A stretch of 64,000 nucleotides of DNA from Bacteroidia bacterium (lineage in GTDB: Bacteria; Bacteroidota; Bacteroidia; SXHM01). Each line of letters opens with the position of its first letter. The stretch's first letter is position 1. Shown piece after piece: positions 1 to 64,000 of the stretch. The DNA is taken from assembly GCA_022072225.1 (NCBI GenBank), contig JAJVIC010000003.1, forward strand, positions 28,688 through 92,687. Direction: 5' to 3'. The notes below the pieces were generated by a model. It did not search any database. It had not been told where the DNA came from and saw nothing but the letters and a program-made list of their open reading frames with translations. A program made the position numbers and the translations under genes.

Positions 1-87
1 AGACTATTCCGTTATATGGACTTCCGCTGACAAGATTTTTATTACACATCAAAAGCATCTATTATTCACCAACTCAAATTAAACAAG

Positions 88-483
88 ATGGAAAACTTTA
101 ACATTAATGACATGAAGAATTTATTTGGCCCTACGCCAATCAACGAACTACCGGGTGTGGCAGGATATGCCAATTACAAATTGAACTGGAAGTTTGTTAT
201 TGGCGGCATTGCGTTTGGATCAGTTTTGACTTTGATAATTGTGGCGGCTGTCAATAAAAGGGGGAAGAAAATTACCTATGCAATGAATGGCACTTCTTCT
301 AAAAGTAAATCACTTCCGAAAACCGAAGATTCTAAAAGCGACCAATTCAATGATTACCCTTCTGATGATGAAAAGTGGGATGAAATACAAGGCCACTGCG
401 ATATATACGATTCGGAAATTGAAGAAGCTAACGAATTTGATACACAGCCGCAATCATTTTATGACACTTCAAAGGATATTTAA
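88..483 (+). CDS. hypothetical protein, single TM segment and acidic tail
   Basis: 131-aa ORF with ATG start, hydrophobic stretch FVIGGIAFGSVLTLIIVAAV, Asp/Glu-rich C-terminus. Confidence 0.55.
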   Translation: MENFNINDMKNLFGPTPINELPGVAGYANYKLNWKFVIGGIAFGSVLTLIIVAAVNKRGKKITYAMNGTSSKSKSLPKTEDSKSDQFNDYPSDDEKWDEIQGHCDIYDSEIEEANEFDTQPQSFYDTSKDI

Positions 484-1025
484 ACCTATGCGACCATCTC
501 GGTTGCAAAACCTCTACATATTCTTTCATTTATTAATAATCCTTTCCCCTATTCCCCTTGCTTTCAAAATGCTTGGTCTATCGCCAAGGCATTTTAAAAC
601 ATCATCGCGCAGGGGTTCCTGACCGCTGAAAATATAGGTTTCTATCAGGGCTTTTAACTGCTCTTTGTCCAACTTGTTATCCTTCATAGAGTTTCCTAAT
701 GCCAATACTTGCTGCTCCTGCCAGTATTCATAAAACTCATCCGGAATGCAATCCGAATCCGGTATATTGGGTAAATTTTCTTTTATAAACTTCTCAATCA
801 GTAAACACTTCCTTCTTAGTTCAACTTCTCCGGTTAAATAATAGCCTATTCTGTTTTTCGGGTTCACTCCTTTTAGAATTTTTAAGTCGGGCCAAAAGTT
901 TCAGAATGTAGGCTACATTTATCTGGTCGCGGTAGATAAGCTCCACCTCAAAATCTACATCGTCCAGAAGAGCTATTTTTTGTTTTAGGTGATTATTCTT
1001 TACACCATAGTATAAATCTTTTCTC
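484..1025 (-). pseudogene. hsdR: type I restriction endonuclease subunit R, C-terminal remnant (frameshifted)
   Basis: Minus strand reads LLDDVDFEVELIYRDQINVAYILKLL, then in another frame LIEKFIKENLP...QEPLRDDVL...RPSILKARGIGERII, then after a further shift MKEYVEV; resembles the EcoR124-type HsdR C-terminus; no N-terminal part. Confidence 0.75.
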
Positions 1026-1080
1026 AGACTGTAAATTTAAGGGTTGGGGGTTCGGCTTAATTTGGTTTGTGATTAAATAA

Positions 1081-1150
1081 AACGCGCGTTTAGTTGCGTA
1101 AATGTGCGTTTACGCGCGTTTATCTATGTTTACGCACGTATACGTATATA
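1081..1150. repeat. seven degenerate 10-bp tandem units (consensus about TACGCGCGTT)
   Basis: aacgcgcgtt/tagttgcgta/aatgtgcgtt/tacgcgcgtt/tatctatgtt/tacgcacgta/tacgtatata. Confidence 0.6.
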
Positions 1151-1745
1151 CAATGAAAAATGCGAATTCCTATATGATATTAATTATTACGATTGCCATA
1201 ATATCCTTTCCCTTTCATTAAAAAGGAGGGCATACTTTAAAAACGTAAATCAGGGTTTAATCAATAAATATATTTACTATAACCTTTAAAACAAATATAG
1301 ATTGCTTGAAAGTATTCATAGCCTTGGTTTCTAAAGGTGTAAAGGATTTTAGCGTGATCTACGAAGGCTTAGACACTAGAAAAACATAGCATTCTATATC
1401 ATTTAGGCTGGTCTTTTTATTTCATTTTCGTATTTCATAAAAATTTTATAATTGTCTTTCAAATCCACTTAGTTGTTCTTGCAGTAAAAAATATCACTAT
1501 AATTAAAACCACACGTTCTTTTTGTTTTCATCTTTATTATCGTAGCAATCAACTCATTTTCCTAGCAATTCGCAGGATTTAACACAAGCAATTGGTCTGG
1601 CATAATTGGGGTTTTCTATAACCCTGCCATTGCAGATAACCGACATAAACTTGATATAAATGTAGGAGGGCGGATTATAGCGAAATCACAAATTGAAACA
1701 AAGACAAACAAATTTTTTGGGTTAATGTGGGCGATTCAAAGTCTC

Positions 1746-1769
1746 AAACCATGAGCGCAATCATAGTTT
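1746..1769 (+). promoter_or_regulatory. Crp/Fnr-type palindromic operator (ATGA-N6-TCAT)
   Basis: AAACC-ATGA-GCGCAA-TCAT-AGTTT; TTTG at 1791-1794; gene start 1812. Confidence 0.75.
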
Positions 1770-1811
1770 ATTGATTAAGCGCGCTGTTCTTTTGTTATAA
1801 GATACGGCATC

Positions 1812-2624
1812 ATGAAAAAACTATTATTTGTCACTATTTTATTTATTGCAGTTTCTGTTTTTGAGGCTAGGAGGAGTATTAGCTATACATCAGGCGCGCC
1901 CGATGGTTTTACTGGTTCGCCTTTCGATGACCAAACCTGCGCTACTTATTGTCATCACGGAATTCCTGAAACACCGCTTCTCGGTGTAATGAGTTCAAAC
2001 ATCCCGCTTTCGGGCTATATTCCGGGAACAACTTATACCATTTCAGCAAATCTTGTAAAACCCGGGCATACAAAATTTGGGTTCCAAATTTCACCAATGG
2101 ATGACCATGGAAATGTTTTGGGTTCGATGATAGAGTTGACAGGCGAAACACAAATTACCGGCATGGGTACCTATATTACGCACACACAATCAGGAACCAC
2201 AGGCATCGGTTCTAAATCGTGGAGTTTTGATTGGGTAGCTCCAGAAGGAGGAACAGGTGATGTTACTTTTTACGGAGCATTTAATGTATCCAACAACAAT
2301 GGTTCAAACAATGGCGATTCAATTTTTACTTCCACATACACAATTCCGGAAGATATTACAGTAGGGATAGAATTGGTTGACAGAAGTAATGAAATAATTG
2401 TTTATCCCAACCCGATGAAAGATTTTTTTACTGTTAGTTTTTCCGAAACGGAAAGCAAAATTTCAGCAAGCATTTTTAGTGTTAACGGAAGTGTTGTTTA
2501 TAACTTACAAACCGCTGAAGGCACAAAAACTTATCAATTACCTGAAACAATTTCTCCCGGAATTTATTACCTGCGTTTTTCTGCAGGTAGTAAAATTTAT
2601 TCTAAAAAAATCATGGTGCTTTAA
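1812..2624 (+). CDS. Reeler-like (choice-of-anchor V type) domain protein with T9SS type A CTD
   Basis: Signal peptide, GSP...TCATYCH, KFGFQ, WSFDWVAP...VTFY motifs, C-terminal VYPNP...GIYYL...KKIMVL. Confidence 0.85.
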   Translation: MKKLLFVTILFIAVSVFEARRSISYTSGAPDGFTGSPFDDQTCATYCHHGIPETPLLGVMSSNIPLSGYIPGTTYTISANLVKPGHTKFGFQISPMDDHGNVLGSMIELTGETQITGMGTYITHTQSGTTGIGSKSWSFDWVAPEGGTGDVTFYGAFNVSNNNGSNNGDSIFTSTYTIPEDITVGIELVDRSNEIIVYPNPMKDFFTVSFSETESKISASIFSVNGSVVYNLQTAEGTKTYQLPETISPGIYYLRFSAGSKIYSKKIMVL

Positions 2625-2655
2625 TCATTTAACTATCCAATACCCAAGAAAAAAT

Positions 2656-4725
2656 ATGAAAAAAATAATTTTACTTTTTTCAGCCTTTCTCTTTCAATAT
2701 GCAGCAATGGCGCAATGCACAACAACCAACGCAACAAGTTGCCAGTGCGAAAATTCTCAGCATACCGATTGCGACTTGCTTCCTGATATAACTATTTCAT
2801 GGCAGGCTCTGGAATCATATTCCAGCGGACCAACCGAATATTCGCAAATCGGAAATGGGGTGAACAACGGCAGATTAAAAGTTTCAGGAGCTACACCGAA
2901 TATTGGTCACGGACCCTTGAATGTTTTTGGACAATGGGATTCAGCAGGAACAACATGGTCGTATTTTCTTTGCGGAGTCGATACTTTTCTTGCACCTGTT
3001 TCGGGTTTTACTTGCCCTAACGGAAATCCAATACCATGGCAGCTTCCAATGCAACGAATCTATCACAAAAACGGAAACATCATGAGTTCGTGGAATCGCT
3101 TTATGGGTCCTGTAACTTATCATGGTGGAGGCTCTCTTTATAATGATGAATGGGGGATTTTTACGCTTCGTATCGAAAACCAAAACATTGCTGACCCGCG
3201 TGAATGGAGTATTGTTGGCTGGGGACATAAACTCGGTTTTTGTTTAATGGATTATAATGAATGCAGTGATTACCCCGGGCATTGTCGAGATGACAATACG
3301 GTTTACAATCAAGGAAACACAATGGTAAATAATGATTTTCCAAACTGGGGACTTGGCGGAGGAAACTATGGCTGCTCGCCTTATGGACAAGGAATTTCAA
3401 GCGGGTATGAAGATATTTACAGCGAAAGCCTTGACGGAATGTGGATAAATATTCCGCCCGGCACCTGCAATGGCGATTACTGGCTTGTATATGAGGTTGA
3501 CCCACACGATTATTTTTTGGAAGAAGATGAAACCAATAATTTCACAGCAATTCCATTTACGCTTACTCAGCAATCGCCATCAGGAAATCCGTTTATTAGC
3601 ATTATACCGGACCGAAGCGATTACATATGCAGCGGAAGCAATGGTCTGGTGAAATTGACAGCTACAGCAGGATTATCTTACCTGTGGTCAACCAACGAAA
3701 CCACGCAAAGTATTTTTGCAGGAGCAGGAACTTATTCGGTATCAGTTACCAATTATTGCGGAACAGGTTCTGCATCTTATACTGTTGTTGGAAGCAGCAC
3801 TCCGGCTTCGCCTTCAGGCACTGATGACACAGTTTGCAGTGGAACTACAGCCCTGCTTTCTGCAACAGGAAATAATATTACCTGGTTTGACGGAGATGGA
3901 GCAACAGTGGGAACGGGAAATAATTTCATCACACCAATTCTTACTTCAACAACGGCATACTATGTGCAAGACCAAACTGTTTCCCCGGGAAATACTGGTT
4001 ATGTCGGGAAGATTGATAACAGTGGCGGAGGAGCTAATAACAACAGCAGTAGTTACCTGATGTTTGATGTTTTTCGACCGCTAACCATTAAATCTGTTAA
4101 AGTTTTTGCAAGCGGAGCAGGAAACCGCACCATCACTATTTGGGACGAAATAGGAATAATTCAGCAAGGAGGGATTTTTAGTATTCCTGACGGGGAATCA
4201 CGCGTAGAACTGAATTTCGCGTTGCAACCCGGAAAAAATTATTCCATCAGAACAAGTGCAAACCCAAATCTTTATCGGAATAATGCAGGGGTTACTTATC
4301 CTTACTCAATGCCGGATACGCTTTCCATTACAGGAACTAATCAGGGAGCGCAGTATTATTATTTCTTTTACGATTGGGAAGTGGAAGTTGGCGGTGCAAC
4401 CTGCACAAGTCCGCAAACAGCAGTAACGGCATTTGTTGAAGAGTGCACCGGCATTGATGATAACTGGGATTTAAGCAAGAATATTTCCGTTTATCCAAAT
4501 CCATCAAACGGAAAATTTACACTGGATATTATTATGCCGGGAACAGGCGATGCAGCAGTGCAGGTGCGTGATTTAACAGGCAGGGAAATTTATGTAAAAC
4601 TTCTTGAAAATATTTCTGGCACTCACAGTTCAATAATTGATTTAGGAAATTTTTCGCGGGGAATATATATGCTTGATGTAAAAATCGGCAGAAAAAATTA
4701 TATCAGGAAACTGGTGGTGCAGTAG
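2656..4725 (+). CDS. T9SS-secreted lysyl oxidase-like domain protein with Ig-like domains
   Basis: Start MKKIILL at 2656; DLLPD, TPNIGHGPL, HKLGFCLMD, QGISSGYEDIY...WINIP, EVDP...EEDETNN are LOX-family motifs; T9SS CTD. Confidence 0.85.
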   Translation: MKKIILLFSAFLFQYAAMAQCTTTNATSCQCENSQHTDCDLLPDITISWQALESYSSGPTEYSQIGNGVNNGRLKVSGATPNIGHGPLNVFGQWDSAGTTWSYFLCGVDTFLAPVSGFTCPNGNPIPWQLPMQRIYHKNGNIMSSWNRFMGPVTYHGGGSLYNDEWGIFTLRIENQNIADPREWSIVGWGHKLGFCLMDYNECSDYPGHCRDDNTVYNQGNTMVNNDFPNWGLGGGNYGCSPYGQGISSGYEDIYSESLDGMWINIPPGTCNGDYWLVYEVDPHDYFLEEDETNNFTAIPFTLTQQSPSGNPFISIIPDRSDYICSGSNGLVKLTATAGLSYLWSTNETTQSIFAGAGTYSVSVTNYCGTGSASYTVVGSSTPASPSGTDDTVCSGTTALLSATGNNITWFDGDGATVGTGNNFITPILTSTTAYYVQDQTVSPGNTGYVGKIDNSGGGANNNSSSYLMFDVFRPLTIKSVKVFASGAGNRTITIWDEIGIIQQGGIFSIPDGESRVELNFALQPGKNYSIRTSANPNLYRNNAGVTYPYSMPDTLSITGTNQGAQYYYFFYDWEVEVGGATCTSPQTAVTAFVEECTGIDDNWDLSKNISVYPNPSNGKFTLDIIMPGTGDAAVQVRDLTGREIYVKLLENISGTHSSIIDLGNFSRGIYMLDVKIGRKNYIRKLVVQ

Positions 4726-4777
4726 CAGTTCAGCATACTGCTCTACAGTCTTTGTTTTTTTATAATATACGGCAGGG

Positions 4778-6817
4778 ATGAATGCAAAAGCAAATTTAGA
4801 GAGGAAGCAGAAGTATAGCCATTGGAGAGCAGCAGCATTAATTGGTGTGTATCTTTTAATGGGCATTCATATTGTCCACTGGAAAATTTACGGCAACACG
4901 CTTGCCCCGCTTGAACTGAATGAGGTGCTTTATACGCTTCATCTTGGCATCATCACCGCTGGTTTTATTTTCATGGGAGTTACCTTAATCGGAACTATCA
5001 TTTTCGGCAGGTTTTTCTGTTCATGGGCTTGTCATATTCTTGCTTTGCAAGATCTTTCGGAATGGCTGCTCACAAAATTTCACATAAAACCCAAACCAAT
5101 ACAATCGCGCGCTTTCATTATTGTTCCTGTTGTTGCCATGCTCTATCTTTTTGTGTGGCCACAGTTTTCGCGAATTATATCTGGCAAAGAAATGACAAAA
5201 TTGCATCTGCAGACCGATTCGCAGGGATGGGCATCATTTATTACTAACGATTTCTGGAGAAATTTACCCAATATTCCGGTAACGTTGCTTACGTTTTTTG
5301 TATGCGGGTTTGCAATTATTTATTTTCTGGGAACACGAAGTTTTTGTCAGAAAGTTTGTCCTTACGGTGTAATTTTTTCTTTTGCCGATAAACTTGCTCC
5401 CGGAAAAATAAAACTTTCTGGAGACTGCAATCAGTGCGGGCTTTGCACTGCACATTGCAGATCTCATATTATCGTTCACAAAGAAATTGAACAGTTTGGC
5501 AAGGTTGTAAATTCCAATTGCCTGAAAGATTTGGATTGCGTTGCCGTTTGCCCGAATGATGCCATAAAATTTGGGTTCACAAAACCATCTTTTTTTCAGT
5601 CATTTGAAAAACTAAACAATCATAAAACACATTACGCATTTTCGGTTGCCGAAGATATTTTACTCGGAATTTTAACACTGGTTTTAGTAATTATTTTTCG
5701 TGGATTATATGATGCAGTTCCCTTTCTGCTTGCTATTACCATAGCAGTTTTGCTGGCATGGTTCAGCGTTTTGTTTCTCCGGATTTTCACAAAAGAATAT
5801 GTTCATATTGGTAAAATTATTCTGAAGCAGGGTGAAAAAACCTACACTTCGGGAAAGTATTTTATTGCGTTGATGTTAGTTGCATTTATTTTCTCTGCGC
5901 ACAGTGCATATGTGCATTATCACAATTACCGCGGTGATTTATTATACAACAGTTTTATCAAAAATAATCAGCAAGCCACTGCTACTGAACAAAACAGCAC
6001 TGTTTTGAAAACTGCAAAAGAACATCTTGAAATGGCTTCAAACTGGGGAATTTTCACTCCTCTGAGTTTGAGTCGTGAACTTGCTGCCATTTATTTAACT
6101 GAAAAAGATTACCGAAGCGCAGAAACATATTTGAATAAAATGCTGGCTGCAAAAGCAGATGATAACGAAGCCCGTTTGCGTCTTGCAAAGCTTTATTTCG
6201 TTTCAAAACGGGAGAATGAAGCCATAGCTGAATTACAGAAAATTACAACAGATAAGAACAAACAAAAAGATTTTCAGGAACTGAAAACGCTGAGTGAAGC
6301 ACATCTTACACTTGGTCATATTGAAGAGAAAAACGGTTTTGCTTCTTCTGCTTTAAATCATTATCGCGAAAGTTTAAAAGCAAGTCCTGAAAACATGGAA
6401 GCTATGCTGGCTTTGGGGGTAATGCTGATAAAAGGTGGACAATTTTCAGAGGCGGAAAAATATTTGAAGCAATGTAGTGAAGCAATGCCTTCATCAGCAC
6501 TTGTTCATAATAACCTGAGTGCAGTTTATATACGCATTAATAGGCACGATGAAGCGATTTATCACCTTAATAAACTTGTGCATTTGCAGCCCGAAAATCC
6601 TACTGCACATTACAATCTTGGAATGCTTTTATTACGTGAAAGAAAAAACAAAGAAGCTGCTGAACTACTACAAAAAGCGATAGTCATAAAACCTGATTAT
6701 GCCAATGCACACATTGGTTTAGCAAAGGTGCTTGAAGACTCGGGCGAGAAAAGTAAAGCAGAAGTTCACAAACAAAAGGCTGTAGAATTAAAATTAACCG
6801 CACAACATAAAAATTAA
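4778..6817 (+). CDS. NapH/CcoG-like membrane polyferredoxin fused to TPR repeats
   Basis: GRFFCSWACH, FCQKVCPYG, CNQCGLCTAHC, CLKDLDCVAVCP; multiple TMs; C-terminal TPRs (AHYNLG, AHIGLA). Confidence 0.85.
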   Translation: MNAKANLERKQKYSHWRAAALIGVYLLMGIHIVHWKIYGNTLAPLELNEVLYTLHLGIITAGFIFMGVTLIGTIIFGRFFCSWACHILALQDLSEWLLTKFHIKPKPIQSRAFIIVPVVAMLYLFVWPQFSRIISGKEMTKLHLQTDSQGWASFITNDFWRNLPNIPVTLLTFFVCGFAIIYFLGTRSFCQKVCPYGVIFSFADKLAPGKIKLSGDCNQCGLCTAHCRSHIIVHKEIEQFGKVVNSNCLKDLDCVAVCPNDAIKFGFTKPSFFQSFEKLNNHKTHYAFSVAEDILLGILTLVLVIIFRGLYDAVPFLLAITIAVLLAWFSVLFLRIFTKEYVHIGKIILKQGEKTYTSGKYFIALMLVAFIFSAHSAYVHYHNYRGDLLYNSFIKNNQQATATEQNSTVLKTAKEHLEMASNWGIFTPLSLSRELAAIYLTEKDYRSAETYLNKMLAAKADDNEARLRLAKLYFVSKRENEAIAELQKITTDKNKQKDFQELKTLSEAHLTLGHIEEKNGFASSALNHYRESLKASPENMEAMLALGVMLIKGGQFSEAEKYLKQCSEAMPSSALVHNNLSAVYIRINRHDEAIYHLNKLVHLQPENPTAHYNLGMLLLRERKNKEAAELLQKAIVIKPDYANAHIGLAKVLEDSGEKSKAEVHKQKAVELKLTAQHKN

Positions 6818-6821
6818 ACAC

Positions 6822-7235
6822 ATGCGCACACTGATTATAATTATTGTAATGCTTACAGCTTGGATAATTTTCAACGCAAACACACAAGTAAATAATGATG
6901 GTTGGGTTGCTCCAGCTTCTTACGACACGCTAAAAAATCCTTTTGCAAATAATGAAAAAGCAATTGCAGAAGGCAAGAAAATTTATGAAAGCACCTGTTG
7001 GTCCTGCCATGGTATTACTGGCAAAGGCGATGGACCTGCAGCAGCAGCAACAAATCCTAAGCCTGCCGACCATACTTCGGATAAACTGTTGAGCGAAACT
7101 GATGGCGCCTTGTTGTGGAAAATAACAAAAGGCAAAGGACAAATGCCGGCATACGAACAACTATTTTCTAAACAACAGCGTTGGAAATTAGTTTGCTACA
7201 TAAGAGAATTAGGAAAAAATCAAACTGTAAAATGA
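6822..7235 (+). CDS. monoheme cytochrome c
   Basis: Signal peptide, CWSCH, GKGQMP distal Met. Confidence 0.9.
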   Translation: MRTLIIIIVMLTAWIIFNANTQVNNDGWVAPASYDTLKNPFANNEKAIAEGKKIYESTCWSCHGITGKGDGPAAAATNPKPADHTSDKLLSETDGALLWKITKGKGQMPAYEQLFSKQQRWKLVCYIRELGKNQTVK

Positions 7236-8128
7236 AATACGTTCTTGCGATTTTAATTCTTCTCGCAGCATCAGTAATTCCTTCCTATTCGCAGGAAGAA
7301 GAGATAACGTATGTAACTATTTTTCGCAGTATTCAACTCATTAATATGCAAACTGCTGAAGTTATTCCGCAGAAGGGATTTGATTTCAGTATTCGCCACC
7401 GGTTTGGAATGATAGGTGCTGACAGTTCGGTCTATCAGCAGTTTCTCGGACTTGATTTGCCTGCAAACATTCGCTTTGGGTTTGCTTTTCCAATACTTAA
7501 AAATTTATATGTTGGAGCCGGCAGAACAAAAACCGGCAAAACAATTGACCTGGAAGCAAAATATCTTTTTCTACGGCAAACCGAAGACAATAAAATGCCG
7601 TTTTCAATTGCTGCGTATTTCAACACCGGAATAATGACTGATAAATTTCCCAAAGTGCCTGACTATGCTTATTTCTCTGATAACACAACTCCATTTGAAT
7701 ATAAATTCAGCCACCGTTTGGGTTATAACATTCAACTTATTTTTGCGCGAAAATTTTCTGAACGCATTTCATTTCAAATTGCTCCTGTTCTCATTTATAA
7801 AAATCTGGTTGCAGCGGGTGCAGAAAACCACACGTTTTCAATTCCTGTTGGCGGAGCAATAAAAACAAGTTTGAAATCATCAGTGATTTTTGAATATGCA
7901 TATCGTTTTAACAACCGTCCTGAACATAATGATTACCCGCTTTCCATTGCATGGGAATCGGGAACAGTTGGGCACACTTTTCAGATTGTTATATCTTCGT
8001 CAAACGAACTGCTTGAGCAGGAAACCTACACTAAAAAATCATTCAATTATCTGAAAGGAAATTTTGCGCTTGGTTTTAATATGCGAAGAGTGTTCTGGTA
8101 TAAAAAGAAAAAGTTGCCGCCACAATGA
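7232..8128 (+). CDS. DUF5777-like outer-membrane beta-barrel
   Basis: Start MKYVLAIL at 7232; QLINMQT, FSIRHRFG, TVGHTFQIVIS, GFNMRR. Confidence 0.8.
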   Translation: MKYVLAILILLAASVIPSYSQEEEITYVTIFRSIQLINMQTAEVIPQKGFDFSIRHRFGMIGADSSVYQQFLGLDLPANIRFGFAFPILKNLYVGAGRTKTGKTIDLEAKYLFLRQTEDNKMPFSIAAYFNTGIMTDKFPKVPDYAYFSDNTTPFEYKFSHRLGYNIQLIFARKFSERISFQIAPVLIYKNLVAAGAENHTFSIPVGGAIKTSLKSSVIFEYAYRFNNRPEHNDYPLSIAWESGTVGHTFQIVISSSNELLEQETYTKKSFNYLKGNFALGFNMRRVFWYKKKKLPPQ

Positions 8129-8514
8129 AAAGAATTTTAGTAAGTATTTTTTTAATTACACTCATTTTTTCTGCATGCCGCAAAGACAGCGGACCTTACA
8201 TCAATACACCCGATGAACCTGAGCCGGTGAGTTTTGCAAATGATATTCAGCCAATTTTCGATTCCTATTGTATTTCATGTCACGATGAAAACCATTCTTA
8301 TCTGAATTTAAAATCATGCTGTTCGTGGTATGAACTTTCGGCAACAGGATACAACGCGCCCTACCTCGATACAATAAATCCTGAACAAAGCACGTTATTT
8401 AAGAGAATAACAGGTGTTGTTGCACCGGTAATGCCTTCAACCGGAAGTCCGCTTGCACAAACAGATATTGACATCATTAAAAAATGGATTGAAGAAGGAG
8501 CAAAAAATAATTGA
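8125..8514 (+). CDS. lipoprotein monoheme cytochrome c
   Basis: Lipobox FSAC, VSFANDIQPIF-CISCH, MP...IKKWIEEGAKNN. Confidence 0.85.
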   Translation: MKRILVSIFLITLIFSACRKDSGPYINTPDEPEPVSFANDIQPIFDSYCISCHDENHSYLNLKSCCSWYELSATGYNAPYLDTINPEQSTLFKRITGVVAPVMPSTGSPLAQTDIDIIKKWIEEGAKNN

Positions 8515-8526
8515 CAGTATTCAGAT

Positions 8527-9045
8527 ATGAATAAAAAACGTGTTTTATTCTTTATTTCTGTATTGGTTTCAGTAAGCAATTTAACTTATTCGCAGGATAA
8601 GTTTGGTGTTGGTGTTTCGGCTATTTATAATTTTCAAACCGAAGCTGTAGGCGTTGGAGCAAGATCTGAAATTGGTTTATTCAATCGTTTTTCGGTTGTT
8701 CCGCAGGTAATGTATTTCATGCCTTTCAACAAAGTTCACGAATTGTTTGGAACGGTAAATTTTCATTATCGTCTTTTTTATCTCGGCAAATTTTATCCTT
8801 ATCTGATTGCCGGTGGCAGTGCCAATTACTGGATGAATTATGCTGAATCGCACTGGAGCAGAGCAAAACCGTTTAATGTAATTGCTGAAGTTGGTGCAGG
8901 TGCAGCCTATGGAGACGGAAAGTTTCGTCCGTTTGCTGAATACCATTATAATCCTGTTTGGCTGGAAGGCAGCATTCACATTGGACTAATGTATTACCCC
9001 GACTGGATGCATGGCAGCAGAAGTTCGTGCCCCGCTTATCAATAA
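8527..9045 (+). CDS. small outer-membrane beta-barrel protein
   Basis: Signal peptide, alternating aromatic/Gly beta strands (PYLIAGG, PFAEYHY). Confidence 0.7.
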   Translation: MNKKRVLFFISVLVSVSNLTYSQDKFGVGVSAIYNFQTEAVGVGARSEIGLFNRFSVVPQVMYFMPFNKVHELFGTVNFHYRLFYLGKFYPYLIAGGSANYWMNYAESHWSRAKPFNVIAEVGAGAAYGDGKFRPFAEYHYNPVWLEGSIHIGLMYYPDWMHGSRSSCPAYQ

Positions 9046-9082
9046 AATCAACTGAAATTATTAACCTCAAAAATTTAATAAT

Positions 9083-10000
9083 ATGAAAAACAAAATTAAT
9101 CTTCTGCTATTGGTGTTTTCAGTTGCGTTTATGTTTTTTTCGTCCTGTTCAAAACAGCGGATTGAAATGAACGAATACGAATCGCCCAACGATTTTATGT
9201 ATAACAATCGCCCCGAAGAGCAAATCTTTATTCTAAATGGCGACAGCGGTGGTCCGATTATAGGCAATCAGAACACGCATTTATGGATGGACAGTTCTAT
9301 TTTTATGTATTCCAACGGAAATGATGTCAGCTATCCTATCATCATCAAACTGATTGAAGTTTATAAGCCCAAAGACATGGAATTGTATGCCATGCCAACA
9401 GTTGCTCAGGGAAATTTATTAGTTACCGCAGGCGAAATAAGAGTTCGCGCGTTTAAAGATAATGACGAGTTGGTGCTGAAACATGGGAAAGTATATGCGG
9501 CAAAAACTCCGGCAGTAAACCTTGTTCCGCAAATGTCAATTTTCTATGGGAAAGAAATGGGCGATATTATTGACTGGATGGACAATGCCTCGGATGTTAG
9601 CAGTAGTCCGGGAGTTGATGCGCTTGAATTTATTCAACCCGATTCTGCCGAGTATTACAGCCTGCTTGTTCCTGTTATGGGCTGGATTAATTGCGATTAT
9701 TTTTATGATAGTCCAAACCCGTTAACAACCATCACTTTTGAATCAGATGATGACGACCTTACCAATGTGATGAAATTTCTATACTTCCCCGATATAAAAT
9801 CAGTGATGCAGATTTATGAAAACAGCGGAGTTAATGTTCCAATCGGTTCAACGGTAAAAGTGCTTTGCTTCGCGCAAAATTCTTCAGGAAGCATGTTTCA
9901 TTACTATGAGCAGATAACAGTTGCAGCTAATCAAACAGTGAATGTTACTATGTCGGAAATTTCGGAAACAGATTTGTTAACACTGATGGATGGACTGTAA
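9083..10000 (+). CDS. hypothetical lipoprotein
   Basis: Lipobox SSC; LVTAGEIRVRA, MGWINCDYF. Confidence 0.75.
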   Translation: MKNKINLLLLVFSVAFMFFSSCSKQRIEMNEYESPNDFMYNNRPEEQIFILNGDSGGPIIGNQNTHLWMDSSIFMYSNGNDVSYPIIIKLIEVYKPKDMELYAMPTVAQGNLLVTAGEIRVRAFKDNDELVLKHGKVYAAKTPAVNLVPQMSIFYGKEMGDIIDWMDNASDVSSSPGVDALEFIQPDSAEYYSLLVPVMGWINCDYFYDSPNPLTTITFESDDDDLTNVMKFLYFPDIKSVMQIYENSGVNVPIGSTVKVLCFAQNSSGSMFHYYEQITVAANQTVNVTMSEISETDLLTLMDGL

Positions 10001-10015
10001 GAAAGTATAGCGTTG

Positions 10016-11254
10016 ATGATGGAAAAAGTAGAGTTGTTATCACCAGCCGGCTCGTTTGAATCGCTGCAGGCAGCTATACAAGCAGGTGCTGATGCTGTTT
10101 ATTTCGGTATTGAGCAGTTAAACATGCGCGCACGCTCAAGCAATAATTTTACAATTGAAGACTTGCCCCTGATTAAAAAAACATGCGCTGAGGCGAAAGT
10201 TAAAATCTATCTTACTTTAAACACGATTATTTACGATCATGATGTAACACTGATGAAAAGCATTGTAAGCAGTGCGAAGAAAAATAAAATTGATGCAATT
10301 ATCGCCTGTGACCATGCTGTGTTGAGTTATGCAAAACAAATGCGGATACCTGTTCATATTTCAACACAGGCAAATGTTTGCAATGTTGAAAGTGTTCAAT
10401 TTTATTCTGCTTATGCCGATACTATCGTGCTTGCAAGGGAATTAAGTCTGCGTCAGGTTTCCGAAATAGTTAAACAAATAAAAAGAAAGAATATAAAAGG
10501 CCCCTTAGGAAAAAATGTAAAAATTGAAGTGTTTGCACATGGCGCTTTGTGCATGGCAATCTCAGGAAAATGTTACTTGAGTCTGCATTCAAATTTTGCT
10601 TCTGCAAACCGTGGCGCTTGTGTGCAAAACTGCAGACGTGCTTATATTGTTAAAGACAAAGAAGATGAAGTTGAAGTTGAAGTTGATAATGAATATATCA
10701 TGTCTGCGCAGGATTTATGCACTATCAGTTTCCTTGATAAACTCATAAAAACCGGAGTAGGTGTTCTAAAAATTGAAGGACGCGGACGTGCAGCCGATTA
10801 TGTTTACACGACTACAAAGTGCTATCGTGAAGCTATTGATGCATTCTACAATGGCAGTTACACAAAATCAAAAATTGAAAAATGGCTTGATGAATTATCA
10901 ACCGTGTTTAACCGTGGTTTTTGGGGTGGTTATTACTTGGGTAAAAAAATGGGAGAGTGGGCTGACTCGGCAGGCTCAAAAGCAACTAAAACAAAAATTT
11001 ATATCGGAAAAGGAACAGGATATTACAGCGATAAAAAAGTTGGTGAGTTTAAATTGGAATCCAACCAGCTTTCTGTTGGAAATGACTTACTAATTACAGG
11101 ACCAACTACTGGCGTTATTTATACATCAGCTAAAGAACTGCGGGTAAACAACACTCCGGTTGATATTGTTAAAAAAGGCGAATTATTTTCACTTCCGGTT
11201 CCTCAAAAAATCCGTCCTTCCGATAAGTTGTATAAATTGACTCATGGTTCATGA
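10016..11254 (+). CDS. peptidase U32 family Fe-S protein (TrhP-like O2-independent hydroxylase)
   Basis: ELLSPAGS, GADAVY, LARELS, HGALCMAISGKCYLS, NRGACVQNCR, LKIEGR. Confidence 0.9.
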   Translation: MMEKVELLSPAGSFESLQAAIQAGADAVYFGIEQLNMRARSSNNFTIEDLPLIKKTCAEAKVKIYLTLNTIIYDHDVTLMKSIVSSAKKNKIDAIIACDHAVLSYAKQMRIPVHISTQANVCNVESVQFYSAYADTIVLARELSLRQVSEIVKQIKRKNIKGPLGKNVKIEVFAHGALCMAISGKCYLSLHSNFASANRGACVQNCRRAYIVKDKEDEVEVEVDNEYIMSAQDLCTISFLDKLIKTGVGVLKIEGRGRAADYVYTTTKCYREAIDAFYNGSYTKSKIEKWLDELSTVFNRGFWGGYYLGKKMGEWADSAGSKATKTKIYIGKGTGYYSDKKVGEFKLESNQLSVGNDLLITGPTTGVIYTSAKELRVNNTPVDIVKKGELFSLPVPQKIRPSDKLYKLTHGS

Positions 11255-11481
11255 TTCGGATTATTCATTTTCGTGAAAAATGTGTAGGGTGCAATGCATG
11301 CGTTGAAGCAGCACCTTTCAGGTGGCGTATTTCGCGCAAAGACGGGAAAAGCATTTTAATTGGCGGAAAAGAACGAAAAAATGTTTTTTCACTGCTTACC
11401 GGTGAGGATGAATTTCTTGCAAATATTTCTGCTTCGGAAAACTGCCCCGTAAAGATTATTAAACTGGAAAAACTAAATTAA
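11251..11481 (+). CDS. ferredoxin
   Basis: CVGCNAC...CPVKII; overlaps U32 stop. Confidence 0.85.
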   Translation: MIRIIHFREKCVGCNACVEAAPFRWRISRKDGKSILIGGKERKNVFSLLTGEDEFLANISASENCPVKIIKLEKLN

Positions 11482-11898
11482 ATGGACGAAAGAATTGTAA
11501 AATTTATCAGCAGTCAGAAGTGCATTACTATTTGCACAGCAGAAAATAATAAACCGTATTGCGCTAATTGTTTTTACGCTTTTATACCCGAAGAAAATAT
11601 TCTTGTTTTTAAATCAGATAGAAACACAAAACATATTTTGCAGGCGTTGGCAAATAATTATGTTGCCGGAACTATTTTGGCTGATGTGGAAACAACGGGA
11701 ACACTGAGAGGAATTCAGTTCACTGCGGCTTTCAATATTCCTTCTGACAACCTGGTTGAAAAATCAAAAAAAGCATATTATAACAGATTTCCATTTGCGC
11801 TCGCTGTTCCCGGTGATTTATGGACAGTAGAATTAGTTACAGTAAAGCTGACAGACAATATTTTAGGCTTTGGTAAAAAACTGAATTGGCAAAAATGA
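11482..11898 (+). CDS. pyridoxamine 5'-phosphate oxidase-like (YhbP-type) protein
   Basis: PYCANCFYAF, VAGTI, RGIQF, KLTDNILGFGKKLNW. Confidence 0.8.
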   Translation: MDERIVKFISSQKCITICTAENNKPYCANCFYAFIPEENILVFKSDRNTKHILQALANNYVAGTILADVETTGTLRGIQFTAAFNIPSDNLVEKSKKAYYNRFPFALAVPGDLWTVELVTVKLTDNILGFGKKLNWQK

Positions 11899-11939
11899 AA
11901 CTTATAGTTAACTGATTCTTTTTGTGTTTTATTCAAAAT

Positions 11940-11991
11940 ATGATTATACTCATAGCTGAGTAGTATCAGGAAATTATATGATTTTAATCAT
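11940..11991 (+). promoter_or_regulatory. tandem Crp/Fnr-type operators upstream of the regulator gene (probable autoregulation)
   Basis: ATGA-TTATAC-TCAT 11940-11953, CTGA-GTAGTA-TCAG 11956-11969, ATGA-TTTTAA-TCAT 11978-11991; TTTG 12018-12021. Confidence 0.75.
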
Positions 11992-12040
11992 ATTGATACA
12001 TGATAAAAAAGACAAAGTTTGTTCAGTAAAACATTCAATC

Positions 12041-12760
12041 ATGAATCGATTAAAAGAAAATATCGAAGTTACTTCTTGCGATGAATGCCCTACTGCAGGC
12101 AGTTCTATTTTTTGTGTTCTAAATAAAATTGAGTTGTCAGATATTTCAGAAAACAAGTCGTTTATATTTTATAAAAAGGGGCAGATAATTTTCTTTGAAG
12201 GGAATCATCCGCAGGGTTTATATTGCATTTTTTCTGGAAAAGTTAAGATTCACAAACTCGGACATGATGGGAATGAACAAATATTCCGCCTTGCAAAAAA
12301 AGGAAACATTATAGGCTATAGAGCTTTATTGAGTAATGACAATTACCATGCTTCAGCAACAGCAATTGAAGATTCTCTTATTTGCTATTTCCCAAAATCT
12401 GTTTACCAGAGTCAGATTGCAAGCAATCATAAACTTGCGCTTCAAATAATTAAATTGTTATCATCTGATTTAAAGTTGGCCGAAATTAAAGCAATGAATT
12501 TTGTTCAAAAACATGTTCGCGAAAGGGTGGCAGAAACTATATTATTACTGAAAGATTTTTTTGGTGTAGAGGAAGATAATGTAACAATAAATACTGTTCT
12601 AACGCGCGAGTCAATTGGAAATATCTCAGGAACAACAACCGAAACAGCTATAAGAATTTTGTCGGATTTTAATAAATCTAAAGTTGTTGAATTGGTTGGT
12701 AAAAAAATAAAGATTATAAATCTTAAAGAACTTATTAAAATAGCTAATCTTACCGAATAG
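12041..12760 (+). CDS. Crp/Fnr family transcriptional regulator, FNR-like with N-terminal Cys cluster
   Basis: Likely start MNRLKE at 12041; CDEC-x8-C, cNMP domain, HTH LTRESIGNISGTTTETAIRILS. Confidence 0.9.
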   Translation: MNRLKENIEVTSCDECPTAGSSIFCVLNKIELSDISENKSFIFYKKGQIIFFEGNHPQGLYCIFSGKVKIHKLGHDGNEQIFRLAKKGNIIGYRALLSNDNYHASATAIEDSLICYFPKSVYQSQIASNHKLALQIIKLLSSDLKLAEIKAMNFVQKHVRERVAETILLLKDFFGVEEDNVTINTVLTRESIGNISGTTTETAIRILSDFNKSKVVELVGKKIKIINLKELIKIANLTE

Positions 12761-12782
12761 TTTACTTCTTCAATACGCACCT

Positions 12783-13313
12783 TTAGAATAGCTTCATCAA
12801 TTCATTGATTTGTTTCTCTAGATTTGGTTTTGTATTCAGCAGCATTTCGTTGTCTGCATCAATAAATCTAAAATAAATATTCTCAAGCTCCTTATCAATA
12901 AAAAGCATTTCTGCTATTTGAAAAACCTCATCATTTTCCACAGCAATATGATTCAGTAATGCTTCAGCATATACGTGCATTTGTTGTTGTGTTCTCAAAT
13001 AATCTTTTTTCAACAGATAATATTCAACACTATTTATCATTTCGCGGAACTCGTCATGGTTATTATACATCTCTTTTATTATTCCGTCTTTTAGTAACTC
13101 ATTTTTGTTAACCATTTCAGGGAATAAAATCAGGTTCTCTTTTTTATGGTGAATTTTATCTGCGTATTCTCGAAAAAATTGAAGCAAATTAGTTGTAACT
13201 TCTGAATATAACTTATCATTTTTTCCGATAAGAATATCAGCCTTTAGAGCAACATCAACAGCTGATGAAATAATATCATGCTCGATTATCAATAGTTTAA
13301 TCGGGTTTTTCAT
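12783..13313 (-). CDS. hemerythrin HHE domain protein
   Basis: EHDII, HHKKENLILFP, HDEFR, HIAVENDEVF. Confidence 0.85.
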   Translation of the reverse strand: MKNPIKLLIIEHDIISSAVDVALKADILIGKNDKLYSEVTTNLLQFFREYADKIHHKKENLILFPEMVNKNELLKDGIIKEMYNNHDEFREMINSVEYYLLKKDYLRTQQQMHVYAEALLNHIAVENDEVFQIAEMLFIDKELENIYFRFIDADNEMLLNTKPNLEKQINELMKLF

Positions 13314-14476
13314 AATAATCTACTTAATAATAATTTTTTAATGTATTGAAAGGCAGACACCTTTTCTTTATTCAAATCAACACCAAATAAATGAAAACTT
13401 AAATATATTATATGATTAATAATCCACCTTATCCAAATCGCAAATTCAATATATATTTCCTTAAACCTTTTTAGTAGATCATATTTTATGAATCGTCTAA
13501 TGTGAGGAGGAATAAAAAAGTAATAATGAACAGGAAGTAATATAATCCAATCAAAATCTCTTATAGCCAATACAATTATGCATAGTACGGGAAAATATAT
13601 TTGATGAAACTGGTCTATGTAGGAATTATCCCAAGTACTGCCAGATTTTTGTAAAGAAAAAATAAACTTATTTATTCCCAATAACAGATATATTAAAAAC
13701 GAAATAATTATTAAAAGAAAGGTGCTCGTATCAACTGATTTTATTATAAAAAACGACACATAACAAATAATCTCGAAGAGAAGACAAAGTTGAATTATAT
13801 CTTTTGTGTGTTCATGCCCTGTTTTATGAGGAAATGTTGTAATTCCCGACTTTTTATCAAATGAAACATCTTTTACCTGATGAAGTAAGATATTTCTGTA
13901 TCCTATAAAAAAAGAAATAAATACAAATAATATAAAAAGTGGTTGAACAGGTTTTTCTGCGAATAAAAAAAATGTATGGCTTGCAAGCAGGAATGGAATT
14001 ATATATGCATAGGCTGTATCAATGCCAGCAGAGACAAGCCAAACATTTTTTAATCTTGGAAATGGAAGTGAGTATGCTAAGAAAAGTGTTATTTCTAAAC
14101 CAATTAATATCCAGGACCATTTATCCGAAGGAAGAATTAACCATGGGATAAATGTTAATACCAATATGATTAGTAAAAATAATACCTGCTTAGGATTTGA
14201 AATATCTGCTAAATAATTTTTCTTTCCAGCTAATGCGTCAGAAGTTCTATCAAAATACTCATTAATAAAATAACCGAGTGCAGCAAACCCTGTCGAGGTT
14301 AACAAAAAGAGGAATAAATTTAGTAAGGAAGAAATAGAAAGTTCAAATTCAAATAGTAAAAGAAATAAATAGCAAATACCTACTATGTAAGGCAAAAAAC
14401 TAAAGCGCCAATTTGAAATTCTGACAGACACAAAAAAAGAAGAAAGTGAAAATTCTTTACTTAATAAATACAACAC
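13310..14476 (-). CDS. UbiA family prenyltransferase
   Basis: NEYFDRTSD and HQVKDVSFDKKSG Asp-rich motifs, AYSLPFPRLK, many TMs. Confidence 0.8.
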   Translation of the reverse strand: MLYLLSKEFSLSSFFVSVRISNWRFSFLPYIVGICYLFLLLFEFELSISSLLNLFLFLLTSTGFAALGYFINEYFDRTSDALAGKKNYLADISNPKQVLFLLIILVLTFIPWLILPSDKWSWILIGLEITLFLAYSLPFPRLKNVWLVSAGIDTAYAYIIPFLLASHTFFLFAEKPVQPLFILFVFISFFIGYRNILLHQVKDVSFDKKSGITTFPHKTGHEHTKDIIQLCLLFEIICYVSFFIIKSVDTSTFLLIIISFLIYLLLGINKFIFSLQKSGSTWDNSYIDQFHQIYFPVLCIIVLAIRDFDWIILLPVHYYFFIPPHIRRFIKYDLLKRFKEIYIEFAIWIRWIINHIIYLSFHLFGVDLNKEKVSAFQYIKKLLLSRLL

Positions 14477-14504
14477 AGCTGCTTAAAAAATATTTTTATC
14501 ATGA

Positions 14505-15380
14505 TTAAAAAGAATTCATTCTGTTTAAATAAAAATGATTACGGTTTTTCTTAAAATCAAAATCAGGTTTTCTGCACCTTATTTCAAGATAATCAACAGG
14601 AAAGACAGAATCTTCTTTTGATGGGTCAAGACCAATTTTTGTTTTGTCTTGAAAAGCTGTTGATATAGCAAAAGAATCCAACTGTGAGTAATCAATATCA
14701 GGTATTTTGATAAATTCAATAATAAAATATAACTTTCGAAGTTTAGAAATTACCTGGTGTAAATCACCAACGTTAAATTTATAGGCATTGTTAATATTTA
14801 CAATTCCTTCCCTTATTCTTTTCTTCTCAAATGCATCATCAACCTCTCTCTCAAAGAGATCTTTAATATATAGTATTCCCCCGGGCTTTAGCACGTCCCA
14901 GGCAGCTTTTAATAAATCATTTTTCTTATCTGAATGTCCAAATGATTCAAGAAAAAGAATTCGGTCGAAGTAGTTTTTGCCAAAAATATCAGCAACATTA
15001 TGGTAGTCCGCGTGCTGAACAATTACTTTTTTTTCAAGTCCCTCGTTTATAACTTTCTGTTTTGCAATGTCTGCCTGAACGCTGGAAATTGTAATGCACT
15101 GAAATACTGAATTTATTTTTTTTGCAAAATAGACCGAAGGCCCGCCAACTCCACACCCTGCATCCAGGATAACTTGATTGTCTTTCAGCACAGCACTCTT
15201 TATGGTATAATTTAAATAATCACTAATGTCAAAAGTTCTCAATGATTGTATTACGTCACCATGCGTAGCCATAAACATTTCTGTAGTTCTATCATAAAAA
15301 TCTCCTACAGCTTCTGAATTATTAGTATTAAAATTTTTAAACAACTTTCTAATAGCTGAAATATTTCCGCTCTTTTTCAT
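14505..15380 (-). CDS. class I SAM-dependent methyltransferase (sterol/tocopherol/CMAS-like)
   Basis: ILDAGCGVGG, ITISSVQ, FLESFGH, LKPGG. Confidence 0.85.
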   Translation of the reverse strand: MKKSGNISAIRKLFKNFNTNNSEAVGDFYDRTTEMFMATHGDVIQSLRTFDISDYLNYTIKSAVLKDNQVILDAGCGVGGPSVYFAKKINSVFQCITISSVQADIAKQKVINEGLEKKVIVQHADYHNVADIFGKNYFDRILFLESFGHSDKKNDLLKAAWDVLKPGGILYIKDLFEREVDDAFEKKRIREGIVNINNAYKFNVGDLHQVISKLRKLYFIIEFIKIPDIDYSQLDSFAISTAFQDKTKIGLDPSKEDSVFPVDYLEIRCRKPDFDFKKNRNHFYLNRMNSF

Positions 15381-15403
15381 TTACTTCTTTTGTATTAGGT
15401 GTG

Positions 15404-15913
15404 TTAAGGCAGAGTGATTCTCTTTTTTCTCTTGTTAGAAATATTACTTGCAATGCAACCTTCCATAAAGTCTAACTTTTCGCATAAGTTTTGTACTAAT
15501 CTTTCCATGATTAGTGGTTTTTGGCGTAGTAATAGATTCATTTCAGAAAAACTGATATAACATGCCGCAACATTGCTAACAGCCATTGCTGAAAAAAGAA
15601 CAGATTCATTGATTAGAAAAGAATTCAGCCCTACAATTTCGCCCTTACCGGCAAAACCAAAAATAAATTCTTTGTTCTCTTTCACATTTTTATAGATTTT
15701 CACTACCCCTCTGTTAATACAATATAAACCTGTAATTATATCACCATTCTTTATTAAGTGTTCGCCTTTTTTAAACCCGACTGTTTTTTTAATTACAGAT
15801 TGCTTATTATTTGTAGATGCATTTTTATTTTTTGTACAGCCAGTTTTTAACCAACAGTTGTTACAAGCTGATTTTGGTTTGAATATTATTCTGCTATAAC
15901 TCTTGGTTCTCAT
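15404..15913 (-). CDS. Crp/Fnr-like cNMP-binding domain protein lacking the HTH
   Basis: CNNC-x5-C, FKKGE, GLYCINRGVVKIY, GEIVG; ends at the hinge helix. Confidence 0.75.
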   Translation of the reverse strand: MRTKSYSRIIFKPKSACNNCWLKTGCTKNKNASTNNKQSVIKKTVGFKKGEHLIKNGDIITGLYCINRGVVKIYKNVKENKEFIFGFAGKGEIVGLNSFLINESVLFSAMAVSNVAACYISFSEMNLLLRQKPLIMERLVQNLCEKLDFMEGCIASNISNKRKKRITLP

Positions 15914-15973
15914 TATAGATAGAGCAATTTAATCTCAGAATACAAATGTATTTTAGACACATCTTCCAAAACT

Positions 15974-15987
15974 ATGATACGAGTCAT
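15974..15987 (-). promoter_or_regulatory. Crp/Fnr-type operator for the minus-strand operon
   Basis: ATGA-TACGAG-TCAT; perfect TAnnTTTG (TACATTTG) on the minus strand at 15950-15943. Confidence 0.75.
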
Positions 15988-16069
15988 ATTGAATTATGAT
16001 AGGATGTCTTATTGAAGAATGATTTAATAAGTAATGTGAAAGCAAGAACTTTGTTATTCATTGCAATAG

Positions 16070-16083
16070 ATGACCTAAATCAT
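16070..16083 (+). promoter_or_regulatory. Crp/Fnr-type operator upstream of moeA
   Basis: ATGA-CCTAAA-TCAT; TTTG at 16110-16113. Confidence 0.7.
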
Positions 16084-16131
16084 ATTCATATCAATTTTGA
16101 TTATTGATTTTTGTGGTTATTCAAGTCAAAA

Positions 16132-17322
16132 ATGATTTCTGTAGAACAAGCTAAAGACTTAATAGTTGAGAATGTCAAACCGTTAAATAGTTTGTTACTG
16201 CCATTGAGTGAAGCGTTCGGATCTGTTCTTTCTGAAAACGTAATATCACCAGTAGATCTTCCATTGTTTAATCAGTCAGCGATGGATGGCTATACATTCC
16301 GGTTTTCTGATTATACCAAAAAAATAAGAATCAATATAGTTGGGGAAGTAGCTGCTGGTGATACGCTCACTAAGAAATTAAAAAGCGGAGAGGCTTTAAG
16401 AGTATTTACAGGAGCAATGGTTCCTGAAGGCGCTGATACAGTGGTGATGCAGGAAAAAATAAAAGTTCTGGATGATGTATTATGTATTGAAGATGAACAG
16501 TTGAAACAAGGTTCTAACGTCAGAAAAAAAGGAGAACAAATAAAAAAGCGAAAAATTGCATTAACAAAAGGAAGTGCATTAACTGCAGGAGCTATAGGAT
16601 ATTTAGCTGCAATGGGAATAACTAGTGTTAAAGTAATTTCAAAACCTAAAGTAGCGGTTATTACTACTGGCAGCGAATTAATAGAACCGGGTAACAAATT
16701 AAAAGTCGGACAAATTTTTGAATCAAATTCTTTTGCGCTGGAAGCTGCATTGCATTCCGTTCATATTACTGCTGTAAAATCATTTTCAGCCTCTGACAAT
16801 GAGCAGAAGATTTACAATACTTTGAAACGTTGTATTCATAACTATGATTTGGTGTTAATAACCGGAGGCATATCAGTGGGTGATTACGACTTTGTTGGCA
16901 AGACACTGAAAAAATTGGGTGTAAAAAATATTTTTTACAAAATAAAACAAAAGCCTGGCAAGCCATTATTCTTTGGGAAGTCAGGGAAAACCATAGTTTT
17001 TGCATTACCCGGAAATCCAGCAGCTGTATTGAGTTGTTTTTATGAATATGTTTTTCCTGCAATACAAATAATGCAGGGAAGAAAAGATCCATTTTTAAAA
17101 AGAGTTCAACTACCCATTACTAAAGATTATGCAAAAAAGAAGGGGCTGTCATTTTTCCTGAAAGGGAAAATTTCAGGCGAAACTGTCATTCCTCTTGAAG
17201 GTCAGGAATCATTTGTATTAAGTTCGTTTGCTATTGCAGACTGCTTGATTTATTTACCAGAAGAATTTGAAAATATTAAAGCAGGAGAGTTGGTGGAAGT
17301 TCATTTACTCCCAAGCATGTAA
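16132..17322 (+). CDS. moeA: molybdopterin molybdenumtransferase
   Basis: MISVEQA start, SAMDGY, FTGAMVPEGAD, TGSEL, TGGISVGDYDF, QKPGKP, LPGNP. Confidence 0.95.
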   Translation: MISVEQAKDLIVENVKPLNSLLLPLSEAFGSVLSENVISPVDLPLFNQSAMDGYTFRFSDYTKKIRINIVGEVAAGDTLTKKLKSGEALRVFTGAMVPEGADTVVMQEKIKVLDDVLCIEDEQLKQGSNVRKKGEQIKKRKIALTKGSALTAGAIGYLAAMGITSVKVISKPKVAVITTGSELIEPGNKLKVGQIFESNSFALEAALHSVHITAVKSFSASDNEQKIYNTLKRCIHNYDLVLITGGISVGDYDFVGKTLKKLGVKNIFYKIKQKPGKPLFFGKSGKTIVFALPGNPAAVLSCFYEYVFPAIQIMQGRKDPFLKRVQLPITKDYAKKKGLSFFLKGKISGETVIPLEGQESFVLSSFAIADCLIYLPEEFENIKAGELVEVHLLPSM

Positions 17323-17333
17323 AGAATTAAACT

Positions 17334-17347
17334 ATGAGCAAAATCAT
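17334..17347 (+). promoter_or_regulatory. Crp/Fnr-type operator upstream of modE
   Basis: ATGA-GCAAAA-TCAT; TTTG at 17374-17377. Confidence 0.7.
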
Positions 17348-17396
17348 TTTCTTTTATTTCGAAACAAGGCAATTTTGACTACTAAATTTCTTCACA

Positions 17397-17729
17397 ATGT
17401 TTAAAGTAAATGGCAGCATTTGGATTGAAGGACAGAAAGGTGCTTTTATAGGATTTGGCAGAGTAATATTACTTGAGAATATCAAAAAATCAGGTTCAAT
17501 ATCTGAAGCAGCTAAATCAATGAAAATGTCATACCGGCAGGCTTGGGAATTAGTAGATTCAATGAACAAGCAATCTAAAAAGGCATTGGTAGTGAGGACT
17601 TCAGGAGGAGCGGGAGGAGGAGGGACAATGGTAACAGAAGAGGGTGAAAGAATAATAAAACTATATAAACAATTACAAAATAAGTTCAGAAAATTTAATA
17701 AGGTTCAAAGCAAAAATCTTGTGTTTTGA
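17397..17729 (+). CDS. modE: ModE-family regulator, N-terminal wHTH only
   Basis: GSISEAAKSMKMSYRQAW, GGAGGGG; no TOBE domains. Confidence 0.85.
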   Translation: MFKVNGSIWIEGQKGAFIGFGRVILLENIKKSGSISEAAKSMKMSYRQAWELVDSMNKQSKKALVVRTSGGAGGGGTMVTEEGERIIKLYKQLQNKFRKFNKVQSKNLVF

Positions 17730-17743
17730 TTTTTTTTGATGCG

Positions 17744-17767
17744 CGTTATTTTAATAAATACATAACG
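17744..17767 (+). promoter_or_regulatory. ModE box
   Basis: CGTTAT-N12-ATAACG palindrome between modE and the TauE gene start. Confidence 0.75.
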
Positions 17768-17769
17768 AT

Positions 17770-18519
17770 ATGCCCGAAGGAGATTTGATTTGGCTGTTTA
17801 TACCTCTGCTGTTTATAGTGGCTTTTCTTTATGCTTCAGTGGGGCATGGCGGAGCAAGTGGGTATTTAGCATTAATGGCTTTGTTCAGCTTTAATCCCTC
17901 AGTAATGAAATCATCGGCACTTATACTGAATATTTGTGTTTCAATTATTGCATTTTATCAATACTACAAAGGTGGGTATTTTAAATGGCAGTTATTTTTG
18001 CCTTTTATCATCACCTCTGTGCCGGCTTCATTTATTGGGGCCTACATTACCGTTGATTCAGATATATATAAAAAAATTCTGGGAGTGTTGCTTCTTTTCC
18101 CTATTCTTCGTCTGCTTGGTGTCTTTGGTAAAGAGAACGAAAAACTAAAAGAAATTAAATGGCTTTGGGCGCTGTTTATAGGTGCAATAATTGGTTTGCT
18201 TTCAGGAATGATTGGAATTGGAGGAGGAATAATTTTAAGTCCTGTAATTTTATTGCTGCATTGGGGAAATATTAAACAAAGTGCTGCCGTTTCTGCCCTG
18301 TTTATATTTGTAAATTCTATTGCCGGCATAACAGGATTAATGATAAAAGGTGTTTCTATTGACAACTATGTATTTCTCTGGCTGCCTGTTGCTATTACAG
18401 GAGGAGTTGCCGGAGCTTATGTTGCGCAAAAAAAACTGAACAATCAAACACTGAAAATACTTTTAGCAAGTGTTTTAGTAATAGCTAGTGTGAAACTGCT
18501 TTTAACAGGAAGTAAATAG
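17770..18519 (+). CDS. TauE/SafE (TSUP) family membrane transporter
   Basis: YASVGHGGASGY, GMIGIGGGIILSP; multiple TMs. Confidence 0.9.
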   Translation: MPEGDLIWLFIPLLFIVAFLYASVGHGGASGYLALMALFSFNPSVMKSSALILNICVSIIAFYQYYKGGYFKWQLFLPFIITSVPASFIGAYITVDSDIYKKILGVLLLFPILRLLGVFGKENEKLKEIKWLWALFIGAIIGLLSGMIGIGGGIILSPVILLLHWGNIKQSAAVSALFIFVNSIAGITGLMIKGVSIDNYVFLWLPVAITGGVAGAYVAQKKLNNQTLKILLASVLVIASVKLLLTGSK

Positions 18520-18520
18520 A

Positions 18521-19093
18521 ATGAAAAACATTACAGGAATAATTCTTGCTGGTGGTAAAAGTTCGCGAATGGGCACTGATAAAGGATTGCTTGAATTAAA
18601 CGGAAAGAAAATTATTAAGTATATTATTGAGCAACTAACACCAAATTCAGACGCCCTGATACTAATTTCAAATAATGAAAGGTACACGGAATTGGGATTT
18701 CCTGTCTATTCAGATACTATTAAAGATTGTGGACCTATGGGCGGAATTTTTACTGCACTTGAAAAATCGCAAACTGAAAACAATATGATTGTAAGTTGTG
18801 ATATACCCAATATAACTTCAGAAATTATTTCGTATATAATTGCAAATATCGGAAAGCAAGAAGTATTAGTACCAATACACGATGGACATATAGAGCCTTT
18901 GTGTGGAGTTTATAAAAAATCAGCTGCAGTAAAATTCAAGCGTTTGCTTGATACCGGAAATTACAAAATGAAAGATGCGCTGAAAACATTAAACACAAAA
19001 TATATTGATGTTTCTGAACATCCTGATTTTTCAGAAAACACATTTTTAAATATTAACACTCCACAGGAGTTTGAAGCACAAAAATTAAAATGA
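18521..19093 (+). CDS. mobA: molybdenum cofactor guanylyltransferase
   Basis: ILAGGKSSRMGTDK, GPMGG, SCDIP, EPL, FLNINT. Confidence 0.95.
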   Translation: MKNITGIILAGGKSSRMGTDKGLLELNGKKIIKYIIEQLTPNSDALILISNNERYTELGFPVYSDTIKDCGPMGGIFTALEKSQTENNMIVSCDIPNITSEIISYIIANIGKQEVLVPIHDGHIEPLCGVYKKSAAVKFKRLLDTGNYKMKDALKTLNTKYIDVSEHPDFSENTFLNINTPQEFEAQKLK

Positions 19094-19323
19094 AAATACA
19101 GGTGAAATTCTTTGGAATGATTGCGGAACTGACAGAATTAAACAGCATGTTAATACATAATATTCATGATATTGATTCGCTGAAAAAGGAGTTGTCCGTT
19201 ATTTTCCCGAAATTAAAAAACTGCAATTATGTTTTTGCAGTGAATAAAAAAATTACAACTAATAATTGTCAGTTCAGCAATGCTGATGAAATTGCTTTAC
19301 TGCCACCATTTGCCGGAGGATAA
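19090..19323 (+). CDS. moaD: molybdopterin synthase sulfur carrier
   Basis: C-terminal LLPPFAGG. Confidence 0.93.
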   Translation: MKIQVKFFGMIAELTELNSMLIHNIHDIDSLKKELSVIFPKLKNCNYVFAVNKKITTNNCQFSNADEIALLPPFAGG

Positions 19324-20463
19324 ATGTTAAGTCAAGAAGAAATAACACGCTACAACCGTCATTTGATTTTGCCGGGGTTTGGTATTGAATGCCAGGAAAA
19401 ATTGAAGAGTGCAAAAGTATTAGTAGTTGGTGCAGGTGGCTTAGGTTGTCCTGTATTGCTTTATTTAACTGCTGCAGGAGTGGGTGAAATAGGAATCATA
19501 GATTTTGATACCGTTGACGAATCAAATTTGCAGCGCCAAATTTTATTTTCCGTGAACGATGTTGGAAAACCAAAAGTCGAAGTTGCCGCTGCAAAACTTT
19601 CAAAGCAAAATCCACATGTTAAGTTTAATGTTTATGCCATGCGTTTGCAAAATAAAAACGCACTGGAAATTTTTCAGGACTACGATATTATTATTGACGG
19701 TAGCGATAATTTTGCCACCCGTTATCTGGTAAATGATGCCTGTGTGCTGCTGAATAAGCCATTAGTTTATGGTGCTATATATAAATATGAAGGACAGGTT
19801 TCGGTATTTAATTATACTGACAAATCAGGCATTACAGGTCCAACCTATCGTTGTCTTTTTGCTGTGCCTCCTACAGCAGGCAGTGTTGCAAACTGTTCCG
19901 AAATTGGTGTGCTCAGTGTTTTGCCCGGCATAATAGGAACATTGCAGGCAACCGAAGCCATAAAAATAATCACTGGAATGGGCAAAGTGTTTTCGGGAAA
20001 AATAATGCTGGTTGATGCACTGAGCATGAATTTTTCAACTGTTGAATTGAGCAGAAATGAGGATGCGTGGAGAAATACAGTTCCTGCCTCGCCTGAAGAT
20101 TTTCTGAGAACTGATTACGAATTCTTCTGCGGAAATAAAACGGCTACTTCCTTTCTAAAAACAATTACCGTTTCCGAATTGCAGAAAATACTTGAATTAA
20201 CAAATGAGATACAATTATTGGATGTGCGCGAGCCGCACGAGCAGCCGCAAATAGATGAATTAATTGACTTGCAAATTCCTTTGGCAGAGATAAAATACCG
20301 TGCAGCTGAAATTTCGGAAACCCAAAAAGTAATTGTTTTCTGCAAAGCCGGAACGCGCAGCAAACGTGCTATTGAGCTGCTTGAAAGCGAATTTGGCTTT
20401 ACCAATCTTTACAACTTAGAGGGAGGTGTAACGGAATGGACAAAACACTATCAACTAAAATAA
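19324..20463 (+). CDS. moeB: molybdopterin synthase adenylyltransferase with rhodanese domain
   Basis: RYNRHL, VGAGGLG, SNLQRQ, DGSDNF, C-terminal DVRE...CKAGTRS. Confidence 0.95.
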   Translation: MLSQEEITRYNRHLILPGFGIECQEKLKSAKVLVVGAGGLGCPVLLYLTAAGVGEIGIIDFDTVDESNLQRQILFSVNDVGKPKVEVAAAKLSKQNPHVKFNVYAMRLQNKNALEIFQDYDIIIDGSDNFATRYLVNDACVLLNKPLVYGAIYKYEGQVSVFNYTDKSGITGPTYRCLFAVPPTAGSVANCSEIGVLSVLPGIIGTLQATEAIKIITGMGKVFSGKIMLVDALSMNFSTVELSRNEDAWRNTVPASPEDFLRTDYEFFCGNKTATSFLKTITVSELQKILELTNEIQLLDVREPHEQPQIDELIDLQIPLAEIKYRAAEISETQKVIVFCKAGTRSKRAIELLESEFGFTNLYNLEGGVTEWTKHYQLK

Positions 20464-20464
20464 T

Positions 20465-20908
20465 ATGAGCGAAAAAAAGAAACATAAAGTATTTGTAAAC
20501 GGTGCAATAAGCCCACAGTTTATTGCCGATTCCATTGCAAAACACAGCACCAAAACAACTATTGGCGCACACGATATCTTTCTGGGGCAGGTGCGCAGCG
20601 ATATGATTGAGGGCAAAACCGTTCAGGCTATTGACTACTCAGCTTACGAAGAAATGGCGGAAGAAAAATTTTACGAAATACGGGAAGCCGCATTCGCGAA
20701 ATTTAATCTTACCTGTATGCACATTTATCACAGTCTTGGAAAAATTAAAGCAGGTGAAATCTGTTTGTTTGTTTTTGTTTCATCACAACACCGTGCTGCT
20801 GCTTTTGAGGCCTGCCGATGGATTACGGAAGAAATAAAAGCCGGTGTTCCTGTTTTTGGGAAAGAGATTTTTGAAGATGAAACACACGTTTGGAAGGTAA
20901 ATAATTAA
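20465..20908 (+). CDS. moaE: molybdopterin synthase catalytic subunit
   Basis: FLGQVR, YSAYEEMA, HR, IKAGVPVFGKE. Confidence 0.93.
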   Translation: MSEKKKHKVFVNGAISPQFIADSIAKHSTKTTIGAHDIFLGQVRSDMIEGKTVQAIDYSAYEEMAEEKFYEIREAAFAKFNLTCMHIYHSLGKIKAGEICLFVFVSSQHRAAAFEACRWITEEIKAGVPVFGKEIFEDETHVWKVNN

Positions 20909-20916
20909 TCGAACAG

Positions 20917-21396
20917 ATGTATTATATTTCGGTCCTGTTCCATGTAATTGCAGCAGCCATCTGGGTAGGTGGAATGATTTTTTTGCCTGCTGTTTTATTA
21001 CCGGCCATAAGAAATAATCCTCAAAAAATTGAACTAATCCATACCGTTGGTTTAAAGTTCAGAACCATTGGTTGGATTGTTCTTTTTATTCTGCTCGTAA
21101 CTGGCTTATCCAATATGTATTACAGGCAAGTTGATTTTTCATGGGCGGGTTTAACAGTCAATCATTTTGGAAGAATGGTTCTGCTGAAGTTGCTGGTTTT
21201 TACAGCTACAGTAACCATCAGCTCATTGCACGATTTTTATATCGGAACCACTGCAACACGTTTGTGGATGCAAAATGCTGATGACAAAAAAACTCGGAAT
21301 TTTCGTTTATGGGCGCGGTGGGCTGGCAGGATAAACATGCTGCTGGGTATAACTGCATTTGGTATAGGTGTAGCAATGGTTAGGGGGATTTATTAA
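20917..21396 (+). CDS. CopD/DUF4149-like four-TM membrane protein
   Basis: HVIAAAIWVGGMIF, LKL, LHDF. Confidence 0.75.
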   Translation: MYYISVLFHVIAAAIWVGGMIFLPAVLLPAIRNNPQKIELIHTVGLKFRTIGWIVLFILLVTGLSNMYYRQVDFSWAGLTVNHFGRMVLLKLLVFTATVTISSLHDFYIGTTATRLWMQNADDKKTRNFRLWARWAGRINMLLGITAFGIGVAMVRGIY

Positions 21397-21408
21397 AAAT
21401 ATAACAAC

Positions 21409-22320
21409 ATGGTAGATATAACAATCAAATCAAGCAGCCTGCGCGAGGCAATTGCACTGGCAACAGTGAGAGTGAGCAAACAGGAAACCATTGATGCCAT
21501 AAAAAACAAAACTGTTCCCAAGGGCGATGTTTTTGAAATGGCAAAAACTGCAGGACTGTTTGGCGTAAAGCGCACCAGCGATATGATTCCCGATTGTCAT
21601 CCGTTGCCGGTTGAGTTTGCAGCGGTGCGTTATGAAATAAGCGGGCTGGACATAAATATTGAAATGGAAGTACGCACTATTTACAAAACCGGTGTGGAAG
21701 TGGAGGCCATGCACGGTGTATCGGTGGTGGCGCTTACTATGTATGATATGCTGAAACCTATTGACAAGCAGATTGAAATTTCTTCCATAAAACTGAAAGA
21801 GAAGAAAGGTGGCAAAAGTGATTTTACCGACAAGTTCCGCAAAGATTTGAAAGCTGCTGTAGTGGTATGCAGCGACAGCATTTCAGCAGGAAAAAAAGAA
21901 GACAAAGCAGGAAAAGCCATTATCGCGAAACTGGAAACGTGCAAAGTTGCTGTGTCGGATTATTCCATTATTCCTGACGAAAAAGCGGAGATACAAAAAA
22001 AACTGACTGCACTGTATGAAGCAAAAAACGATTTGATAATTTTTACAGGAGGCACCGGACTTTCACCACGCGATGTTACGCCCGAAGCTATTGCTCCCCT
22101 ACTCGACCGCGAAATTCCCGGCATTATGGAAGCAGCACGCAACTACGGGCAAGACCGCACACCTTTTTCCATGCTTTCGCGCGGGGTGGCCGGCATGAAA
22201 GGTAATACGCTGGTGCTGGCTCTGCCCGGTTCAACCAAAGGAGCAAAGGAAACCATGGATGCGCTGTTTCCCTTTATCCTTCATGTTTTCCGCATTATTG
22301 AAGGAGCCCAACATTATTAA
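21409..22320 (+). CDS. moaCB: bifunctional MoaC/MoaB
   Basis: MVDIT.K, IPDCHP, TGVEVEA, YDMLK; then [19 protein letters not shown]. Confidence 0.93.
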
Positions 22321-22338
22321 TCTTAAAAGAAAAAACGT

Positions 22339-22725
22339 ATGACGGTTACCGACTTCAGCGAAAATTATCACCTGTATGAAAACATGGCGGTATGGGAAAT
22401 AAAATCGATGGATGATTTTTTTAAAACCCACGAAAACCTGTATGAGATTTTTGAAAAAGAATATGGTTTTGCTTACAACAAACTGAACGAAAACAAAACC
22501 AAATTCACTGACACCGATGTTATGCTGGTTTCAAAACTGCTTGATCATTTTGGTGATAAAGAATTTTTTGTTTTCTCTTTTAATGACAAACACCATACTG
22601 ATTTGAAGCGATTGCAGAAAAATAAAATAATTGATTTCGGAATGGATATTCACCTTATACACCCTGAATATATTTATGTGCTGGAAATGGATAAAACAAA
22701 GGATATGATGAAGTATGATAACTAA
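22339..22725 (+). CDS. hypothetical protein
   Basis: 128-aa ORF in operon spacing; no recognisable motif. Confidence 0.65.
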   Translation: MTVTDFSENYHLYENMAVWEIKSMDDFFKTHENLYEIFEKEYGFAYNKLNENKTKFTDTDVMLVSKLLDHFGDKEFFVFSFNDKHHTDLKRLQKNKIIDFGMDIHLIHPEYIYVLEMDKTKDMMKYDN

Positions 22726-22731
22726 TTAACA

Positions 22732-23190
22732 ATGGCCGACCGATCTACACTTAAAAACAATTTGCGCTACCACCGGGTAATTGCGGTCTGCATTGTTATG
22801 GCTTCTATATGGGGCACGTATGAGTTCACGAAAACAAATCCCAGTTATCAAAACGGGCAGCAAAAAATATCGGGGCAGCATGTGAACGGAAAAGATGAAG
22901 GATTGTGGACCTGGTTTTATGAAAACGGAAAAAAACAAATGCAGGGAAATTTTGTGCACGGGCAGCGCACGGGCGTTTGGACTATATGGGACAGCAGCGG
23001 AAATAAACTAAACGAAAGCCTGTATGAAGGCGACAAACTGAATGGAAAATTCACACGCTGGTATGGCAACGGAATTAAAGAAAGTGAAGGCACTTATGCA
23101 GATGACCAATTGCAGGGCGAGGTTGTTTATTACAACACTGACGGAACACTGAAAGAGAAAAAGTATTTTAACAATGGGGTGGAACAGTAA
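22732..23190 (+). CDS. MORN-repeat (YwqK-like) protein
   Basis: Repeated G.W..WYENG motifs after a TM anchor. Confidence 0.85.
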   Translation: MADRSTLKNNLRYHRVIAVCIVMASIWGTYEFTKTNPSYQNGQQKISGQHVNGKDEGLWTWFYENGKKQMQGNFVHGQRTGVWTIWDSSGNKLNESLYEGDKLNGKFTRWYGNGIKESEGTYADDQLQGEVVYYNTDGTLKEKKYFNNGVEQ

Positions 23191-23965
23191 ACAGCGGGCA
23201 GTGGGCAGTGGACAGTTTGCAGTCAATGGCAAGTGCAAATCAATAATTCTTTTGTTAGCAGTAATCATTTCGCAGAATGTTTTACCGCAAGGCGCTGAAA
23301 ATAATATTGATTACGGAAACCAGCAGTGGGTGCAGTATTACAGCCGCATTGATTTAGGAAAAAAATTTACCCTGCTCAATGATGCCAGCCTTCGCGTAAA
23401 AGAAAGTTTCACACAAATGGCGTTGGTGCTGGTGCGCTCGGGATTGGCTTATTCTGTTAACGAACATATTTCGGTGGCGGGCGGGGTTTGCGCTACGTTT
23501 GCTTTTACTGATAATAACGCATCGCGGATGGAACTGCGGGGCTGGGAAGAATTATTTTTTCCCCTGCGCAGCGGCAGGTTATATTTCAGCAACCGCCTGC
23601 GTTTGGAGCAGCGCTATTTCAGGGTAATGAGCAATGGCAGTATTACTAACGATGAAAGTTATTTCAACCGCCTGCGCTACCGGTTGTATGTTACCATTCC
23701 GCTGAATCATAAAACCATGTGCGCAAAAACCATTGCGCTTAATGTGGGTGACGAGGTGATGGTAAACTTCGGGCAACAGGTAAAATACAATGCCTTTGAT
23801 ACCAACCGCCTGCTGGCAGGCCTGAGTTTTCAGGTTACTGAACAGTTGCTTCTTTCGCTCAACTATATGCTGCAGCTGAGCCACCCCAATGTGCCCCTCA
23901 GTTTTGAAGAAAATAATATTGTGTGGTTGCAGGTAACGCACAGTATAAATAAACACAAACCCTAA
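23174..23965 (+). CDS. DUF2490 outer-membrane beta-barrel (start uncertain, possibly GTG 23201)
   Basis: RLRLEQR, RLRYRL, DEVMVN, FDTNRLLAGL. Confidence 0.85.
   Translation: MGWNSKQRAVGSGQFAVNGKCKSIILLLAVIISQNVLPQGAENNIDYGNQQWVQYYSRIDLGKKFTLLNDASLRVKESFTQMALVLVRSGLAYSVNEHISVAGGVCATFAFTDNNASRMELRGWEELFFPLRSGRLYFSNRLRLEQRYFRVMSNGSITNDESYFNRLRYRLYVTIPLNHKTMCAKTIALNVGDEVMVNFGQQVKYNAFDTNRLLAGLSFQVTEQLLLSLNYMLQLSHPNVPLSFEENNIVWLQVTHSINKHKP
23185..23226 (+). repeat. six tandem heptamers CAGTNNN
   Basis: cagtaaa cagcggg cagtggg cagtgga cagtttg cagtcaa. Confidence 0.65.
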
Positions 23966-24018
23966 AATGCCTCAAACAGGGTATTGCATTCAGCGGTTTA
24001 CTGCTTCAATTTTGCGCC

Positions 24019-24978
24019 ATGAATCAGTTCAATGATTTTTTTGCCGACTTAGCCGATTACTTTATTGACCCCACGCGGAAAACCTATTTCCTTTACCTGC
24101 TATCGTCACTGCTTATTGCGGTGGTGTATCTATTGTTTATGCGCCCGGGCGAAAGCGGCTTTGCCGCGCGCATGCGCAGCTACCTGTTTAACCGTGCGCA
24201 CTGGACGGGAGCTTCGCCTGCCAATGATTATTTTCTTACAGTGTTTAATGCCTGTGTGCGCACATTTCTTATCGTGCCTTTTTTTTTATCGGGTTTAAGT
24301 TTGAGCTACAAATTAGCCGGCTGGCTTATTATTAATTTTGATTCACCGCTTGCTTATACCGGCAGCAAGGTGCCTGTAGTTGCCGGATATACGGTTTGCC
24401 TGTGGCTGCTGGGCGATTTTTCGCGTTTTCTGTTGCATTACCTTGCCCACCGCATAAAGTTTTTGTGGGAGTTTCATAAGGTGCATCATTCGGCTACGGT
24501 GCTCAACCCTTTTACGCTTTACAGGCAGCACCCGGTTGAAATGTTTCTTTTTCACCTGCGTGGTTCGCTGGTTTTTGGGTTTGTTACCGGTATGTTTTAT
24601 TATTTTTTTTCCGGTTCGCTGGGTATTGTGGAAGTGCTGGGTGTTAATGCCGGAAGGTTTGTATTTCTTGTTGCAGGCTCAAATCTCAGGCATTCGCATA
24701 TTCCGCTTTCATATGGCAGATGGCTTGAGCATATTTTTATAAGTCCCTTGCAGCACCAGATACATCACAGCATAGATAAGCATGATCATCATAAAAACAT
24801 GGGCTCGCATCTGGCAGTGTGGGACTGGATGTTTGGCACCCTGAAAACAGCTGAAAAAGGAAAACAACATTATGAGTTTGGTATTCCTGACGCGAAGGCG
24901 GATAATTTCAATTCGTTTGCCGGCTCTTTATGGCTGCCTTTCCGCAATATTTTCCGCAAATTGAAAAGCAAAGCATGA
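24019..24978 (+). CDS. sterol desaturase / fatty acid hydroxylase family
   Basis: His boxes HYLAH, HKVHH, RHSH, HQIHH. Confidence 0.9.
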   Translation: MNQFNDFFADLADYFIDPTRKTYFLYLLSSLLIAVVYLLFMRPGESGFAARMRSYLFNRAHWTGASPANDYFLTVFNACVRTFLIVPFFLSGLSLSYKLAGWLIINFDSPLAYTGSKVPVVAGYTVCLWLLGDFSRFLLHYLAHRIKFLWEFHKVHHSATVLNPFTLYRQHPVEMFLFHLRGSLVFGFVTGMFYYFFSGSLGIVEVLGVNAGRFVFLVAGSNLRHSHIPLSYGRWLEHIFISPLQHQIHHSIDKHDHHKNMGSHLAVWDWMFGTLKTAEKGKQHYEFGIPDAKADNFNSFAGSLWLPFRNIFRKLKSKA

Positions 24979-24996
24979 TTGATTGATTAGTCCTGT

Positions 24997-25635
24997 TCAG
25001 GGTTTGGCACCCGCTTCCAGCGTGGTAAGTGTATAAGTTACTGTGGTGCTCATTTCGGTGCCGCTGTATTTCATGATTAAACCTTTTTCAATGGGTATGC
25101 TTAGCGGGGCAGGAGCGTTTACAGCAACATATTCGGCCTCTACTTTGTAGCGCAGCGAGGGCATTTTTACGTCTTCGGCTATCCATATAAAGGCATCGGC
25201 ACCCTGGTTGACGAAGCCCGATAACAGGATGTGGTATTTCTTGCAGGTGTGTCCAAGAATTTTTTCGGTTTTGCCGGTATATTCCATATCGGTTCTGAAG
25301 TGAAAGGGCATGTAGTCCAGCAATTCGGCTTTCGAGTCGTCAATGTTATAATATTGGGCGGTGTATTTTTCTCCGCTGCTTATAATATAGGCTTCTTTGG
25401 TTGTATGGTTGATAACGGTTTCGCGTTCACCGGTTGAAAATTGTTCGCTCATAAGAAACTGTTCGGGCGATGTGAAAATGGTTACGCTGCTGCCTGCGAA
25501 GGCTTGCGTAAGTTTTACCAGGGTGCTGTCGCTACCGCTTACTTCAATGGAGTAAGCTAATTTTCCGGAAAAGTTTTGTGCGTGAATCGGGAGTATTGCA
25601 AGTAGGTGTAAAAAAAGCAGAAAAAGGGTTTTCAT
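24997..25635 (-). CDS. secreted DUF4412/GLPGLI-like protein
   Basis: Start MKTLF at 25635; TGKTEKILGHTCKKY motif. Confidence 0.7.
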   Translation of the reverse strand: MKTLFLLFLHLLAILPIHAQNFSGKLAYSIEVSGSDSTLVKLTQAFAGSSVTIFTSPEQFLMSEQFSTGERETVINHTTKEAYIISSGEKYTAQYYNIDDSKAELLDYMPFHFRTDMEYTGKTEKILGHTCKKYHILLSGFVNQGADAFIWIAEDVKMPSLRYKVEAEYVAVNAPAPLSIPIEKGLIMKYSGTEMSTTVTYTLTTLEAGAKP

Positions 25636-25694
25636 GTGGCGGATTTTAGTGTAATCAGGGGGCAAATCTATTATTGAGTTCCCGTTTTTGTTTT

Positions 25695-25708
25695 GTGATT
25701 ATTGTCAT
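25695..25708. promoter_or_regulatory. Crp/Fnr-type operator
   Basis: GTGA-TTATTG-TCAT; extra half-site TCATAGTTT at 25740 whose TCAT ends 30 bp before the end of TTTG 25770-25773. Confidence 0.6.
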
Positions 25709-25786
25709 AATTCATCTTTAGTTTCAAAATTATTTTCTATCATAGTTTATTGCTTAAAAATCATTAATCTTTGCGCACAAAAAAAC

Positions 25787-27163
25787 ATGTACGCAAAAAT
25801 TGTAAAACTCTGGGCATACCTTTTTCTGGGCGCAGGATTAGTGTTTATGCTCTTCCCTGTTGAGCTGGAAGCTGGCATGAACGACTTAGCTCAACTGCTT
25901 GGATTAAAAGGAACAATAAATGCTATGCCCGGCAAACTGTGGCATATTCTTTCACTCTCACTGATGGGAGCACTTGTTGCTCTTGCTTTTGCAAGTTCAC
26001 GTTTTCCTGAAAACAATGCACTCTACCGCATTATTGTATTAGCAAAAACAATCAGCGTTGCAGGATTTATTTTTCTTGCTCTGTGTGAAGGCAGTGCATG
26101 GATTATGGCTGCTGCTGTAGATGGATTTATTGCATTCACCTTAATAATCTCTCATACATCTTTAAAGGCTTCTGCAATGAGTGCCGGTTTTCCGCGCACC
26201 TATTCAGGTAACAAACCTTTTTATGAGGTATGGTATGGTAAGATTGATATTGCTCAGGGCAAAGCATTTTGGTTTCGTTATACATTGCTTGACGGGGTGA
26301 AACACGAGGCCAGTGTGTGGGCTATTTTGTTCAGCGATAAAATAACAACGGGTAAAAACACCTTTGCACTGAACACGCTTGCACCGCCCAACTGCCTTAT
26401 TATTCCCGACCACAAAGAAACAGCACGGTTTGAAACACAACAACAAGTTTTTCATTTGGGAGGCAATCACCTGGATGGGGCAAATGCGATAGGACAAGCG
26501 GGCACTGTTTCATGGGATTTGCAATTTGCCGATAACAACTGGCGTTTTGAGCATGTTCCGCCTTTAATGAAAGCGCTGAAACTGGCTAAAAGTATTTATT
26601 ACGCCTGTTTTCTTGACCTGCGCTTTTCAGGAAAAATAAATTCAGGTGCTGAAACTATAATCCTGAAAGACCGCCCCGGAATGATAGGGCATATTTACGG
26701 AAAGAAAAGTGCTCACGCTTGGGCTTGGGCACACTGCAACAATTTTGTGGGTGAGCGGCAGGTAATTTTCGAAGGCCTTTCTGCACAACTAAAATTGGGT
26801 GGCAAGGTTTCACCGCCTCTTACTTCGTTTGTTTTTATTGCCGATAATCAACTCTATTCTTTTTCCTCAACGGTGCAATTGTTTAAAGCTCAATCGGAGT
26901 TTGGTAATGGCAAATGGACATTTACTGCTCAATCCAATGAAGCTATATTAAAGGGCGAGGCTACTGCTCCTGCCAACATTGCTCTGGTGGAATATACCGA
27001 TACAGACAACAGTAATTTGTATTGCTATAACAGCAAATTGGCTGATTTAAAATTAGAATTTACATTGCTGAAAACAGGCAAGTCCGAAACATTTGTTTCG
27101 CAGGGAACCTGTGCCTTTGAATTGGTAAACCGCGATAAGCCAAACAAAGCAATAGATTTATAA
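25787..27163 (+). CDS. membrane domain fused to tocopherol cyclase/AttH-like beta domain
   Basis: Four N-terminal TMs; FYEVWY, FWFRYT, GMIGHIYG...WAWAHCNNF. Confidence 0.7.
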   Translation: MYAKIVKLWAYLFLGAGLVFMLFPVELEAGMNDLAQLLGLKGTINAMPGKLWHILSLSLMGALVALAFASSRFPENNALYRIIVLAKTISVAGFIFLALCEGSAWIMAAAVDGFIAFTLIISHTSLKASAMSAGFPRTYSGNKPFYEVWYGKIDIAQGKAFWFRYTLLDGVKHEASVWAILFSDKITTGKNTFALNTLAPPNCLIIPDHKETARFETQQQVFHLGGNHLDGANAIGQAGTVSWDLQFADNNWRFEHVPPLMKALKLAKSIYYACFLDLRFSGKINSGAETIILKDRPGMIGHIYGKKSAHAWAWAHCNNFVGERQVIFEGLSAQLKLGGKVSPPLTSFVFIADNQLYSFSSTVQLFKAQSEFGNGKWTFTAQSNEAILKGEATAPANIALVEYTDTDNSNLYCYNSKLADLKLEFTLLKTGKSETFVSQGTCAFELVNRDKPNKAIDL

Positions 27164-27196
27164 GCAGCCTGAAAGCAGCACAAGAAAAAGAAAAAC

Positions 27197-28999
27197 ATGC
27201 ACCACTCAATTCAACAGCGCTGGCTTCAATTTTCGGGAGTCAGTACTGAAACAGTATCCGAAAAACTTTTAGCAGCACAGCAACGGGCAAAGCGTTATCC
27301 GAGGCCTTATTGTTGGATATATCCTTTTGCGGCAGGGTTGGTTAATACCCTGCTTCCTTTGTTTCTGATGGGCAAGTTTAGCCGTGCGGCTAACCTGAGC
27401 CCAACTGATTTTGAAGAATTTTGTGTGCGGCTTAAAGCCTGTAATCCTCCTTTATTAAGGATGCTTGGCTTTTTTGCAATAGCTCCGCTAATGGAGGTGC
27501 TTGCCGATGAGCAAACGCAGGAACAGGAACAGGAGCATCCCTTGGAAAAGCAGCTTAGTATGCTGCAGGGCGATTGCGAAACGGATTACGATGTACTCAT
27601 TATAGGTTCGGGGGCTGGCGGGGCACCTGCGGCTTTGCGGCTGAGCGAGCAGGGATTGAAAACGGCTGTTATTGAGCAGGGCGACATTCTGCGCATGGAC
27701 AAAGCTCCGCGCATATTGGAAAAGCATTACATAGGACAGGGACTTACCGCTTCGCTTAACGGGGGCATGTTGATTACGCTGGCAGGGCAAACGGTGGGTG
27801 GCACTACTTCCATTAATTCGGGAACCTGCCTTAATCCGCTTGAAAAGAACTTAGAGCGGTGGAATAAAAAGTGGGGCACCTTTTTTTCGGGCAAGATGCT
27901 TAAGCCCTGGCTGCAACAGGCAGCCGAACAAATAGGGGTGTGCATACCACCCGCTACGTTACTGAGTAAATCGGCTGCTTTATTTGATAAAGGCCTGAAG
28001 GCCTTAGGCAGGCAGGGCGCCTATATTTTGCCGCGCAATGCGCCCGGATGCAAAGGTGCAGGGCGCTGCTGCTTTGCCTGTCCGCACCATGCCAAGCAAA
28101 GCACCGACCTTAGTTTTTTGCCGCAGGCTATTGCCAAAGGGGCTGCGCTGTTTGCCAATGCCAAAGCTATTGCTATTGAAGAAAAGGATAACCTTGTTCA
28201 TATTACGGTGCAGCAATATAAGATGATAAAAACCTTTTCGTGTAAGAAGTTGATTATTGCTGCGGGTGCGTTTTACACGCCCGGTTTGTTAAAGCGTAAT
28301 AGCCTTGGCAGCGCCTTAAACAAAGCCGGAAAATTTTTGAAAATACATCCTGCTACCAAGGTGTTTGCTTATTTTCCGGGATTGCAGCATGGCGAAACGG
28401 GTATTCCCCAGGGCATGGGCTATAAGCCGCCAGAGTTGGAGCACATTACCTTGGAAGGTATTCATACGCCAAAAAGTTTAACGGCTCCTATACTTTCGGT
28501 GGCGGGCAAAAAGTTTAACTGGTGGATGGAGCATAGTAATGACCTTGCCAGTTTTGGGTTGATGGTGCAGGACAGAGGCAGGGGCAGGGTACTGGAAATT
28601 GCTTCTTTTCCTTATACCTTTTATAAGCTGCACCGGCAGGATGCCCGTGATATAGGTGAGGCGGTGTTGCTTATTGCCCGTGCCTTTTTTGCTGCCGGAG
28701 CCGAAAAGGTGTTGCTTCCGCTTTCGGGAAAACTGCAAAAAGAATTTAATAGTGTGGCGGAGCTGGCTGTTTTAAAACCGGAGGATTTCAAGCCTCAAAG
28801 TTTTATCATCAGTGGTTTTCATCCGCAGGGTACGGCAGGCATTGGCAGGGTGGTGGATAACAACCTGCAATTGCTGGGTGCCAAAAACATTTTTGTGTGC
28901 GATGCCTCGGTATTGCCCGACTCACCGGGGGTAAATCCGATGATGACTATTATGGCGCTTTCATTGCGGCTGGGTGATTTTTTGGGCAGGGACAGGTAA
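27197..28999 (+). CDS. GMC family oxidoreductase
   Basis: IGSGAGG, VGGTTSINSG, FHPQGT, DASVLP, GVNPMMTIMA. Confidence 0.9.
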   Translation: MHHSIQQRWLQFSGVSTETVSEKLLAAQQRAKRYPRPYCWIYPFAAGLVNTLLPLFLMGKFSRAANLSPTDFEEFCVRLKACNPPLLRMLGFFAIAPLMEVLADEQTQEQEQEHPLEKQLSMLQGDCETDYDVLIIGSGAGGAPAALRLSEQGLKTAVIEQGDILRMDKAPRILEKHYIGQGLTASLNGGMLITLAGQTVGGTTSINSGTCLNPLEKNLERWNKKWGTFFSGKMLKPWLQQAAEQIGVCIPPATLLSKSAALFDKGLKALGRQGAYILPRNAPGCKGAGRCCFACPHHAKQSTDLSFLPQAIAKGAALFANAKAIAIEEKDNLVHITVQQYKMIKTFSCKKLIIAAGAFYTPGLLKRNSLGSALNKAGKFLKIHPATKVFAYFPGLQHGETGIPQGMGYKPPELEHITLEGIHTPKSLTAPILSVAGKKFNWWMEHSNDLASFGLMVQDRGRGRVLEIASFPYTFYKLHRQDARDIGEAVLLIARAFFAAGAEKVLLPLSGKLQKEFNSVAELAVLKPEDFKPQSFIISGFHPQGTAGIGRVVDNNLQLLGAKNIFVCDASVLPDSPGVNPMMTIMALSLRLGDFLGRDR

Positions 29000-29018
29000 G
29001 CTGCGGATTATTTTTTTT

Positions 29019-29032
29019 GTGATTGTTATCAT
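29019..29032 (+). promoter_or_regulatory. Crp/Fnr-type operator
   Basis: GTGA-TTGTTA-TCAT in the gap upstream of the GNAT gene; no TTTG at the usual spacing. Confidence 0.5.
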
Positions 29033-29208
29033 ATTTTGCCTGTCGCGTGCTGAAATGCAGCTATTGGTTTACTTTTATCGGCTTAAAAATAACCGTTATG
29101 ATTTCGCATATTAAGCAAACCCACGGCCAGCCATACGTGGGCCCGTTGCCCGAAAAGGAGATCACTCCAAATTTGAAAGACCGCCTGAAGGGTTACTTAT
29201 CCTGACCG

Positions 29209-29790
29209 ATGAAACAGATCGACACAAAAGCTGCGTTGGAAAGTGCAGCCAAGGTTTTTGCCGAGGCGTTCCACAACTACCCGATCTATAAATTCTGCTT
29301 TCCGGATGAAATTGAGCGGAAACGTGTATTGCTGCTGCTGTTTCAGGCATCGGTAAAGTATATTTCGGAGTTTGCTTACTATGATGGCGATGAGAATGAT
29401 CCAAGGGCCATCCTATTGATTAATTCACCGACTGCAAAGGGTCCGGATGCCTGGCAAGCTATTGGTCTGCTCTTCGATTATGGTTATCGGCTGCCACTGA
29501 GAAGGACTTTGAAAATGCTGTCCATCTTCAAGGAATTTGAACGGGCGCGAATAAAGTCACCGCATTGGTATCTACAGGCGATTGCCGTCTCACCAACCCA
29601 ACAAGGAACGGGAATTGGAACTCGTACTTTGCAATTTGCACGCAGCTTAGCAGGCGATCTGCCCATTTGTCTTGAAACAAGCACGAGCGCAAACGCCAAG
29701 TTTTACTTGGGTCACGGATACGCGCAGCAGAAGCAATTTGTGACCCTGAATGGCAAGGGAACGGAAGTTTGGACGTTTGTTTCCAGATGA
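29209..29790 (+). CDS. GNAT family N-acetyltransferase
   Basis: HWYLQAIAVSPTQQGTGIG, LETS..N..FY...GY. Confidence 0.9.
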   Translation: MKQIDTKAALESAAKVFAEAFHNYPIYKFCFPDEIERKRVLLLLFQASVKYISEFAYYDGDENDPRAILLINSPTAKGPDAWQAIGLLFDYGYRLPLRRTLKMLSIFKEFERARIKSPHWYLQAIAVSPTQQGTGIGTRTLQFARSLAGDLPICLETSTSANAKFYLGHGYAQQKQFVTLNGKGTEVWTFVSR

Positions 29791-29837
29791 CCTGACAGGG
29801 CTTTTAAATTGGTGACACCTATTTTTTCTACCATAAG

Positions 29838-29910
29838 GTTGCCCGCTGGGGCTAAAGCCCCTAAAATCAATCTCAGCATATTGAATCCCCGCCCTGAAGG
29901 GCGGGGCAAC
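29838..29910. repeat. REP-like composite palindrome
   Basis: GGGGCTAAAGCCCC and CCCCGCCCTGAAGGGCGGGG hairpins bracketed by GTTGCCC/GGGCAAC, between convergent genes. Confidence 0.7.
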
Positions 29911-29955
29911 TGATGTATATTTACCGGATTCAGAATTCATAGAGAAATCAGGGTA

Positions 29956-32556
29956 CTAAAGCCCTATGCCCACTACCATTACATCATCTACCTGATCTTG
30001 TATACCTTTCCATTGTTCAAAGCGGTGAATGAGTTCTTCTTTTTGCTGTTCGGCAGCAAGGGGTGATACTTGCTCCAGTATGGTGATGAATTGGTTGAGT
30101 CCGATTTTTTTGTTTCGGGGTCCGCCAAACTGATCGCGGAAACCATCGGTGAAGAGGTAGAGCATATCGCCTTGTTTATACGCTATTTGTTGTGTTACAA
30201 AATGTTTGCGCACAGAGATGATGTATTTGCCAAGTCCGTAGCGGTTTGCTTTATGGAGGTTTGCTGTTTTAGCTGAAACAATTACTGCCGGGTGGTTTGC
30301 TCCGGCAAATTGTATTTTTTTGTTTTCGCGGTCTATAACGCAGAGGGATATGTCCATGCCGTCTTTTACAATTTCTTGTTTTTTCTGGGGCAATACTTTT
30401 TCTAATTCATAGTCCATTAGTTCCAGTATTTCGGAGGGGTTTATTATGCCTCTGTCAATAATTATGTGGTTAAGCATTTCAATGCCTATGATGCTCATGA
30501 AGGCTCCGGGAACTCCGTGTCCGGTGCAGTCAACGCAGGCTATTATAAGTTTGTTTTGTTTTTGGTGGAACCAGCAGAAATCACCGCTTACAATGGTGCA
30601 GGGTTTATTGAGGATGAAGGAGTGTTTGTGTTCGCGTTTGAGTATTTCTATGCTGGGGTATAGTGCTTTTTGCAGGCGTTGGGCATATACAATGCTGTCG
30701 GTAAGGTCTTTGTTTTTGCTTTCTATTATTTCTTTCTGGATGTTTATTTCTTGGGTGCGCTCGGCTACTTTGGTTTCGAGGGTGAGCATGGTTTTACGGT
30801 AGATTTCGGCTTTTTCGTTTTCGAGTTTTACCAGTTCGGTTATGTCTTGCATGGTGCCGGTAAGGGCTGTTATTTCGCCTTGTGGGTTTGGGGTTTGGCT
30901 TCCGCGGGCTTCAATGTGTTTTAGTTGGCCTGCATGGGTAATAATTCTGAAACGGTTGGGGCCGGTTTTTTTTGTTCCGTTTACGGTGTAGATGTTGGTT
31001 AGCACGCGTTCTTTGTCGTTGGGGTGTATAAAATCAAAGAGGCGTTCGAGGGTAAGGGTATGGTCTTGCTGTGTTATTTCGAACAGGGTGAGCAGTTCAT
31101 CGCTAAAGGTTATGCGGTTTGTTTCAAGGTTTAATTCCCAGCTGCCTACTTTGGCTATGCGTTGGGCTTCGCGCAGTTTTTGTTCGCTTTGGTGTATTTG
31201 GTTTTCTGATTGTTTGAGTTGGGTGATGTCTTCTTTTACGGCCAGGTAGTTGGTGATGGTTCCGTTGTTGTCAACAATGGGCGAAATAAGGGCGCGTTCC
31301 CAGTAAAGTTCTCCGTTCTTTTTTTTGTTGTGCAGTTCGCCTTTCCATTCTTTTCCGGCCGAGATGTTGTTCCAGAGGGTTCCATATTCTTGGGTGGTGG
31401 TGTGGCCTGATTTGAGGATGCGGGGGTTTTTGCCTATTACTTCTTGCGGGGTGTAGCCGCTGGTTTGGGTAAATTTTTTGTTTACGTATTGTATGTTTCC
31501 TTCTGTATCGGTTATTATAATGGTTGCCGAGCTTTGTTCTACCGCTTGCGATAGTTGTATTATTTGGTGTTGGGCTGCTTTGCGTTTGGTGATGTCTTTT
31601 ATGGAGTGCAGGGTTAGCAGGCCTTCGCGGGTTTCAATGGTGGTAAAGGCTATTTCGCAGGCAAAGGGGGTTTGGTCTTTTTTTATGCCGGTGTATTCGT
31701 GTTCATTTTCGTTGGGGTGTTGGGTAGTTTTTTTGGGTATCAGGTTTATAGCGGGGCTGCCTATTAGTTCTTTTTGGGTGTAGCCAAAGAGGCTTAGTGC
31801 CCGGTGGTTGGCATACTGTATTTGGCCTTGGGGATTGGTGCTTATGATGGCATAGGGTACGCCTTGCAGCAGTTGGCGAAAGCGCACTTCGCTTTGGTGC
31901 AGTTCTTTATTTTGGGTTTGCAGGCGTTGGTTGCTGCGGTATACCATGTACCCTATTATAAGCAGTATTATAAGGGTGAGCAGCAGCAGCAGGTTGATGA
32001 TGGTTTGGGTGTGGGTGATGTTGCGGTTGATGCCTTTACCTTTTAGGGTGCTTTGGTTAAGGTGGTGGGTTGATAGGCTATCGGTGGTGGCAAGAAACTG
32101 GTTGAATAGGGGTAGTTCCTCTTGATGAAAATAGCGGATGGCTTCTTGCATCTGTGTTTTGCTAAGGGCTAAAACGGTTTGGCGGTGGGCTGCCAGGTTT
32201 TCGCGTTTAGCAAGCATGGAATTAATGAGTTCTTTTTCGGTGTCATCTTCTGCAAGGGTTTGCAGTAGTTCAAGCCGGTTTTTGTTATCCTGGCTTAGTT
32301 TGTTTATAAGGCTTTCAAGGTTTTGGCGCTCTGCGGGGTCTTGGCTTTCAACTAAGTTATCGGTTGATAGCTGGAGTTGAAACATGTCGTTTCTGAAATC
32401 GTGGATGAGTTGGTTTTTGAGTATCAGCGTTTCGCTTAGGTTGCTGATATTACTACTTAACCTGCTTGCCGAAAAATAGAGCATCAGGGCTGCTGCGGCT
32501 AATACTGCCGATAGCAGCAGGTAGCCGATTACTATGTTGATGCGGGTATTGGGCAT
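29956..32556 (-). CDS. four-helix sensor + multi-PAS + SpoIIE/PP2C phosphatase
   Basis: Start MPNTR at 32556; two TMs, three PAS/PAC, VSGDF, DCTGHGVPGA, FTDG, QVDD. Confidence 0.9.
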   Translation of the reverse strand: MPNTRINIVIGYLLLSAVLAAAALMLYFSASRLSSNISNLSETLILKNQLIHDFRNDMFQLQLSTDNLVESQDPAERQNLESLINKLSQDNKNRLELLQTLAEDDTEKELINSMLAKRENLAAHRQTVLALSKTQMQEAIRYFHQEELPLFNQFLATTDSLSTHHLNQSTLKGKGINRNITHTQTIINLLLLLTLIILLIIGYMVYRSNQRLQTQNKELHQSEVRFRQLLQGVPYAIISTNPQGQIQYANHRALSLFGYTQKELIGSPAINLIPKKTTQHPNENEHEYTGIKKDQTPFACEIAFTTIETREGLLTLHSIKDITKRKAAQHQIIQLSQAVEQSSATIIITDTEGNIQYVNKKFTQTSGYTPQEVIGKNPRILKSGHTTTQEYGTLWNNISAGKEWKGELHNKKKNGELYWERALISPIVDNNGTITNYLAVKEDITQLKQSENQIHQSEQKLREAQRIAKVGSWELNLETNRITFSDELLTLFEITQQDHTLTLERLFDFIHPNDKERVLTNIYTVNGTKKTGPNRFRIITHAGQLKHIEARGSQTPNPQGEITALTGTMQDITELVKLENEKAEIYRKTMLTLETKVAERTQEINIQKEIIESKNKDLTDSIVYAQRLQKALYPSIEILKREHKHSFILNKPCTIVSGDFCWFHQKQNKLIIACVDCTGHGVPGAFMSIIGIEMLNHIIIDRGIINPSEILELMDYELEKVLPQKKQEIVKDGMDISLCVIDRENKKIQFAGANHPAVIVSAKTANLHKANRYGLGKYIISVRKHFVTQQIAYKQGDMLYLFTDGFRDQFGGPRNKKIGLNQFITILEQVSPLAAEQQKEELIHRFEQWKGIQDQVDDVMVVGIGL

Positions 32557-32684
32557 AAGGTGCGAGGGCCGGATATGCGTTTTTTTAAAACCGAATGCTA
32601 TACGCACAAAGGGTTATAAAAGTTGGAAGCATTTTTAAGAAAGAAAAAACTCCCCAATAGTTGTCCTTTTGGTCATATACCTGC

Positions 32685-32698
32685 ATGAGCAAAATCAT
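32685..32698 (+). promoter_or_regulatory. Crp/Fnr-type operator
   Basis: ATGA-GCAAAA-TCAT-AGTTT; TTTG at 32725-32728 on + strand. Confidence 0.75.
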
Positions 32699-32778
32699 AG
32701 TTTTTGCTGACACAGCGCATTTACTTTGGCGCGAACAAAACAGTCCACTACATGGTAAAGGGTTATATTAAAACTTCA

Positions 32779-32860
32779 AGGGCTGCCTACATCTTAAGGC
32801 GGGCTACGCTGCTGTGGGGGCAGCAAGCCCTGCCCGGTGCAGGGGGTGAGCCCTCTGCAG
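32779..32860 (+). other. GC-rich double hairpin, possible structured RNA leader
   Basis: GGGCT-ac-GCTGC...GCAGC-a-AGCCC (32801-32830) and TGCAGGGGG-TGAG-CCCTCTGCA (32838-32859). Confidence 0.45.
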
Positions 32861-32928
32861 GTAAATACCTCACTTGTTACGATAATGAACAGGACTTTTG
32901 GTTTCAACCTGTTAGCGGCAACCCTGAA

Positions 32929-33213
32929 ACTGCCGGCAATTTGCCAGCCACTGCCGGCAATAAGTCAGCCACTGCCGGCAATAAGTTAGCCACTGCCGGC
33001 AATAAGTTAGCCACTGCCGGCAATAAGTCAGCCACTGCCGGCAATAAGTTAGCCACTGCCGGCAATAAGTCAGCCACTGCCGGCAATAAGTTAGCCACTG
33101 CCGGCAATAAGTCAGTCACTGCCGGCAATCAGCCATCCACTGCCGGCAATCAGCCATCCACAGCCGGCAATAAGTTAGCCACTGCCGGCAATAAGTCAGT
33201 CACTGCCGGCAAT
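32929..33213 (+). repeat. 21-bp tandem array, 14 copies of ACTGCCGGCAAT with 9-nt variable linkers
   Basis: Cores every 21 bp from 32929 to 33202; linkers aagttagcc, aagtcagcc, aagtcagtc, cagccatcc, ttgccagcc. Confidence 0.95.
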
Positions 33214-33261
33214 TATTCACATATATAACTCAATATACATTAACCCTAACCCTAAAAACCT

Positions 33262-33951
33262 ATGGCAACAGACTTTGTAAAACAAAACGACCTCGAGTTT
33301 GTAAGTCAGCTCGAGCAAATGAAAGCTAACCTGCCCACCTATCTGGCAGTTCTGGGGCTGTCGGCAGCCGACATGGGGCTTGCCAACACCATGGCCGATG
33401 CCATGGCATGGATAGTATTGCGCAACAATGCCGCACCCGGTTTTACGCAGGACTGGAGCAAACTGCGTGACCAGGTGCGCCTGGGCATTGGAGGCGATAT
33501 TCTGCAACCCATGCCCGTACCCCCCGATGTTACTACCCCACCGGCTATCATACCGGTTAACATCGAGAAAAAATACCGGGCCCTGGTAAAACGCATAAAA
33601 AGTTCTGATGCCTACACCACCGGAATAGGCGAAAACCTGGGCATTGAAGCGCCCAAAACCATTCCCGATTTCAGCACCTACAAACCCGTGTTTAAACTGA
33701 AACTCACAGCCGGGCAGGTGCTTATAATCTGGAAAAAACTGCAGGCACAGGGCATAAATATTTATAAAAAGGTTGACAACGGGGCATGGTTTAAACTTGA
33801 TTTTGATGGCACCCCCAACTACCTTGATACCAGCGCCACACCCCCCGCAGGCATTACCCAAAACTGGAGCTACAAACTGCGCTACGTAAAAGGCGATGTT
33901 GAAGTAGGCGAGTTCAGTGATGTGATGAGCATTACCGTGGCAGGGGCGTAG
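33262..33951 (+). CDS. uncharacterised protein, helical N-terminus and FN3-like C-terminus
   Basis: 229 aa, no signal peptide; RALVKRIK...YTTGIGENLGI, W.K...G..IY, WSYKLRY...VGEFSD. Confidence 0.8.
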   Translation: MATDFVKQNDLEFVSQLEQMKANLPTYLAVLGLSAADMGLANTMADAMAWIVLRNNAAPGFTQDWSKLRDQVRLGIGGDILQPMPVPPDVTTPPAIIPVNIEKKYRALVKRIKSSDAYTTGIGENLGIEAPKTIPDFSTYKPVFKLKLTAGQVLIIWKKLQAQGINIYKKVDNGAWFKLDFDGTPNYLDTSATPPAGITQNWSYKLRYVKGDVEVGEFSDVMSITVAGA

Positions 33952-33968
33952 GAAACAGAAAAAGTATT

Positions 33969-34001
33969 AAGGTTCTGCCTTACTGAAAGGCAGAACCTTT
34001 T
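33969..34001 (+). terminator. intrinsic terminator
   Basis: AAGGTTCTGCCTT-actga-AAGGCAGAACCTT 13-bp stem plus T tract. Confidence 0.85.
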
Positions 34002-34030
34002 AATTTAAAAATTACAAGTTACAAGGCAAC

Positions 34031-34393
34031 ATGCCCCAATCAAAAATAAAAAATCAAACATTAACAAACACCCTGCGCACCCTTACCCTGCTGCTGCTTA
34101 CAGCAATTGCCCTGCTGTGGCCAAGCACCACCGCCCACGCCCAAACACTAAACTGGCAACTGACACAAACATTACCCGATATGGATGCCTATTATGTGCC
34201 CCCATTTACCTATCCTGTTCAATATACCGGCACTTTTAATGCCCCGCAGCCACACCCTGCTGCCCACATCCGCAGGTTAAACATTGATTACCGCGCAAAA
34301 ACATTTAAAGAATTCTGCCAGCTTATAGTCCTGAAAATAAAAGCAAGCAATGTGATTGACCTCAACAACCAAAGGAAACTGAAACCAAATTAA
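34031..34393 (+). CDS. hypothetical secreted protein, possibly truncated
   Basis: Signal peptide ending AHA-Q. Confidence 0.45.
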   Translation: MPQSKIKNQTLTNTLRTLTLLLLTAIALLWPSTTAHAQTLNWQLTQTLPDMDAYYVPPFTYPVQYTGTFNAPQPHPAAHIRRLNIDYRAKTFKEFCQLIVLKIKASNVIDLNNQRKLKPN

Positions 34394-34404
34394 AACCGGC
34401 AATC

Positions 34405-35442
34405 ATGATTTATAAATTCAATCTCATTGAAAAAATACTGCTCAACAACGATATAATACCCCATCCCTTTGCCGATGCCTCCTCATCCGTAGGGCTGGGC
34501 TTTGCACTGGGCTGCTCTGTAAAACTTAAAATAGCCGATGCTCTTAAAACCGAATACCAGCCGGTAAGCACCATAGCCGCAAAAGCAGGAGTAAGCGAAA
34601 TAGGCTGCGAACTTATACTCGACTGCTTAGATGCCCTTGGCTACGTGCAGAAAAAAGAAAACAACTACGCTTTTACCAAACGCGGATACAAAACACTTTC
34701 ACCCCAATCGCCCCAAAATTTCAGGTATTTCATACTCTTCTGCGATTACCTGTATAAAGGATATGCCAACATTGACCAAACAATTATACTCGGGCACCGC
34801 CCCGAGTCAAACATGCTTGAAAAAATGAGCGACCATGAGTGGGAGCTGTTTTCAAGAGCCATGATAGACATTTCAAGAACCAATGTAAAAGAAGTATGCG
34901 GTAAAATACCTGTAGCCAAAACAGCCGTCAAAATGCTCGACCTCGGAGGCTCACACGGGCTATACAGCATAGAACTATGCAAAAAAAATCCCCAACTTAA
35001 AGCCACCATCATAGACCTTCCACCGGTAAAAAAATACAATGACGAGTGTGTGGCAGCGCATAATGCAGGCAAACAGGTTTCATTCATCCCCTCCGATTTT
35101 ATGAAAGATAAACTGCCCCAGGGTAACCACATTATACTTGCCTTCAACATCATCCACGGACTTAACCCCCGCGAAAACCAGCAGCTTGCCAAAAAAGTAT
35201 TTGAAGCACTTAACCCGGGCGGTATCTACGTAATTCTTGACCAGATAAAAGGAATAGGCGGCAGCTCACAATTATCAAAAGCAACCACCTCCTATATGGC
35301 GCTAAACCTGCTGCATCAGGCAGGCGGCAAAACCTATTCAAAAAACGAAGTAGATGAAATTGCCTACAAAGCAGGCTTTGAAAAAACCGAACTCAAAAAA
35401 CTAAACGCCCCCGGATTTGGCGTAATTATTTGTAAGAAATAA
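34405..35442 (+). CDS. O-methyltransferase family 2 with dimerisation domain
   Basis: LDCLDALGY, MLDLGGSHG, DLP, FNIIH, LNPGG. Confidence 0.9.
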   Translation: MIYKFNLIEKILLNNDIIPHPFADASSSVGLGFALGCSVKLKIADALKTEYQPVSTIAAKAGVSEIGCELILDCLDALGYVQKKENNYAFTKRGYKTLSPQSPQNFRYFILFCDYLYKGYANIDQTIILGHRPESNMLEKMSDHEWELFSRAMIDISRTNVKEVCGKIPVAKTAVKMLDLGGSHGLYSIELCKKNPQLKATIIDLPPVKKYNDECVAAHNAGKQVSFIPSDFMKDKLPQGNHIILAFNIIHGLNPRENQQLAKKVFEALNPGGIYVILDQIKGIGGSSQLSKATTSYMALNLLHQAGGKTYSKNEVDEIAYKAGFEKTELKKLNAPGFGVIICKK

Positions 35443-35460
35443 ACCACAACATACATAATT

Positions 35461-36492
35461 ATGAAGAACATTATTATTATCCCGCTTGCATTTTTTATGC
35501 TGCATTCACCAAAGCTCTTTTCGCAAGACGCTGCTGTTAAAGCTTACAACAATTATGACTTTGTTCCCGGTGAAATAGTTGTGTTTGATGACGATTTTTC
35601 GTCAGCACAGGATGGCGAGTTTCCACCCCGCTATGATTTAATAAACGGGCAGGGAGTAGTTAATGTTATGAATAAAGAAAAAGTGTTTGTGTTTACCGAT
35701 GCTTCAACAGGAAACATGGGCCGCATCACACCTTTCATTACTAAAAATAATAAGCGTGACTATAATTATTTAAATGAAAGCTTTACGGTAGAAGCAGATT
35801 TTATGGTTCCGGAAGACGAAACGTTTGCCCTGTATTTTAAAGACAATGCAGAAGATGAAGGACGTTTTATTTCAGTTGAAGGCAACGGAATAATTAAAGA
35901 AAATTATTTTGACCTTGGTTTGCAGGCCAACTATCCTAACGAAGAAATGTTATTTGGCAAATGGCATCATTTTGCAATGGCCTACAAAAACGGGCAAATG
36001 AAAATTTATATCAATCAGCACCGTGTGCTGGTAATACCAAACTGCAAATTTCAGCCCGTGGCGTTGCTGTTTGGCGGTTCATTAAACGTTGCATTCAAGA
36101 ATGTGAAAATTGCCCTTGGTGGCGGAATGAATATGCTTGATAAAATTGCCACTGAAGGAAAATTTATTACGCATGCCATAAAGTTTGAATCAGCTAAAGC
36201 CGACCTGAAACCTGAAAGTATGGGCTTTATAAATGAACTTGCAAAATGGCTGAAAGCAAACCCTGCTGTTAAACTTGAAATTGGCGGACATACCGACAGC
36301 GATGGCAGCGATGGCGATAACCTTGCACTTTCTGAACTGCGCGCCACACGCGTAAAACAACAACTTAAACTCTCAGGTATTGACGAAAGCAGACTTACAG
36401 TTAAAGGCTATGGAGAAACCAAACCTATCAGCGACAATACTACTTCTGAAGGAAAAGCCAACAACCGCAGAGTTGAGTTTACAAAACTATAA
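35461..36492 (+). CDS. OmpA family protein
   Basis: YDFVPGE, GEFP; C-terminal GHTDSDG...LSELRA...NRRVEF. Confidence 0.9.
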   Translation: MKNIIIIPLAFFMLHSPKLFSQDAAVKAYNNYDFVPGEIVVFDDDFSSAQDGEFPPRYDLINGQGVVNVMNKEKVFVFTDASTGNMGRITPFITKNNKRDYNYLNESFTVEADFMVPEDETFALYFKDNAEDEGRFISVEGNGIIKENYFDLGLQANYPNEEMLFGKWHHFAMAYKNGQMKIYINQHRVLVIPNCKFQPVALLFGGSLNVAFKNVKIALGGGMNMLDKIATEGKFITHAIKFESAKADLKPESMGFINELAKWLKANPAVKLEIGGHTDSDGSDGDNLALSELRATRVKQQLKLSGIDESRLTVKGYGETKPISDNTTSEGKANNRRVEFTKL

Positions 36493-36496
36493 TGCA

Positions 36497-36865
36497 ATGA
36501 AACAACACATCTTACTTATAGCAGTAATTTTATTAATTGCCTCCTGCAAACAAAAACCACAACCCATACCCGATGGAGGCGATTGCGCTTATAAAACAAC
36601 CAACTACCCCGCCACCATTATTGAAATAACCGCAACCGACAGTGCCCATAGTGAACTAACGCTTGTAGCTGTTATGGACAGTAACCGCACTGATACACTT
36701 TATTACAGCCAGCAGTTCAGCACCTACATTACCAATGAAGAACTGGTAAACAAAAATATAAAACAAGGCGACCGCTGGAACTACCAATACAAACAAATCA
36801 TCAGCGGCTCCTGCACCCCCGATATTTATGTGCTCACCAACCAACCCTATTCAGACCCCAATTAA
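36497..36865 (+). CDS. hypothetical lipoprotein
   Basis: MKQH start, lipobox IASC, GGDC.Y...GSCTP. Confidence 0.7.
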   Translation: MKQHILLIAVILLIASCKQKPQPIPDGGDCAYKTTNYPATIIEITATDSAHSELTLVAVMDSNRTDTLYYSQQFSTYITNEELVNKNIKQGDRWNYQYKQIISGSCTPDIYVLTNQPYSDPN

Positions 36866-36893
36866 CCATTAATTATGAAAAGGAGGAACCAAC

Positions 36894-38873
36894 ATGAAAA
36901 CACTAACTCATTACACAGCCGTTTTACTCACATTCTTTTGCAGCCTCAATGCAAACGCCCACGAAGGCATTTTTTTCGTGAAAACAGTTACCAATAATGC
37001 CGATATCTATTACATGCCCGATGACGAAAACCCATCCAATGTTGTGCGCCTTACCACCCATGCGGGCATTGACAACCACCCCGATGTTTACATCATGAGC
37101 ACCCCGCCCTACGATACCGTAGTGGTATGGAGCACCGACCGCGATGGCAATTTTGAACTCTACATGGGAACCCTTCCCGACCTGGAAGCCACTGCCACCC
37201 GCCTTACCACCAACAACTATCCCGACCGTCACCCCCACTTCTCAGCCAACGGCACCAAAATAATTTATACCGCCAAATACAATTTCGAACCCTCAACCGT
37301 TTGCCCCAAAGACGAATGTTCCATCCCCGTTTCAGCCCCATGCGGATGGTATGAAGGCATACGCATACTCAGCCTTAACAACATGACCATTGTTGACCTC
37401 GACTTCCGCAACATGACCATTACCGGGGGCGGAACCTGGCCCAACCTATTCTCAACATGGGTAGGGCATCCCTGCTTTTCGCAGAACGAAAGCAAACTCC
37501 TCTTCTCAGCCGCCCTTGACGAAGCCGGCAGCGACTGGGAAGTATATTCCGTAGATTTTACATCACCCAACATCCTGAGCAACCTTACCCAGATAACCCT
37601 GGGCAGCCTTTATCCCGCCAACCCCAACCCCATACCCATGAGCGCGGGAGCCACCTTTATTGATAACGATACCCGCATACTCTACTCCTCAACCCGCACC
37701 CCGCTGGGCAACTCGCTGCTATTTAGTATTCCCGCCACATCGGTAGCAGCGCCCGTTAGCCCCCTTAACCAGCTTACCTGGCACTACGGCAATGATTATG
37801 TGCCCGAACAATTAACCAACGGAACCATACTCTACACCTCAGACCTGGGACCCAATAACATCTGCCCCCCGCCCGATACAGGCGCCACCGATGACCTCGA
37901 CCTCTGGTTCATAAACCCCAACGGAACAGGATGGCAAAACCTTACCGATAACGATCTGAACAACGAGCAGCAACTTATCGGTGATGAAGTATCATGGTTC
38001 TGCGGAGTAAAACCCAACCTGAGCGAGTGCACCGTATTCCCCAAAGCATGGAACATCTGCTGGTTCCGCGAAGTAATGCAAATGGCGCAAAGCCCCACCT
38101 ACCTGCCCGATTTTCCGCACCGCAGCCTGTATCCCATCTTTTACAATACCGTGTGCAACTACATTTACCAACACGACCCGCTCTATTACCAGCAATTGCA
38201 GCAGGCACTTTTAACCTATGAAGTTCCCTGCACCCACTCCTGGATGGATGTGCCCTCATGGTGGATAATCCCCTCCATGTTCGAAAAGTGGGACCATAAC
38301 TTACCCGCCTCACCCGCCCTGATATTGCCACCCAACAAATCAACTATTAACAATGCGCCTATCCTCCACACCTGGACACTTCTTGAAGAAGCCCAAACCT
38401 ACGGCATTGAAATAGATGATGACCCCTCGTTCCAAACACCTGTTGTGCAACTGTCGGGTTTACTTACACCACAATACAACGGCTCACTGCCCAATGGATT
38501 ATACTACTGGAGAGCCAGCGCCACCAACACCTACGGCACCACCTGGTCAACCGTTTGGTATTTCACCGTTGATATTACCACAGGCATTGAAACCCTGAAC
38601 ACAGAGGCAGCGAAGGAGATGAAACTGAATCTTCAACCCAATCCCTTCAGCAACGAAACCACTATTCAACTTTCGCTGCCCCAAAACGATGCGGTAAAAT
38701 TGTCGGTTTATAATGTGGAAGGAAAATTAGTTCAACAACTTCTGCAGCAAAATCTTGCAGCCGGAGTTCATCAAATCCGCTGGAATGCGCAGCACCTTGC
38801 TGCCGGCAAGTATTTATGCCGCCTGGAAACAGCCGGAAATTCGCTGACAAAAAAGATAATAATTACAAAGTAA
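36894..38873 (+). CDS. T9SS protein with TolB/PD40-like propeller repeats
   Basis: RLTT...D.HP.FS repeats, STDRDGNFELY, FN3-like YYWRA, CTD QPNPF...KKIIITK. Confidence 0.85.
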   Translation: MKTLTHYTAVLLTFFCSLNANAHEGIFFVKTVTNNADIYYMPDDENPSNVVRLTTHAGIDNHPDVYIMSTPPYDTVVVWSTDRDGNFELYMGTLPDLEATATRLTTNNYPDRHPHFSANGTKIIYTAKYNFEPSTVCPKDECSIPVSAPCGWYEGIRILSLNNMTIVDLDFRNMTITGGGTWPNLFSTWVGHPCFSQNESKLLFSAALDEAGSDWEVYSVDFTSPNILSNLTQITLGSLYPANPNPIPMSAGATFIDNDTRILYSSTRTPLGNSLLFSIPATSVAAPVSPLNQLTWHYGNDYVPEQLTNGTILYTSDLGPNNICPPPDTGATDDLDLWFINPNGTGWQNLTDNDLNNEQQLIGDEVSWFCGVKPNLSECTVFPKAWNICWFREVMQMAQSPTYLPDFPHRSLYPIFYNTVCNYIYQHDPLYYQQLQQALLTYEVPCTHSWMDVPSWWIIPSMFEKWDHNLPASPALILPPNKSTINNAPILHTWTLLEEAQTYGIEIDDDPSFQTPVVQLSGLLTPQYNGSLPNGLYYWRASATNTYGTTWSTVWYFTVDITTGIETLNTEAAKEMKLNLQPNPFSNETTIQLSLPQNDAVKLSVYNVEGKLVQQLLQQNLAAGVHQIRWNAQHLAAGKYLCRLETAGNSLTKKIIITK

Positions 38874-38938
38874 AACCCTGATACGCTAAAAAAAACCATG
38901 AACTACACTCACGAATTCCTAAAAAAAGCTATTCTCAA

Positions 38939-39472
38939 ATGAGTAAACACCTTCTTATTATTCCCTTGACTTTTTTTATGCCTCTGCTATCATTTTTAGT
39001 AGTTGCCGCAGGCGCACAACCCGCCCTTGACTGCGCCAAAGTAAAAGAATTCATCAGCAACGTAAGCAACAAAGGACAAGGACTAAAAGGCGAACTGGTA
39101 AAAAAAACACAATACCAGGGAACCGATTACAAAGCCCTGAAAACCATTACCCCAAAGGCAGCAGCCACCTATAACGAAACCATTTTAGCAGATGAAATAG
39201 GCGGAATAACCACCACCATAACCTATGGCGAAGACCTTTACACCACCAAAACCCAAACCGATGCAGAACAAAAATGCCAACAATACATAAACCAATTAAA
39301 AAACTGCGGCTACACCGACTGGGAACCACACTTAAAAGAAGCCAACCGCAAAGAATATACTTATATTGACTACACCGATACAGGCGACCTCTATCTCTAC
39401 CTCGGCTACCAGTTAGTTGACCAAACCGATTGGATAATCTATTTAGATATAAGCTGGACAGTATATAAATAA
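38939..39472 (+). CDS. hypothetical secreted protein
   Basis: Signal peptide, 177 aa. Confidence 0.65.
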   Translation: MSKHLLIIPLTFFMPLLSFLVVAAGAQPALDCAKVKEFISNVSNKGQGLKGELVKKTQYQGTDYKALKTITPKAAATYNETILADEIGGITTTITYGEDLYTTKTQTDAEQKCQQYINQLKNCGYTDWEPHLKEANRKEYTYIDYTDTGDLYLYLGYQLVDQTDWIIYLDISWTVYK

Positions 39473-39488
39473 CCCCACCATCACCACC

Positions 39489-40781
39489 ATGCTCTGCAAC
39501 CTCAGCTCCTTTATTTCCGAAACCATACTAAACCCCTTTGGCGATACTATTGACCTCACCTATACCGATGATGAGTTTTACCTGGAAGAAGTGCGCACCT
39601 GCCGGCAGGAAAACGATTTTATAGAAATGCCCCGCCTCATCTATAAAAACGACCCCCACTGGATACCGCAAATACGCCAGGACATACAGAAAATATTTGA
39701 ACCCACCCGCAACAAACTATTCAAAAAAGGAGAAGCCATACGCTGGATACTGCGCAACCGCGAAGGACTTGCCATAGGTCGCGTAGCCGCCTTCCACACC
39801 GGAAAAACACCGCAACCCGGCAAACTGCTTACCGGGGGGTTCGGCTTTTTTGAGTGCATTGACAATGAAGAAGCCGCCCGCATGCTGCTTGAACAATGCG
39901 CCCGCTGGAACAAACAACACGGCATGCAAGCCATGGACGGACCCATCAACTTTGGCGAAAAAGACCAGTTCTGGGGACTAATGCTCACCAACTTTGACCA
40001 TCCCCCCACCTACGGCATGAACTACAACCCACCCTACTACCGTAAGTTTTTTGATGCCTACGGATTTCAAATCTACTACAACCAGCTTGTAAACTACCGC
40101 CCCGTTTACCTTCCCCTGAAAGAAGTATATGTGCGCAAAGCCCAAAACCTGCAAGGACAAGGCTACACCGTGCGCTGCATAGACCCCAAAAACACCGATA
40201 AATATGCCGAAGACTTCCGCACCATCTACAACGATGCCTGGCGCGTGCACGATGGCTTTAAACCCATGGAAAAAGAACAAGCGCAAAACATCATGCGCAT
40301 GTTAAAACCCATTATGGACCCCGACATCATTTACTTTGCCTACTACTACAACAAACCCGTAGGCTTCTACATCAACTGCCCCGAACTAAACACCCTCTTC
40401 AAATACATAAACGGAAACCTCAACTGGTGGGGCAAACTCAAATTCATCTATCACAAACTCTTAGGCGATTGCCGCACCATGTTTGTTATAGCCTTCGGAG
40501 TAGTAAAACAACACCAAGGCATAGGCGTTGAAGGCTTGCTCATCAAATACTGCCAAGACCATCTATACCAACTCAACCGCTACGACCATGTAATACTCAG
40601 TTGGGTAGGCGATTTCAACGCCAAATCACTTAAAATGGTAGAAAACCTCGAAGGCACACTCTGGCGCACCTACGCCACCATGCGCGTTATGCTCGATAAA
40701 AACATCCCCTTCGAGCGCTATCCCATGATAGCCTACGAACCCAAAAAGTTAGAACCCGAACTCGCGGAAATGGAAATGTAA
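39489..40781 (+). CDS. YghO-like GNAT-fold protein
   Basis: GRVAAF, GGFGFFECID, GPINF, YNPPYY, IYNDAW, GFYINCPELN. Confidence 0.8.
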   Translation: MLCNLSSFISETILNPFGDTIDLTYTDDEFYLEEVRTCRQENDFIEMPRLIYKNDPHWIPQIRQDIQKIFEPTRNKLFKKGEAIRWILRNREGLAIGRVAAFHTGKTPQPGKLLTGGFGFFECIDNEEAARMLLEQCARWNKQHGMQAMDGPINFGEKDQFWGLMLTNFDHPPTYGMNYNPPYYRKFFDAYGFQIYYNQLVNYRPVYLPLKEVYVRKAQNLQGQGYTVRCIDPKNTDKYAEDFRTIYNDAWRVHDGFKPMEKEQAQNIMRMLKPIMDPDIIYFAYYYNKPVGFYINCPELNTLFKYINGNLNWWGKLKFIYHKLLGDCRTMFVIAFGVVKQHQGIGVEGLLIKYCQDHLYQLNRYDHVILSWVGDFNAKSLKMVENLEGTLWRTYATMRVMLDKNIPFERYPMIAYEPKKLEPELAEMEM

Positions 40782-40817
40782 ATTCTTAAAACAATACTAA
40801 CCTAAAACCAAAAAAAT

Positions 40818-41351
40818 ATGAAATACCTTAGTATTCCCCTTGCTTTTTTTATGCTGCTGCTCTTCAGCGGCTGCCCCTATCAAAGCACTGTGCCTGTTAG
40901 CAACCAACCCGTAGAATGGGACGAGACAAAATTGAAAGCCTATACCGGTAAATGGATTTGCATGGAAGACAGCTATGATGTAGACAGCGTGTATATTGAA
41001 TCTAAAACACCCACCACACCAGACAACTCCCTTATCATAACTACCTGGGACGGGCTGTCAACCAAAAAATACAATGCCTGGCTCACGTCATTAGGCGAAT
41101 GGTTTGATGATGCCGGAATCCTTTATCTATTATACGTTGAAATAAAACAAGACAATAAAACTACTTATGCCATTTATAAATACGCTGTAACCGGTGACCG
41201 GGCCGGTATCTACGAAGCAAACCCCGAAGTATTTAACACCATTTCCTATTCCACAACCGAAGAACTGCGTGAACAGATACTTCGCATTCATAAAGAGAAA
41301 AGGCAAAACGCATTTGGTAAAGGAATAGTGTGGATGAAAAGAAATAAATAA
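40818..41351 (+). CDS. hypothetical lipoprotein
   Basis: Lipobox FSGC-PY.S.VP. Confidence 0.7.
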   Translation: MKYLSIPLAFFMLLLFSGCPYQSTVPVSNQPVEWDETKLKAYTGKWICMEDSYDVDSVYIESKTPTTPDNSLIITTWDGLSTKKYNAWLTSLGEWFDDAGILYLLYVEIKQDNKTTYAIYKYAVTGDRAGIYEANPEVFNTISYSTTEELREQILRIHKEKRQNAFGKGIVWMKRNK

Positions 41352-41360
41352 TAATCACAC

Positions 41361-42059
41361 ATGTCAACCAACACCATCATCCTCATCACCCTGCTCGTAT
41401 TCATAAGCGGAAACATAGTAGCATTCCTCTACTCATGGTTAGTGCTCTACACCGATACCTTTAAAAACCTGCGCATACAAAAAGCAAAATACAAGCCCGG
41501 CATATTTTTTAAACGCCTGCCGCTAATACTGCTCAACATTACACTCATACTCACCGTAACCGCAGTATCACTCTATTTCTTCTCCGATATTTTTGAAACC
41601 GATTTTCCGCAGCAATGGTGGCTCATTCCCGCACAAATACTCATCATAGCCTTTGTAGATGATATATGGTTTTATACAGCCCACTGGTTGTTACACGCCA
41701 ATAAATTTTTACTGCGCCATATCCACAGCGTTCACCACCGTGCCGTTCACCCTCATCCGCTTGAATATATGTATGAGCATCCGCTGGAGTGGATGGCAGG
41801 AAGCCTTGGCGTGGCATTGGGCTTAGTAGTTATTTCGCTGATTATGCCTTTAAGCATTTATGCCTTCTGGATTTATGGCGCGCTGCGCAACCTGCACGAA
41901 ATGAATTTGCACTCGGGCATAAAATCGGTTATCAACCCCTACATCCCTTTTCTTAAAAATGCCGAAGACCACGACCTGCACCACAGCCGTTCAAAAGGCA
42001 ACTACGCCAGCATGTTCAACATCTGGGACAGGGTTTTTGGAACTGTCATAAAACACTGA
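41361..42059 (+). CDS. sterol desaturase / fatty acid hydroxylase family
   Basis: HWLLH, HSVHH, HDLHH, GNY...WDRVFGT. Confidence 0.9.
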   Translation: MSTNTIILITLLVFISGNIVAFLYSWLVLYTDTFKNLRIQKAKYKPGIFFKRLPLILLNITLILTVTAVSLYFFSDIFETDFPQQWWLIPAQILIIAFVDDIWFYTAHWLLHANKFLLRHIHSVHHRAVHPHPLEYMYEHPLEWMAGSLGVALGLVVISLIMPLSIYAFWIYGALRNLHEMNLHSGIKSVINPYIPFLKNAEDHDLHHSRSKGNYASMFNIWDRVFGTVIKH

Positions 42060-42088
42060 GTAAAATCAGAATTATCAACCTAATCATT

Positions 42089-42149
42089 TGTCACTTCGAG
42101 CGTAGTCGAGAAGCTATAATTTAACTTCTCGACTACGCTCGAAGTGACA
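42089..42149. repeat. REP-like perfect 25-bp inverted repeat
   Basis: TGTCACTTCGAGCGTAGTCGAGAAG-N11-CTTCTCGACTACGCTCGAAGTGACA between convergent genes. Confidence 0.85.
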
Positions 42150-42196
42150 TCAATTTTTGCTTAACATCAAAATCTTCAGTATTCCGAAACTGAATT

Positions 42197-43501
42197 TTAC
42201 CGCACTACCACAAAAGGCATGGAATAAAACCTGCCTTCACTTGCTATGCGCATAAAATAAATACCTGCTGTAAGGGAGCTTACATCCATTTCATTCCTTG
42301 AACTGTTAAGCGTTGCAGAAAATAATTCTCTGCCCGAATAATCAAATACCGTTGCAAGCCAATTGCTGCCGGTTAACGAAGTTATTGCAATAACATTGTT
42401 GGCAGGATTAGGATAAATTGAAAATGATTCTGCCACAGGCTCATCTTGCGAAACTGTAATACACCAGGTAATATTTGCATCAACCGTTCCGCTGTTGAAA
42501 TCAAGAAAAGGTGCAACCACAGCGGTTTGTGTAAGGTCGCAGAAATCAAATGAACCACTCATGGTTCCTATGTTGGCTGTTGAATCTTGTATAATAAAAT
42601 AGCCTGGGGCATTCCCGGAAACATCATCCGTGTTAAACCAGTTCATGGCTCGCACCTCACCGTTATTGATAAATAGCGCATCAAAATTTAGCGTATCGGC
42701 ATTGTATAAATTTCCGCCAAGCGTAATTACACCGGTTGCATCATTGACAATATCTGAAATGTTCCACATACTTCCACCACCAATCATTGAATCAACGTTG
42801 TTTAATGCCCCCCCGTTTGTAAGCCAGAAAAAACTGTGATAATTAGTGTTGGTGTAGTTGCCTGTATTGTATAGTGCACCGGTATTAAGCCATCCGTTGT
42901 TGGTAAATGTTCCTGTATTGGTCATACTATCGGCATCAATTATTGCTCCTGTATAATTGGTCATTGTTCCGGCATTGGTAAGTGAGTCAACTGCAGGAAA
43001 GGTGCCGTAGTTATCTAGCAGGTTGTTATTATAAAAAGTGCCCGCATCAATAGTTCCGGTATTGAGTAAGGTTGCATCATTGTAAAGACTATCCACATTG
43101 TTTATAGATCCTGAATTATCAAATGTAAGGTAAGTTGCAAAGGTTCTGATCTCTGCCGTCCCGGTATTAGTAAATGTTCCGGTTTGCGCCAACATGCGGT
43201 CAACAGTAAAAGTTCCGTTATTGATAAAGTCGCCACCGTTGAGCAAAAAATCGCGCGAAGGAATATCCTGCAAAAGCGAGCCCGAACTGTTTATGGTTAT
43301 GGAACCGCCTGTTAACAATTGTAAATCGTTGTTTAAAGTAACGGTGTGGTTAATTATCAAATCATCGGTTCCGCTAGTTGGCACGCAGGTGCACGACCAA
43401 GTGGTCGGGAAATAAAAATTTCCGTTGGCAATGGATGTAATCTGTGCGGTGGCTGATAAAAATAAGCAGCTAAGTAAAGTAAGAAGGTAAATTTTTTTCA
43501 T
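42197..43501 (-). CDS. T9SS protein with Asn/Gly/Thr beta-solenoid repeats
   Basis: Start MKKIY at 43501; repeated N.GT..N.G; CTD IYPNP...AGIYF. Confidence 0.85.
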   Translation of the reverse strand: MKKIYLLTLLSCLFLSATAQITSIANGNFYFPTTWSCTCVPTSGTDDLIINHTVTLNNDLQLLTGGSITINSSGSLLQDIPSRDFLLNGGDFINNGTFTVDRMLAQTGTFTNTGTAEIRTFATYLTFDNSGSINNVDSLYNDATLLNTGTIDAGTFYNNNLLDNYGTFPAVDSLTNAGTMTNYTGAIIDADSMTNTGTFTNNGWLNTGALYNTGNYTNTNYHSFFWLTNGGALNNVDSMIGGGSMWNISDIVNDATGVITLGGNLYNADTLNFDALFINNGEVRAMNWFNTDDVSGNAPGYFIIQDSTANIGTMSGSFDFCDLTQTAVVAPFLDFNSGTVDANITWCITVSQDEPVAESFSIYPNPANNVIAITSLTGSNWLATVFDYSGRELFSATLNSSRNEMDVSSLTAGIYFMRIASEGRFYSMPFVVVR

Positions 43502-43544
43502 GTTGATTTTGTTTTTGATTAGTATGATGTTATGTTGATTGATT

Positions 43545-45926
43545 TTAAAATTGCAAACTGCTGCGCGCAATAATTTCATCTTTCATGGCATCGCTCAAGT
43601 CGTTGAAATAAGCCGAGTAGCCCGACACGCGCACAATCAACGAAGGATATTTTTCAGGATGTAGTTTAGCATCTTTCAGCATTTCGGTATCTAGCACATT
43701 CAACTGAATTTGCATTCCGCCTTTTTTGAAATAGGTGAGTAAAAGGCTTTTTAAAATTTCTTTGCCATGTTCGCCTTTCAGTGTTGCGGTATCAAACTTT
43801 GCGTTTACGTTGGTGCCGTTGTGCGCACGTAAATAATCAATAGCTGAAAGTGAGTTTAGTAATGCAGTTGGGCCTTTTTTGTCGGCACCATTCATGGGTG
43901 CAATACCGGAAGAAAAAGGCAAGCCTTTTTTTCTACCGTTTGGCAAAGCTCCGGTAAGTTTACCAAAACTGTAGTGGGTGGTGGTGGAGTAAAACCCTGC
44001 AATAAATTTTCCGCCACGTGTATTTTTCTTGTGTTCAAAAGCATTGTAAAACGTATTGGTAACCCAAACACTGTATGCGTCTGCTTCCTGAATATCGTTT
44101 CCGAATTTTGCAGCATTTAAAAACTCAAGCTGCATTCGTTCATTACCTTCAAAATTTGTTTTCAGTGCATGTATAAGTGTTGTGAGCGAATATTTTTTCT
44201 TTACAAAAATTAATTGTTCAATGGCATATAAACTGTCGCCCACATCGGTAACACCAACTCCCTGCACCCCGCTGAAATTGTAAACAGCTCCGCCTGCGGT
44301 AACATCTTTTGCCTTTTCAATGCAACCTTGTGTAAATGCTGAGGTAAGTGGTGTGGGATGAAATTTCCGGTTGCCTGTTTCAATCGGAGCTAGCGTTTCA
44401 ACTAATTTGTCAATCATAAAATTTACCTGTCTGGTAAAAGCAATTTTTACATCATCAATTGCTTTAAATTTTTCTGGGTTACCCGTTTCGCAGCCATATT
44501 GTTTTATGCCTCCAAAGAGTTTTCCGTTGTTCAGCGCCATTTCTAAGCAAACAGGAAGATTAAACAATGCAGCATCAGTAGAGCCGAATGTTTTTCCGGC
44601 TGCTCCTAACTCTACACAACCAAGTGTAGTGTATTCCTTTGCATCATCATCAGAAAATCCGCAGCGTTTAAGACTTTCAATAATTACCTCATCATTAAAA
44701 ATGGCAGGCGAGTTTACTCCTTTGGCAAGGTTGGAAACTATTTTGTCAATATATTTTTGCGGAGAATTAGGATGTATGCGGGCATGGTAATTGGGTTGGC
44801 GCAAGCGCACTTCATCCATCAGTTCCAGTATCATGTAAGAAAGTTCGTTTGTAACATCGTTCCTGTTTTTATCAATGCCGCCAATGGTCATGGCTTGCCC
44901 ACTAAGGAAACCGCCATGACATTCACTTATTGAATTACTGAATACCGGAATAATTTCTGCACTTTTTATGGCAAAGCAACCCAATAATTCTTTTGCGCGC
45001 GAAGGAGTGAGAATCCTTCTTTTAATATCCTGCTTGTAAAAAGAATAAAGGTATTGATCGCTGCGCCCGAAACTTATACCGTTATCAAGTCCTTCCAGAG
45101 TAATAGCTGTGTGCAGCATCCAGATGCTTTGCAGCGCTTCGTGAAAAGTAGTAGCCGGATAGCGCGGAACATGTTGCAGGTTTTGGGCAATAAGCTCCAA
45201 CTCTTCTTTTCGTTCGCTGTCTTTTTCAATTTTTGCAAGACGCTTAGCTTCAAAAGCATAATTGTCTGCCATATCAATCACTCCTTGAAATATTAGTTCC
45301 ATAGCTTCATAGAAATAATACTTCTCGTCAGATGCGTTTAATTTTCTTTTGCTTTCTTTTATCTGAATAAGAATTCCTTCCATCCCGATATTAATAAGTG
45401 CTTCGTAATCCGGAACAAGGTGTCCAATTCCACCGGTTTCGTTGATAAGATAAAATTTTGGCTTTAGCTGGTCGGTAACAAACGAAAAGAGTTCGGTTGC
45501 TGAAAGTGCTTTGTATGCCATGAAACGGGTAAGCCAGAAAGGCACTACGTCAAGCAAAAGTGCCTTCTTTTCTTTATCCGAAATCTGGAGTGGGTTTAGC
45601 TTGCGGTTTTTAAAACTGAACAAATCTTCCAAAACCGGAACACCGTGCAGTTCGGGATAGACAGGTCCTGCTTTGCGTTTAGATGTGGTGCTGCCAACAA
45701 TAAGCTCACCGGGATAAATTTTTACGGCTTTATTTTTTAGCACATGTGCTAGTGCTTCTGCTTTTTGAATAACTACCGGCTTGTTATGATTTTCTTTTTT
45801 CTTGAAATATTCGGTAATCAACAAAGCGCGTTCAGAACAAATGGAAGCTGGTGCTGCTTCAACTTCTTGTTTTAATTTTTGCAAACGCCTTGTTGATTTT
45901 TCTTCAGCAAATTTTAGTTGCTCCAT
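43545..45926 (-). CDS. glycyl radical enzyme (PFL2/GD family), substrate unknown
   Basis: GCVE Cys loop, C-terminal IVRVSGYSAYF, 793 aa. Confidence 0.92.
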   Translation of the reverse strand: MEQLKFAEEKSTRRLQKLKQEVEAAPASICSERALLITEYFKKKENHNKPVVIQKAEALAHVLKNKAVKIYPGELIVGSTTSKRKAGPVYPELHGVPVLEDLFSFKNRKLNPLQISDKEKKALLLDVVPFWLTRFMAYKALSATELFSFVTDQLKPKFYLINETGGIGHLVPDYEALINIGMEGILIQIKESKRKLNASDEKYYFYEAMELIFQGVIDMADNYAFEAKRLAKIEKDSERKEELELIAQNLQHVPRYPATTFHEALQSIWMLHTAITLEGLDNGISFGRSDQYLYSFYKQDIKRRILTPSRAKELLGCFAIKSAEIIPVFSNSISECHGGFLSGQAMTIGGIDKNRNDVTNELSYMILELMDEVRLRQPNYHARIHPNSPQKYIDKIVSNLAKGVNSPAIFNDEVIIESLKRCGFSDDDAKEYTTLGCVELGAAGKTFGSTDAALFNLPVCLEMALNNGKLFGGIKQYGCETGNPEKFKAIDDVKIAFTRQVNFMIDKLVETLAPIETGNRKFHPTPLTSAFTQGCIEKAKDVTAGGAVYNFSGVQGVGVTDVGDSLYAIEQLIFVKKKYSLTTLIHALKTNFEGNERMQLEFLNAAKFGNDIQEADAYSVWVTNTFYNAFEHKKNTRGGKFIAGFYSTTTHYSFGKLTGALPNGRKKGLPFSSGIAPMNGADKKGPTALLNSLSAIDYLRAHNGTNVNAKFDTATLKGEHGKEILKSLLLTYFKKGGMQIQLNVLDTEMLKDAKLHPEKYPSLIVRVSGYSAYFNDLSDAMKDEIIARSSLQF

Positions 45927-45928
45927 TT

Positions 45929-46825
45929 TTAACGGTATAAGAGGGTGTGTAATTCTTCGTTCTCAAACTTTAAACACAGTTTTCGCAATTCTTCTGCTGA
46001 GTATGGTTTGAGATTTAAAGGGGTAAGGTGACTTTCAATTTTTCGTGCTTTACTTTCGCCCATGCTGTGATAAGGGAGCAGATGAACTGTTTCTATTCCC
46101 ATTGCGCTTAACACGGTAATAATATCGTTTATATTTTTCTCGGTTGCCGTAAAACCCGGTATAAGCGGCACCCTGAATTCAACCGGTGCACTTTCCATAA
46201 CCAACCTGAGCATGTTGCTTGTAATCCGTTTGCTGTTTCCTGCTATTATTAACTTGTTGTCGTCAGGGTTTATGATTTTTACATCGAAGTAAATTAAATC
46301 GAGATAGGGCAAAAGCAGTTCAAATTTATCCCACGAAAAATAGCCGTTGGTTTCTATGGCTGTGTGAAGGCCTTCTGCTTTGCATCTTTCCAGCAGTTCT
46401 ATCAAGAAGTCATGGTGCAGTGTTGGCTCGCCACCCGAAAAAGTAACGCCACCACCGGAAGTTTTGTAGTAGTCAACATCACGCATAATTTCTGTCATTA
46501 CTTCATCGGCAGAATATTCTTTGCCAATTATTTTTAATGCTTCAGAAACGCATACATCAACACATTTTCCGCAACCGTTGCAGAGTTGACGATTTATTTT
46601 CAATCCGTCATCAAAACTGATGGCGTTCACCGGGCAGGCTTTTGCGCAATCGCGACTATCAATGCATTTATCATCGTAAATGGCAACCTGTGGCTTGAAA
46701 GCCATTGACTCTGGGTTCTGGCACCAGGGACACTCAAGGTTACAACCTTTAAAAAAAACTACTGTTCTTATTCCCGGGCCATCGTGAATGGAAAAGCGCT
46801 GAATGTCAAAAATAAGCGAGTGCAT
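45929..46825 (-). CDS. glycyl radical activating enzyme (radical SAM with ferredoxin insert)
   Basis: HDGPGIRT, CNLECPWCQNPES, CNGCGKCVDVC, SGGEP. Confidence 0.93.
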   Translation of the reverse strand: MHSLIFDIQRFSIHDGPGIRTVVFFKGCNLECPWCQNPESMAFKPQVAIYDDKCIDSRDCAKACPVNAISFDDGLKINRQLCNGCGKCVDVCVSEALKIIGKEYSADEVMTEIMRDVDYYKTSGGGVTFSGGEPTLHHDFLIELLERCKAEGLHTAIETNGYFSWDKFELLLPYLDLIYFDVKIINPDDNKLIIAGNSKRITSNMLRLVMESAPVEFRVPLIPGFTATEKNINDIITVLSAMGIETVHLLPYHSMGESKARKIESHLTPLNLKPYSAEELRKLCLKFENEELHTLLYR

Positions 46826-46868
46826 AAAGGCAAAATTATTTGCCAATTTTAGTTCATCCGATATTAAT

Positions 46869-46892
46869 AAACCATGATTGCAATCATGGTTT
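46869..46892 (-). promoter_or_regulatory. perfect 24-bp palindromic Crp/Fnr-type operator upstream of the GRE activase
   Basis: AAACCATGATTGCAATCATGGTTT. Confidence 0.85.
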
Positions 46893-46906
46893 TATGTCAC
46901 ACAACT

Positions 46907-48400
46907 TTATTTATCTATACTCAGCATAAACTTAGCCACCTCCAACCTTTTTTCTTCTGAAAGGTAATCTTGCGGAGGCATTTCGGGAAAATCTGTGCGT
47001 TTATGAACCGGTTTTGCAATATAGTCTGCAATTCCTTGCGGATTGTCTTTATACAACGCCTGAATAGTCATAACAGGCGGACCAATCATGCGCATGTTGT
47101 AGGAGTGGCAGCCGCTGCAAATTCCGTAATAAATCAGTTTTCCGCGATCTTCTGTTTTTGTGTCGCGGGCTGGTGCCGGTTCGGGCAGCATGTAGGAGAT
47201 GATGTTTCCCGTTCCGGCTGACTGGCACTGGCTGTAATTATTCAATCCAACTGTAATGTATTTATTCTTGTCGCGAATGCAACTGCCCGATCCACCACCT
47301 ATTGCAACAATATCAATTCCGGGTGTAGTAACTAAGTTGGCAACTTTATATGCTTTAAGTTCATCAATTGGATTACTGCCGTTGTTGCTCATAATATTGT
47401 CAAGAATAACAATGCGGTCGGGGTTGGGTTCTGATTCGGGGTCTTTGGTAATGTGAGCAATGAAATTCAAATCAGTCATCACAATACCTGCATTCTGGTT
47501 GCCAGTAATAATATTGTTTTCAATGGTAACTTCATCTGCCGCCATTATAATAATTCCTGTGCCTTTTGGAAGACTGGCCACTATGGAGCCTGGCTCGCCA
47601 AAGTTTTCAATGTTGTTGTTGATAACAAAGTTGTTGCGGATAATTACATCATAACAGGTTTTTATAGGCAGTCCGGGTGTGATGAAAGCAAGAATGCCGC
47701 CTGTATTATCGTGCACATAATTTCCTTCTACCAAAGCATGTCGTGAATTTTCAATTTCTATTCCTGCCACGCTGCTATGCACTTCGTTGTAAAGCACATC
47801 AATATTGTCGCACATGCCTACATATATTGCGGCATCTTCAATTCCTGAAAGTATGTTGTGTGAGATAAGACCGTTGGTGCCGAACTCGGGGAATATTCCG
47901 TAAACCCCGGTGTCTATTATATAGTTGTTGCGGATAATGAAATTGTTTCCGGCTTGTCCCATTATTCCGTTGCCTTTGTAGTTCATGATTTTGAAATTTT
48001 CAATCACCATGTTATTACCCGAATAGAGGATGGCATCATTGCGCGTTTTTTCACCTTCGAGTATGGGCCATTGTCCTTCGCGGATAATTCCCTGTAAATA
48101 AATATTGTCTTTATCAATGTAAACAGTTTCTTTGTATGTGCCCGGATAAACGCGAATAAGATAGCCTGATTGGGCTTTGTTTATGGCATCTTGAATTAGT
48201 TGTCCGGGTTTTACTTCTATAACATTGCGTTGTTCAGTTTGTTGTAAAGCAGCAATATCTTTGCTTCCTGCTCCTTTAAAATAATCAACGGTTGGCGGTG
48301 GGGGCACATTGCTTTTTTGTTTCATGGATACAAGGTATCCTGCACCGAAAATAATTCCTGCTGCGAGCAGTATTCCCAGAATTTTTAAAACAGATTTCAT
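46907..48400 (-). CDS. parallel beta-helix protein fused to C-terminal cytochrome c
   Basis: YGIFP, DAAIYVG, AGIEIENS, NTGGILAF repeats; C-terminal CSGCH...MPPQ. Confidence 0.85.
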   Translation of the reverse strand: MKSVLKILGILLAAGIIFGAGYLVSMKQKSNVPPPPTVDYFKGAGSKDIAALQQTEQRNVIEVKPGQLIQDAINKAQSGYLIRVYPGTYKETVYIDKDNIYLQGIIREGQWPILEGEKTRNDAILYSGNNMVIENFKIMNYKGNGIMGQAGNNFIIRNNYIIDTGVYGIFPEFGTNGLISHNILSGIEDAAIYVGMCDNIDVLYNEVHSSVAGIEIENSRHALVEGNYVHDNTGGILAFITPGLPIKTCYDVIIRNNFVINNNIENFGEPGSIVASLPKGTGIIIMAADEVTIENNIITGNQNAGIVMTDLNFIAHITKDPESEPNPDRIVILDNIMSNNGSNPIDELKAYKVANLVTTPGIDIVAIGGGSGSCIRDKNKYITVGLNNYSQCQSAGTGNIISYMLPEPAPARDTKTEDRGKLIYYGICSGCHSYNMRMIGPPVMTIQALYKDNPQGIADYIAKPVHKRTDFPEMPPQDYLSEEKRLEVAKFMLSIDK

Positions 48401-48403
48401 AGT

Positions 48404-49579
48404 TTATTGTATTTGGTTTTGCTTATCAGACGGTAAAAAACCGGAAGGTAATTTTTCGGGCGTTGAAGGTAAAAAACTTTCGTCAGTAAGTGTTTGAAGA
48501 AAATCGGTTACGCATTCTATTTCTGTTGCCGTCAGGCTAGGTTCCCAAATATGCCAGTGCAGACTTAGTTTTTCGTTGAGCGGCACAGCATGTCCGCGTC
48601 CTTTGTTATAAAATTCAACTACTTCTTTCAGCGATTTAAATTTTCCGGAGTGCATGTAGGGCGCTGTTTTGGCAATGTTGCGAAGGGTAGGAACTTTAAA
48701 GCCTCCGCGCATACTGGGGTCGTTAAAAGTTTTTTCAGCGCCAGGGTCAAAAGGCAAGTCGTCTTGTTCGGGTGTACCCAGTACGGCTATTTGCTGGTTG
48801 GTAAATAGAGGTGGTGTATGGCATTCTGCACAGCGTGCAACAAATGAGCGAAAAACATTCATGCCTTCAATTTCATTGGGTTTTAGCGCTTGATGAAAAC
48901 CATGAGCATACAAATCATAACGACTGTTGAGTGAAATGAGTGAAGCTTCAAAAGCGGCAATAGCAGTATAAATTTCATGCAATTGGATTTCGTTTTTCTT
49001 TTTATCGGGAAATGCCTGCATGAATAATTCGCGGTATTGATCGATGGAGTTAAGTGTTGCGAGCAAATTCGATTCAGTATTATTCATTTCATTTTCGGCA
49101 TAAAGCGGTCCTTGCATTTGTTCTTCCAAAGTGGTTGCACGACCATCCCAGAAAAACGATTTGAGGAAAGCTACATTCCATAACGTTGGTGCTGCACGGT
49201 TAAGCGGCAGACCGTTAAATCCTGTGCTGCGGGCTAATCCATCGCTGAATCCTTTTTGAGGAATGTGGCAACTTGCACAAGAAAGTTTTTTATTGCCAGA
49301 TAAAACGGGGTCGAAAAAAAGATAGCGACCAAGGTCAATTTGTTGTGGCGAAAAGCCGTCACGCATTTTGGGCAAACCAGTTTGTAAACCACCTACACCG
49401 GCATTGTTGAGTGATTTGTATTGGTGATAAAGTGAGCGACACAGGCATTTATTATCGGCAGTAAGCTCAAAGCCGGGTGGACAATGTTGTGCAAGTTTTA
49501 TGTTGCTTGTGTTTTCTTTTTTGCAAGTTGTTAGAAAAACAACAGCAAGAAAAAGAGTAATGCTACTGTATTTGTTCAA
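48404..49579 (-). CDS. diheme cytochrome c peroxidase, MauG/MbnH-like
   Basis: LGRYLFFDP, CASCH, FFWDGR, CAECH, FKVPTLRN, APYMHSG. Confidence 0.9.
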   Translation of the reverse strand: MNKYSSITLFLAVVFLTTCKKENTSNIKLAQHCPPGFELTADNKCLCRSLYHQYKSLNNAGVGGLQTGLPKMRDGFSPQQIDLGRYLFFDPVLSGNKKLSCASCHIPQKGFSDGLARSTGFNGLPLNRAAPTLWNVAFLKSFFWDGRATTLEEQMQGPLYAENEMNNTESNLLATLNSIDQYRELFMQAFPDKKKNEIQLHEIYTAIAAFEASLISLNSRYDLYAHGFHQALKPNEIEGMNVFRSFVARCAECHTPPLFTNQQIAVLGTPEQDDLPFDPGAEKTFNDPSMRGGFKVPTLRNIAKTAPYMHSGKFKSLKEVVEFYNKGRGHAVPLNEKLSLHWHIWEPSLTATEIECVTDFLQTLTDESFLPSTPEKLPSGFLPSDKQNQIQ

Positions 49580-50243
49580 CGGATTGTATGTATGATATTA
49601 TATCATTCAACATTTGTGCTTCATCAATAGTGCCGACTATTTGTTTCATCTGCGCACCAAATTTATCATTAACATGGGAGCCGCGTATTCCTTTTTTAAA
49701 ATTAAGTATCTGGTGTTTGAGGTACCAGTCGTTTATACCTGTTAGTTTTGGTGAATTCAATTTTTTATTACCTGCTGCTTTGGTTCCATGGCATGAGCCG
49801 CAAGCCATATTATAATAATCTTCTCCCTTTACAATATCTCCTTTTATGGTTTGTTCATTTGCTGCAGCTGAACGGGTTTTAATATACGCCACTACATCGG
49901 CTATTGTTTGCTCATCAGTGAGTGTTTGTGCCATGGGGGCCATTTGTGCGCCATAAATATCATCGGCATGGGTTCCTCTTATACCTGCCTTAAAGTTTGC
50001 TAACTGCCGTTGAAGATACCATTCATCTTGTGCAGCAAGATTGGGTGCATTTAAGGTTTGTATTCCTTGTGCATTGTTTCCGTGGCAGGCAATGCAAGTG
50101 GCAAAGAGGGTTTCGCCTTTTATTACATCGCCTTTTATTAGTGTTGTAGTATTTTCAGTTGCTAGTGAATCTTCAGATTTTTTTTGTTCAGTGCAACCAC
50201 TGTAAATTGAAATAATGATGAACAGGTATAGTAAATTTTTCAC
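49563..50243 (-). CDS. diheme c4-type cytochrome lipoprotein
   Basis: Lipobox SGC, CIACH and CGSCH, P.LA.Q...YL..QL. Confidence 0.88.
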   Translation of the reverse strand: MKNLLYLFIIISIYSGCTEQKKSEDSLATENTTTLIKGDVIKGETLFATCIACHGNNAQGIQTLNAPNLAAQDEWYLQRQLANFKAGIRGTHADDIYGAQMAPMAQTLTDEQTIADVVAYIKTRSAAANEQTIKGDIVKGEDYYNMACGSCHGTKAAGNKKLNSPKLTGINDWYLKHQILNFKKGIRGSHVNDKFGAQMKQIVGTIDEAQMLNDIISYIQSVEQIQ

Positions 50244-50520
50244 AGTGTAAACTACCTTCTGAGGATAATGTGTACAATACTATTAAAAAAAATGCAGCGG
50301 CTAAAGTATTTGAATTACAGCAGGCTAGAGCGGGAAACAACAAATGTTACTCTACCCAGAAAAAACATTTATTTTCTATCCCCGCCCCATTTATTAACCA
50401 CAAAAAACCTGCTGGAGCTATTTTAACCTTGCCTTAGTTCCATAGTACTTTTCATCAGCAAGAGCAAGATTATACAATCAATTCCGAGGTCAAAGAAATG
50501 GCAATTATTTTTTAAGAACT

Positions 50521-50534
50521 ATGATTGTTATCAT
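50521..50534. promoter_or_regulatory. Crp/Fnr-type operator in the divergent cytochrome/nor promoter region
   Basis: ACT-ATGA-TTGTTA-TCAT-ACT; minus-strand TTTG ends at 50491, plus-strand TTTA ends at 50564. Confidence 0.75.
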
Positions 50535-50630
50535 ACTTAAGAAAATATTTAGAGCAGTTATTTACGCATTGTTTATTTTTTTGAAGGAAGAGGTAGCTTA
50601 GTAAGTTTTCTGTTGGGTAAAAAAAGTATA

Positions 50631-51065
50631 ATGAGTTTGTTGCACAAGCGCTTATTTTTCTGGAGTTTGTTTATTGCTTTCGGCATTTACACGGTTGTTG
50701 TGTTTACCGATGATGCTGGCGATGATATGGGTGCGGAATACTTTACCCAAGAAGCGGCAAACGGCAAATTGCTTTATCAGAAATATAATTGCACCGCCTG
50801 CCATCAGTTGTATGGGTTGGGCGGATATATGGGTCCTGATCTTACCAATGTTATGTCTGCAAATGGAAGAGGTGAGTTTATTGTTCGTGCTTTTTTAAAA
50901 TCGGGAACTCAAAAAATGCCCAACTTTAATTTAACTGACGATGAAATAAATGACTTAGTGGCTTATCTTTCTTATGTTGATAAATCGGGCATTTCGCCTG
51001 TTCGTGATTTCAGTATTAATGCAGACGGAACAGTGGAAGTATTCAGTAACGGAGCAAAAGAATGA
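50631..51065 (+). CDS. norC: NorC-like membrane-anchored cytochrome c
   Basis: N-terminal TM, CTACHQ..G.GG..GPDLT, MPNFNL. Confidence 0.8.
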   Translation: MSLLHKRLFFWSLFIAFGIYTVVVFTDDAGDDMGAEYFTQEAANGKLLYQKYNCTACHQLYGLGGYMGPDLTNVMSANGRGEFIVRAFLKSGTQKMPNFNLTDDEINDLVAYLSYVDKSGISPVRDFSINADGTVEVFSNGAKE

Positions 51066-52375
51066 ACAAACCAACAAGCATACTTTTTATTATTACCGGT
51101 TTACTGGCATTGTTGCTGGGTATTTTTTTCGGGGCTATCAGCGCCTTACAATTTATTTTGCCCGGTTTTTTTGAGGTGCTGCCGTTTTTTAAAAGTCGGC
51201 CGCTGCATGTGTCGCTGGTGGTAGCCTGGATATTTTCGGCTGCGGTGGGTGGTATTTATTATTATCTTCCAAATCACTGCAATCTTCCTTTGTATTCAAA
51301 ACAATTACCCCGAATACATTTTGCTCTTTTTATCCTAACCGGGCTGCTCATTATTATCAGTTATATGCTGGGTAAATTCGGGGGCAGGGAATATTGGGAG
51401 TTTCCGCCTGTGCTGGCTATACCTATTATTATGGGATGGGTATTGTTTGGCTTCAATTATTTTAAAACGGTAATGAAAAAAAAGGAACCCTGGCCAGTTT
51501 ATCTGTGGATGTGGGCAACGGGTGTTTTCTTTTTCCTGTTTACTTTTTCTGAATCGTATTTATGGTTGTTGCCTTATTTTCGCAACAATGTTATTAGGGA
51601 ATTAACCGTTCAGTGGAAATCATACGGTGCGTTAGTAGGTTCGTGGAACATGTTGGTTTACGGCACCGCCATTTTTGTAATGGAAAAACTGAGCAATGAT
51701 AAAACCGTTGCACTTTCGCGCCTTTCATTCTTAATGTATTTTCTGGGGCTTACTAATCTGATGTTTGGTTGGGCACATCATATTTACATTGTTCCTTCGG
51801 CACCGTGGATACGCCATTTTGCTTATTTCATCAGCATGACTGAGTTGCTGATACTGGGCAAACTAATCTGGAATTTCAGTCACACTATAAAACAGGCAAA
51901 AGATACTTACGGCAATATAGCATCGCGTTTTATGGCTGCTGCCGATGTATGGATTTTCATCAACCTTATTTTGGCTTTGCTTATTTCAATTCCGGCAATA
52001 AATATTTATACCCACGGCACACATATTACCGTTGCCCATGCCATGGGAAGCACCATTGGTATTAACACCATGATTTTACTCAGTTCATGTTTCTACATTA
52101 TTGAGCAAACAAACAAAGCTACCGGCAGTGGGCCAAACAATAAACTAATAGGTTGGGGTTTCTGGATAGTAAACAGTTGTTTGCTCGTATTCTTTATTAG
52201 CCTTGTAGCAGCAGGTATAATAAAAGGATATTACACGGTAGAAAATGAACTCAGTTTTCAGGAAATAATGCAAAAAACAGCTCCCGCTCTTACAGTATTT
52301 GTTGCAACCGGACTAGGAATTTTTGCCGGTATGCTGCTTATAGTTTTATCTGCCCTGCGCAAGTTATTCAGATAA
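51062..52375 (+). CDS. norB: NorB-like heme-copper oxidase superfamily subunit I with non-canonical active site
   Basis: RPLH, GREYWEFP, WAHH, YTHGTH; canonical VHLWVEG replaced by KSYGALVG and HGH by HAM. Confidence 0.75.
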   Translation: MNKPTSILFIITGLLALLLGIFFGAISALQFILPGFFEVLPFFKSRPLHVSLVVAWIFSAAVGGIYYYLPNHCNLPLYSKQLPRIHFALFILTGLLIIISYMLGKFGGREYWEFPPVLAIPIIMGWVLFGFNYFKTVMKKKEPWPVYLWMWATGVFFFLFTFSESYLWLLPYFRNNVIRELTVQWKSYGALVGSWNMLVYGTAIFVMEKLSNDKTVALSRLSFLMYFLGLTNLMFGWAHHIYIVPSAPWIRHFAYFISMTELLILGKLIWNFSHTIKQAKDTYGNIASRFMAAADVWIFINLILALLISIPAINIYTHGTHITVAHAMGSTIGINTMILLSSCFYIIEQTNKATGSGPNNKLIGWGFWIVNSCLLVFFISLVAAGIIKGYYTVENELSFQEIMQKTAPALTVFVATGLGIFAGMLLIVLSALRKLFR

Positions 52376-52590
52376 TTATTTTAAGTAATATTACAAAAAC
52401 ACTTAAGCTCACCCGAGCAGAATTCTAAAGGCAGAAACATTGCAAAATATCCAATAGCGAAACTGTTTTAAGTTTTAACTCTATAGAATACGCCTAAATT
52501 GACACTTTAGTTATCGCTGATATATAAGAAATTAGTCTACCCATATTTTAACAATCTTCAATAAACATTCTCAACTGAATATATTTTACT

Positions 52591-52613
52591 TATCTTTGTG
52601 AGCGAATACTCAC
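52591..52613 (+). promoter_or_regulatory. Bacteroidota -7 element with overlapping probable TetR operator
   Basis: TATCTTTG 52591-52598; GTGAG-CGAATA-CTCAC 52598-52613. Confidence 0.7.
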
Positions 52614-52635
52614 TTACTTTAAAAATATAAACAAC

Positions 52636-53049
52636 ATGAACGGTAAAAACAACATCGCCATAGGCTTCCTGACAATGGGATTCTTTATGGCTTACGGCTT
52701 TCTGTTAATTTACCTCCGTGACTTTGCACCCGATAAAGAAGCATGGGCTAATTCTTACAGTATTGGTAAACATTTTGAAAGCAGACTGGCTCACGTTCAC
52801 GGCAACCTGTTTGCGTTCTTAAATATTCTCATGGGTTACCTCTTAATCCATTTCAGAGATAAACTCAAAAATGTAAAAGCTATTTCTTGGTTAGCATTAA
52901 CAGGTTTGTTAATGCCAATAGGAATATTAACGGAGGTCTATTTTGGTTTGCCTCCTGCTCTGGTATTAGTTGGAGCAATTGCAATGACAGCTTCTGTGAT
53001 TTGGTTAGGATTTTCGTTTATTAATTTAAAACTCAACAATGAAAAATAA
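52636..53049 (+). CDS. hypothetical four-TM membrane protein
   Basis: RLAHVHGNL motif, hydrophobic. Confidence 0.75.
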   Translation: MNGKNNIAIGFLTMGFFMAYGFLLIYLRDFAPDKEAWANSYSIGKHFESRLAHVHGNLFAFLNILMGYLLIHFRDKLKNVKAISWLALTGLLMPIGILTEVYFGLPPALVLVGAIAMTASVIWLGFSFINLKLNNEK

Positions 53050-53632
53050 AGATTTTACCGAAAGGCAAATAGAAATAATGGAAGCAGCTACGCTTCGTAT
53101 TGATAAATTCGGAATACAGGAATTAACGATAAAAAATTTAGCTTCTGATCTGAATTTATCTGAGGCTGCATTGTATCGTCATTTTAAAAGTAAAAACGAA
53201 ATATTGCTCGGACTACTTACTTATTTTATTTTAGAAATGAACGAGCGAATTGCTGCAATAATAGCCGATAAAGAAAAGCAACCTTCAGAGCTTTTGAAAC
53301 AAATATTTGTGTCACAACTAAACACATTTGTTAAAAACCCTGCTATAGTTAGCGTGATTTTTTCCGAAGGAATATTTCAATTTAATAAAGAACTAAGCGA
53401 AAAGGTTACAGCAATGATGGCCTTGATGCAAAAGAATATCAATACGCTTATTATAAGAGGTCAAAAAGAAGGTGTTTATGAAAAGCTGCTAGGGGCTGAC
53501 ACTATTACAACAATTATTATGGGTAGTATGCGAATGGTGGTTTTAAAATGGAAACTCTCCGGCAACAAATCCAATTTAGTAAATGATGGAAAAAACGTAT
53601 TAAACGGACTTTTAAAAATGTTAGAGAAATGA
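53039..53632 (+). CDS. TetR/AcrR family regulator
   Basis: TIKNLASDLNLSEAALYRHFKSK. Confidence 0.93.
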   Translation: MKNKDFTERQIEIMEAATLRIDKFGIQELTIKNLASDLNLSEAALYRHFKSKNEILLGLLTYFILEMNERIAAIIADKEKQPSELLKQIFVSQLNTFVKNPAIVSVIFSEGIFQFNKELSEKVTAMMALMQKNINTLIIRGQKEGVYEKLLGADTITTIIMGSMRMVVLKWKLSGNKSNLVNDGKNVLNGLLKMLEK

Positions 53633-54018
53633 AAAAATACCTTCCCTACATAGCAGCATCTGTCCTGGCTGCTTTTGGTCTGCTCACCTTATTTCTCAGC
53701 TCCTCTGTAATTTTTGATTTATTTGGTATAAGAGCAAAAGAAGGTAATTATGTTTTGTTTATTGTTTGGTCAAATTTCATCAGCAGCATACTTTATCTCA
53801 TTGCATCTTATGGCTTTGTTGCATCTCAAAAATGGACTGCTAAATTGTTAGGTATTTCAGCAATAATTTTAATTACTGCTTTTGTTGGCTTAATAATCCA
53901 TATAACTACTGGCGGTATTTATGAAACCAAAACCATCGGTGCCATGATTTTTAGAATTTCTGTAACCCTTGTATTTACAATCATTGCTTATTTCACAATA
54001 ACAAAAGATAAATCATGA
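53629..54018 (+). CDS. hypothetical four-TM membrane protein
   Basis: Hydrophobic 129 aa, translationally coupled. Confidence 0.75.
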   Translation: MKKYLPYIAASVLAAFGLLTLFLSSSVIFDLFGIRAKEGNYVLFIVWSNFISSILYLIASYGFVASQKWTAKLLGISAIILITAFVGLIIHITTGGIYETKTIGAMIFRISVTLVFTIIAYFTITKDKS

Positions 54019-54059
54019 AATACGAAGTATTCACGAATACCAAAATAAACAAAACCTTT

Positions 54060-54491
54060 ATGAGTAAAAAGACAGTCATTATAGCTCCTCTTATCAGTTT
54101 GTTCCTTTTTAGTTGTAGCAACACAGCTTCTCAAAAAGAACATCAGCACAATACTGAAACCCAAGTCATCGAACTGAACAATGGCGAAAAATGGGAAGTA
54201 GATGATAATATGTTAGTCCATATCCGCAACATGGAAAATGATGTTCAGGAATTCGCAACTGCCGGACAGAAAAACTACACGGTATTGTCAGATAAACTTC
54301 AAAAAAATATTGACTTGCTTACTTCCGATTGCACTATGAAAGGCAAAGCACACGATGAGCTTCACAAGTGGTTATTACCCTACATTGATTTGGTAAAAGA
54401 ACTTTCAGAAACTGAAGACCAGACCGAAGCAGCAAAACAATTTCAAAATATTCAAACTTCCTTCATAACATTTAATCAATATTTCCAATAA
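54060..54491 (+). CDS. His-containing lipoprotein
   Basis: Lipobox FSC, LNNGEKW, CTMKGKAHDELHKWL. Confidence 0.75.
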   Translation: MSKKTVIIAPLISLFLFSCSNTASQKEHQHNTETQVIELNNGEKWEVDDNMLVHIRNMENDVQEFATAGQKNYTVLSDKLQKNIDLLTSDCTMKGKAHDELHKWLLPYIDLVKELSETEDQTEAAKQFQNIQTSFITFNQYFQ

Positions 54492-54505
54492 AATACTTAA
54501 TCAAT

Positions 54506-54895
54506 ATGAACTATTACAATTCAAAAAATATTACGGGTACAACAGTAGCGGCTATTCGATCAAAAGTTGAAGATGCATTAAAAGCTGAAGGATTTGGGGT
54601 GCTTACTGAAATTGATATACAAGCAACCATGAAGAAAAAATTAGATAAAGATTATTTACCCCATCTTATTTTAGGTGCATGCAATCCTGTTTTTGCTGAC
54701 AAAGTCCTTTCTGTTGACCAACATATCAGTTTGATGCTGCCTTGTAATGTAACTATCCGGCAGGTAGAAAATAACGAAGTTGAAGTAGCAATAATTAATC
54801 CCTTAGAAGCAATGAAGGTTATTGGCAATTCCATTATTGAAAATTATGCTAACGAAGTAAACGAAAAATTAAATCGTGTTTTAGCAAACATTTAA
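54506..54895 (+). CDS. DUF302 family protein
   Basis: EGFGVLTEID, ILGACNP, LMLPCNV. Confidence 0.9.
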   Translation: MNYYNSKNITGTTVAAIRSKVEDALKAEGFGVLTEIDIQATMKKKLDKDYLPHLILGACNPVFADKVLSVDQHISLMLPCNVTIRQVENNEVEVAIINPLEAMKVIGNSIIENYANEVNEKLNRVLANI

Positions 54896-54906
54896 TCAAT
54901 ACCTCC

Positions 54907-55194
54907 ATGAACATAAAAGAATTACACACACAAGAAAAACCGGTTTCAGCAATTTCTCTTTTCAAAAGTGAACTGGGCAATGCAACTGCAATAAAAATTT
55001 TACAAGGCGAAAAATTGAAAGAGCACATCACCAGAACCCCTGCACTTTTGATTTGTATGGAAGGAGAAGTGATTTTTGAAAATGAAAAGGGTAAAAAGGA
55101 AACACTAATGCCGGGTGATTATATAAACATTGAACCAATGGTAAAGCATTGGGTCGAAGGAACAGTTGAAAGTCAATTAATACTCATTAAGTAA
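54907..55194 (+). CDS. cupin domain protein
   Basis: LKEH, GEV, PGD.I.I.P.V.H. Confidence 0.8.
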   Translation: MNIKELHTQEKPVSAISLFKSELGNATAIKILQGEKLKEHITRTPALLICMEGEVIFENEKGKKETLMPGDYINIEPMVKHWVEGTVESQLILIK

Positions 55195-55209
55195 AAAAAA
55201 TTTTGACCA

Positions 55210-56544
55210 ATGAAGTTAGTAAACATTCACAAACACACGTTATTACTACTATTCCTTTTAATAGGAGTTTATACAGCTCAAGCCCAAGTCTGGACAATGC
55301 AACAGTGTATAGATACCGCACAGGTTCATAATAAAAACCTACAAATGAGTAGAAATAATAATGCCATTAGTGAACAAAAGGCGAAAGAAGTAAAAGCCAA
55401 TTTAATTCCGAAAGTAACAGCCAATGCAGATTACAAGTACTTCACCAATCTGCCATACCAATTAATGCCATTGTCAACCTTTAACCCAACAGCACCCGAA
55501 GGGCAGTTTAAAGAAGCACAGTTTGGTGTTCCGCACAACATCAACGCCAATTTACAGTTGTCAATGCCATTGTATAATCCGCAAGTTTACGGAGCAATTC
55601 AAACTACAAAGATAGCCTCGGAATTGACAGACTTGCAATATCAAAAAACAGAAGAGCAAATCTATTTTGAAATTTCCAATCTCTATTATAATGCACAGAT
55701 TTTACATCATCAGTTAGCCTTTATTAACAGCAACCTTATAAATGCTGAGCAACTGCTAAAAAATATGCAATTGCTCAACCAACAGCTGCTTGCAAAAGGA
55801 ACGGATGTTAGCAAAGTAAAATTGCAGGTTGCTCAATTAACCACACAAAAAGAAAGTATCAGCAGTAAATACAAGCAGGTTTTAAATGCCTTAAAATTCA
55901 CAATGGGTATTTCAATAGAGCAGAGCATTCAGATAGACCCAAACATTCAATATCAAAGCACAACTGAATATTCAAGGTCCTCAACATTAGATATCCATAT
56001 AATAAAAATCCAAAATCGCCTATTGTCAAGTGAACTAAGCACCTTAAACAAATCCAGGTTTTTGCCATCGCTTAATCTATTCGGAACTTATGGAACCACA
56101 GGTTTCGGATACGACAAACAGCCCAATGACTTTCTAAAATTCTACCCAATTGGTTTTGCAGGTATTCAACTCTCTTATCCCTTATTTAACGGAACAGTTA
56201 CTCAACGAAAAATCAATCAAAAAACATTGGAACTTCAAAACAACGAACTTCAGTTTGGATTACTTTCCGAACAAAATAATATGCAGATTGAAAATACTCG
56301 AATGCAACGAGAAGTCGCTAAAAAAACGGTAGAAACTACAATAGAGCAAATCCAATTAGCACAGACAATATACGAACAGAGCGTTCTTCAACGAAAACAA
56401 GGAACGGCAAGTTTAACAGATGTTTTACTCGCAGACAATGCTTTACGTGAAGCACAACAAACTTATCTCACTACAGTAATTGATTATCTGAAAGCAGATT
56501 TAGAACTAAAAAAACTAACTGGAAATATTTCAACTAAGAATTAA
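55210..56544 (+). CDS. TolC family outer-membrane efflux protein
   Basis: Signal peptide, LIPKV, PLYN, FLPSL, PLFNG, DVLLA. Confidence 0.9.
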   Translation: MKLVNIHKHTLLLLFLLIGVYTAQAQVWTMQQCIDTAQVHNKNLQMSRNNNAISEQKAKEVKANLIPKVTANADYKYFTNLPYQLMPLSTFNPTAPEGQFKEAQFGVPHNINANLQLSMPLYNPQVYGAIQTTKIASELTDLQYQKTEEQIYFEISNLYYNAQILHHQLAFINSNLINAEQLLKNMQLLNQQLLAKGTDVSKVKLQVAQLTTQKESISSKYKQVLNALKFTMGISIEQSIQIDPNIQYQSTTEYSRSSTLDIHIIKIQNRLLSSELSTLNKSRFLPSLNLFGTYGTTGFGYDKQPNDFLKFYPIGFAGIQLSYPLFNGTVTQRKINQKTLELQNNELQFGLLSEQNNMQIENTRMQREVAKKTVETTIEQIQLAQTIYEQSVLQRKQGTASLTDVLLADNALREAQQTYLTTVIDYLKADLELKKLTGNISTKN

Positions 56545-56549
56545 AGGCT

Positions 56550-57611
56550 ATGAAAATGAATTGGAAAAAAATAATCGGAATAATTGCAGGTATTGCAATC
56601 CTTGCTCTTGTGGTTTTTAAGCTAAAAACCAACAAAGAAATTACGCAGAGCAAAGTATATCAATACGATAAAGAACAAGCTATAAATGTTCAAGTAGATA
56701 CCCTTCGACTTGAAAATATGAATGCAGAATTTTCTTATTCAGGAACATTTGAACCCAATAAGGAAACCAAAATAAGTGCCGAATTACAAGGGAAAATCAA
56801 TGCCATTTTAGTTGATGCTGGAAGCGTGGTAAGTAAAGGTCAAACTTTAATTCAGCTGGACAATTCATTGCTGAAATTGCAACTACAAGCTATTGAAGTG
56901 CAAATAGAAGGATTGGAAGTAGATGTAACCCGCTATACCATTTTAGCTAAATCAGATGCCATTCAAGGAGTTCAATTAGAAAAGGCGGAGTTAGGATTAA
57001 AATCTGCAAAGGTTCAGAAAGCAACTTTGTTGGAGCAGATAAACAAAACCACTATTAAAGCACCTTTTAACGGTGTAGTTACGGCAAAACTAAGTGAAGA
57101 AGGAGCATTCGCTGCACCCGGAGTTCCATTGCTTCAAATAACAGACATTAAAAATTTAAAATTCACAGTAAATGTTCCCGAAAAAGATTTAAGCCAATTC
57201 AAAATCAATCAAAGCTATTCTCTTTCGGCAGATGCTTATGCTGAAATGCTATTGACTGGAAAAACTACTATGATTGGTAGTAAAGCTAATATGGGAAGTA
57301 GTTTTCCTGTTCAGTTTATGGTAAATAACACATCCGATTTGAAAATAAAATCAGGAATGTTTGGTAAAGTTTTACTCAAAAGCGAAACGTCTGGAAATGG
57401 AATTGTCATTCCGTCTTCTGCCATACAAGGCACTGAAAACCAACCGCAAGTTTACATAGTGAAAAATGGCAAAGCCCTTTTACAAAACATCACTATATCA
57501 AATAAGATACAGAACAAAGCAGTTGTTTCAAATGGATTAAATGAAGGTGATGTAATTGTAACCAATGGCTTCATCAATCTTTTTGATGGTGCAAATGTAA
57601 CTGTTAAATAA
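56550..57611 (+). CDS. RND efflux membrane fusion protein
   Basis: G..VSKGQ.L..LD, IKAPFNGVV, SGMF. Confidence 0.92.
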   Translation: MKMNWKKIIGIIAGIAILALVVFKLKTNKEITQSKVYQYDKEQAINVQVDTLRLENMNAEFSYSGTFEPNKETKISAELQGKINAILVDAGSVVSKGQTLIQLDNSLLKLQLQAIEVQIEGLEVDVTRYTILAKSDAIQGVQLEKAELGLKSAKVQKATLLEQINKTTIKAPFNGVVTAKLSEEGAFAAPGVPLLQITDIKNLKFTVNVPEKDLSQFKINQSYSLSADAYAEMLLTGKTTMIGSKANMGSSFPVQFMVNNTSDLKIKSGMFGKVLLKSETSGNGIVIPSSAIQGTENQPQVYIVKNGKALLQNITISNKIQNKAVVSNGLNEGDVIVTNGFINLFDGANVTVK

Positions 57612-57623
57612 AATCAGCGAAAA

Positions 57624-60600
57624 ATGAATATTACGGAAATTTCAATCAAACGCCCTTCGCTGATAATAGTGCTTTTTAGCGTATTTACTTTATTGGGATT
57701 TATCGGGTTTAAAAATTTGAGTTACGAATTAATGCCCGACTTTAACCAGCCTGTGGTTGTAATAAAAACAGTTTATCCGGGTGCCGAACCCAACGAAGTA
57801 GAAACATCAGTTTCACGAAAAATAGAAGATGCTTTGTCCAATTTGGAGGGTGTAGATTACTTGGTAACAAAGTCTTTACCTAATGCTTCTATCATCATAG
57901 CCAATCTAAAATACGGAACGGATTTAGATAAAACAATGCAAGATGCTCAACGCTATATTGACAATATACGAAAAGATTTACCGCAAGATATTTTAAGTCC
58001 TGTAATGAGTAAAGTTTCGCCAAATGATTTGCCGATAATGTCCATTAGTGCAACAAGTAATTTATCTCCCACCGAGTTTTATCAAAAAATGAAAGATGAT
58101 TATCTGCCACAAATTCAACAAATAAAAGGCGTTGCAGAGATTACCGTTTTAGGAGGAGAAGAAAGAGAAATACAAGTGAAAATAAATCAAGACAAACTGA
58201 AATTGTATAAAATTTCAATGGTTCAGGTTGTTGAAGCAATTAATCGTTCGGGCTTAGACTTACCTGCTGGAAAAGTGCAAACCGAAAAAGAAAGTAATTC
58301 AGTTCGTTTAACTGGAAAATTTACATCGTTAGAAGATATTAAAAAAGTTCAAGTGGCAATGCCTGTTATAGGTAGTCCAGTTTATGTAAAAGATATTGCG
58401 AATGTTATTGATGGTATAAAAGAGACAACCTCAATCAGTCGTTACAATGGGAAAAACGGTATTGGTTTAATGTTGAAGAAACAAGGGGATGCCAATGCCG
58501 TTGATGTTTCAAAATTAGTTCGTGCAAAATTCAAATCCATTGAACAACAAAATTCAAATGCAGGTGTAAGATTTATTATTGCAGATGATAGCACCGACAA
58601 TACAATTGCGGCAGTTAATTCTGTAGTTTTTGATTTGGTTTTAGCAGTGATTTTGGTTTCATTGGTAATGCTTTTGTTCCTGAGAAGTTTTAGAAACTCA
58701 TTAATTGTAATCGTAGCCATTCCAACTTCTTTAGTTACGGCATTTGCAGTAATGTGGCTTTTGGGTTACACACTTAATTTGATGACCTTGCTTGCTATGT
58801 CTTTAATCATAGGCATTTTGGTAGATGATGCTGTAGTGGTTTTAGAAAATATTCAAAAACATTTAGACAAAGGGAAAGACAAACGGATTGCCGCAATGGA
58901 TGGTCGTATGGAAATTGGTTTTGCTGCCTTGTCTATCACATTGGTGGATGTAGTTGTCTTTTTGCCAATTCTTTTTTTACAGGTGTTTGTTGCCGATATG
59001 CTCAAACAGTTTTCGGTAGTTGTCGTAACTTCTACTCTCACAAGTTTATTAGTCGGGTTTACACTTACTCCTTGGTTGGCTTCCCGTATTGGAAAGAAGG
59101 AAGATTTACAGCCAACTAATTTTTTCAATCGCTTCTTGCTTTGGTTTGAGCACCAATTAGAAAAATTCACCAATTGGTATGGCAGACAATTAGAATGGGT
59201 TTTGAGCCACAAACTAATTTTTACTGGAATTGTTTTGTTGCTTTTTGTAATGACTTTAGGCATTATGAAACAAGGAATTATTGGTAAAGAACTCATCTCA
59301 ACAGGCGACCAAGGGAAGTTCAAAATGGCTTTGGAGTTTGATAAATCCACTTCCATTCAGCAAAACAACTTGATTGCTCAAAAAATTGAAACCTACATTA
59401 TTCAACAACCCGAAGTAGCAACCGTATTCAGCAACATTGGCGGACCCAGCACAGGTATTGGAAGTTTGGGTGTTGGTTCTGCAAACAAAACAGAATTTAC
59501 CATTCAATTAAAATCTAAAAAGGAATTAAAAAATCTTCCTACCGAAGGCTTTATGAAAAAACTCCGAGAGGAATTAAAAACCAAATTTCCGAGTATAAAT
59601 TATTCAATGGCAGCATTGGGTTTAATACCTCGTTCAGCCCCCATTGAAATTACATTAAGCGGAAGCAACTTAAATCAAGTGATGAAAAGCGGAAACGAAT
59701 TAAAAGCGATTATTGAAAAAATGCCCGGTGCGGATAATGTTCGCTTATCGGTTGAAACAGGAAGCCCTGAATACAAAATAATTCCAGACAAAGATAAAAT
59801 GCAAAGGTTAGGCTTAACAACCGCTTATGTTGGATTGAACCTAAGAACAGCATTTACTGGCAATGATGATGCAACCCTAACCGAGAACGGAACAGAATAT
59901 CCTGTGCGAATTTGGTTAGATGAATTTAGCCGACAAAACTTTGAAGATGTTCAACAACTTTCCATCATCAACCCAATGGGAATACCAGTGGAAGTTTCAC
60001 AATTTACAAACATAGAGCAAGACAATTCTCCGTCATTGTTAGAAAGGAAAGACCGACAACCAGCAGTTACTTTAACAGCAGACGCATTAGGCAGACCATC
60101 AGGAACTGTGGCAGACGATGTAGTAGCTTATCTAAAAGAAAATCCATTACCAAACGGAATACAAATGACTTGGGGTAGCGACATCAAAAGACAGAATGAT
60201 AGTTTTGGAGCATTGGGTTCAGTATTGTTGATTTCGTTTTTACTGATATACCTGATTATGATAGCACTTTACGACAGTTTTATTTATCCATTTGTAGTAT
60301 TATTTTCTATTCCGGTAGCAGCAATTGGTGCATTTTTCGCATTGAATTTGTCGTTAAGCAATTTGAGTTTGTTCGCCTTACTCGGTTTAATTATGCTAAT
60401 GGGCTTAGTGGTAAAAAATGCTATTCTAATTGTAGATTTTACCAATCAATTAAAAGCTGAAGGCAAACATTTCAAAGAAGCATTAATCATTGCAGGAAAA
60501 GGTCGTATGCGACCAATTTTAATGACAACACTTTCGATGGTTGTGGGTATGCTTCCCATTGCAATGGCAACAGGAACCGCAGCAGAATGGAAAAACGGTT

Positions 60601-60716
60601 TGGCTTGGGTAATCATTGGTGGACTTCTTTCCTCTTTAATTTTGACCGTATTTTTAGTTCCGATGGTCTATTATTTAGTTGACACAGCGAAAGAAAAAAT
60701 AAACAGAAGAAAATAG
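57624..60716 (+). CDS. RND efflux permease (AcrB/AcrD/AcrF family)
   Basis: SIKRP, YPGA, GILVDDAVVVLENI, KNAILIVDF, RMRPILMT. Confidence 0.95.
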   Translation: MNITEISIKRPSLIIVLFSVFTLLGFIGFKNLSYELMPDFNQPVVVIKTVYPGAEPNEVETSVSRKIEDALSNLEGVDYLVTKSLPNASIIIANLKYGTDLDKTMQDAQRYIDNIRKDLPQDILSPVMSKVSPNDLPIMSISATSNLSPTEFYQKMKDDYLPQIQQIKGVAEITVLGGEEREIQVKINQDKLKLYKISMVQVVEAINRSGLDLPAGKVQTEKESNSVRLTGKFTSLEDIKKVQVAMPVIGSPVYVKDIANVIDGIKETTSISRYNGKNGIGLMLKKQGDANAVDVSKLVRAKFKSIEQQNSNAGVRFIIADDSTDNTIAAVNSVVFDLVLAVILVSLVMLLFLRSFRNSLIVIVAIPTSLVTAFAVMWLLGYTLNLMTLLAMSLIIGILVDDAVVVLENIQKHLDKGKDKRIAAMDGRMEIGFAALSITLVDVVVFLPILFLQVFVADMLKQFSVVVVTSTLTSLLVGFTLTPWLASRIGKKEDLQPTNFFNRFLLWFEHQLEKFTNWYGRQLEWVLSHKLIFTGIVLLLFVMTLGIMKQGIIGKELISTGDQGKFKMALEFDKSTSIQQNNLIAQKIETYIIQQPEVATVFSNIGGPSTGIGSLGVGSANKTEFTIQLKSKKELKNLPTEGFMKKLREELKTKFPSINYSMAALGLIPRSAPIEITLSGSNLNQVMKSGNELKAIIEKMPGADNVRLSVETGSPEYKIIPDKDKMQRLGLTTAYVGLNLRTAFTGNDDATLTENGTEYPVRIWLDEFSRQNFEDVQQLSIINPMGIPVEVSQFTNIEQDNSPSLLERKDRQPAVTLTADALGRPSGTVADDVVAYLKENPLPNGIQMTWGSDIKRQNDSFGALGSVLLISFLLIYLIMIALYDSFIYPFVVLFSIPVAAIGAFFALNLSLSNLSLFALLGLIMLMGLVVKNAILIVDFTNQLKAEGKHFKEALIIAGKGRMRPILMTTLSMVVGMLPIAMATGTAAEWKNGLAWVIIGGLLSSLILTVFLVPMVYYLVDTAKEKINRRK

Positions 60717-60832
60717 CCATCACACAGGTGTAAGCACATTTGCAATTCGCACAAAATTTTTAAAACCTGCAACCACACAGGGGGTACAAAAGTAACTCTC
60801 TGCCTTCCGGCTCACTTTTTCACACAGGTATT

Positions 60833-61169
60833 TAGCTCAACCTCAGCAATGGCTCACTTATTCCAAGGAATGGCTGGCTTATTCCAAGGAATGGCTCACT
60901 TATTCCAAGGAATGGCTAGCTCAACCTCAGCAATGGCTCACTTATTCCAAGGAATGGCTAGCTCAACCTCAGCAATGGCTCACTTATTCCAAGGAATGGC
61001 TAGCTCAACCTCAGCAATGGCTCACTTATTCCAAGGAATGGCTCACTCACTCCAAGGAATGGCTGGCTCACTCCCTGCCTTCCGGCTCCCACTCCCTGCC
61101 GGCAATACGTTAGCCACTGCCGGCAATAAGCTGTCCATTGCCTTCCGTCAGTTACTTATTGCCTTCCCT
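60833..61169 (+). repeat. mosaic 21-bp-phased tandem array (11 AATGGCT units, then CTTCC and CGGCAAT units)
   Basis: AATGGCT every 21 bp from 60848 to 61058; register continues at 61079, 61100, 61121, 61142. Confidence 0.93.
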
Positions 61170-61176
61170 ACACCAA

Positions 61177-61344
61177 AAAGGGGAGCCCCTATCCAGAAAG
61201 GGGGACCCCCTGCGCGAAAAAGGGGAACTCTTGCATGAAAAAGGGGAGCCCCTATCCATAAAGGGGGAGCCCTTGCGCGAAATAGGGGAGTCTCTACACC
61301 AAAAAGGGGAGCCCCTATGTGAGAGAGGGCCCCCCCCTGCACCC
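61177..61344 (+). repeat. 21-bp tandem array, 8 units with palindromic AGGGG-AG-CCCCT core
   Basis: aaaggggagcccctatccaga-type units; translates as KGEPLxx. Confidence 0.88.
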
Positions 61345-61361
61345 TAAACTTCTTTATAAAC

Positions 61362-61375
61362 ATGAGCATCATCAT
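61362..61375 (+). promoter_or_regulatory. Crp/Fnr-type operator upstream of mbnP
   Basis: AAC-ATGA-GCATCA-TCAT-TGTT; TTTG at 61403-61406. Confidence 0.7.
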
Positions 61376-61428
61376 TGTTCCACCCTCTGTATGTTAGCTT
61401 ACTTTGTATCACTAAAATTCAGTTTTCC

Positions 61429-62139
61429 ATGAAAAGATTAATTTATCTTATTCCTGTTCTCCTTCTTTTTACTTCATGCCTAAATGACAAAGGAGAAGTT
61501 TGCACCAATTTGGATATTGTAATCAACCATAAGGTGGGCGGAGATGCCCTGCAATACAATATGTATAACTACACCAATGCAGCCGGAAACCTTTACGAAG
61601 TAACCGCCCTGCGCTATTACCTTACCAACTTTGTTTTTCATAACAGCGATGGTTCTCAATATGCCAACAACGGTATATATTATGTTGATGCAAATGATGC
61701 CGGCACAACTACCATAAAAATTACCGAAATGCCGGCAGGAAATTATAACGGAATATCATTCAAATTAGGGCTTACACCTGCACAAAATATTACAAACAGT
61801 TTGCCTAACATTACCGTAAATAATAACATGGCTTGGCCCGACCAAATGGGCGGAGGTTATCATTTCATGAAATTTGAAGGTCATTTTACATCCGGCAGCG
61901 GTCAAGCCGATGGATTTGCCATACACTTAGGCACCGATGTAGCTTTGGTAAACATCCATTTAGACCAACTATTTGAAACCAAAGAACAAACCACCACACT
62001 TAACCTGAGCATGAACCTGAACGAATGGTTTACCAACCCAACTACATTTGACCTCGACAGTCTGAGCTACACCATGGGTAACCCATCAGGAATGGCATTA
62101 GTAGCAGCAAATGGAGCAGATGTATTCACCATTGAATAA
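61429..62139 (+). CDS. mbnP: MbnP family copper-binding lipoprotein
   Basis: Start MKRL, lipobox TSC, LRYYLTN, G.Y.GISF.LG, GYHFMKFEG, IHLG; adjacent to diheme peroxidase. Confidence 0.8.
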   Translation: MKRLIYLIPVLLLFTSCLNDKGEVCTNLDIVINHKVGGDALQYNMYNYTNAAGNLYEVTALRYYLTNFVFHNSDGSQYANNGIYYVDANDAGTTTIKITEMPAGNYNGISFKLGLTPAQNITNSLPNITVNNNMAWPDQMGGGYHFMKFEGHFTSGSGQADGFAIHLGTDVALVNIHLDQLFETKEQTTTLNLSMNLNEWFTNPTTFDLDSLSYTMGNPSGMALVAANGADVFTIE

Positions 62140-63190
62140 ATTAGTTTACATCGGCAGCACACTTATTATAGCCGTGCTGCTTATTACAGGTTGCAAAAAA
62201 GACAACCCACCCGATACTGATTATTCGCCAACACCCTACACCCTTGTTATTCCGCAAGGCTTCCCCGAAATGCCCATTCCCGATTATAATCCTATGACCG
62301 AAGAAGGCGTGGCATTGGGACGCAAACTCTATTACGACCCCATCCTAAGCATGAACGGACGCTCTTGCTCATCGTGTCACTTTCAGGAATTTTCGTTCTC
62401 GGTTCCCATAATCGGTCCTACCGGAAACAACGTAATGCCGCATCTTAATCTGGGCTGGAAAAGCAATTACCTCTGGTTTGGAGGCGAACATCAGCTCGAC
62501 CATATTCCCCTTGCCGACCTTGTAGAAGGCAATGTTTTCCTCAACGCCAATAACGATACCATGCTGGCGCGGCTAAGCAATCACCCCTACTATCCCGAAC
62601 TGTTTGAAAAAGCATTCGGTATTGATATTGCCGCAGTTTCCATGCAAGACCGCCACCACTATATCAGCTATGCACTTGCGCAATTTTTGCGCACACTCAT
62701 TTCAGCCAACTCACGCTTCGACCAATACACACGCCACGAAATACAACTTACTCCAAGCGAAATAAACGGCTACATTATTTTCAATACCGAAAAAGGCGAT
62801 TGCTTCCACTGCCACGGCAGCATATTATTTAGCGATAACGAACCCCGCAACAACGGAAACGATTCCATTTTTACAGGAAATAATCAGGGTAGATTTATTG
62901 TTACCAATGATTCAAACGACATGGGAAAATTTATTTCGCCCACGCTGCGCAACATTCAACTTACCGCGCCTTACATGCACGATGGGCGATTTGCCACCTT
63001 GGAAGAAGTAGTGGAGTTTTACAACTCAGGCGTAAAACGCTCGCCCACCGTTGACCCCATTATGACCAAGCCCGGAAAAGAATACGGACTGCAACTCACG
63101 CAACAGGAAAAAGATGATCTGGTTGCCTTCCTCAAAACACTTACCGATACATCCTACATTAATAACCCGGCTTTCACCAACCCCAACTGA
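62111..63190 (+). CDS. MbnH/MauG-like diheme cytochrome c peroxidase (start may be 62120 or 62132)
   Basis: NPMTEEGVALGRKLYYDP, CSSCH, CFHCH, PTLRN, APYMHDG. Confidence 0.88.
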   Translation: MEQMYSPLNKLVYIGSTLIIAVLLITGCKKDNPPDTDYSPTPYTLVIPQGFPEMPIPDYNPMTEEGVALGRKLYYDPILSMNGRSCSSCHFQEFSFSVPIIGPTGNNVMPHLNLGWKSNYLWFGGEHQLDHIPLADLVEGNVFLNANNDTMLARLSNHPYYPELFEKAFGIDIAAVSMQDRHHYISYALAQFLRTLISANSRFDQYTRHEIQLTPSEINGYIIFNTEKGDCFHCHGSILFSDNEPRNNGNDSIFTGNNQGRFIVTNDSNDMGKFISPTLRNIQLTAPYMHDGRFATLEEVVEFYNSGVKRSPTVDPIMTKPGKEYGLQLTQQEKDDLVAFLKTLTDTSYINNPAFTNPN

Positions 63191-63208
63191 GTTTCTTTAC
63201 GCGGGTAA

Positions 63209-64000
63209 TTACATCTTAACAAACTTACCTGCCGAAATTATTTTGTCTCCGGCTGTAATGCGGAACAAATAAATCCCTTTGTTCAGGTGGTCAATAGAAT
63301 AAGAATATTGGGTGCCGTTCAGTTTTTCAATTCTTGCCAGGGTTCTTCCGGTAATGTCGGTAATTTCAACTATGGCATCTCTGAAAACAAAAGAGCCGGT
63401 GGCAGCAAAAATAATTTCGTGGGTTGCAGGGTTAGGATAAGTTATCACCAGATTGGTTTCATCCGCAGACAATGAAAAGAGTTCATCTGCCTGTTCGTTA
63501 CCATTTTGTTCAACATTGGTGATAATATCAGGAATGGTAACCGTATCGTCCACCACAATTATTACCGTATCAACCAAACCGCGGTAACTGAGCGCCACCT
63601 GTGTTTCGCCCGGCTGATGGGCTTTAAAAATATTTCCGGTAACATTAGAAGCTATAGCGGGATCAAGCACTTCAAAAACCAAGCTATCGGAATAACTTAC
63701 GTTGCGCCACTGGTTTGAAGTGTTTTTTGCATCAACCATAAAACTGCCTTTTTTTCCTGCCGTAAGAAAAAGTTTTTCGGGATAACCCTGAAGTTGTGTA
63801 TAGCTGTAACCATTATAATCTTGCACTACAATTTCAAAAGTATCAACAAACAGAATTCCGGTGTTATCATATCCAAGCAACGCAACTTTTGCTTTCTCAA
63901 AAATCTGGTTGGGGATTGCCATGGTAACAGCAGCAGAAGGTCCTGCAGTATCAACCATAATCATTGCCTCGGTGCCCGAAGCCACCACCATTACCATTCG
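63209..64000 (-). CDS. T9SS type A CTD protein, 5' end outside window
   Basis: Ig-like segment then TYPNP...KGIYLF...GKFVKM. Confidence 0.8.
   Translation of the reverse strand, partial: RMVMVVASGTEAMIMVDTAGPSAAVTMAIPNQIFEKAKVALLGYDNTGILFVDTFEIVVQDYNGYSYTQLQGYPEKLFLTAGKKGSFMVDAKNTSNQWRNVSYSDSLVFEVLDPAIASNVTGNIFKAHQPGETQVALSYRGLVDTVIIVVDDTVTIPDIITNVEQNGNEQADELFSLSADETNLVITYPNPATHEIIFAATGSFVFRDAIVEITDITGRTLARIEKLNGTQYSYSIDHLNKGIYLFRITAGDKIISAGKFVKM

Follow-up and report, generated by a model that had tools for sequence, protein, structure and literature searches.

The box read by FNR has the consensus TTGAT-N4-ATCAA, and boxes of the form TTGA-N6-TCAA are read by FixK2/FnrN of rhizobia, ANR-DNR of Pseudomonas and FnrL-Dnr of Dinoroseobacter, all of them proteobacterial regulators that operate at sigma-70 promoters of the -10/-35 type. 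These regulators control fixNOQP/ccoNOQP, fixGHIS, hemN and denitrification genes. Boxes also precede the genes of the regulators themselves, and paralogs with differing sensors read near-identical sequences. FnrL-Dnr is one such cascade (PMC5398030). TTGAT-N4-ATCAA is also quoted as the FNR box in 10.1101/172254. In Bacteroides/Porphyromonas, comparative genomics identified HcpR2 as an FNR-like regulator of N-oxide stress (Rodionov 2005, PMC1274295). It differs from the system presented here in belonging to another branch and reading another box, GTAAC-N4-GTTAC, with a regulon described there as essentially hcp alone. Our literature search found no description of a regulon of the present kind for Bacteroidota.

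The window analysed here, a stretch of 64,000 nt, carries a palindrome with the same TGA-N6-TCA core as the FNR box but with A instead of T as the outer half-site base (ATGAT against TTGAT). A preliminary description had listed twelve such palindromes, all in intergenic spacers, and these were reproduced: a motif scan of both strands with RTGANNNNNNTCAT gives 22 strand matches, corresponding to exactly 12 sites, of which ten are perfect ATGA-N6-TCAT palindromes and two (25695 and 29019) GTGA variants. Dinucleotide shuffling predicts 3.99 +/- 2.77 matches to RTGA-N6-TCAT (maximum 13) and none of 100 shuffles reaches 22; beyond the 12 sites the window has no match, and deep coding sequence has none. 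Nine of the 12 boxes lie entirely outside maximal ORFs, though these make up 93.7% of the window (binomial P ~3e-9), and the other three (11978, 25695 and 61362) overlap only the 5' over-extension of such ORFs. The AAAC/GTTT-like flanks are also present: position -2 is A in 18 of the 24 half-sites, and position -1 is C or A. As a regulon of 12 members the proposal stands less completely: eight boxes are strong, combining box, TTTG at +30/31 and gene, while the two with a GTGA half-site are weak.

The proposed fixed distance to the TTTG of the Bacteroidota -7 element is exact in the window. TTTG ends 30 bp past the box at 1751, 11978, 16070, 17334 and 32685 (plus strand) and at 50521 (minus strand), and 31 bp past it at 15974 (minus) and 61362 (plus); the spacing scan places it at +32 for 25695 (minus). 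Genome-wide, the TTTG ends at +30 for 26 of 276 non-deep NTGA-N6-TCAT sites; any other offset between 20 and 44 accounts for 0-7. Measured from the G of the -7 element, the centre of the box is 37 bp upstream, a spacing seen again across the genome and, beyond it, in 76 related loci, congeners and the class as a whole. Twenty promoters aligned on TTTG match the TAnnTTTG element of the Bacteroidota sigma-A promoter, with T in 11/20 and A in 14/20 at the TA positions, which are the only independent counts since TTTG was the selection criterion. Because TAnnTTTG has been mapped at -12..-5 in Flavobacterium psychrophilum (PMC9723704), the box centre would fall at -41.5, in agreement with the Crp/Fnr geometry and class II siting suggested earlier and with the class II position of FNR. 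The box then covers roughly positions -48 to -35 and takes up the place of the -33 element, where by eye none of the 20 aligned promoters has a TTTG. Promoters of the core genome (cco, nos, usp) carry a second, better box 22 bp further upstream (-63.5).

Among the strong boxes, that at 1751..1764 (plus, ATGAGCGCAATCAT; TTTG ending at 1794, +30) is predicted to drive the gene of a T9SS-tail protein (1812-2624) and probably also the downstream lysyl-oxidase-like, Fer4_5/TPR, cytochrome c and DUF5777 genes; it is identical in congener G007, where the rest of the spacer is only about 40% identical. Box 11978..11991 (plus, ATGATTTTAATCAT; TTTG ending at 12021, +30) is the predicted autoregulatory promoter element of the regulator gene at 12041. 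It is kept in G007, and the regulator's own box is conserved in the four closest orthologous loci (L005-L008), at -65 to -68. A distal box at 11940..11953 (ATGATTATACTCAT), 38 bp upstream of the latter (about -79.5), lacks TTTG at +30 on both sides and is not conserved in G007; its membership in the regulon is uncertain. Box 15974..15987 (minus, read on that strand as ATGACTCGTATCAT, with TACATTTG ending 31 bp downstream at 15943) is predicted to drive P0003, a sensor-only protein discussed below, and probably also methyltransferase, UbiA and hemerythrin genes (12783-15380), and box 16070..16083 (plus, ATGACCTAAATCAT; TTTG ending at 16113, +30) moeA (ATG about 16132). Both are kept in G007, and MoeA also stands behind a box in loci L005, L006 and L075. 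Box 17334..17347 (plus, ATGAGCAAAATCAT; TTTG ending at 17377, +30), identical in G007, would drive 17397 (a small HTH_1 protein), TauE and MobA, and probably the MoeB, MoaE and MoaC/B genes as well. The predicted targets of box 32685..32698 (plus, ATGAGCAAAATCAT; TTTG ending at 32728, +30) are genes for unknown proteins (ATG about 32752), an O-methyltransferase and an OmpA-family gene; those of box 61362..61375 (plus, ATGAGCATCATCAT; TTACTTTG ending at 61406, +31), which has a counterpart with similar flanks in G007, are mbnP (ATG about 61429) and mbnH.

The top PWM score (28.8) belongs to box 46874..46887 (minus, AAACC-ATGATTGCAATCAT-GGTTT), which faces the genes for a glycyl-radical activase (45929-46846) and a glycyl-radical enzyme (43545-45926) and is followed by an imperfect -7 element, TAAAATTG, ending at +30, and by a perfect TAnnTTTG, TAATTTTG, ending at +43. 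Box 50521..50534 (minus; TTTG ending at 50491, +30) is predicted to drive dihaem cytochrome c, CCP/MauG and NosD-like genes (46907-50243), and its class II orientation faces this cytochrome c/peroxidase operon. The preliminary description had counted the Nor-like operon among the targets; the box does stand upstream of the cytochrome c and haem-copper-oxidase (Nor-like) pair at 50613-52375, but on this plus strand TTTG ends at +49 and the centre is at about -60.5, not -41.5. The weak box 25695..25708 (minus, GTGATTATTGTCAT; TAGATTTG on the minus strand ending at +32) faces a DUF4412 gene (24997-25665) with a PWM score of 15.0 and is off-consensus in half-site and spacing. The other, 29019..29032 (GTGATTGTTATCAT), directly follows the stop of a GMC oxidoreductase gene, and neither strand carries a TTTG at +29..32.

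The regulon, described at first as window-wide, extends past the window. About 18 boxes are spread over a ~115-kb accessory island (C7:28.7-145 kb), 13 with TTTG ending at +30..32 and five without; beyond the window they occur at a Mo-hydroxylase promoter and upstream of narK-narK-crp, cytochrome c-narGH, RIC/ScdA and hemerythrin-MoaA. Outside the island, tandem boxes precede ccoI, ccoS-ccoNO-ccoP-ccoG, cytochrome c-nosZ (nosZ-like) and Usp. Together with the box-preceded MoeA, MobA, glycyl-radical enzyme, cytochrome c peroxidase, Nor-like oxidase and MbnPH genes, and a box-linked radical-SAM enzyme, these form by gene content an FNR/FixK-type target set (high-affinity oxidase, nitrate and N-oxide reductases, Moco and O2-independent enzymes), and the claim that the targets are united by an anaerobic or micro-oxic function is upheld. 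A genome-wide search for ATGAB-N4-VTCAT finds 34 promoter-proximal or intergenic sites, 17 of them in the island, against 19 in deep coding sequence, a density ratio of 10 given that deep coding sequence is 84.8% of the genome. In the same genome-wide comparison N5 and N7 spacings and four unrelated palindromes give ratios of only 0.8-1.9. ATGAT-N4-ATCAT has 10 non-deep sites (6 in the island) against 2 deep ones, while the classical TTGAT-N4-ATCAA is not enriched (4 against 8, none in the island). The motif is thus most likely the operator of a Crp/Fnr-family regulon, with the consensus ATGAT-N4-ATCAT and A-rich flanks (AAAy-ATGAT-N4-ATCAT-rTTT).

Box and spacing are conserved beyond this genome. 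In 76 loci around homologs of the 12041 protein (1.22 Mb) ATGA-N6-TCAT occurs 155 times, compared to 29 and 36 times for the N5 and N7 spacings, and TTTG ends at +29..31 for 54 of 128 boxes against 10 of 139 control sites; a second TTTG peak at +51..53 reflects tandem boxes. The targets in these loci include ccoI (12 loci), FixS/ccoS (7), Crp paralogs (8), MoeA and a radical-SAM enzyme. In spacers compared between G000 and G007, box and TTTG are conserved amid divergence. Three of eight congeners carry the regulator and have 17, 19 and 19 box + TTTG(+30) sites (controls 0, 1 and 1), compared to 1-6 in each of the five without it, a phyletic co-occurrence that is confounded by the joint carriage of regulator and targets on a single island. 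Fourteen genomes of the same class in a phylum sample yield 74 box + TTTG matches against 13 for the control, and the other classes a weak excess of 45 against 20.

The 12041 protein (P0001, 239 aa; 12041..12760, plus strand) has the domain order of the CRP/FNR superfamily, a cNMP-binding beta-roll (PF00027, 75.5 bits, residues 43-128) followed by a C-terminal HTH_Crp_2 (PF13545, 45.5 bits, residues 161-233), both above cut-offs. Its best NCBIfam match is Fnr (NF008365), at 102.5 bits and below the curated cut-off of 228. Both features attributed to it earlier, a Cys-rich N-terminus and a TETAIR helix, are present: cysteines lie at 13, 16, 25, 62 and 115 and the recognition helix reads T-E-T-A-I-R. 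The protein shares fold and domain order with FNR of Escherichia coli/Aliivibrio fischeri (PDB 5cvr, 5e44), and its N-terminal CxxC and beta-roll Cys (Cys13, Cys16 and Cys115) align with the cluster ligands of Aliivibrio FNR. At the third N-terminal Cys the two sequences are 3 residues out of register, and the equivalent of FNR Cys29 is unaligned. Over 72 homologs C13 is found in 69, C16 in 69, C115 in 70, C62 in 64 and C25 in 29; the family thus differs from FNR in conserving Cys62 rather than a third N-terminal Cys, and the Fe-S ligand set would be Cys13, Cys16, Cys62 and Cys115. In the helix (GtTtETaiRiL against GlTvETisRlL of Aliivibrio FNR) Glu and Arg are kept but Ile replaces the Ser of the FNR-type E-x-x-S-R, and E-x-x-I-R is found in 63/76 homologs. 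Of the eight homologs whose helix is R-E-x-x-x-R, four have GTGA-N6-TCAC in front of the gene that encodes them, compared to none of the other 68. The closest solved structure, the Crp/Fnr family regulator PDB 2gau (E 3e-34), has the beta-roll, HTH layout and helix I-R in common with P0001, but its helix, S-N-A-I-R, lacks Glu and the alignment starts at residue 25, without the N-terminal CxxC; Prevotella-like loci with this 2gau-type helix (L057, L059, L064) show no box enrichment.

These features make P0001 the best candidate binder of the box. We think it probable that the box is the operator of an FNR-type class II activator whose likeliest binder at island promoters is the island-encoded, autoregulated P0001. 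A dimer would bind with its centre 37 bp before the G of TAnnTTTG and, since a centre at -41.5 overlaps the place of the -33 element, would act as a class II activator, switching on genes for nitrate, nitric-oxide, nitrous-oxide and low-oxygen respiration. P0001 would sense O2, possibly NO, through an Fe-S cluster on the four conserved cysteines. The motif with its enrichment, spacing, conservation and gene content is what the sequences show, together with the family and the conserved residues of the protein; binding, activation and the O2/NO signal are what we infer. The regulon (nitrate respiration, Moco, micro-oxic oxidase, glycyl-radical enzymes) resembles that of FNR, and the partner promoter differs in being of the Bacteroidota -7/-33 type.

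Naming P0001 as the activator, as the preliminary description did, holds in that the protein is Fnr-like and has its own conserved box, but the assignment is one that we infer, with three of the other paralogs also fitting. The genome encodes seven HTH_Crp_2 paralogs, and these three could read the box as well, by a compatible E-x-x-[I/V]-R helix or by island location. A real Crp/Fnr operator with another paralog as its main binder, either a core-genome REC-cNMP-HTH response regulator (C1:1066816-1067871, helix T-E-S-V-I-R) or a DNR/NnrR-like Cys-less island protein (C7:108000-108701, helix Y-E-T-T-V-R), seems to us rather unlikely but is the strongest competitor, and the signal would then be a phospho-relay or NO, not direct Fe-S O2 sensing. 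The two helices are of the same type as that of P0001. The REC-fused gene adjoins ccoI, immediately ahead of the ccoI and ccoS-ccoNO promoters with their boxes, and because the fusion has at least 8000 homologs it is a major Bacteroidota regulator type. With 1-6 boxes retained in the congeners that lack P0001, at least the core sites must be bound by some other paralog. The REC-fused one is encoded in four of these five genomes and was not found in the remaining one (G005, assembly 78% complete). Against this, P0001 has its own conserved box, the sites number 17-19 where it is present, and in other orders a P0001-type (CxxC) protein neighbours ccoI/ccoS. The two readings are mutually compatible and shared boxes are likely: paralogs with an E-x-x-[I/V]-R helix, such as the REC-fused and Cys-less proteins, probably bring in additional signals, much as the ANR/DNR and FnrL/Dnr cascades do. 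Those cascades differ from the present system in that here one paralog has a fused receiver replacing the sensor and another, P0003 (15404..15913, minus strand; 169 aa, Cys17/20/26/65/118), is a Crp/Fnr sensor domain without HTH. P0003 is a truncated paralog, matching only residues 1-164 of a G007 ortholog of about 245 aa with HTH.

That the bound protein is instead a repressor, covering the -33 region and keeping the anaerobic genes off until the signal displaces it, we regard as very unlikely. Some Crp/Fnr family members do repress and the box occupies the right place, but spacing fixed to a single bp, with a second box exactly 22 bp upstream, argues for an activator, because activators must contact RNA polymerase whereas repressors tolerate variable overlap; moreover, the lack of TTTG at the -33 place is as expected of activator-dependent promoters, and FNR, FixK and ANR are activators of the same gene classes. 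A compositional or start-codon artefact (ATG...CAT at divergent gene starts) or a dispersed repeat, which could appeal to the ATG and CAT within ATGA and TCAT, to the many genome-wide ATGAA... matches that are start codons and to the weak excess in other classes, is effectively refuted, since sites persist and concentrate in the island with position 5 limited to non-A, N5 and N7 spacings are not enriched, the boxes differ in their central 6 bases and so are not copies of one repeat, and such a reading would leave unexplained the +30 TTTG peak, the survival of the box in spacers that have otherwise diverged and the functionally coherent target set.

The locus thus belongs to a real anaerobic regulon of classical type with a variant box, most likely a familiar kind of switch whose DNA code is altered and which works at promoters of an unusual type. 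More tentatively, and at a little below even confidence, we propose a Bacteroidota-wide FNR lineage with its own A-code and Ile helix, a four-Cys set (13/16/62/115), rigid coupling to sigma-A promoters at -41.5 (and -63.5) and recombined sensors. If so, the DNA-binding module of this lineage would have been paired anew with different sensors (a receiver domain in fused form, a Cys-less version), giving a modular O2/NO/phospho-relay network over cbb3 oxidase, nitrate reductase and N2O reductase that is here carried in part on a transferable island of ~115 kb.

The palindrome RTGA-N6-TCAT yields 22 strand matches in the window, corresponding to 12 sites, 10 of which are perfect palindromes while two carry a GTGA half. 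A scan with this pattern exactly reproduced the 12 sites of the preliminary description and returned none elsewhere in the window. The motif is in clear excess over shuffled DNA, since dinucleotide shuffles of the window give an expectation of 3.99 ± 2.77 matches and none of 100 reached 22. Nine boxes are located fully outside maximal ORFs, which occupy 93.7% of the window, and the other three are found only within the 5′ over-extension of such ORFs. Genes behind the boxes include those for Moco synthesis (MoeA, MobA, MoeB, MoaE and MoaC/B), a glycyl-radical enzyme and its activase, dihaem cytochrome c/CCP/NosD-like genes, a cytochrome c and haem-copper oxidase pair, MbnP/MbnH, the regulator's own gene at 12041 and several genes for secreted or unknown proteins.

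Half-site position 5 is never A, giving the consensus ATGAT-N4-ATCAT, and in the host genome the flanks are A-rich (AAAC/GTTT). The 4.87-Mb genome contains 134 copies of ATGA-N6-TCAT, compared with 31–130 for spacings N0–N12, and 10 of the 134 lie in the 64-kb window. Gene calls were rough, being maximal ORFs with over-extended 5′ ends, and deep coding DNA was therefore defined as lying more than 90 nt inside an ORF (84.8% of the genome). With this definition ATGAB-N4-VTCAT occurs 34 times outside and 19 times inside deep coding DNA, a density ratio of 10, against 0.8–1.9 for the controls (N5 and N7 spacings and four unrelated palindromes); 17 of the 34 sites fall within an island at positions 28.7–145 kb of the contig (C7). 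Other motif readings fared less well. The classical FNR box, TTGAT-N4-ATCAA, is unenriched (four sites outside and eight inside deep coding DNA, none in the island), as is the CRP box, TGTGA-N6-TCACA, also without a copy in the island. A Fur box, whose consensus includes ATGA-N3-TCAT, was rejected, the N3 spacing being unenriched with 104 copies in the genome and three in the window. With variable central bases and 4-bp arms that are too short, a repeat or terminator appears improbable.

The boxes show a fixed distance to TTTG, the end of the Bacteroidota sigma-A −7 element TAnnTTTG. Counting from box end to the last base, TTTG ends at +30 for the boxes at 1751, 11978, 16070, 17334, 32685 and 50521 (minus strand) and at +31 for those at 15974 (minus strand) and 61362; all eight distances reported previously proved exact. 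TTTG is present at +30 to +32 on one side in 13 of 18 island boxes. Outside deep coding DNA the genome has 276 oriented NTGA-N6-TCAT sites; TTTG ends at +30 in 26 of them, compared with 0–7 for any of the remaining offsets between 20 and 44. When 20 promoters were aligned on TTTG, the TA of the element was T in 11 and A in 14. A transcription-start map of Flavobacterium psychrophilum (PMC9723704) places the sigma-A box at −12 to −5; with the G at −5, the candidate operator would span −48 to −35. Its centre would then be at −41.5, the class II position, if starts in the present genome follow that map, and the distal box of tandem promoters would be centred at −63.5. Logan contigs from RNA-labelled libraries, which cover small shares (0.05–0.11) of the stretch, begin over the regulator gene at 12042 (X1), 12040 (X2) and 12037 (X4), X1 and X2 being guessed to be RNA; these ends lie 16–21 nt past the −7 G (12021) and show neither a transcription start nor expression.

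Several window genes merit separate comment. The pair at 50613–52375 includes a 437-aa protein of the haem-copper oxidase (COX1) family and a cytochrome c, with weak ccoN similarity (61.7 bits). The 51062 protein is a candidate NOR. The preliminary description had included this Nor-like pair in the regulon: a box is indeed present but is centred at about −60.5, not −41.5. The region 43545–46846 (minus strand) encodes a glycyl-radical enzyme of the PFL2-3 subfamily (TIGR01774, 689.6 bits) and its activase; with the HypD, CutC and sulfopropanediol dehydratase models the enzyme stays below cut-off. Around the regulator, 9083–15380 carries a U32 peptidase-family gene (10013), a 305-aa unknown neighbour, a YhbP-like gene (11482, matching the NCBIfam YhbP family under cut-off), a UbiA prenyltransferase, a methyltransferase and a hemerythrin. 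These could be a set for O2-independent quinone biosynthesis or modification. A family search returned no family for the proteins at 8527, 9083, 32704, 33262, 34031, 38939, 39489, 40818, 52636, 53629, 54015 and 60849. GC content across the window varies from 30% to 47%.

The candidate box-binding protein, P0001 (239 aa, encoded at 12041), contains cNMP_binding and HTH_Crp_2 domains. Within NCBIfam it scores highest with the Fnr model (102.5 bits; cut-off 228), and the nearest solved structures are 2gau and then Aliivibrio FNR. Cys13, Cys16 and Cys115 coincide with cysteines in the FNR alignment and the third N-terminal Cys lies three residues away from its FNR counterpart. Alignment of the recognition helix (GtTtETaiRiL in P0001, GlTvETisRlL in FNR) shows that Glu and Arg are kept, with Ile in place of the FNR Ser. 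The system is not FNR proper, because the regulator scores too low for the family model, Ile stands in its helix at FNR's Ser, the box has A at FNR's T and one putative Cys ligand position differs. Among 72 full-length homologs, Cys13 and Cys16 are each present in 69, Cys62 in 64 and Cys115 in 70, with Cys25 in only 29, and 63 of 76 homologs carry the E-x-x-I-R helix. Eight homologs have an R-E helix, and GTGA-N6-TCAC precedes the gene itself in four of these versus none of the 68 others. In CRP-like helices Arg before Glu reads G, which fits this motif, and such covariation would be expected if the regulators bind boxes in their own promoters. Three of the R-E loci (L037, L043 and L052) carry GTGA-N6-TCAC at about −165 and ATGA/GTGA-N6-TCAT at −60 to −93, suggesting that the two specificity classes form a cascade. 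The 11978 box, conserved in the congener G007 as well as in the four nearest loci, is the predicted autoregulatory site of P0001.

The genome encodes seven HTH_Crp_2 proteins. Two further island members are a Cys-less protein with the helix Y-E-T-T-V-R (C7:108000–108701) and P0002 (C7:113934–114647), with P-E-Q-I-S-R and four N-terminal Cys, whose gene closes the narK operon. Core paralogs comprise two REC-cNMP-HTH fusions (C1:1066816–1067871, or L082:8816–9871, and C1:608346–609455), a CRP-like protein with the helix R-E-T-V-S-R and one other paralog. One fusion has the helix T-E-S-V-I-R, of the E-x-x-I-R type, is encoded directly upstream of ccoI and ccoS-ccoNO, and has a 38–40% identical counterpart in six of seven congeners, all but G005 (genome 78% complete). 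REC-cNMP-HTH fusions have at least 8000 homologs, named merely "response regulator", and may combine a FixJ/FixK-like function within one protein. Domains and FNR alignment uphold the earlier view of P0001 as a Crp/Fnr regulator with E and R kept (TETAIR); given the paralogs, its activation of these operons is a probable reading. We favour P0001 as the probable binder at the island boxes, with boxes overall likely shared among paralogs in the style of an ANR/DNR-type cascade. The gene at 15404–15913 (minus strand) encodes a Crp/Fnr sensor domain of 169 aa that lacks an HTH and has its cysteines in an FNR-like pattern. Its G007 ortholog is about 245 aa long with an HTH and only residues 1–164 match, so the host copy is truncated; it retains a strong predicted box-dependent promoter (15974).

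The proposed regulon, uniting Moco, glycyl-radical, cytochrome and MbnPH genes, would be larger than the window, with further promoters on contigs C7 and C1. Additional C7 boxes are found at 100354, 104166, 107701, 110491, 113790 (followed by a 576-aa gene), 117586, 117654, 117813 and 142794. Targets on C7 include a DUF2249-ScdA_N-hemerythrin (RIC-like) gene, hemerythrin and MoaA, narK-narK followed by a second Crp/Fnr gene, a divergent cytochrome c-narG-narH operon (box TTGAGGAACATCAT, TTTG at +30), 2-hydroxyacyl-CoA-dehydratase-like genes and a MobA-XdhC-SDR-molybdenum-hydroxylase cluster. Outside the island, five C1 promoters (27146/28390, 1064445, 1067899 and 1070651) have paired boxes with centres 22 bp apart, a distal one with a good ATCAT half-site and a proximal CTGAy-N5-TCAT with TTTG at +30. 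These precede cytochrome c-NosZ-like, fasciclin protein, Usp, P-type ATPase ccoI and ccoS-ccoNO-ccoP-ccoG genes. The box-bearing gene set matches the content of FNR/FixK/ANR regulons. The island, which carries about 18 boxes together with its regulators, occurs in three of eight species of the genus (the host G000, G004 and G007) and is therefore accessory; this anaerobic-respiration island is possibly transferable.

Relatives are not independent, and conservation counts are therefore consistency checks rather than P-values. The GTDB order comprises eight species in a single genus. The composite of box, 26 N and TTTG has 17, 19 and 19 matches in G000, G004 and G007 (controls 0, 1 and 1) and 1–6 in each of the other five species; among congeners, only G004 and G007 have a P0001 ortholog (85% identical). 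Between G000 and G007, boxes and TTTG are kept in spacers otherwise about 40–52% identical, and the distal 11940 box is not conserved in the G007 spacer. We also collected 76 loci around P0001 homologs (1.22 Mb) from records labelled Chitinophagales, Sphingobacteriales, Flavobacteriales and Ignavibacteria; cultivable strains of Lutibacter, Flavobacterium and Solitalea are among those with a family member. They contain 155 copies of ATGA-N6-TCAT versus 29 (N5) and 36 (N7), and TTTG lies at +29 to +31 of ATGAB-N4-VTCAT boxes in 54 of 128 cases versus 10 of 139 control sites. Tandem boxes 22 bp apart account for another peak, at +51 to +53 (49 cases). Oriented boxes precede ccoI (12 loci), FixS/ccoS (seven loci plus tandem cases), Crp/Fnr paralogs (eight), MoeA and a radical-SAM enzyme. 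The tandem layout (−63.5 distal and good, −41.5 proximal and CTGA-type), seen at cco, nos and usp promoters, recurs in many Bacteroidota loci (L009–L048). In several Chitinophagales-like loci, a conserved protein of about 170 aa (starting MCAHSSSG/MCTHAS...), without a Pfam match, is encoded directly downstream of the P0001 homolog with a tandem-box promoter between them (L016, L020, L035 and L040, about 80 bp past the regulator stop codon). In a sample of the phylum, 14 same-class genomes gave 74 composite matches versus 13 for the control, and 46 genomes of other classes gave 45 versus 20.

On the strength of these sequence patterns, the system would work like FNR/FixK class II activation; it differs from FNR proper in that the promoter partner is of the Bacteroidota −7/−33 type. 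Full-text literature searches, covering main texts, returned no account of this box and none of an FNR regulon in Bacteroidota. Term searches in PMC3590769 and PMC8510549 located mentions of Bacteroidetes or Ignavibacteria Crp/Fnr homologs and not of this motif, and a term check of PMC1274295 found neither box nor regulon. The Chlorobaculum CRP-like motif differs from the box (10.1101/172254). The main text of the F. psychrophilum transcriptome describes induction of cbb3 under O2 limitation, with no occurrence of "Fnr" or "Crp" (PMC9723704). Control of micro-oxic and denitrifying respiration in Bacteroidota, including that of nosZ, which encodes the N2O sink enzyme, is poorly charted. The pairing of Ile for Ser with A for T is a clear-cut example for the CRP/FNR recognition code, and the box with its single-base −7 spacing is a testable rule for activator-dependent Bacteroidota sigma-A promoters, a design for O2-responsive promoters in this phylum and a means to predict anaerobic regulons in thousands of MAGs.

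Follow-up and report, generated by a model that had tools for sequence, protein, structure and literature searches.

The window (the whole 64,000-nt stretch of DNA that was analysed) contains a tandem array of 21-bp units directly upstream of a gene for a 229-aa FN3-like protein, and this array belongs to a genome-wide class of such arrays. In homologues of the gene (family F229), the array-gene pairing is conserved while the sequence of the unit turns over, and regulator genes are enriched beside arrays of the class. The best explanation, which we hold with moderate confidence, is that small regulators control the FN3 gene by binding to the array, which would be a non-coding row of sites phased with the helix. 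The array-plus-gene unit is apparently undescribed.

Organization of the array locus

The features of the locus are listed in Table 1. TRF analysis of the array gave a period of 21, 13.6 copies, 91% matches and a score of 451. On direct reading, the 8-bp palindrome TGCCGGCA lies inside every core; unit 12 carries the variant core ACAGCCGGCAAT, and the linkers comprise TTGCCAGCC (one copy), AAGTCAGCC (three), AAGTTAGCC (five), AAGTCAGTC (two) and CAGCCATCC (two). A search for the core ACTGCCGGCAAT, allowing at most one mismatch, returned the 14 in-register copies of the array and two further copies at 61095–61127, compared with 0.38 matches expected from shuffles, none of which (0/100) reached 16. 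The exact 12-mer was absent from contigs C1–C10 outside these two places, and a genome-wide search with it for a regulator lead found just scattered single matches with one mismatch. Contigs of one DNA run join the array with the 61095–61127 place through loose ends. The linker order at 33137–33197 differs in contigs of another metagenome, and unit order and number vary between metagenomes with near-identical flanks.

An earlier note, made from the letters of the stretch alone, had described 14 palindromic units at a 21-bp period with five linker variants, GC-rich hairpins before the array, an ATG at 32752 reading open to 33228, a 229-aa gene 48 bp past the array and a terminator behind it; all of these were recovered, the ATG sharing its frame with a listed ORF (32704–33228) that spans the array. 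The promoter that it placed at 32685–32728 fared differently, as that segment holds neither a strict TAnnTTTG box nor a plus-strand sigma-70-type match, and only the -7-like TTTACTTTGG is left. Similar nTTTG(C/G) boxes were read by eye, not by script, 60–205 nt upstream of the arrays at most homologous F229 loci, and of 15 loci scanned for the strict TAnnTTTG box, only two have it upstream of the array and none has it between array and ATG. ViennaRNA folding of 32790–32875 gave -41.1 kcal/mol (z = -3.0, 100 shuffles); the stem-loops are not terminators, since no T-run follows them.

Table 1. Features of the array locus and its related units in the window
Feature	Position	Strand	Remarks
Candidate -7-like promoter box TTTACTTTGG	32720..32729	+	200 nt before array; read from sequence
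ATG-started ORF through array (TAGNKxA heptads)	32752..33228	+	ends 34 nt before gene
Three GC-rich stem-loops	32798..32870	+	between candidate promoter and array; ViennaRNA
21-bp tandem array	32929..33213	+	14 cores ACTGCCGGCAAT, separated by 13 linkers of 9 nt (five variants)
Spacer, array to gene	33214..33261	+	48 nt, no G, A/C-rich; contains CATATATAA (33219–33227) and TTAACCCTAACCCTAAAA
Gene for 229-aa F229 protein	33262..33951	+	starts 48 nt after array
Terminator-like hairpin closing the unit	33969..33999	+	13-bp stem with 6 GC pairs, 5-nt loop
Two extra units	61095..61127	+	CCTGCCGGCAAT.. and ACTGCCGGCAAT..; in a mosaic of three different 21-bp arrays (60833–61318)

The spacer contains no recognisable promoter, as judged by sequence reading, the box scan in 15 loci and a sigma-70-type scan, and a sigma-54 promoter of the GG-N10-GC (-24/-12) type is excluded by the lack of any G. 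A TGGC-N7-TTGC-like string occurs inside each unit, on the opposite strand only. DNA similarity with an 85%-identical orthologue (L007) begins at 33231. Across loci, the G content of the spacers behind arrays was 3.7%, 8.0% and 10.7% in successive 20-nt bins, compared with 12.1%, 15.7% and 17.8% in controls, and the spacers are G-poor as far as about -60; a TAAC..TAAAA motif was present in 9 of 44 array genes versus 29 of 2522 other ORFs. Because no promoter is seen between array and ATG and the composition is leader-like to about -60, transcription may include the array.

In RNA libraries, assembled contigs span 32628–32781, 32988–33125 and 33262–33602. The pieces of the array among them (X15/X16, one sample) have neither strand nor ends and may reflect DNA carry-over, and the RNA runs consist of assembled contigs only, so that gaps, depth ratios and strand are uninformative. 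If transcribed, the array RNA is predicted to fold into 8-bp stems between neighbouring units (-115.1 kcal/mol, z = -8.1). Rfam at gathering thresholds gave 0 matches in the window, and the leader (32641–32928), spacer and terminator regions each occur once in the genome. A Pfam scan identified the neighbours of the locus as a divergent PAS/SpoIIE gene and an O-methyltransferase gene.

Conservation of the array-gene pairing

Among the F229 paralogues of the same genome, three of four have an upstream array, with periods of 21, 42, 63 or 84 bp, and the array-to-ATG distance in the F229 units of this genome is 43–62 nt. In other genomes, a first contig search found an upstream array at 6/6 F229 loci, and a second found one at 17 of the 24 additional loci whose upstream sequence reached 300 bp or more, two loci being common to both searches; one more locus had a period of 104. 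The tandem-repeat test of homologue flanks that the earlier note had recommended was thus positive, and its proposal of an undescribed array-plus-gene unit appears to hold, as the pairing recurs in homologues. It was seen in 15 of 200 sampled genera of one class.

The sequence of the unit differs at every F229 array: units are homogenised at each locus, and those of orthologous loci are unrelated; the array of L007, for example, is a 21-bp × 8.9 array of unrelated sequence. A GGCA/TGCC half-site is retained, at 0.65 per 21 bp in 23 F229 arrays compared with 0.19 in shuffles and 0.12 in 40 arrays of other families, and is independent of an adjoining HTH gene. Assemblies often stop about 60 bp before homologous genes. 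None of the loci L001–L037 shares the neighbours of the window gene. Two genomes of the same genus carry the O-methyltransferase gene at 89% identity, and no empty insertion site was found because its flanks fail to align there.

A genome-wide class of 21-bp arrays

Genome-wide TRF output contained 211 rows of period 21, compared with 24 of period 20 and 17 of period 22. Multiples were common (75 rows of period 42, 44 of 63 and 24 of 84), and periods 28 and 35 gave two rows and one row, respectively. Circular self-identity of 92 21-mers was 0.30 at shift 7 versus 0.25–0.31 at other shifts, and 42-mers had a self-identity of 0.54 at shift 21. The basic unit is therefore 21 bp, since the 21-mers lack a 7-bp sub-period and the 42-mers are self-similar at 21.

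More than 100 arrays are present, on chromosomal contigs of 100 kb to 1.3 Mb; 44 of them sit upstream of eight gene families. Arrays with a period of 7n bp numbered 217 outside long ORFs versus 38. Intergenic spacers, classified from crude gene calls, hold 71 arrays, 13 of which are in convergent spacers, without depletion relative to the length share of these. Dinucleotide repeats are present in some array leaders. Among 120 arrays, 16 groups of 2–8 loci have unit sequences in common, the picture expected of small regulons. The fold z-score was below -2 in 27 of 44 arrays (mean -3.2) with no difference between sense and antisense (p = 0.13), a dyad symmetry as expected for double-stranded dimer sites. 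The class has a weak strand bias, with A exceeding T in 32/44 arrays (p = 0.004) and C exceeding G in 29/44 (p = 0.049); F229 arrays taken alone lack an A/T skew (12/23) and have only a weak C/G skew (15/23).

As a class the arrays are non-coding: all three sense frames are closed in 15 of the 44, and open frames number 40/132 in sense versus 32/132 in antisense. For the seven families other than F229, 15 of 40 arrays are closed in all sense frames, with 31/120 frames open in sense versus 30/120 in antisense.

Regulator genes beside arrays

Taking as baseline the 3.8% of the genome that lies within 600 bp of an array, we compared the positions of small regulator genes. Eight of 16 LuxR/GerE-like ORFs are near arrays, including six of the seven shorter than 120 aa, as are 5/5 XRE 'HTH113' genes. 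Three of 11 LytTR matches, namely the three short divergent ones, lie 126–240 bp upstream of an array on the same strand; one more LytTR ORF, scoring below threshold, is likewise placed before an array, and the arrays next to LytTR genes are palindromic rather than plain direct repeats. The regulators encoded beside arrays are GerE/sigma-region-4-like HTH proteins (80–116 aa), LytTR-only proteins (113–162 aa) and XRE HTH proteins. Among those in front of sister arrays are GerE-like ORFs at C2:539310–539603 and C2:671465–671740 and LytTR-only ORFs at C1:1010668–1011066, C2:345612–346100 and C4:3431–3868. Such genes precede arrays of at least five effector families, including those of two F229 paralogues, which are preceded by GerE-like HTH genes. 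No regulator gene adjoins the window array, and none of the 11 PF04397 matches in the genome is on its contig (C7).

At the C2:538907 array and at its orthologue (L005/L009), the preceding HTH genes encode proteins of 78–81% identity with one change in the presumed recognition helix, and the two arrays share little beyond TGCCAA.

The F229 protein

Sequence searches with the F229 protein returned no Pfam, PHROG or PDB match, and no NCBIfam family came near its cut-off. The family is large, with 2758 clusters at 50% identity (E ≤ 1e-3), and is without any known function. An AF2 model (mean pLDDT 84.8) predicted an N-terminal helical domain (helices 10–31, 35–56, 66–74, 101–113 and 120–126) followed by a C-terminal FN3-like beta sandwich (144–227), and the best Foldseek matches in the PDB were FN3 domains (TM on target 0.65–0.71, E about 2e-4), in agreement with the label given in the earlier note. 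No signal peptide is evident. An iterative HMM search converged on five members, with no tie to other array-associated families, and no relatives of the gene were found in IMG/VR (two peptide patterns), 50,697 phage records or 72,556 plasmid records. Complex prediction for a cognate pair, a GerE-like HTH (alignment A3) and an F229 paralogue (A2), scored 0.00 without control runs, a result that weighs neither for nor against an interaction.

Comparison with known systems

Textbook operators contain two to four sites. Closest in geometry are the operators of LytTR regulators, which recognise 9-bp direct repeats with a 12-bp spacer, hence a 21-bp period, placed just upstream of the -35 element, 4–11 bp from it, in the account given by PMC6193735. 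The window array shares this period with operators of the HdrR/BrsR and AgrA/ComE type (21.0 over 14 units), and small stand-alone LytTR regulators are possible in both cases, as three to four such genes precede sister arrays. LytTR operators, however, consist of two plain direct repeats of ACCnCTTA type, whereas the arrays have 5–19 units, and that of the window has a 12-mer core (ACTGCCGGCAAT) with an 8-bp palindrome and contains no ACCnCTTA-like 9-mer. Moreover, the partner in LytTR systems is a membrane inhibitor and the cognate LytTR gene is usually at the locus; here the partner is an FN3 protein, and no LytTR gene is present.

BvgA~P, a regulator of the NarL/FixJ type, binds at Bordetella fha/ptx as HTH dimers of the GerE/LuxR type on one helix face, in steps of about 22 bp upstream of the promoter; the GerE-like HTH genes before two paralogous F229 arrays are a point in common. 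Those arrays comprise three to four dimers on degenerate sites and a regulator with a receiver domain; the window array has 14 near-identical units, the proteins beside sister arrays are HTH-only (80–116 aa), and unit sequence turns over completely between orthologues. Iterons and centromere arrays (F sopC, 43 bp × 12; R1 parC) are tandem repeats coated by a DNA-binding protein and resemble the present arrays as long, helix-phased direct repeats with an inverted-repeat core in each unit. A plasmid iteron or centromere is argued against by the absence of Rep/Par genes nearby, the presence of more than 100 chromosomal arrays by ordinary small genes and the lack of a plasmid match. A CRISPR array (23–50 bp repeats, unique spacers) was rejected as well, given the 12-nt core, 9-nt linkers of five kinds and no Rfam CRISPR-DR match.

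According to PMC4596501, BrickBuilt of Porphyromonas gingivalis is an intergenic minisatellite MITE with 23-nt units, located 49–591 nt from genes and having promoter activity. It is similarly an intergenic Bacteroidota minisatellite with a unit of about two helical turns; by that account it is one sequence family in 19 copies that share their leader, tail and inverted ends, whereas the arrays have a private unit per locus and a strict 21 bp. The window array does not fit such a MITE, as its leader and tail are unique in the genome and the unit recurs just twice (61095–61127). TAACTGA and cyanobacterial heptamer repeats are forward tandem repeats shortly before start codons, found in some Bacteroidetes and proposed as regulator sites in PMC4679880. 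They resemble the arrays in kind and position. The arrays nevertheless do not fit a heptamer (STRR/TAACTGA-type) repeat, whose unit, as described there, is a fixed 7 nt, compared with 21 bp of free sequence here and no excess at shift 7. The supplement of that paper lists repeat loci in Bacteroidetes and might bear on the arrays. Our literature search of full texts returned no account of arrays with a 21-bp period ahead of genes of this kind.

Alternative explanations

A promoter near 32720 would place the array in a 5' leader of about 530 nt, where it could act as RNA through stability, a roadblock, attenuation or an RNA-binding protein; we consider this unlikely. The -7-like boxes ahead of most F229 arrays with no strict box behind them, the G-poor spacers, the RNA-library contigs, the low fold energy of the array RNA, the sense-strand excess of A over T in the class and the oriented motifs with a CA>>TG asymmetry in F229 arrays all agree with it, and a comparable idea exists for the TAACTGA repeats in PMC4679880. 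Yet a strict 21-bp period is natural for B-DNA and meaningless for single-stranded RNA or A-form helices, fold energy is equal in sense and antisense, and palindromes with 0–2 nt between their arms (TGCCGGCA, GTGCC-GA-GGCAC) form no hairpin alone; the F229 arrays moreover lack the A/T skew and have only a weak C/G skew, Rfam is silent on the window, and the RNA contigs have no strand or ends. It is quite improbable, on the other hand, that the array is a functionless, self-perpetuating minisatellite, prone to slippage and to unequal exchange near fast-evolving genes, whose period is merely inherited. The variation between metagenomes, the per-locus homogenisation, the assembly breaks before homologous genes and the 13 of 71 arrays in convergent spacers fit such an element, and the neutral VNTR that the earlier note had named as the counter-case is borne out to the extent that strain variation is VNTR-like; persistence across families of the class opposes neutrality. 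The pairing with one gene family is maintained in the 15 genera despite randomised sequence, period 21 outnumbers periods 20 and 22 about tenfold, so that unit indels are not tolerated, and the narrow array-ATG distance, the retained dyad symmetry and family-specific half-site and the enrichment of regulator genes likewise speak against it.

Sense-strand stop-codon avoidance is strong in F229-family arrays and is without explanation. All 22 have an open sense frame, with 46/66 sense frames open compared with 23.3 ± 3.5 expected (0/500 column permutations reached 46; the test overstates independence, because these arrays may share descent) and 22/66 open in antisense compared with 19.8 expected. 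At 18 of 22 loci an ORF with an ATG start crosses the array and ends shortly before the main ATG, the distance being between a few nt and a few tens; at one locus (L004) it enters the main gene in frame. We nevertheless regard it as very improbable that an upstream ORF makes a variable repeat peptide, or that its translation protects the leader or couples to the gene. Nine arrays are open in all three frames, more than one coding frame explains; ATG is depleted (0.26 per unit versus 0.57 for CAT), and the asymmetry reflects a general bias of CA over TG that goes with the oriented motifs. The peptides share no leader, composition or motif, unit-to-unit differences in the window array are almost all non-synonymous, and in the other seven families sense and antisense frames are open about equally often. 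The ORF at 32752–33228 is thus probably not a gene in its own right, and the heptad peptide suggested in the earlier note fails class-wide, where 15/44 arrays are closed in all sense frames, and keeps a small probability in the stop-depleted F229 family. Docking of the F229 protein on its own array, as DNA or RNA, with autoregulation or assembly there, seems to us most improbable. Array and gene co-occur, every gene copy has a private array, and the half-site is specific to F229 arrays with or without an adjacent HTH gene. The model, however, combines a helical hairpin with an FN3 sandwich and gave no match to HTH, RHH or other nucleic-acid-binding folds (Foldseek, PDB), neither PDB nor Pfam offers a sequence match, and the N-terminal 80 residues are acidic to neutral by eye. 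Arrays of this type also stand in front of seven unrelated effector families, for which one common class of separate binders is the simpler account; together with the HTH and LytTR genes beside many arrays, this argues against the 229-aa protein as array partner, as the earlier note had suggested.

Proposed mechanism and implications

For the phased row of regulator sites, the period itself is the starting point: 21 bp corresponds to two turns of B-DNA, so that one site per 21 bp puts all sites on the same helix face. The array would control transcription of the downstream FN3 gene. Further support comes from the non-coding character of the class, the conservation of the pairing despite free sequence, the dyad symmetry, the regulator genes beside arrays, the LytTR precedent for 21-bp spacing, the half-site specific to F229 arrays and the unit sequences common to several loci. 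Weighing against it are the absence of a regulator gene at the window array, the lack of a recognisable promoter behind the array, the array pieces in RNA-library contigs, the dissimilar arrays that go with the similar HTH proteins of C2:538907 and L005/L009, the palindromic form of the arrays next to LytTR genes, the weak strand bias of the class, the stop-codon avoidance in F229 arrays and the lack of depletion in convergent spacers. Its likely binders are small, sensor-less GerE/sigma-region-4-like HTH, LytTR-only or XRE HTH proteins such as those beside sister arrays, and the binder of the window array would act in trans, since no such gene adjoins. Units gained or lost between strains could serve to tune expression or to switch it. 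Protein binding, cooperativity along the row, the choice between activation and repression and the transcription start are what we infer for this array.

More tentatively, and with less than even confidence, the observations may be joined into a widespread, undescribed trio in Bacteroidia and neighbouring phyla, consisting of a small DNA-binding protein without a sensor, an array of 5–19 sites that is phased at 21 bp and private to its locus, and a small protein with a helical part and a beta sandwich. Polymerisation of the regulator on its array would give an all-or-none switch, which gain or loss of units and leader dinucleotide repeats would make heritably variable; regulator folds (GerE-like, LytTR-only, XRE) and effector folds would mix freely, with the 21-bp rule fixed. 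If this is true, the trio would represent a large contingency-gene family with a new control architecture.

If the phased row of binding sites is the correct reading, more than 100 genes per genome would have promoters in which as many as 19 identical sites are phased with the helix, a new regulatory design that is cooperative and possibly length-tunable. The design would also account for assemblies breaking just upstream of such genes, and it would attach to a very large unannotated protein family (2758 clusters, no Pfam).

An upstream array accompanies the F229 gene

The earlier description of the window's unit held for the array, its linkers, the gene, the hairpins, the terminator-like stem and the open reading frame (ORF) running through the array; the promoter it had proposed was unconfirmed. 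Allowing at most one mismatch, the 12-mer ACTGCCGGCAAT occurs 14 times in register within the array, compared with 0.38 expected from shuffles. The 13 linkers between these cores are drawn from five variants, and the one core change lies in unit 12. Fourteen runs from seven studies, variously described as bioreactor, wastewater, sludge or just "metagenome", contain near-identical DNA; in one of these the flanks agree, but the succession of linker variants at 33137-33197 looks displaced by one unit.

Coordinates of the window unit, its surroundings and related loci (C, contigs of the window's own genome assembly; L, loci from other genomes or metagenomes)
Feature	Location	Strand	Detail
21-bp array	window 32929-33213	+	Tandem Repeats Finder: 13.6 copies, 91% matches, score 451
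F229 ORF, 229 aa	window 33262-33951	+	begins 48 nt past last core
ORF through array	window 32752-33228	+	ATG at 32752
GC-rich stem-loops	window ~32798-32870	+	fold z = -3.0
Hairpin ending unit	window 33969-33999	+	13-bp stem
TAAC(C)..TAAAA motif	window 33238-33258		
883-aa sensor gene	window 29956-32607	-	divergent neighbour
O-methyltransferase gene	window 34405-35442		Methyltransf_2 + dimerisation domain
Mosaic of three 21-bp arrays	window 60833-61318		inside a 740-bp spacer
236-aa lipoprotein-like ORF	window, start 61429		
GerE-like HTH genes	C2:539310-539603; C2:671465-671740; L005:2238-2507; L030:777-1046		MKNK.TG...PLPP.K motif
Dinucleotide repeats	C1:~115990-116010; L012:1-35; L019 and L033 upstream regions		
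Heptamer arrays (examples)	C1:489371-489460; C2:172048-172212; C4:178766-178847		

The earlier note had suggested examining the flanks of homologues of the 229-aa protein (the F229 family) for arrays with periods of 7n bp (7n arrays), and the pairing was found both within and beyond the genome. Of the four F229 paralogues in the window's own genome, three are preceded, at 43-62 nt from the ATG, by a tandem array whose period is 21, 42 or 84 bp and whose unit is different each time; upstream of the fourth the sequence is AT-rich, and Tandem Repeats Finder (TRF) detected no array there. A search of other genomes' contigs, all metagenome-assembled genomes labelled uncultured Chitinophaga sp., Bacteroidetes or Bacteroidia, gave six F229 loci, each with an upstream array. 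The array of a metagenome orthologue with 85% protein identity (21 bp x 8.9) is unrelated in sequence to the window's, and DNA alignment of the two is confined to the gene and the 31 nt preceding its ATG.

To extend the search class-wide, an even sample of 401 genomes from 200 genera was used, and the family occurred in 32 genomes from 15 of these genera. Thirty loci were inspected, one being the window itself and five having less than 300 bp upstream. An upstream 7n array (period 21, 42, 63, 77 or 84) was present in 17 of the remaining 24, including four weak ones (L012, L026, L028 and L037; scores 73-78), with L009 and L011 apparently duplicating L005 and L006; one further locus has an array of period 104, and six (L016, L023, L025, L029, L035 and L036) have no array or another period. 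The outcome of this flank check therefore favours a linked array-gene unit. In several homologues the gene start is some 60 bp inside the contig edge (e.g. G232:C67:64-750, G007:C28:61-693 and G179:C55:62-715), which fits assembly breaks in the upstream array.

The F229 protein was modelled by AlphaFold (14-row alignment, pLDDT 84.8) as an N-terminal helical domain followed by a C-terminal FN3-like sandwich, and Foldseek returned FN3 domains only. Searches of Pfam, PHROGs, NCBIfam, PDB by sequence, phages and plasmids gave nothing usable. The ESM Atlas placed the family in unnamed clusters from Bacteroidota and Verrucomicrobiota, and it comprises 2758 clusters at 50% identity with E<=1e-3, or 1519 with E<=1e-10.

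Beside the unit, the divergent sensor carries 4HB_MCP, PAS and SpoIIE/PP2C phosphatase domains in that order. Read on the minus strand, the array unit (TGGC-N7-TTGC) loosely resembles a sigma-54 -24/-12 element pointing at the sensor gene, probably by chance. The O-methyltransferase gene is 89% identical in DNA in two same-genus genomes, and neither of its flanks aligns with theirs, so the gene or the whole surrounding region has moved.

A genome-wide class of arrays

TRF returned 211 rows of period 21 over the whole assembly, against 24 of period 20 and 17 of period 22; periods 42, 63 and 84 gave 75, 44 and 24 rows, and periods 28 and 35 gave two and one. No 7-bp sub-period is present in the 21-mers, and each 42-mer consists of a pair of 21-mers that have diverged. 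Outside long ORFs lie 217 of the 7n arrays, versus 38 inside. The ORFs flanking 109 7n arrays of at least 80 bp were clustered into families, revealing that the array is nearly always on their upstream side. The eight families comprise F229, a family with CarboxypepD_reg at the C-terminus, three with no Pfam match (~236, 239 and 319 aa), a 214-aa fn3-like family, a 113-aa XRE HTH family and a pair of 318 aa; the 44 arrays preceding their genes were used for later counts. By crude gene calls, convergent spacers hold 13 of 71 spacer-located arrays, so the upstream position is established for the families, not for every array.

The TAAC(C)..TAAAA motif lies 10-25 nt before the ATG of 9 of 44 array-associated genes versus 29 of 2522 other long ORFs. 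The window mosaic, between an efflux-pump-like gene and the lipoprotein-like ORF, consists of ten units of AATGGCTCACTTATTCCAAGG, two of the 21-mer containing ACTGCCGGCAAT and seven of AAAAGGGGAGCCCCTATCCAG; units can evidently be shared or exchanged between arrays. Separate true heptamer arrays, (AGTCCAT)n and (TAGTCCG)n with their complements, occupy five loci on C1-C4, often as head-to-head blocks, and recall cyanobacterial STRR repeats. Most of the short contigs C11-C55 have 53-70% G+C versus 38-42% in C1-C10, and are probably contamination from another organism.

The arrays as a class are not coding. Stops occur in all three sense frames of 15 of the 44 arrays, and 40 of 132 sense and 32 of 132 antisense frames are open. 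Strong self-complementarity (fold z < -2) was found in 27 of 44, without sense-strand preference.

Counts of motifs, frames and skew in F229-family arrays used 22-23 arrays (four from the own genome, 14 from L009-L033, and L001, L002, L004 and L007; L003 in half-site and skew counts only); the duplicates L005 and L006 were omitted, as were L026, L028, L032 and L037, which are weak or distant. In these arrays 46 of 66 frames are open in the sense direction, compared with 23.3 +/- 3.5 in column permutations (none of 500 reaching 46), and antisense frames are open as often as expected. In nine arrays no stop interrupts any of the three frames, ATG is likewise depleted, and what underlies this is a sense-strand preference for CA over TG; the open frames are thus not ordinary coding. 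The stop-codon depletion may stem from shared motifs that recur in fixed orientation, GGCAA(C/T) and AATCATT being among these, and translation through the array is a less likely explanation. A weak common theme is the half-site GGCA/TGCC, at 0.65 per unit versus 0.19 in shuffles and 0.12 in other families' arrays. Dinucleotide repeats, (GA)8-17, (CA)17 or (CT)n, stand between candidate promoter and array at four F229 loci; long repeats of this kind are a hallmark of slipped-strand phase variation.

Regulator genes beside the arrays

Positions no more than 600 bp from an array make up about 3.8% of the genome. At that distance or nearer are 8 of 16 LuxR/GerE-like ORFs, with 6 of the 7 below 120 aa among them, and all five XRE "HTH113" genes. 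Of 11 LytTR matches, the three that are short, divergent and stand-alone precede an array by 126-240 bp and share the strand of the gene beyond it; a fourth LytTR ORF, below threshold, is likewise upstream of one. The gene order is regulator, array, effector, and the same regulator folds precede arrays of differing effector families. A GerE-like gene takes the regulator position at two F229 paralogues; no regulator gene adjoins the window's own array among the neighbours checked. In other genomes, the array is bordered at L005/L009, L030, L010, L013 and L018 by a LuxR-type response regulator or by small HTH-like genes, as judged by eye from the ORFs at the last three loci; the remaining loci have unrelated neighbours. 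An invariant basic N-terminal motif, MKNK.TG...PLPP.K, which may be a DNA-contacting arm, precedes the HTH in the small GerE-like proteins encoded before F229 arrays. A predicted complex of an F229 paralogue with its neighbouring HTH received no support.

Discussion

The array is most likely a phased regulator-binding array of putative sites. In favour of such a DNA platform for bound proteins are the strict two-turn period, palindromes whose arms, 0-2 nt apart, are too close for hairpins to form, the adjoining genes for DNA-binding proteins and folding without strand preference. LytTR proteins are known to recognise 9-bp repeats with 12-bp spacing, exactly the 21-bp period (PMC6193735). The array may also lie inside a transcribed leader, as suggested by array-to-ATG spacers without recognisable promoter (no G in the window's; 3.7% G over the 20 nt next to the ATG genome-wide), a G-poor composition extending to about -60, -7-like boxes upstream of arrays read from locus printouts, and array pieces within RNA-library contigs of one sample. 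Contigs of a third RNA run, from another study, cover only the gene; ends and strand are unreadable from these runs, because the data are contigs only.

Among the closest known systems are LytTR operator pairs, BvgA-type multi-dimer sites, plasmid iterons, sopC-like centromeres, the BrickBuilt minisatellite MITE and TAACTGA heptamer repeats. The window unit fails a defining feature of each and works most like LytTR operator pairs and BvgA-type sites. Full-text literature searching found no published description of this cis-element class, which to that extent is undescribed. Regulator binding at the putative sites is a proposal, as yet unproven, for the mechanism of an array class that is itself a real, conserved cis-element.

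What the first reader, a model, noticed from the sequence alone, without database searches (positions are those of the whole stretch)
50631..52375. NorCB-like enzyme with a rebuilt binuclear centre
Seen, by manual alignment to canonical cNOR NorB: heme b His (H49), GRExxE, HH (H239/H240), E261 and the heme b3 His (H326) are kept. Helix VI WVVHLWVEGVWE becomes WKSYGALVGSWN, so the FeB His is Tyr188 and the two catalytic Glu are Val192 and Asn196. HGH becomes HAM, so the second low-spin heme ligand is Met328. An extra His appears in THGTH. The ORF is intact and coupled to a norC-like cytochrome, so this does not look like decay. Inference: a divergent heme-copper superfamily member with different chemistry (not standard NO or O2 reduction; N2O or another N-oxide is possible). 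No norD/norQ FeB-insertion genes are adjacent.
Basis: partly seen in the sequence, partly recalled or inferred. Interest (0 to 1): 0.85.

Follow-up and report, generated by a model that had tools for sequence, protein, structure and literature searches.

The report
Rebuilt NorCB-like haem enzyme linked to NosZ
This is an intact two-gene membrane haem enzyme related to bacterial nitric oxide reductase whose second metal site has been rebuilt; it belongs to a large, untested Bacteroidota family that travels with nitrous oxide reductase genes and is routinely mislabelled as an ordinary NO reductase or oxidase.

Summary
The genes are real: a NorC-like cytochrome c (50613/50631-51065) overlaps by 4 nt a 437-aa haem-copper-superfamily subunit I (51062-52375). 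One point is off. Two of three alignments put the lost helix-VI histidine at the invariant Gly189, not Tyr188. Tyr188 varies; Lys186, three residues earlier, is invariant. Both catalytic Glu are lost (V192, N196), and His/Met replaces His/His on the low-spin haem (M328).

The protein is not a one-off. It belongs to a family of thousands, mostly Bacteroidota, under purifying selection (dN/dS 0.11). In my tree the family is sister to cNOR+qNOR. It is probably the uncharacterised family that Murali et al. 2024 labelled 'N2O red'; I could not verify this because the supplements are closed.

New here: the family co-occurs with clade II nosZ (37/48 versus 47/203 genomes). It lies within 12 kb of nosZ in 9 of those 37, in some inside the nos operon. 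NirK is rare (6/48). No norQ/norD were found apart from one NorD-like hit on a contaminant contig. This genome also has a canonical qNOR, a cbb3 oxidase and NosZ.

Best reading: a cytochrome-c-fed N-oxide reductase with a non-canonical distal site that works beside NosZ. NO is the likeliest substrate and N2O the bold alternative. The function is untested.

The parts
50520..50535 (.). Perfect palindrome TATGAT-N4-ATCATA, 92 nt upstream of the TTG start. Candidate Crp/Fnr-type operator.
   Evidence: Read. A version with at most 1 mismatch (ATGAT-N4-ATCAT) lies within 300 nt upstream of 11 of 58 NorC-like genes, against 1.58 expected from shuffled upstream regions. Crp/Fnr genes sit directly upstream in 36 of 81 neighbourhoods. 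Weak evidence; the regulator is not adjacent in this window.
50613..51065 (+). NorC-like membrane-anchored monohaem cytochrome c (150 aa from TTG 50613; 144 aa from ATG 50631). It has an N-terminal hydrophobic helix, CTACH at residues 60-64, and M102 in the KMPNF motif.
   Evidence: Pfam Cytochrom_C 1.2e-11. Best PDB match is NorC 3o0r_C, E 6.4e-11, with the GxGxYxxP(D/E)L stretch aligned. A homologue lies directly upstream of the HCO gene in 57 of 80 neighbourhoods.
50790..50804 (+). Haem c attachment motif C60-T-A-C63-H64 of the NorC-like subunit.
   Evidence: Translation; aligned to the CxxCH of NorC.
51062..52375 (+). Haem-copper-superfamily subunit I homologue (437 aa, 12 predicted TM helices) of the 'QWK' clade, sister to cNOR/qNOR.
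   Evidence: Pfam COX1 4.2e-36. ccoN scores only 61.7 bits against a cut-off of 583. PDB and fold matches. Tree. dN/dS 0.107 against L001.
51206..51208 (+). H49, first axial ligand of the low-spin haem b (helix II).
   Evidence: Aligned to the NorB haem b His. Kept in 178/179 QWK and 13/13 QWH sequences.
51386..51400 (+). R109-E110-Y-W-E113 (GRExxE). E110 aligns with the Glu of NorB's GREFLE. That this Glu binds Ca2+ is recalled, not tested here.
   Evidence: E110 is kept in 174/179; E113 is kept in 120/120 close homologues but 30/59 distant representatives.
51611..51649 (+). Rebuilt helix VI, Q184-W-K186-S-Y188-G189-A-L-V192-G193-S-W-N196. The canonical metal-ligand His is replaced by Gly189, with Lys186 at i-3. 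The Glu211 equivalent is V192 and the Glu215 equivalent is N196.
   Evidence: hhalign and L-INS-i alignments; phmmer shifts the match by one residue. Conservation: K186 177/179, G189 179/179, N196 178/179, Y188 112/179. The conserved helix face points at K186 (1 degree) and away from Y188 (159 degrees).
51776..51781 (+). H239-H240, the two helix VII ligands of the non-haem metal site; retained.
   Evidence: Kept in 178/179 and 176/179.
51842..51844 (+). E261 in SMTE, equivalent to NorB Glu280 (helix VIII).
   Evidence: hhalign. Kept in 176/179 QWK sequences and absent from 13/13 QWH sequences.
52013..52024 (+). H318-G-T-H321 loop before helix X. H318 is conserved as in cNOR, qNOR and cbb3. H321 replaces the cNOR Gln.
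   Evidence: H318 176/179; H321 120/120 close homologues but 34/59 distant representatives.
52037..52045 (+). H326-A-M328. The proximal His of the high-spin haem b3 is kept. The second axial His of the low-spin haem is replaced by Met, predicting a His/Met haem b.
   Evidence: H326 177/179; M328 175/179 QWK and 13/13 QWH.

Best explanation
The two genes encode a cytochrome-c-dependent membrane haem complex of a distinct haem-copper-superfamily family. I call it the 'QWK' clade; it is sister to cNOR+qNOR.

Inferred electron path, by homology to cNOR: periplasmic cytochrome c, then the NorC-like haem c, then a His49/Met328 low-spin haem b, then the His326-ligated high-spin haem b3.

The pocket opposite haem b3 is rebuilt. 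Only two of the three His ligands remain (H239, H240). The helix-VI His is replaced by Gly189. An invariant Lys186 one turn earlier on the same helix face probably reaches into the vacated space, either as a ligand or as a fixed positive charge. Both catalytic Glu are gone (V192, N196). Glu261 is kept.

The enzyme therefore cannot hold the His3-Glu FeB of cNOR.

Physiologically it belongs to the anaerobic N-oxide module built around clade II NosZ in organisms that mostly lack nitrite reductase. My committed reading is that it reduces a small N-oxide at haem b3. The likeliest job is scavenging NO to N2O, which NosZ then consumes. This would run under a Crp/Fnr-type regulator.

Shown: the sequence anatomy, the family, the selection and the nosZ linkage. 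Inferred: cofactor content, the role of Lys186, the substrate and the regulation.
For: Anatomy:
- Searches give the ligand map and conservation: K186 177/179, G189 179/179, N196 178/179, M328 175/179.
- The conserved face of helix VI points at K186.
- The sister 'QWH' clade has His at position 186 (12/13) and Asp at position 189 (13/13). Typical metal ligands there suggest this position faces the metal site.

Fold: AF2 pLDDT 92.7. The top Foldseek hits are cNOR NorB and cbb3 CcoN, TM 0.85-0.89.

Electron input by c-type haem:
- A NorC-like partner lies directly upstream in 57/80 neighbourhoods; its best PDB match is NorC.
- Four ~800-aa relatives are fused to cytochrome c domains, three of them also to a FixO-like domain.

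Distinct family:
- The tree is (cbb3,((cNOR,qNOR) 95,(QWH,QWK) 99) 86).
- ccoN scores 61.7 bits against a cut-off of 583.

Functional constraint: dN/dS is 0.106-0.108.

NosZ link:
- In 251 sampled genomes of the class, the family is present in 48 and NosZ in 84.
- The overlap is 37/48, against 47/203 in family-negative genomes.
- The link holds in cbb3-positive genomes (24/27 vs 36/116) and cbb3-negative genomes (13/21 vs 11/87).
- By genus, counted by hand: 28/33 vs 31/117.
- In 9 of the 37 the two genes lie within 12 kb on one contig.
- G159 and G221 have MbnP-CCP-NorC-like-HCO-cyt c-(fasciclin)-NosZ-NosL-NosD, with two further ORFs of NosF/NosY size in G159, all on one strand.
- G238 has NosZ-NosL-NosD-F-Y-Crp-Crp-NorC-like-HCO.

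Not a denitrifier's enzyme:
- NirK is present in 6/48 family-positive genomes and in 7/50 of a second set.
- This genome has NosZ and qNOR. It has no NirK above cut-off and no NirS.

No FeB-insertion genes: 4 of 4 reference cNOR loci carry norQ-norD; here there are none.

Lead, not verified for this family: Cloacibacterium CB-01 is reported with nosZII plus 'cNor', without nir, and with 'minor NO reductase activity' (PMC11168931, passage read).
Against: - No biochemical or genetic data exist for any member.
- I could not obtain model coordinates, so the orientation of Lys186 rests on alignment, conservation and helix periodicity only.
- Loss of a His and of Glu211 abolishes the known cNOR metal site. 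An efficient NO reductase is therefore not expected by the textbook mechanism.
- This genome already has a qNOR 18 kb away, so NO scavenging would be redundant here.
- 11/48 and 21/50 family-positive genomes show no NosZ.
- Physical linkage to nosZ is the minority case: 9/37 in the class sample, and 3 of the 80 loci fetched with 8-kb flanks.
- In this genome nosZ is on another contig.
- Genomes are related, so the co-occurrence statistics overstate the signal.
- The operator motif occurs in only 11/58 upstream regions.
- The RNA evidence is five short low-depth contigs from RNA libraries that may also carry DNA.
Confidence: 0.45

Rival explanations
1. It is a haem-copper-superfamily N2O reductase: a membrane-bound, NosZ-independent enzyme. 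Murali et al. 2024 proposed this for their cNOR-related 'N2O red' family, to explain the acetylene- and sulfide-insensitive membrane N2O reductase of Flexibacter canadensis.
For: - PMC11214002 (passages read) describes such a family 'closely related to cNOR'. My tree places this clade beside cNOR/qNOR, and it is Bacteroidota-dominated.
- The rebuilt active site argues for chemistry other than standard NO reduction.
- The genomic link to N2O respiration genes is strong.
- 11/48 carriers lack NosZ.
Against: - 37/48 carriers already have NosZ. An alternative enzyme would be expected to replace NosZ rather than accompany it.
- No haem enzyme is known to reduce N2O (recalled).
- I could not verify identity with the published family, because the supplements are closed.
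- I found no named isolate such as Solitalea/Flexibacter among 120+120 listed homologues.
Confidence: 0.15
2. It has an accessory or protective role in the NosZ module that is not N-oxide reduction. Examples are O2 or peroxide scavenging to protect NosZ, or a redox or sensing module.
For: - Co-occurrence and occasional operon membership with nos genes.
- A CCP/MauG-type dihaem peroxidase gene lies nearby in 5 of 81 neighbourhoods, including this window. It is paired with MbnP in four of the 80 fetched loci and in the G159 and G221 operons.
- Neighbours typical of low-oxygen life: Crp/Fnr, ribonucleotide reductase, radical SAM, and a glycyl-radical enzyme in the window.
Against: - There is no active-site Tyr and only two His. 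The cbb3 Tyr position aligns with L233 (the position of the cross-linked Tyr is recalled). O2 reduction by the HCO mechanism is therefore unlikely.
- 27/48 carriers already have cbb3.
- The full haem-ligand set and a dedicated cytochrome c input are conserved. That looks like a catalytic reductase, not a sensor.
Confidence: 0.2
3. It is an ordinary cNOR-type NO reductase with a normal FeB site, as the database names imply (JGI 'nitric oxide reductase subunit B').
For: - The best sequence and fold matches are cNOR NorB and NorC.
- GRExxE, HH, E261 and the haem b3 His are kept.
Against: - One of the three His and the Glu ligand of FeB are absent, as is Glu215. These losses are fixed across 179 sequences.
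- The low-spin haem ligand is Met.
- The clade lies outside cNOR.
- No norQ/norD are present, against 4/4 reference loci that have them.
- NirK is rare in carriers.
Confidence: 0.05
4. It is a decaying or non-functional cNOR remnant.
For: Loss of canonical catalytic residues.
Against: - The ORFs are intact and overlap by 4 nt.
- dN/dS is about 0.11.
- The replacement residues themselves are invariant.
- Thousands of homologues exist.
- The AF2 model is confident.
Confidence: 0.02

Closest known systems
cNOR (NorCB), e.g. Pseudomonas aeruginosa 3O0R
   Same: - Two-subunit layout: a NorC-like monohaem cytochrome plus a 12-helix subunit I.
- Best sequence and fold match.
- Haem b3 His, two of the three metal-site His, GRExxE, the Glu280 equivalent and the THGT loop are all kept.
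   Different: - The helix VI His is replaced by Gly189, with Lys186 at i-3.
- Glu211 and Glu215 are lost.
- The low-spin haem is His/Met.
- It forms a separate clade.
- No norQ/norD are present.
- It is found mostly in nir-less, nosZ-carrying Bacteroidota.
'N2O red' HCO family of Murali et al. 2024 (PNAS, PMC11214002)
   Same: That family is described as closely related to cNOR, lacking the active-site Tyr, uncharacterised and tied to a Bacteroidota organism. This clade fits all of that. It is probably the same family; my estimate is about 0.75.
   Different: - Membership could not be checked: the sequence lists and alignments are in supplements that are closed.
- The passages of the main text that I read give no active-site description and no nosZ co-occurrence.
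cbb3 oxidase subunit CcoN (C-family)
   Same: - Same fold (TM 0.87-0.89).
- A shared VQW motif precedes the helix VI ligand position.
- Some relatives are fused to FixO/CcoP-like cytochrome domains.
- NCBI names many members 'cbb3-type cytochrome c oxidase subunit I'.
   Different: - ccoN HMM scores 61.7 bits against a cut-off of 583.
- No helix VI His and no cross-link Tyr.
- The genuine cbb3 is encoded elsewhere in this genome.
NOD (putative NO dismutase) and gNOR
   Same: Both are precedents for HCO members in which a metal-site His is replaced. gNOR has His to Asp (PMC11214002, passage read). The NOD substitutions are recalled.
   Different: - NOD branches inside qNOR and is a fused protein; gNOR is B-family-related with a cupredoxin subunit (PMC11214002).
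- This clade is separate and uses a NorC-like partner.
- The sister QWH clade, not this one, has Asp at the His position.
nNOR and some eNORs (His/Met or His/Lys low-spin haem)
   Same: The low-spin haem is ligated by His plus Met. Murali et al. state that this raises the potential by about 150 mV in nNOR (passage read).
   Different: nNOR is B-family-derived, has a CuA-type subunit and keeps the full cNOR-like metal ligands. The similarity is convergent.

Membership tests
cNOR NorB | Non-haem FeB held by three His (helix VI His plus helix VII HH) and one Glu (Glu211, P. aeruginosa numbering; the numbering is recalled) | tested here: not met
   HH is kept (H239/H240). The helix VI His aligns to G189 or Y188. 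Glu211 aligns to V192.
cNOR NorB | Bis-His low-spin haem b and His-ligated high-spin haem b3 (HxH in helix X) | tested here: not met
   H49 and H326 are kept. The second axial His is Met328, in 175/179 sequences.
cNOR NorB | Conserved Glu215 and Glu280 near the active site | tested here: not met
   Glu215 is replaced by N196 (178/179). The Glu280 equivalent, E261, is kept.
cNOR NorB | NorC monohaem partner and the GRExxE / NorC Gly-x-Tyr Ca2+ site | tested here: met
   The NorC-like gene overlaps by 4 nt. NorC 3o0r_C is its best PDB hit, with GxGxY aligned. GREYWE is aligned. This is sequence-level evidence only.
cNOR NorB | Branches within the cNOR clade | tested here: not met
   QWK+QWH form a clade (SH-aLRT 99) sister to cNOR+qNOR (86). 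This is a quick tree with 4 cNOR, 1 qNOR, 5 cbb3 and 1 A-family reference.
cNOR NorB | norQ/norD activation genes | tested here: not met
   4/4 reference loci have them. None is adjacent here. The only NorD-like hit is on a 66.9%-GC contaminant contig, and no NorQ was found.
cbb3 CcoN | Equivalog HMM TIGR00780 above cut-off; three-His CuB with a cross-linked Tyr | tested here: not met
   The score is 61.7 bits against 583.15. The helix VI His is absent. The cbb3 Tyr column holds L233 (that this Tyr is the cross-linked one is recalled).
'N2O red' HCO family (Murali et al. 2024) | Closely related to cNOR within the C-family branch and lacking the active-site Tyr | tested here: met
   Searches (tree; no Tyr or His), against the text passages.
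'N2O red' HCO family (Murali et al. 2024) | Match to the authors' HMM or sequence list; presence in Flexibacter (Solitalea) canadensis | not testable with these tools
   The supplements are closed. No named isolate appears among the 120 listed hits of either homologue search.
'N2O red' HCO family (Murali et al. 2024) | N2O reductase activity | not testable with these tools
   No assay exists in the papers I read. It is a proposal there too.
qNOR / NOD | Fused N-terminal NorC-like domain (PF22085) and branching within qNOR | tested here: not met
   P0002 has COX1 only. The genome's true qNOR (789 aa, PF22085 + COX1) is a different gene. Tree.

The most novel reading that the evidence does not exclude
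The family could be a haem-copper-superfamily enzyme whose distal site uses a lysine instead of the universal helix-VI histidine, with either a 2-His+Lys copper/iron site or no second metal at all. It could catalyse a reaction no HCO is known to perform, namely reduction of N2O. That would make it a second biological N2O sink beside NosZ, widespread in wastewater and soil Bacteroidota.
Probability: 0.15. Interest if true: 0.95.

Novelty: new member of a known kind. Interest (0 to 1): 0.62.

Why it matters
NosZ is treated as the only biological sink of the greenhouse gas N2O. N2O-respiring Bacteroidota without nitrite reductase are now being applied to farmland to cut emissions (PMC11168931).

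Annotation pipelines call this family 'nitric oxide reductase subunit B' or 'cbb3-type oxidase subunit I'. Genome surveys that count 'norBC + nosZ' organisms may therefore be counting an enzyme that lacks the cNOR catalytic site.

In my sample the family is in 48 of 251 sampled genomes of the class, and 37 of those 48 also carry nosZ. Knowing whether it makes N2O from NO, consumes N2O or does something else bears directly on predicted N2O budgets.

For bioinorganic chemistry it is a natural experiment: the His that Murali et al. describe as conserved in all HCO families except gNOR is replaced by a Gly-plus-Lys arrangement, and the low-spin haem is His/Met.

It also makes the 30-year-old report of a membrane-bound, acetylene-insensitive N2O reductase testable with a defined gene pair.

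Tried and rejected
- Classical FNR box (TTGA-N6-TCAA): 0 of 60 upstream regions, so dropped in favour of the ATGAT-N4-ATCAT palindrome.
- Sigma-70 and terminator scan of 50200-52700: promoter-like sites below the shuffled mean (6 vs 8.2) and terminator-like sites not clearly above it (4 vs 2.1, sd 1.4). Bacteroidota promoters are not covered by that scan.
- Plasmid collection: no family member. All 220 hits were below 60% identity, with at most about 25% in the 40 rows listed. The four loci I fetched are canonical cNOR, and I used them only as references.
The link to F. canadensis and to CB-01's 'cNor' therefore stays unverified.
- Literature searches for a description of this family beyond Murali et al.: searches found none.
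- Papers where I read passages only and found nothing relevant: PMC3362086 and PMC9239227.
- NorD-like hit in the genome: rejected as contamination. The contig is 2.9 kb at 66.9% GC, against 42.5% for the genome.
- Conserved neighbours such as proline dehydrogenase (24 loci), ribonucleotide reductase (19) and an FAD-binding flavoprotein (FAD_binding_2, 12): treated as lineage synteny, not as functional partners.
- The downstream TetR/RND efflux genes and the 137-aa ORF did not fall in any of the 25 largest neighbour clusters.
- RNA runs X15-X18: only five short contigs. Stretches without cover, including the upstream intergenic region, say nothing.
- Model coordinates are not exposed, so I could not measure the Lys186-to-haem geometry (one search shows no model file).
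- Complex prediction, the protein-atlas search and the second fold job were not used.
- Tree limits: quick search; 4 alphaproteobacterial cNOR, 1 qNOR, 5 Bacteroidota cbb3 and 1 A-family outgroup; no NOD, eNOR, sNOR, gNOR or nNOR sequences available; long-branch warnings.
Full report
**What is there.** The window carries two co-directional ORFs on the + strand. The first runs 50613 (TTG) or 50631 (ATG) to 51065 and encodes 150 aa. The second runs 51062-52375 and encodes 437 aa. They overlap by 4 nt. The first is a c-type cytochrome (Pfam Cytochrom_C 1.2e-11). It has an N-terminal hydrophobic stretch and one CxxCH motif. Its best match among solved structures is NorC of P. aeruginosa cNOR (3o0r_C, E 6.4e-11), followed by the NorC-like protein of Roseobacter. 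The second matches Pfam COX1 (4.2e-36). It reaches only 61.7 bits on the cbb3 CcoN equivalog model, whose cut-off is 583. Its best sequence match in the PDB is NorB 3o0r_B (E 5.5e-19), ahead of cbb3 CcoN chains (about 1e-9). An AlphaFold2 model built on an 82-sequence alignment is confident (pLDDT 92.7, pTM 0.92, 12 long helices). Its top Foldseek hits are cNOR NorB and cbb3 CcoN, at TM 0.85-0.89.

Every residue number in the finding is correct. phmmer against NorB and a profile-profile alignment of 82 family sequences against four canonical NorB sequences (hhalign probability 99.8) agree on the following:
- H49 is the first haem b ligand.
- GREYWE matches GREFLE.
- H239/H240 are the helix VII pair.
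- E261 matches Glu280.
- H326 is the haem b3 ligand.
- Met328 sits where the second haem b His should be.
- V192 and N196 sit where Glu211 and Glu215 should be.

The one disagreement concerns the helix VI histidine. phmmer places a gap so that it aligns with Y188. hhalign and a MAFFT L-INS-i alignment that also includes qNOR and cbb3 align it with G189. In the latter, the family's VQWKSYG lines up without gaps on cbb3's VQWWYGH.

Conservation settles which residues matter. I examined 179 full-length members: 120 close homologues and 59 distant cluster representatives.
- G189 is invariant (179/179).
- K186 is kept in 177/179, N196 in 178/179, E261 in 176/179 and M328 in 175/179.
- Y188 is Tyr in only 112/179; N, G, T, C and others occur.
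- The 'extra' His321 is fixed among close homologues (120/120) but not among distant ones (34/59).

A simple helical-moment calculation on helix VI puts K186 1 degree from the most conserved face and Y188 159 degrees away (no significance test). The lost ligand is therefore best described as His replaced by Gly189, with an invariant Lys one turn earlier on the same face. It is not His replaced by Tyr.

**A family, not a one-off.**
- A word-indexed search found 3466 proteins at E<=1e-3 among the 8000 candidates scored. The best 120 are 58-91% identical, and every one that carries an organism name comes from a Bacteroidota MAG. Those with a source name are called 'nitric oxide reductase subunit B' by JGI or 'cbb3-type cytochrome c oxidase subunit I' by NCBI; most carry none.
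- An exhaustive HMMER search of 50%-identity representatives gave 574 hits at E<=1e-3 and 121 at E<=1e-30.
- Among the 72 full-length representatives that I tabulated, nearly all carry QWKxxG...(W/F)N, HH and AH(A/S)MG, and most also SMTE; a few look chimeric.
- A more distant set of 13 carries QWHxxD, GHHHY, no E261 and still AHxMG. I call these the QWK and QWH clades.
- A quick maximum-likelihood tree gives (A-family,(cbb3,((cNOR,qNOR) 95,(QWH 100,QWK 97) 99) 86)). It has 56 rows and uses LG+C20. References are 4 cNOR from annotated plasmids, the genome's own qNOR, 5 Bacteroidota cbb3 and 1 A-family outgroup.
- Its limits are few references, no NOD or B-family NORs, and long-branch warnings.
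- The window's gene is under purifying selection: dN/dS is 0.107 and 0.106 against the two nearest loci and 0.108 against a 64%-identical one.

**What the sister clade says about Lys186.** In QWH, position 186 is His (12/13) and position 189 is Asp (13/13), with a third His after HH (12/13). Ordinary metal ligands at exactly these two positions suggest both face the metal site. By inference, Lys186 in QWK occupies the space freed by Gly189. It could act as a nitrogen ligand, giving a 2-His+Lys site, or as a fixed charge in a site without a second metal. I could not test this geometrically because model coordinates are not exposed.

**Genomic setting in this organism.**
- Upstream and divergent lie a dihaem cytochrome c, a CCP/MauG-type peroxidase, a NosD-like beta-helix protein, and a glycyl-radical enzyme with its activase.
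- Downstream lie an unknown 137-aa ORF, a TetR regulator and an RND efflux set.
- The genome is 4.87 Mb and 98.7% complete. Elsewhere it encodes an A-family oxidase, a genuine fused cbb3 CcoNO (669 bits on ccoN) and a canonical 789-aa qNOR about 18 kb downstream of the finding. The qNOR sits near ScdA/hemerythrin and DUF2249 genes.
- It has a clade II NosZ (927 bits), no NirK above cut-off and no NirS.
- All four reference cNOR loci carry norQ and norD. Here none is adjacent. The only NorD-like hit lies on a 2.9-kb contig of 66.9% GC in a 42.5% GC genome, so it is a contaminant. No NorQ was found.

**Conserved neighbours.** I compared 81 neighbourhoods: 80 loci plus the window. In one locus my ORF filter missed the HCO gene.
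- The NorC-like gene lies directly upstream in 57 of 80.
- One or two Crp/Fnr-family regulators lie just upstream on the same strand in 36.
- A perfect palindrome, TATGAT-N4-ATCATA, sits 92 nt before the start in the window. A version with at most 1 mismatch occurs upstream of 11 of 58 NorC-like genes, against 1.58 expected from shuffled sequence. This is suggestive only.
- Four ~800-aa relatives are fused to cytochrome c domains, three of them also to a FixO-like domain. This supports c-type haem as the electron entry.

**The link to NosZ.** I searched an evenly drawn sample of 251 genomes of the class, all at least 90% complete.
- The family is in 48 genomes, spanning 33 of 150 genera.
- Clade II NosZ is in 84, cbb3 in 143 and NirK in 18.
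- 37 of 48 family-positive genomes have NosZ, against 47 of 203 family-negative ones, an odds ratio of 11.
- The contrast holds among cbb3-positive genomes (24/27 vs 36/116) and cbb3-negative genomes (13/21 vs 11/87).
- At genus level, by my hand count, it is 28/33 vs 31/117.
- Related genomes are not independent, so the p-values overstate the signal, but the effect is large.
- In a second set of 50 family-positive MAGs, chosen from the 80 loci, NosZ is in 29, NirK in 7, qNOR in 9 and canonical cNOR in 3. In 39 of the 50 this family is therefore the only cNOR/qNOR-branch protein detected.
- NirK is in 6/48 family-positive and 12/203 family-negative genomes.

Physical linkage exists but is the minority case. 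In 9 of the 37 co-occurring genomes the two genes lie 1.4-12 kb apart on one contig (coordinates).
- In G159 and G221 the order is MbnP, CCP/MauG, NorC-like, HCO, cytochrome c, (fasciclin), NosZ, an unknown ORF, NosL, NosD. All lie on one strand. In G159 two further ORFs of the size expected for NosF and NosY follow; I did not annotate those two.
- In G238 the order is cytochrome c, fasciclin, NosZ, NosL, NosD, NosF, NosY, Crp, Crp, NorC-like, HCO.
- Among the 80 loci fetched with 8-kb flanks, NosZ appears in 3.
- In this genome nosZ is on another contig.

**Occurrence and expression.** The exact DNA is held by wastewater, sludge and bioreactor metagenomes: 14 runs with at least 0.76 of the sampled words, from 7 studies, some of which may be the source. 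Five short contigs (158-256 nt, 0-1 mismatch) from four RNA-library runs of two studies fall inside the two genes. The tool warns that such libraries can carry DNA, so this is only a weak hint of transcription.

**Comparison with the literature.** For Murali et al. 2024 (PMC11214002) I read the outline and passages found by term search, not the whole text or the supplements. They describe six HCO families that lack the active-site Tyr. [quoted passage not shown] They cite the membrane-bound enzyme of Flexibacter canadensis and count 25 NCBI genomes, 597 IMG metagenome hits and 293 GTDB genomes. The 2021 preprint says the same. The placement, the missing Tyr and the Bacteroidota bias of the clade studied here all fit. 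A family this large can hardly have been missed, so I put identity at about 0.75. The sequence lists are in closed supplements, and I found no named isolate among the listed homologues.

The passages I read give no active-site map for that family and no nosZ association. The same paper reports His/Met low-spin haem in the unrelated nNOR, and His replaced by Asp in gNOR. These are useful precedents.

Hiis et al. 2024 (PMC11168931, passage read) state that Cloacibacterium CB-01 has nosZII and 'cNor' but no nitrate or nitrite reductases, and that its NO kinetics indicate minor NO reductase activity. A related preprint calls two isolates 'norBC + nosZ' organisms. That genotype is exactly what I find for this family. 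I could not check whether their 'cNor' is a member, so it is a lead only.

Six literature searches found no other description.

**Most likely mechanism.** By homology, electrons enter from periplasmic cytochrome c through the NorC-like haem c. They pass through a His/Met haem b, probably of raised potential, to the His326-ligated haem b3. The substrate binds between haem b3 and a pocket lined by H239, H240, K186, N196 and E261. The His3-Glu FeB site of cNOR cannot form, and no NorQ/NorD-type insertion genes were found. The enzyme travels with NosZ in organisms that usually cannot make NO themselves, and it sits next to Crp/Fnr regulators. I therefore read it as part of an N-oxide scavenging module. 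The likeliest job is NO to N2O, which detoxifies NO and feeds NosZ (confidence 0.45).

The published alternative, an HCO-type N2O reductase, is not excluded (0.15). The usual presence of NosZ weakens it. The 11/48 carriers without NosZ, and the oddity of the site, keep it alive. A protective or accessory role, such as O2 or peroxide scavenging or redox relay, gets 0.2. An ordinary cNOR gets 0.05 and decay 0.02.

**Verdict.** The interpretation of a divergent HCO with non-standard chemistry is reasonable, but it is already in print for what is probably the same family, and it remains untested.

Noticed in passing
Outside the window: G000 contig C7 98008-100377 (-), locus L087:6008-8377: A canonical 789-aa qNOR (NorB_cytochrome_c-like + COX1) lies about 5 kb beyond the window's end. 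Its closest relatives G021 and G022 also keep a qNOR on the same contig as the NorCB-like pair.
   Followed up: partly
Outside the window: L087:12549-13823 (-), with L087:13825-15611 (-): A 424-aa membrane ORF shows only a faint COX1 match (E 3.9e-6) and about 24% identity to family members. It sits beside DUF2249/DUF1858 and a ScdA-hemerythrin (RIC-type) gene. It may be another very distant HCO-like protein in an NO-stress cluster.
   Followed up: partly
window 46907-50243 (-): Divergent from the finding lie a dihaem cytochrome c (49563-50243), a CCP/MauG-type dihaem peroxidase (48404-49579) and a NosD-like beta-helix protein (46907-48400). A CCP/MauG homologue recurs near the family in 5 of 81 neighbourhoods. 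It is paired with MbnP in four of the 80 fetched loci and in the nos-embedded operons of G159 and G221.
   Followed up: partly
window 43545-46846 (-): A pyruvate-formate-lyase-like glycyl-radical enzyme (793 aa) with its radical-SAM activase (305 aa). These are markers of an anaerobic lifestyle next to the locus.
   Followed up: no
Related proteins P0231-P0272 (13 sequences): The 'QWH' sister clade has His and Asp at the positions of Lys186 and Gly189, a third His after HH, no Glu261 and the same His/Met haem motif. It looks like a second uncharacterised HCO family.
   Followed up: partly
G000 contig C51 (2949 bp): A contig of 66.9% GC in a 42.5% GC genome carries a NorD/CbbO-like fragment. 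It is probably bin contamination.
   Followed up: yes
window 30001-32000: Unusually strong strand asymmetry (GC skew 0.281, AT skew -0.389) compared with the rest of the window.
   Followed up: no
window 53039-60716 (+): A TetR regulator, small unknown ORFs, DUF302, a cupin, then a TolC-like outer-membrane protein, an RND adaptor and a 1030-aa ORF not annotated here (RND-pump size). This looks like an efflux operon unrelated to the finding.
   Followed up: no
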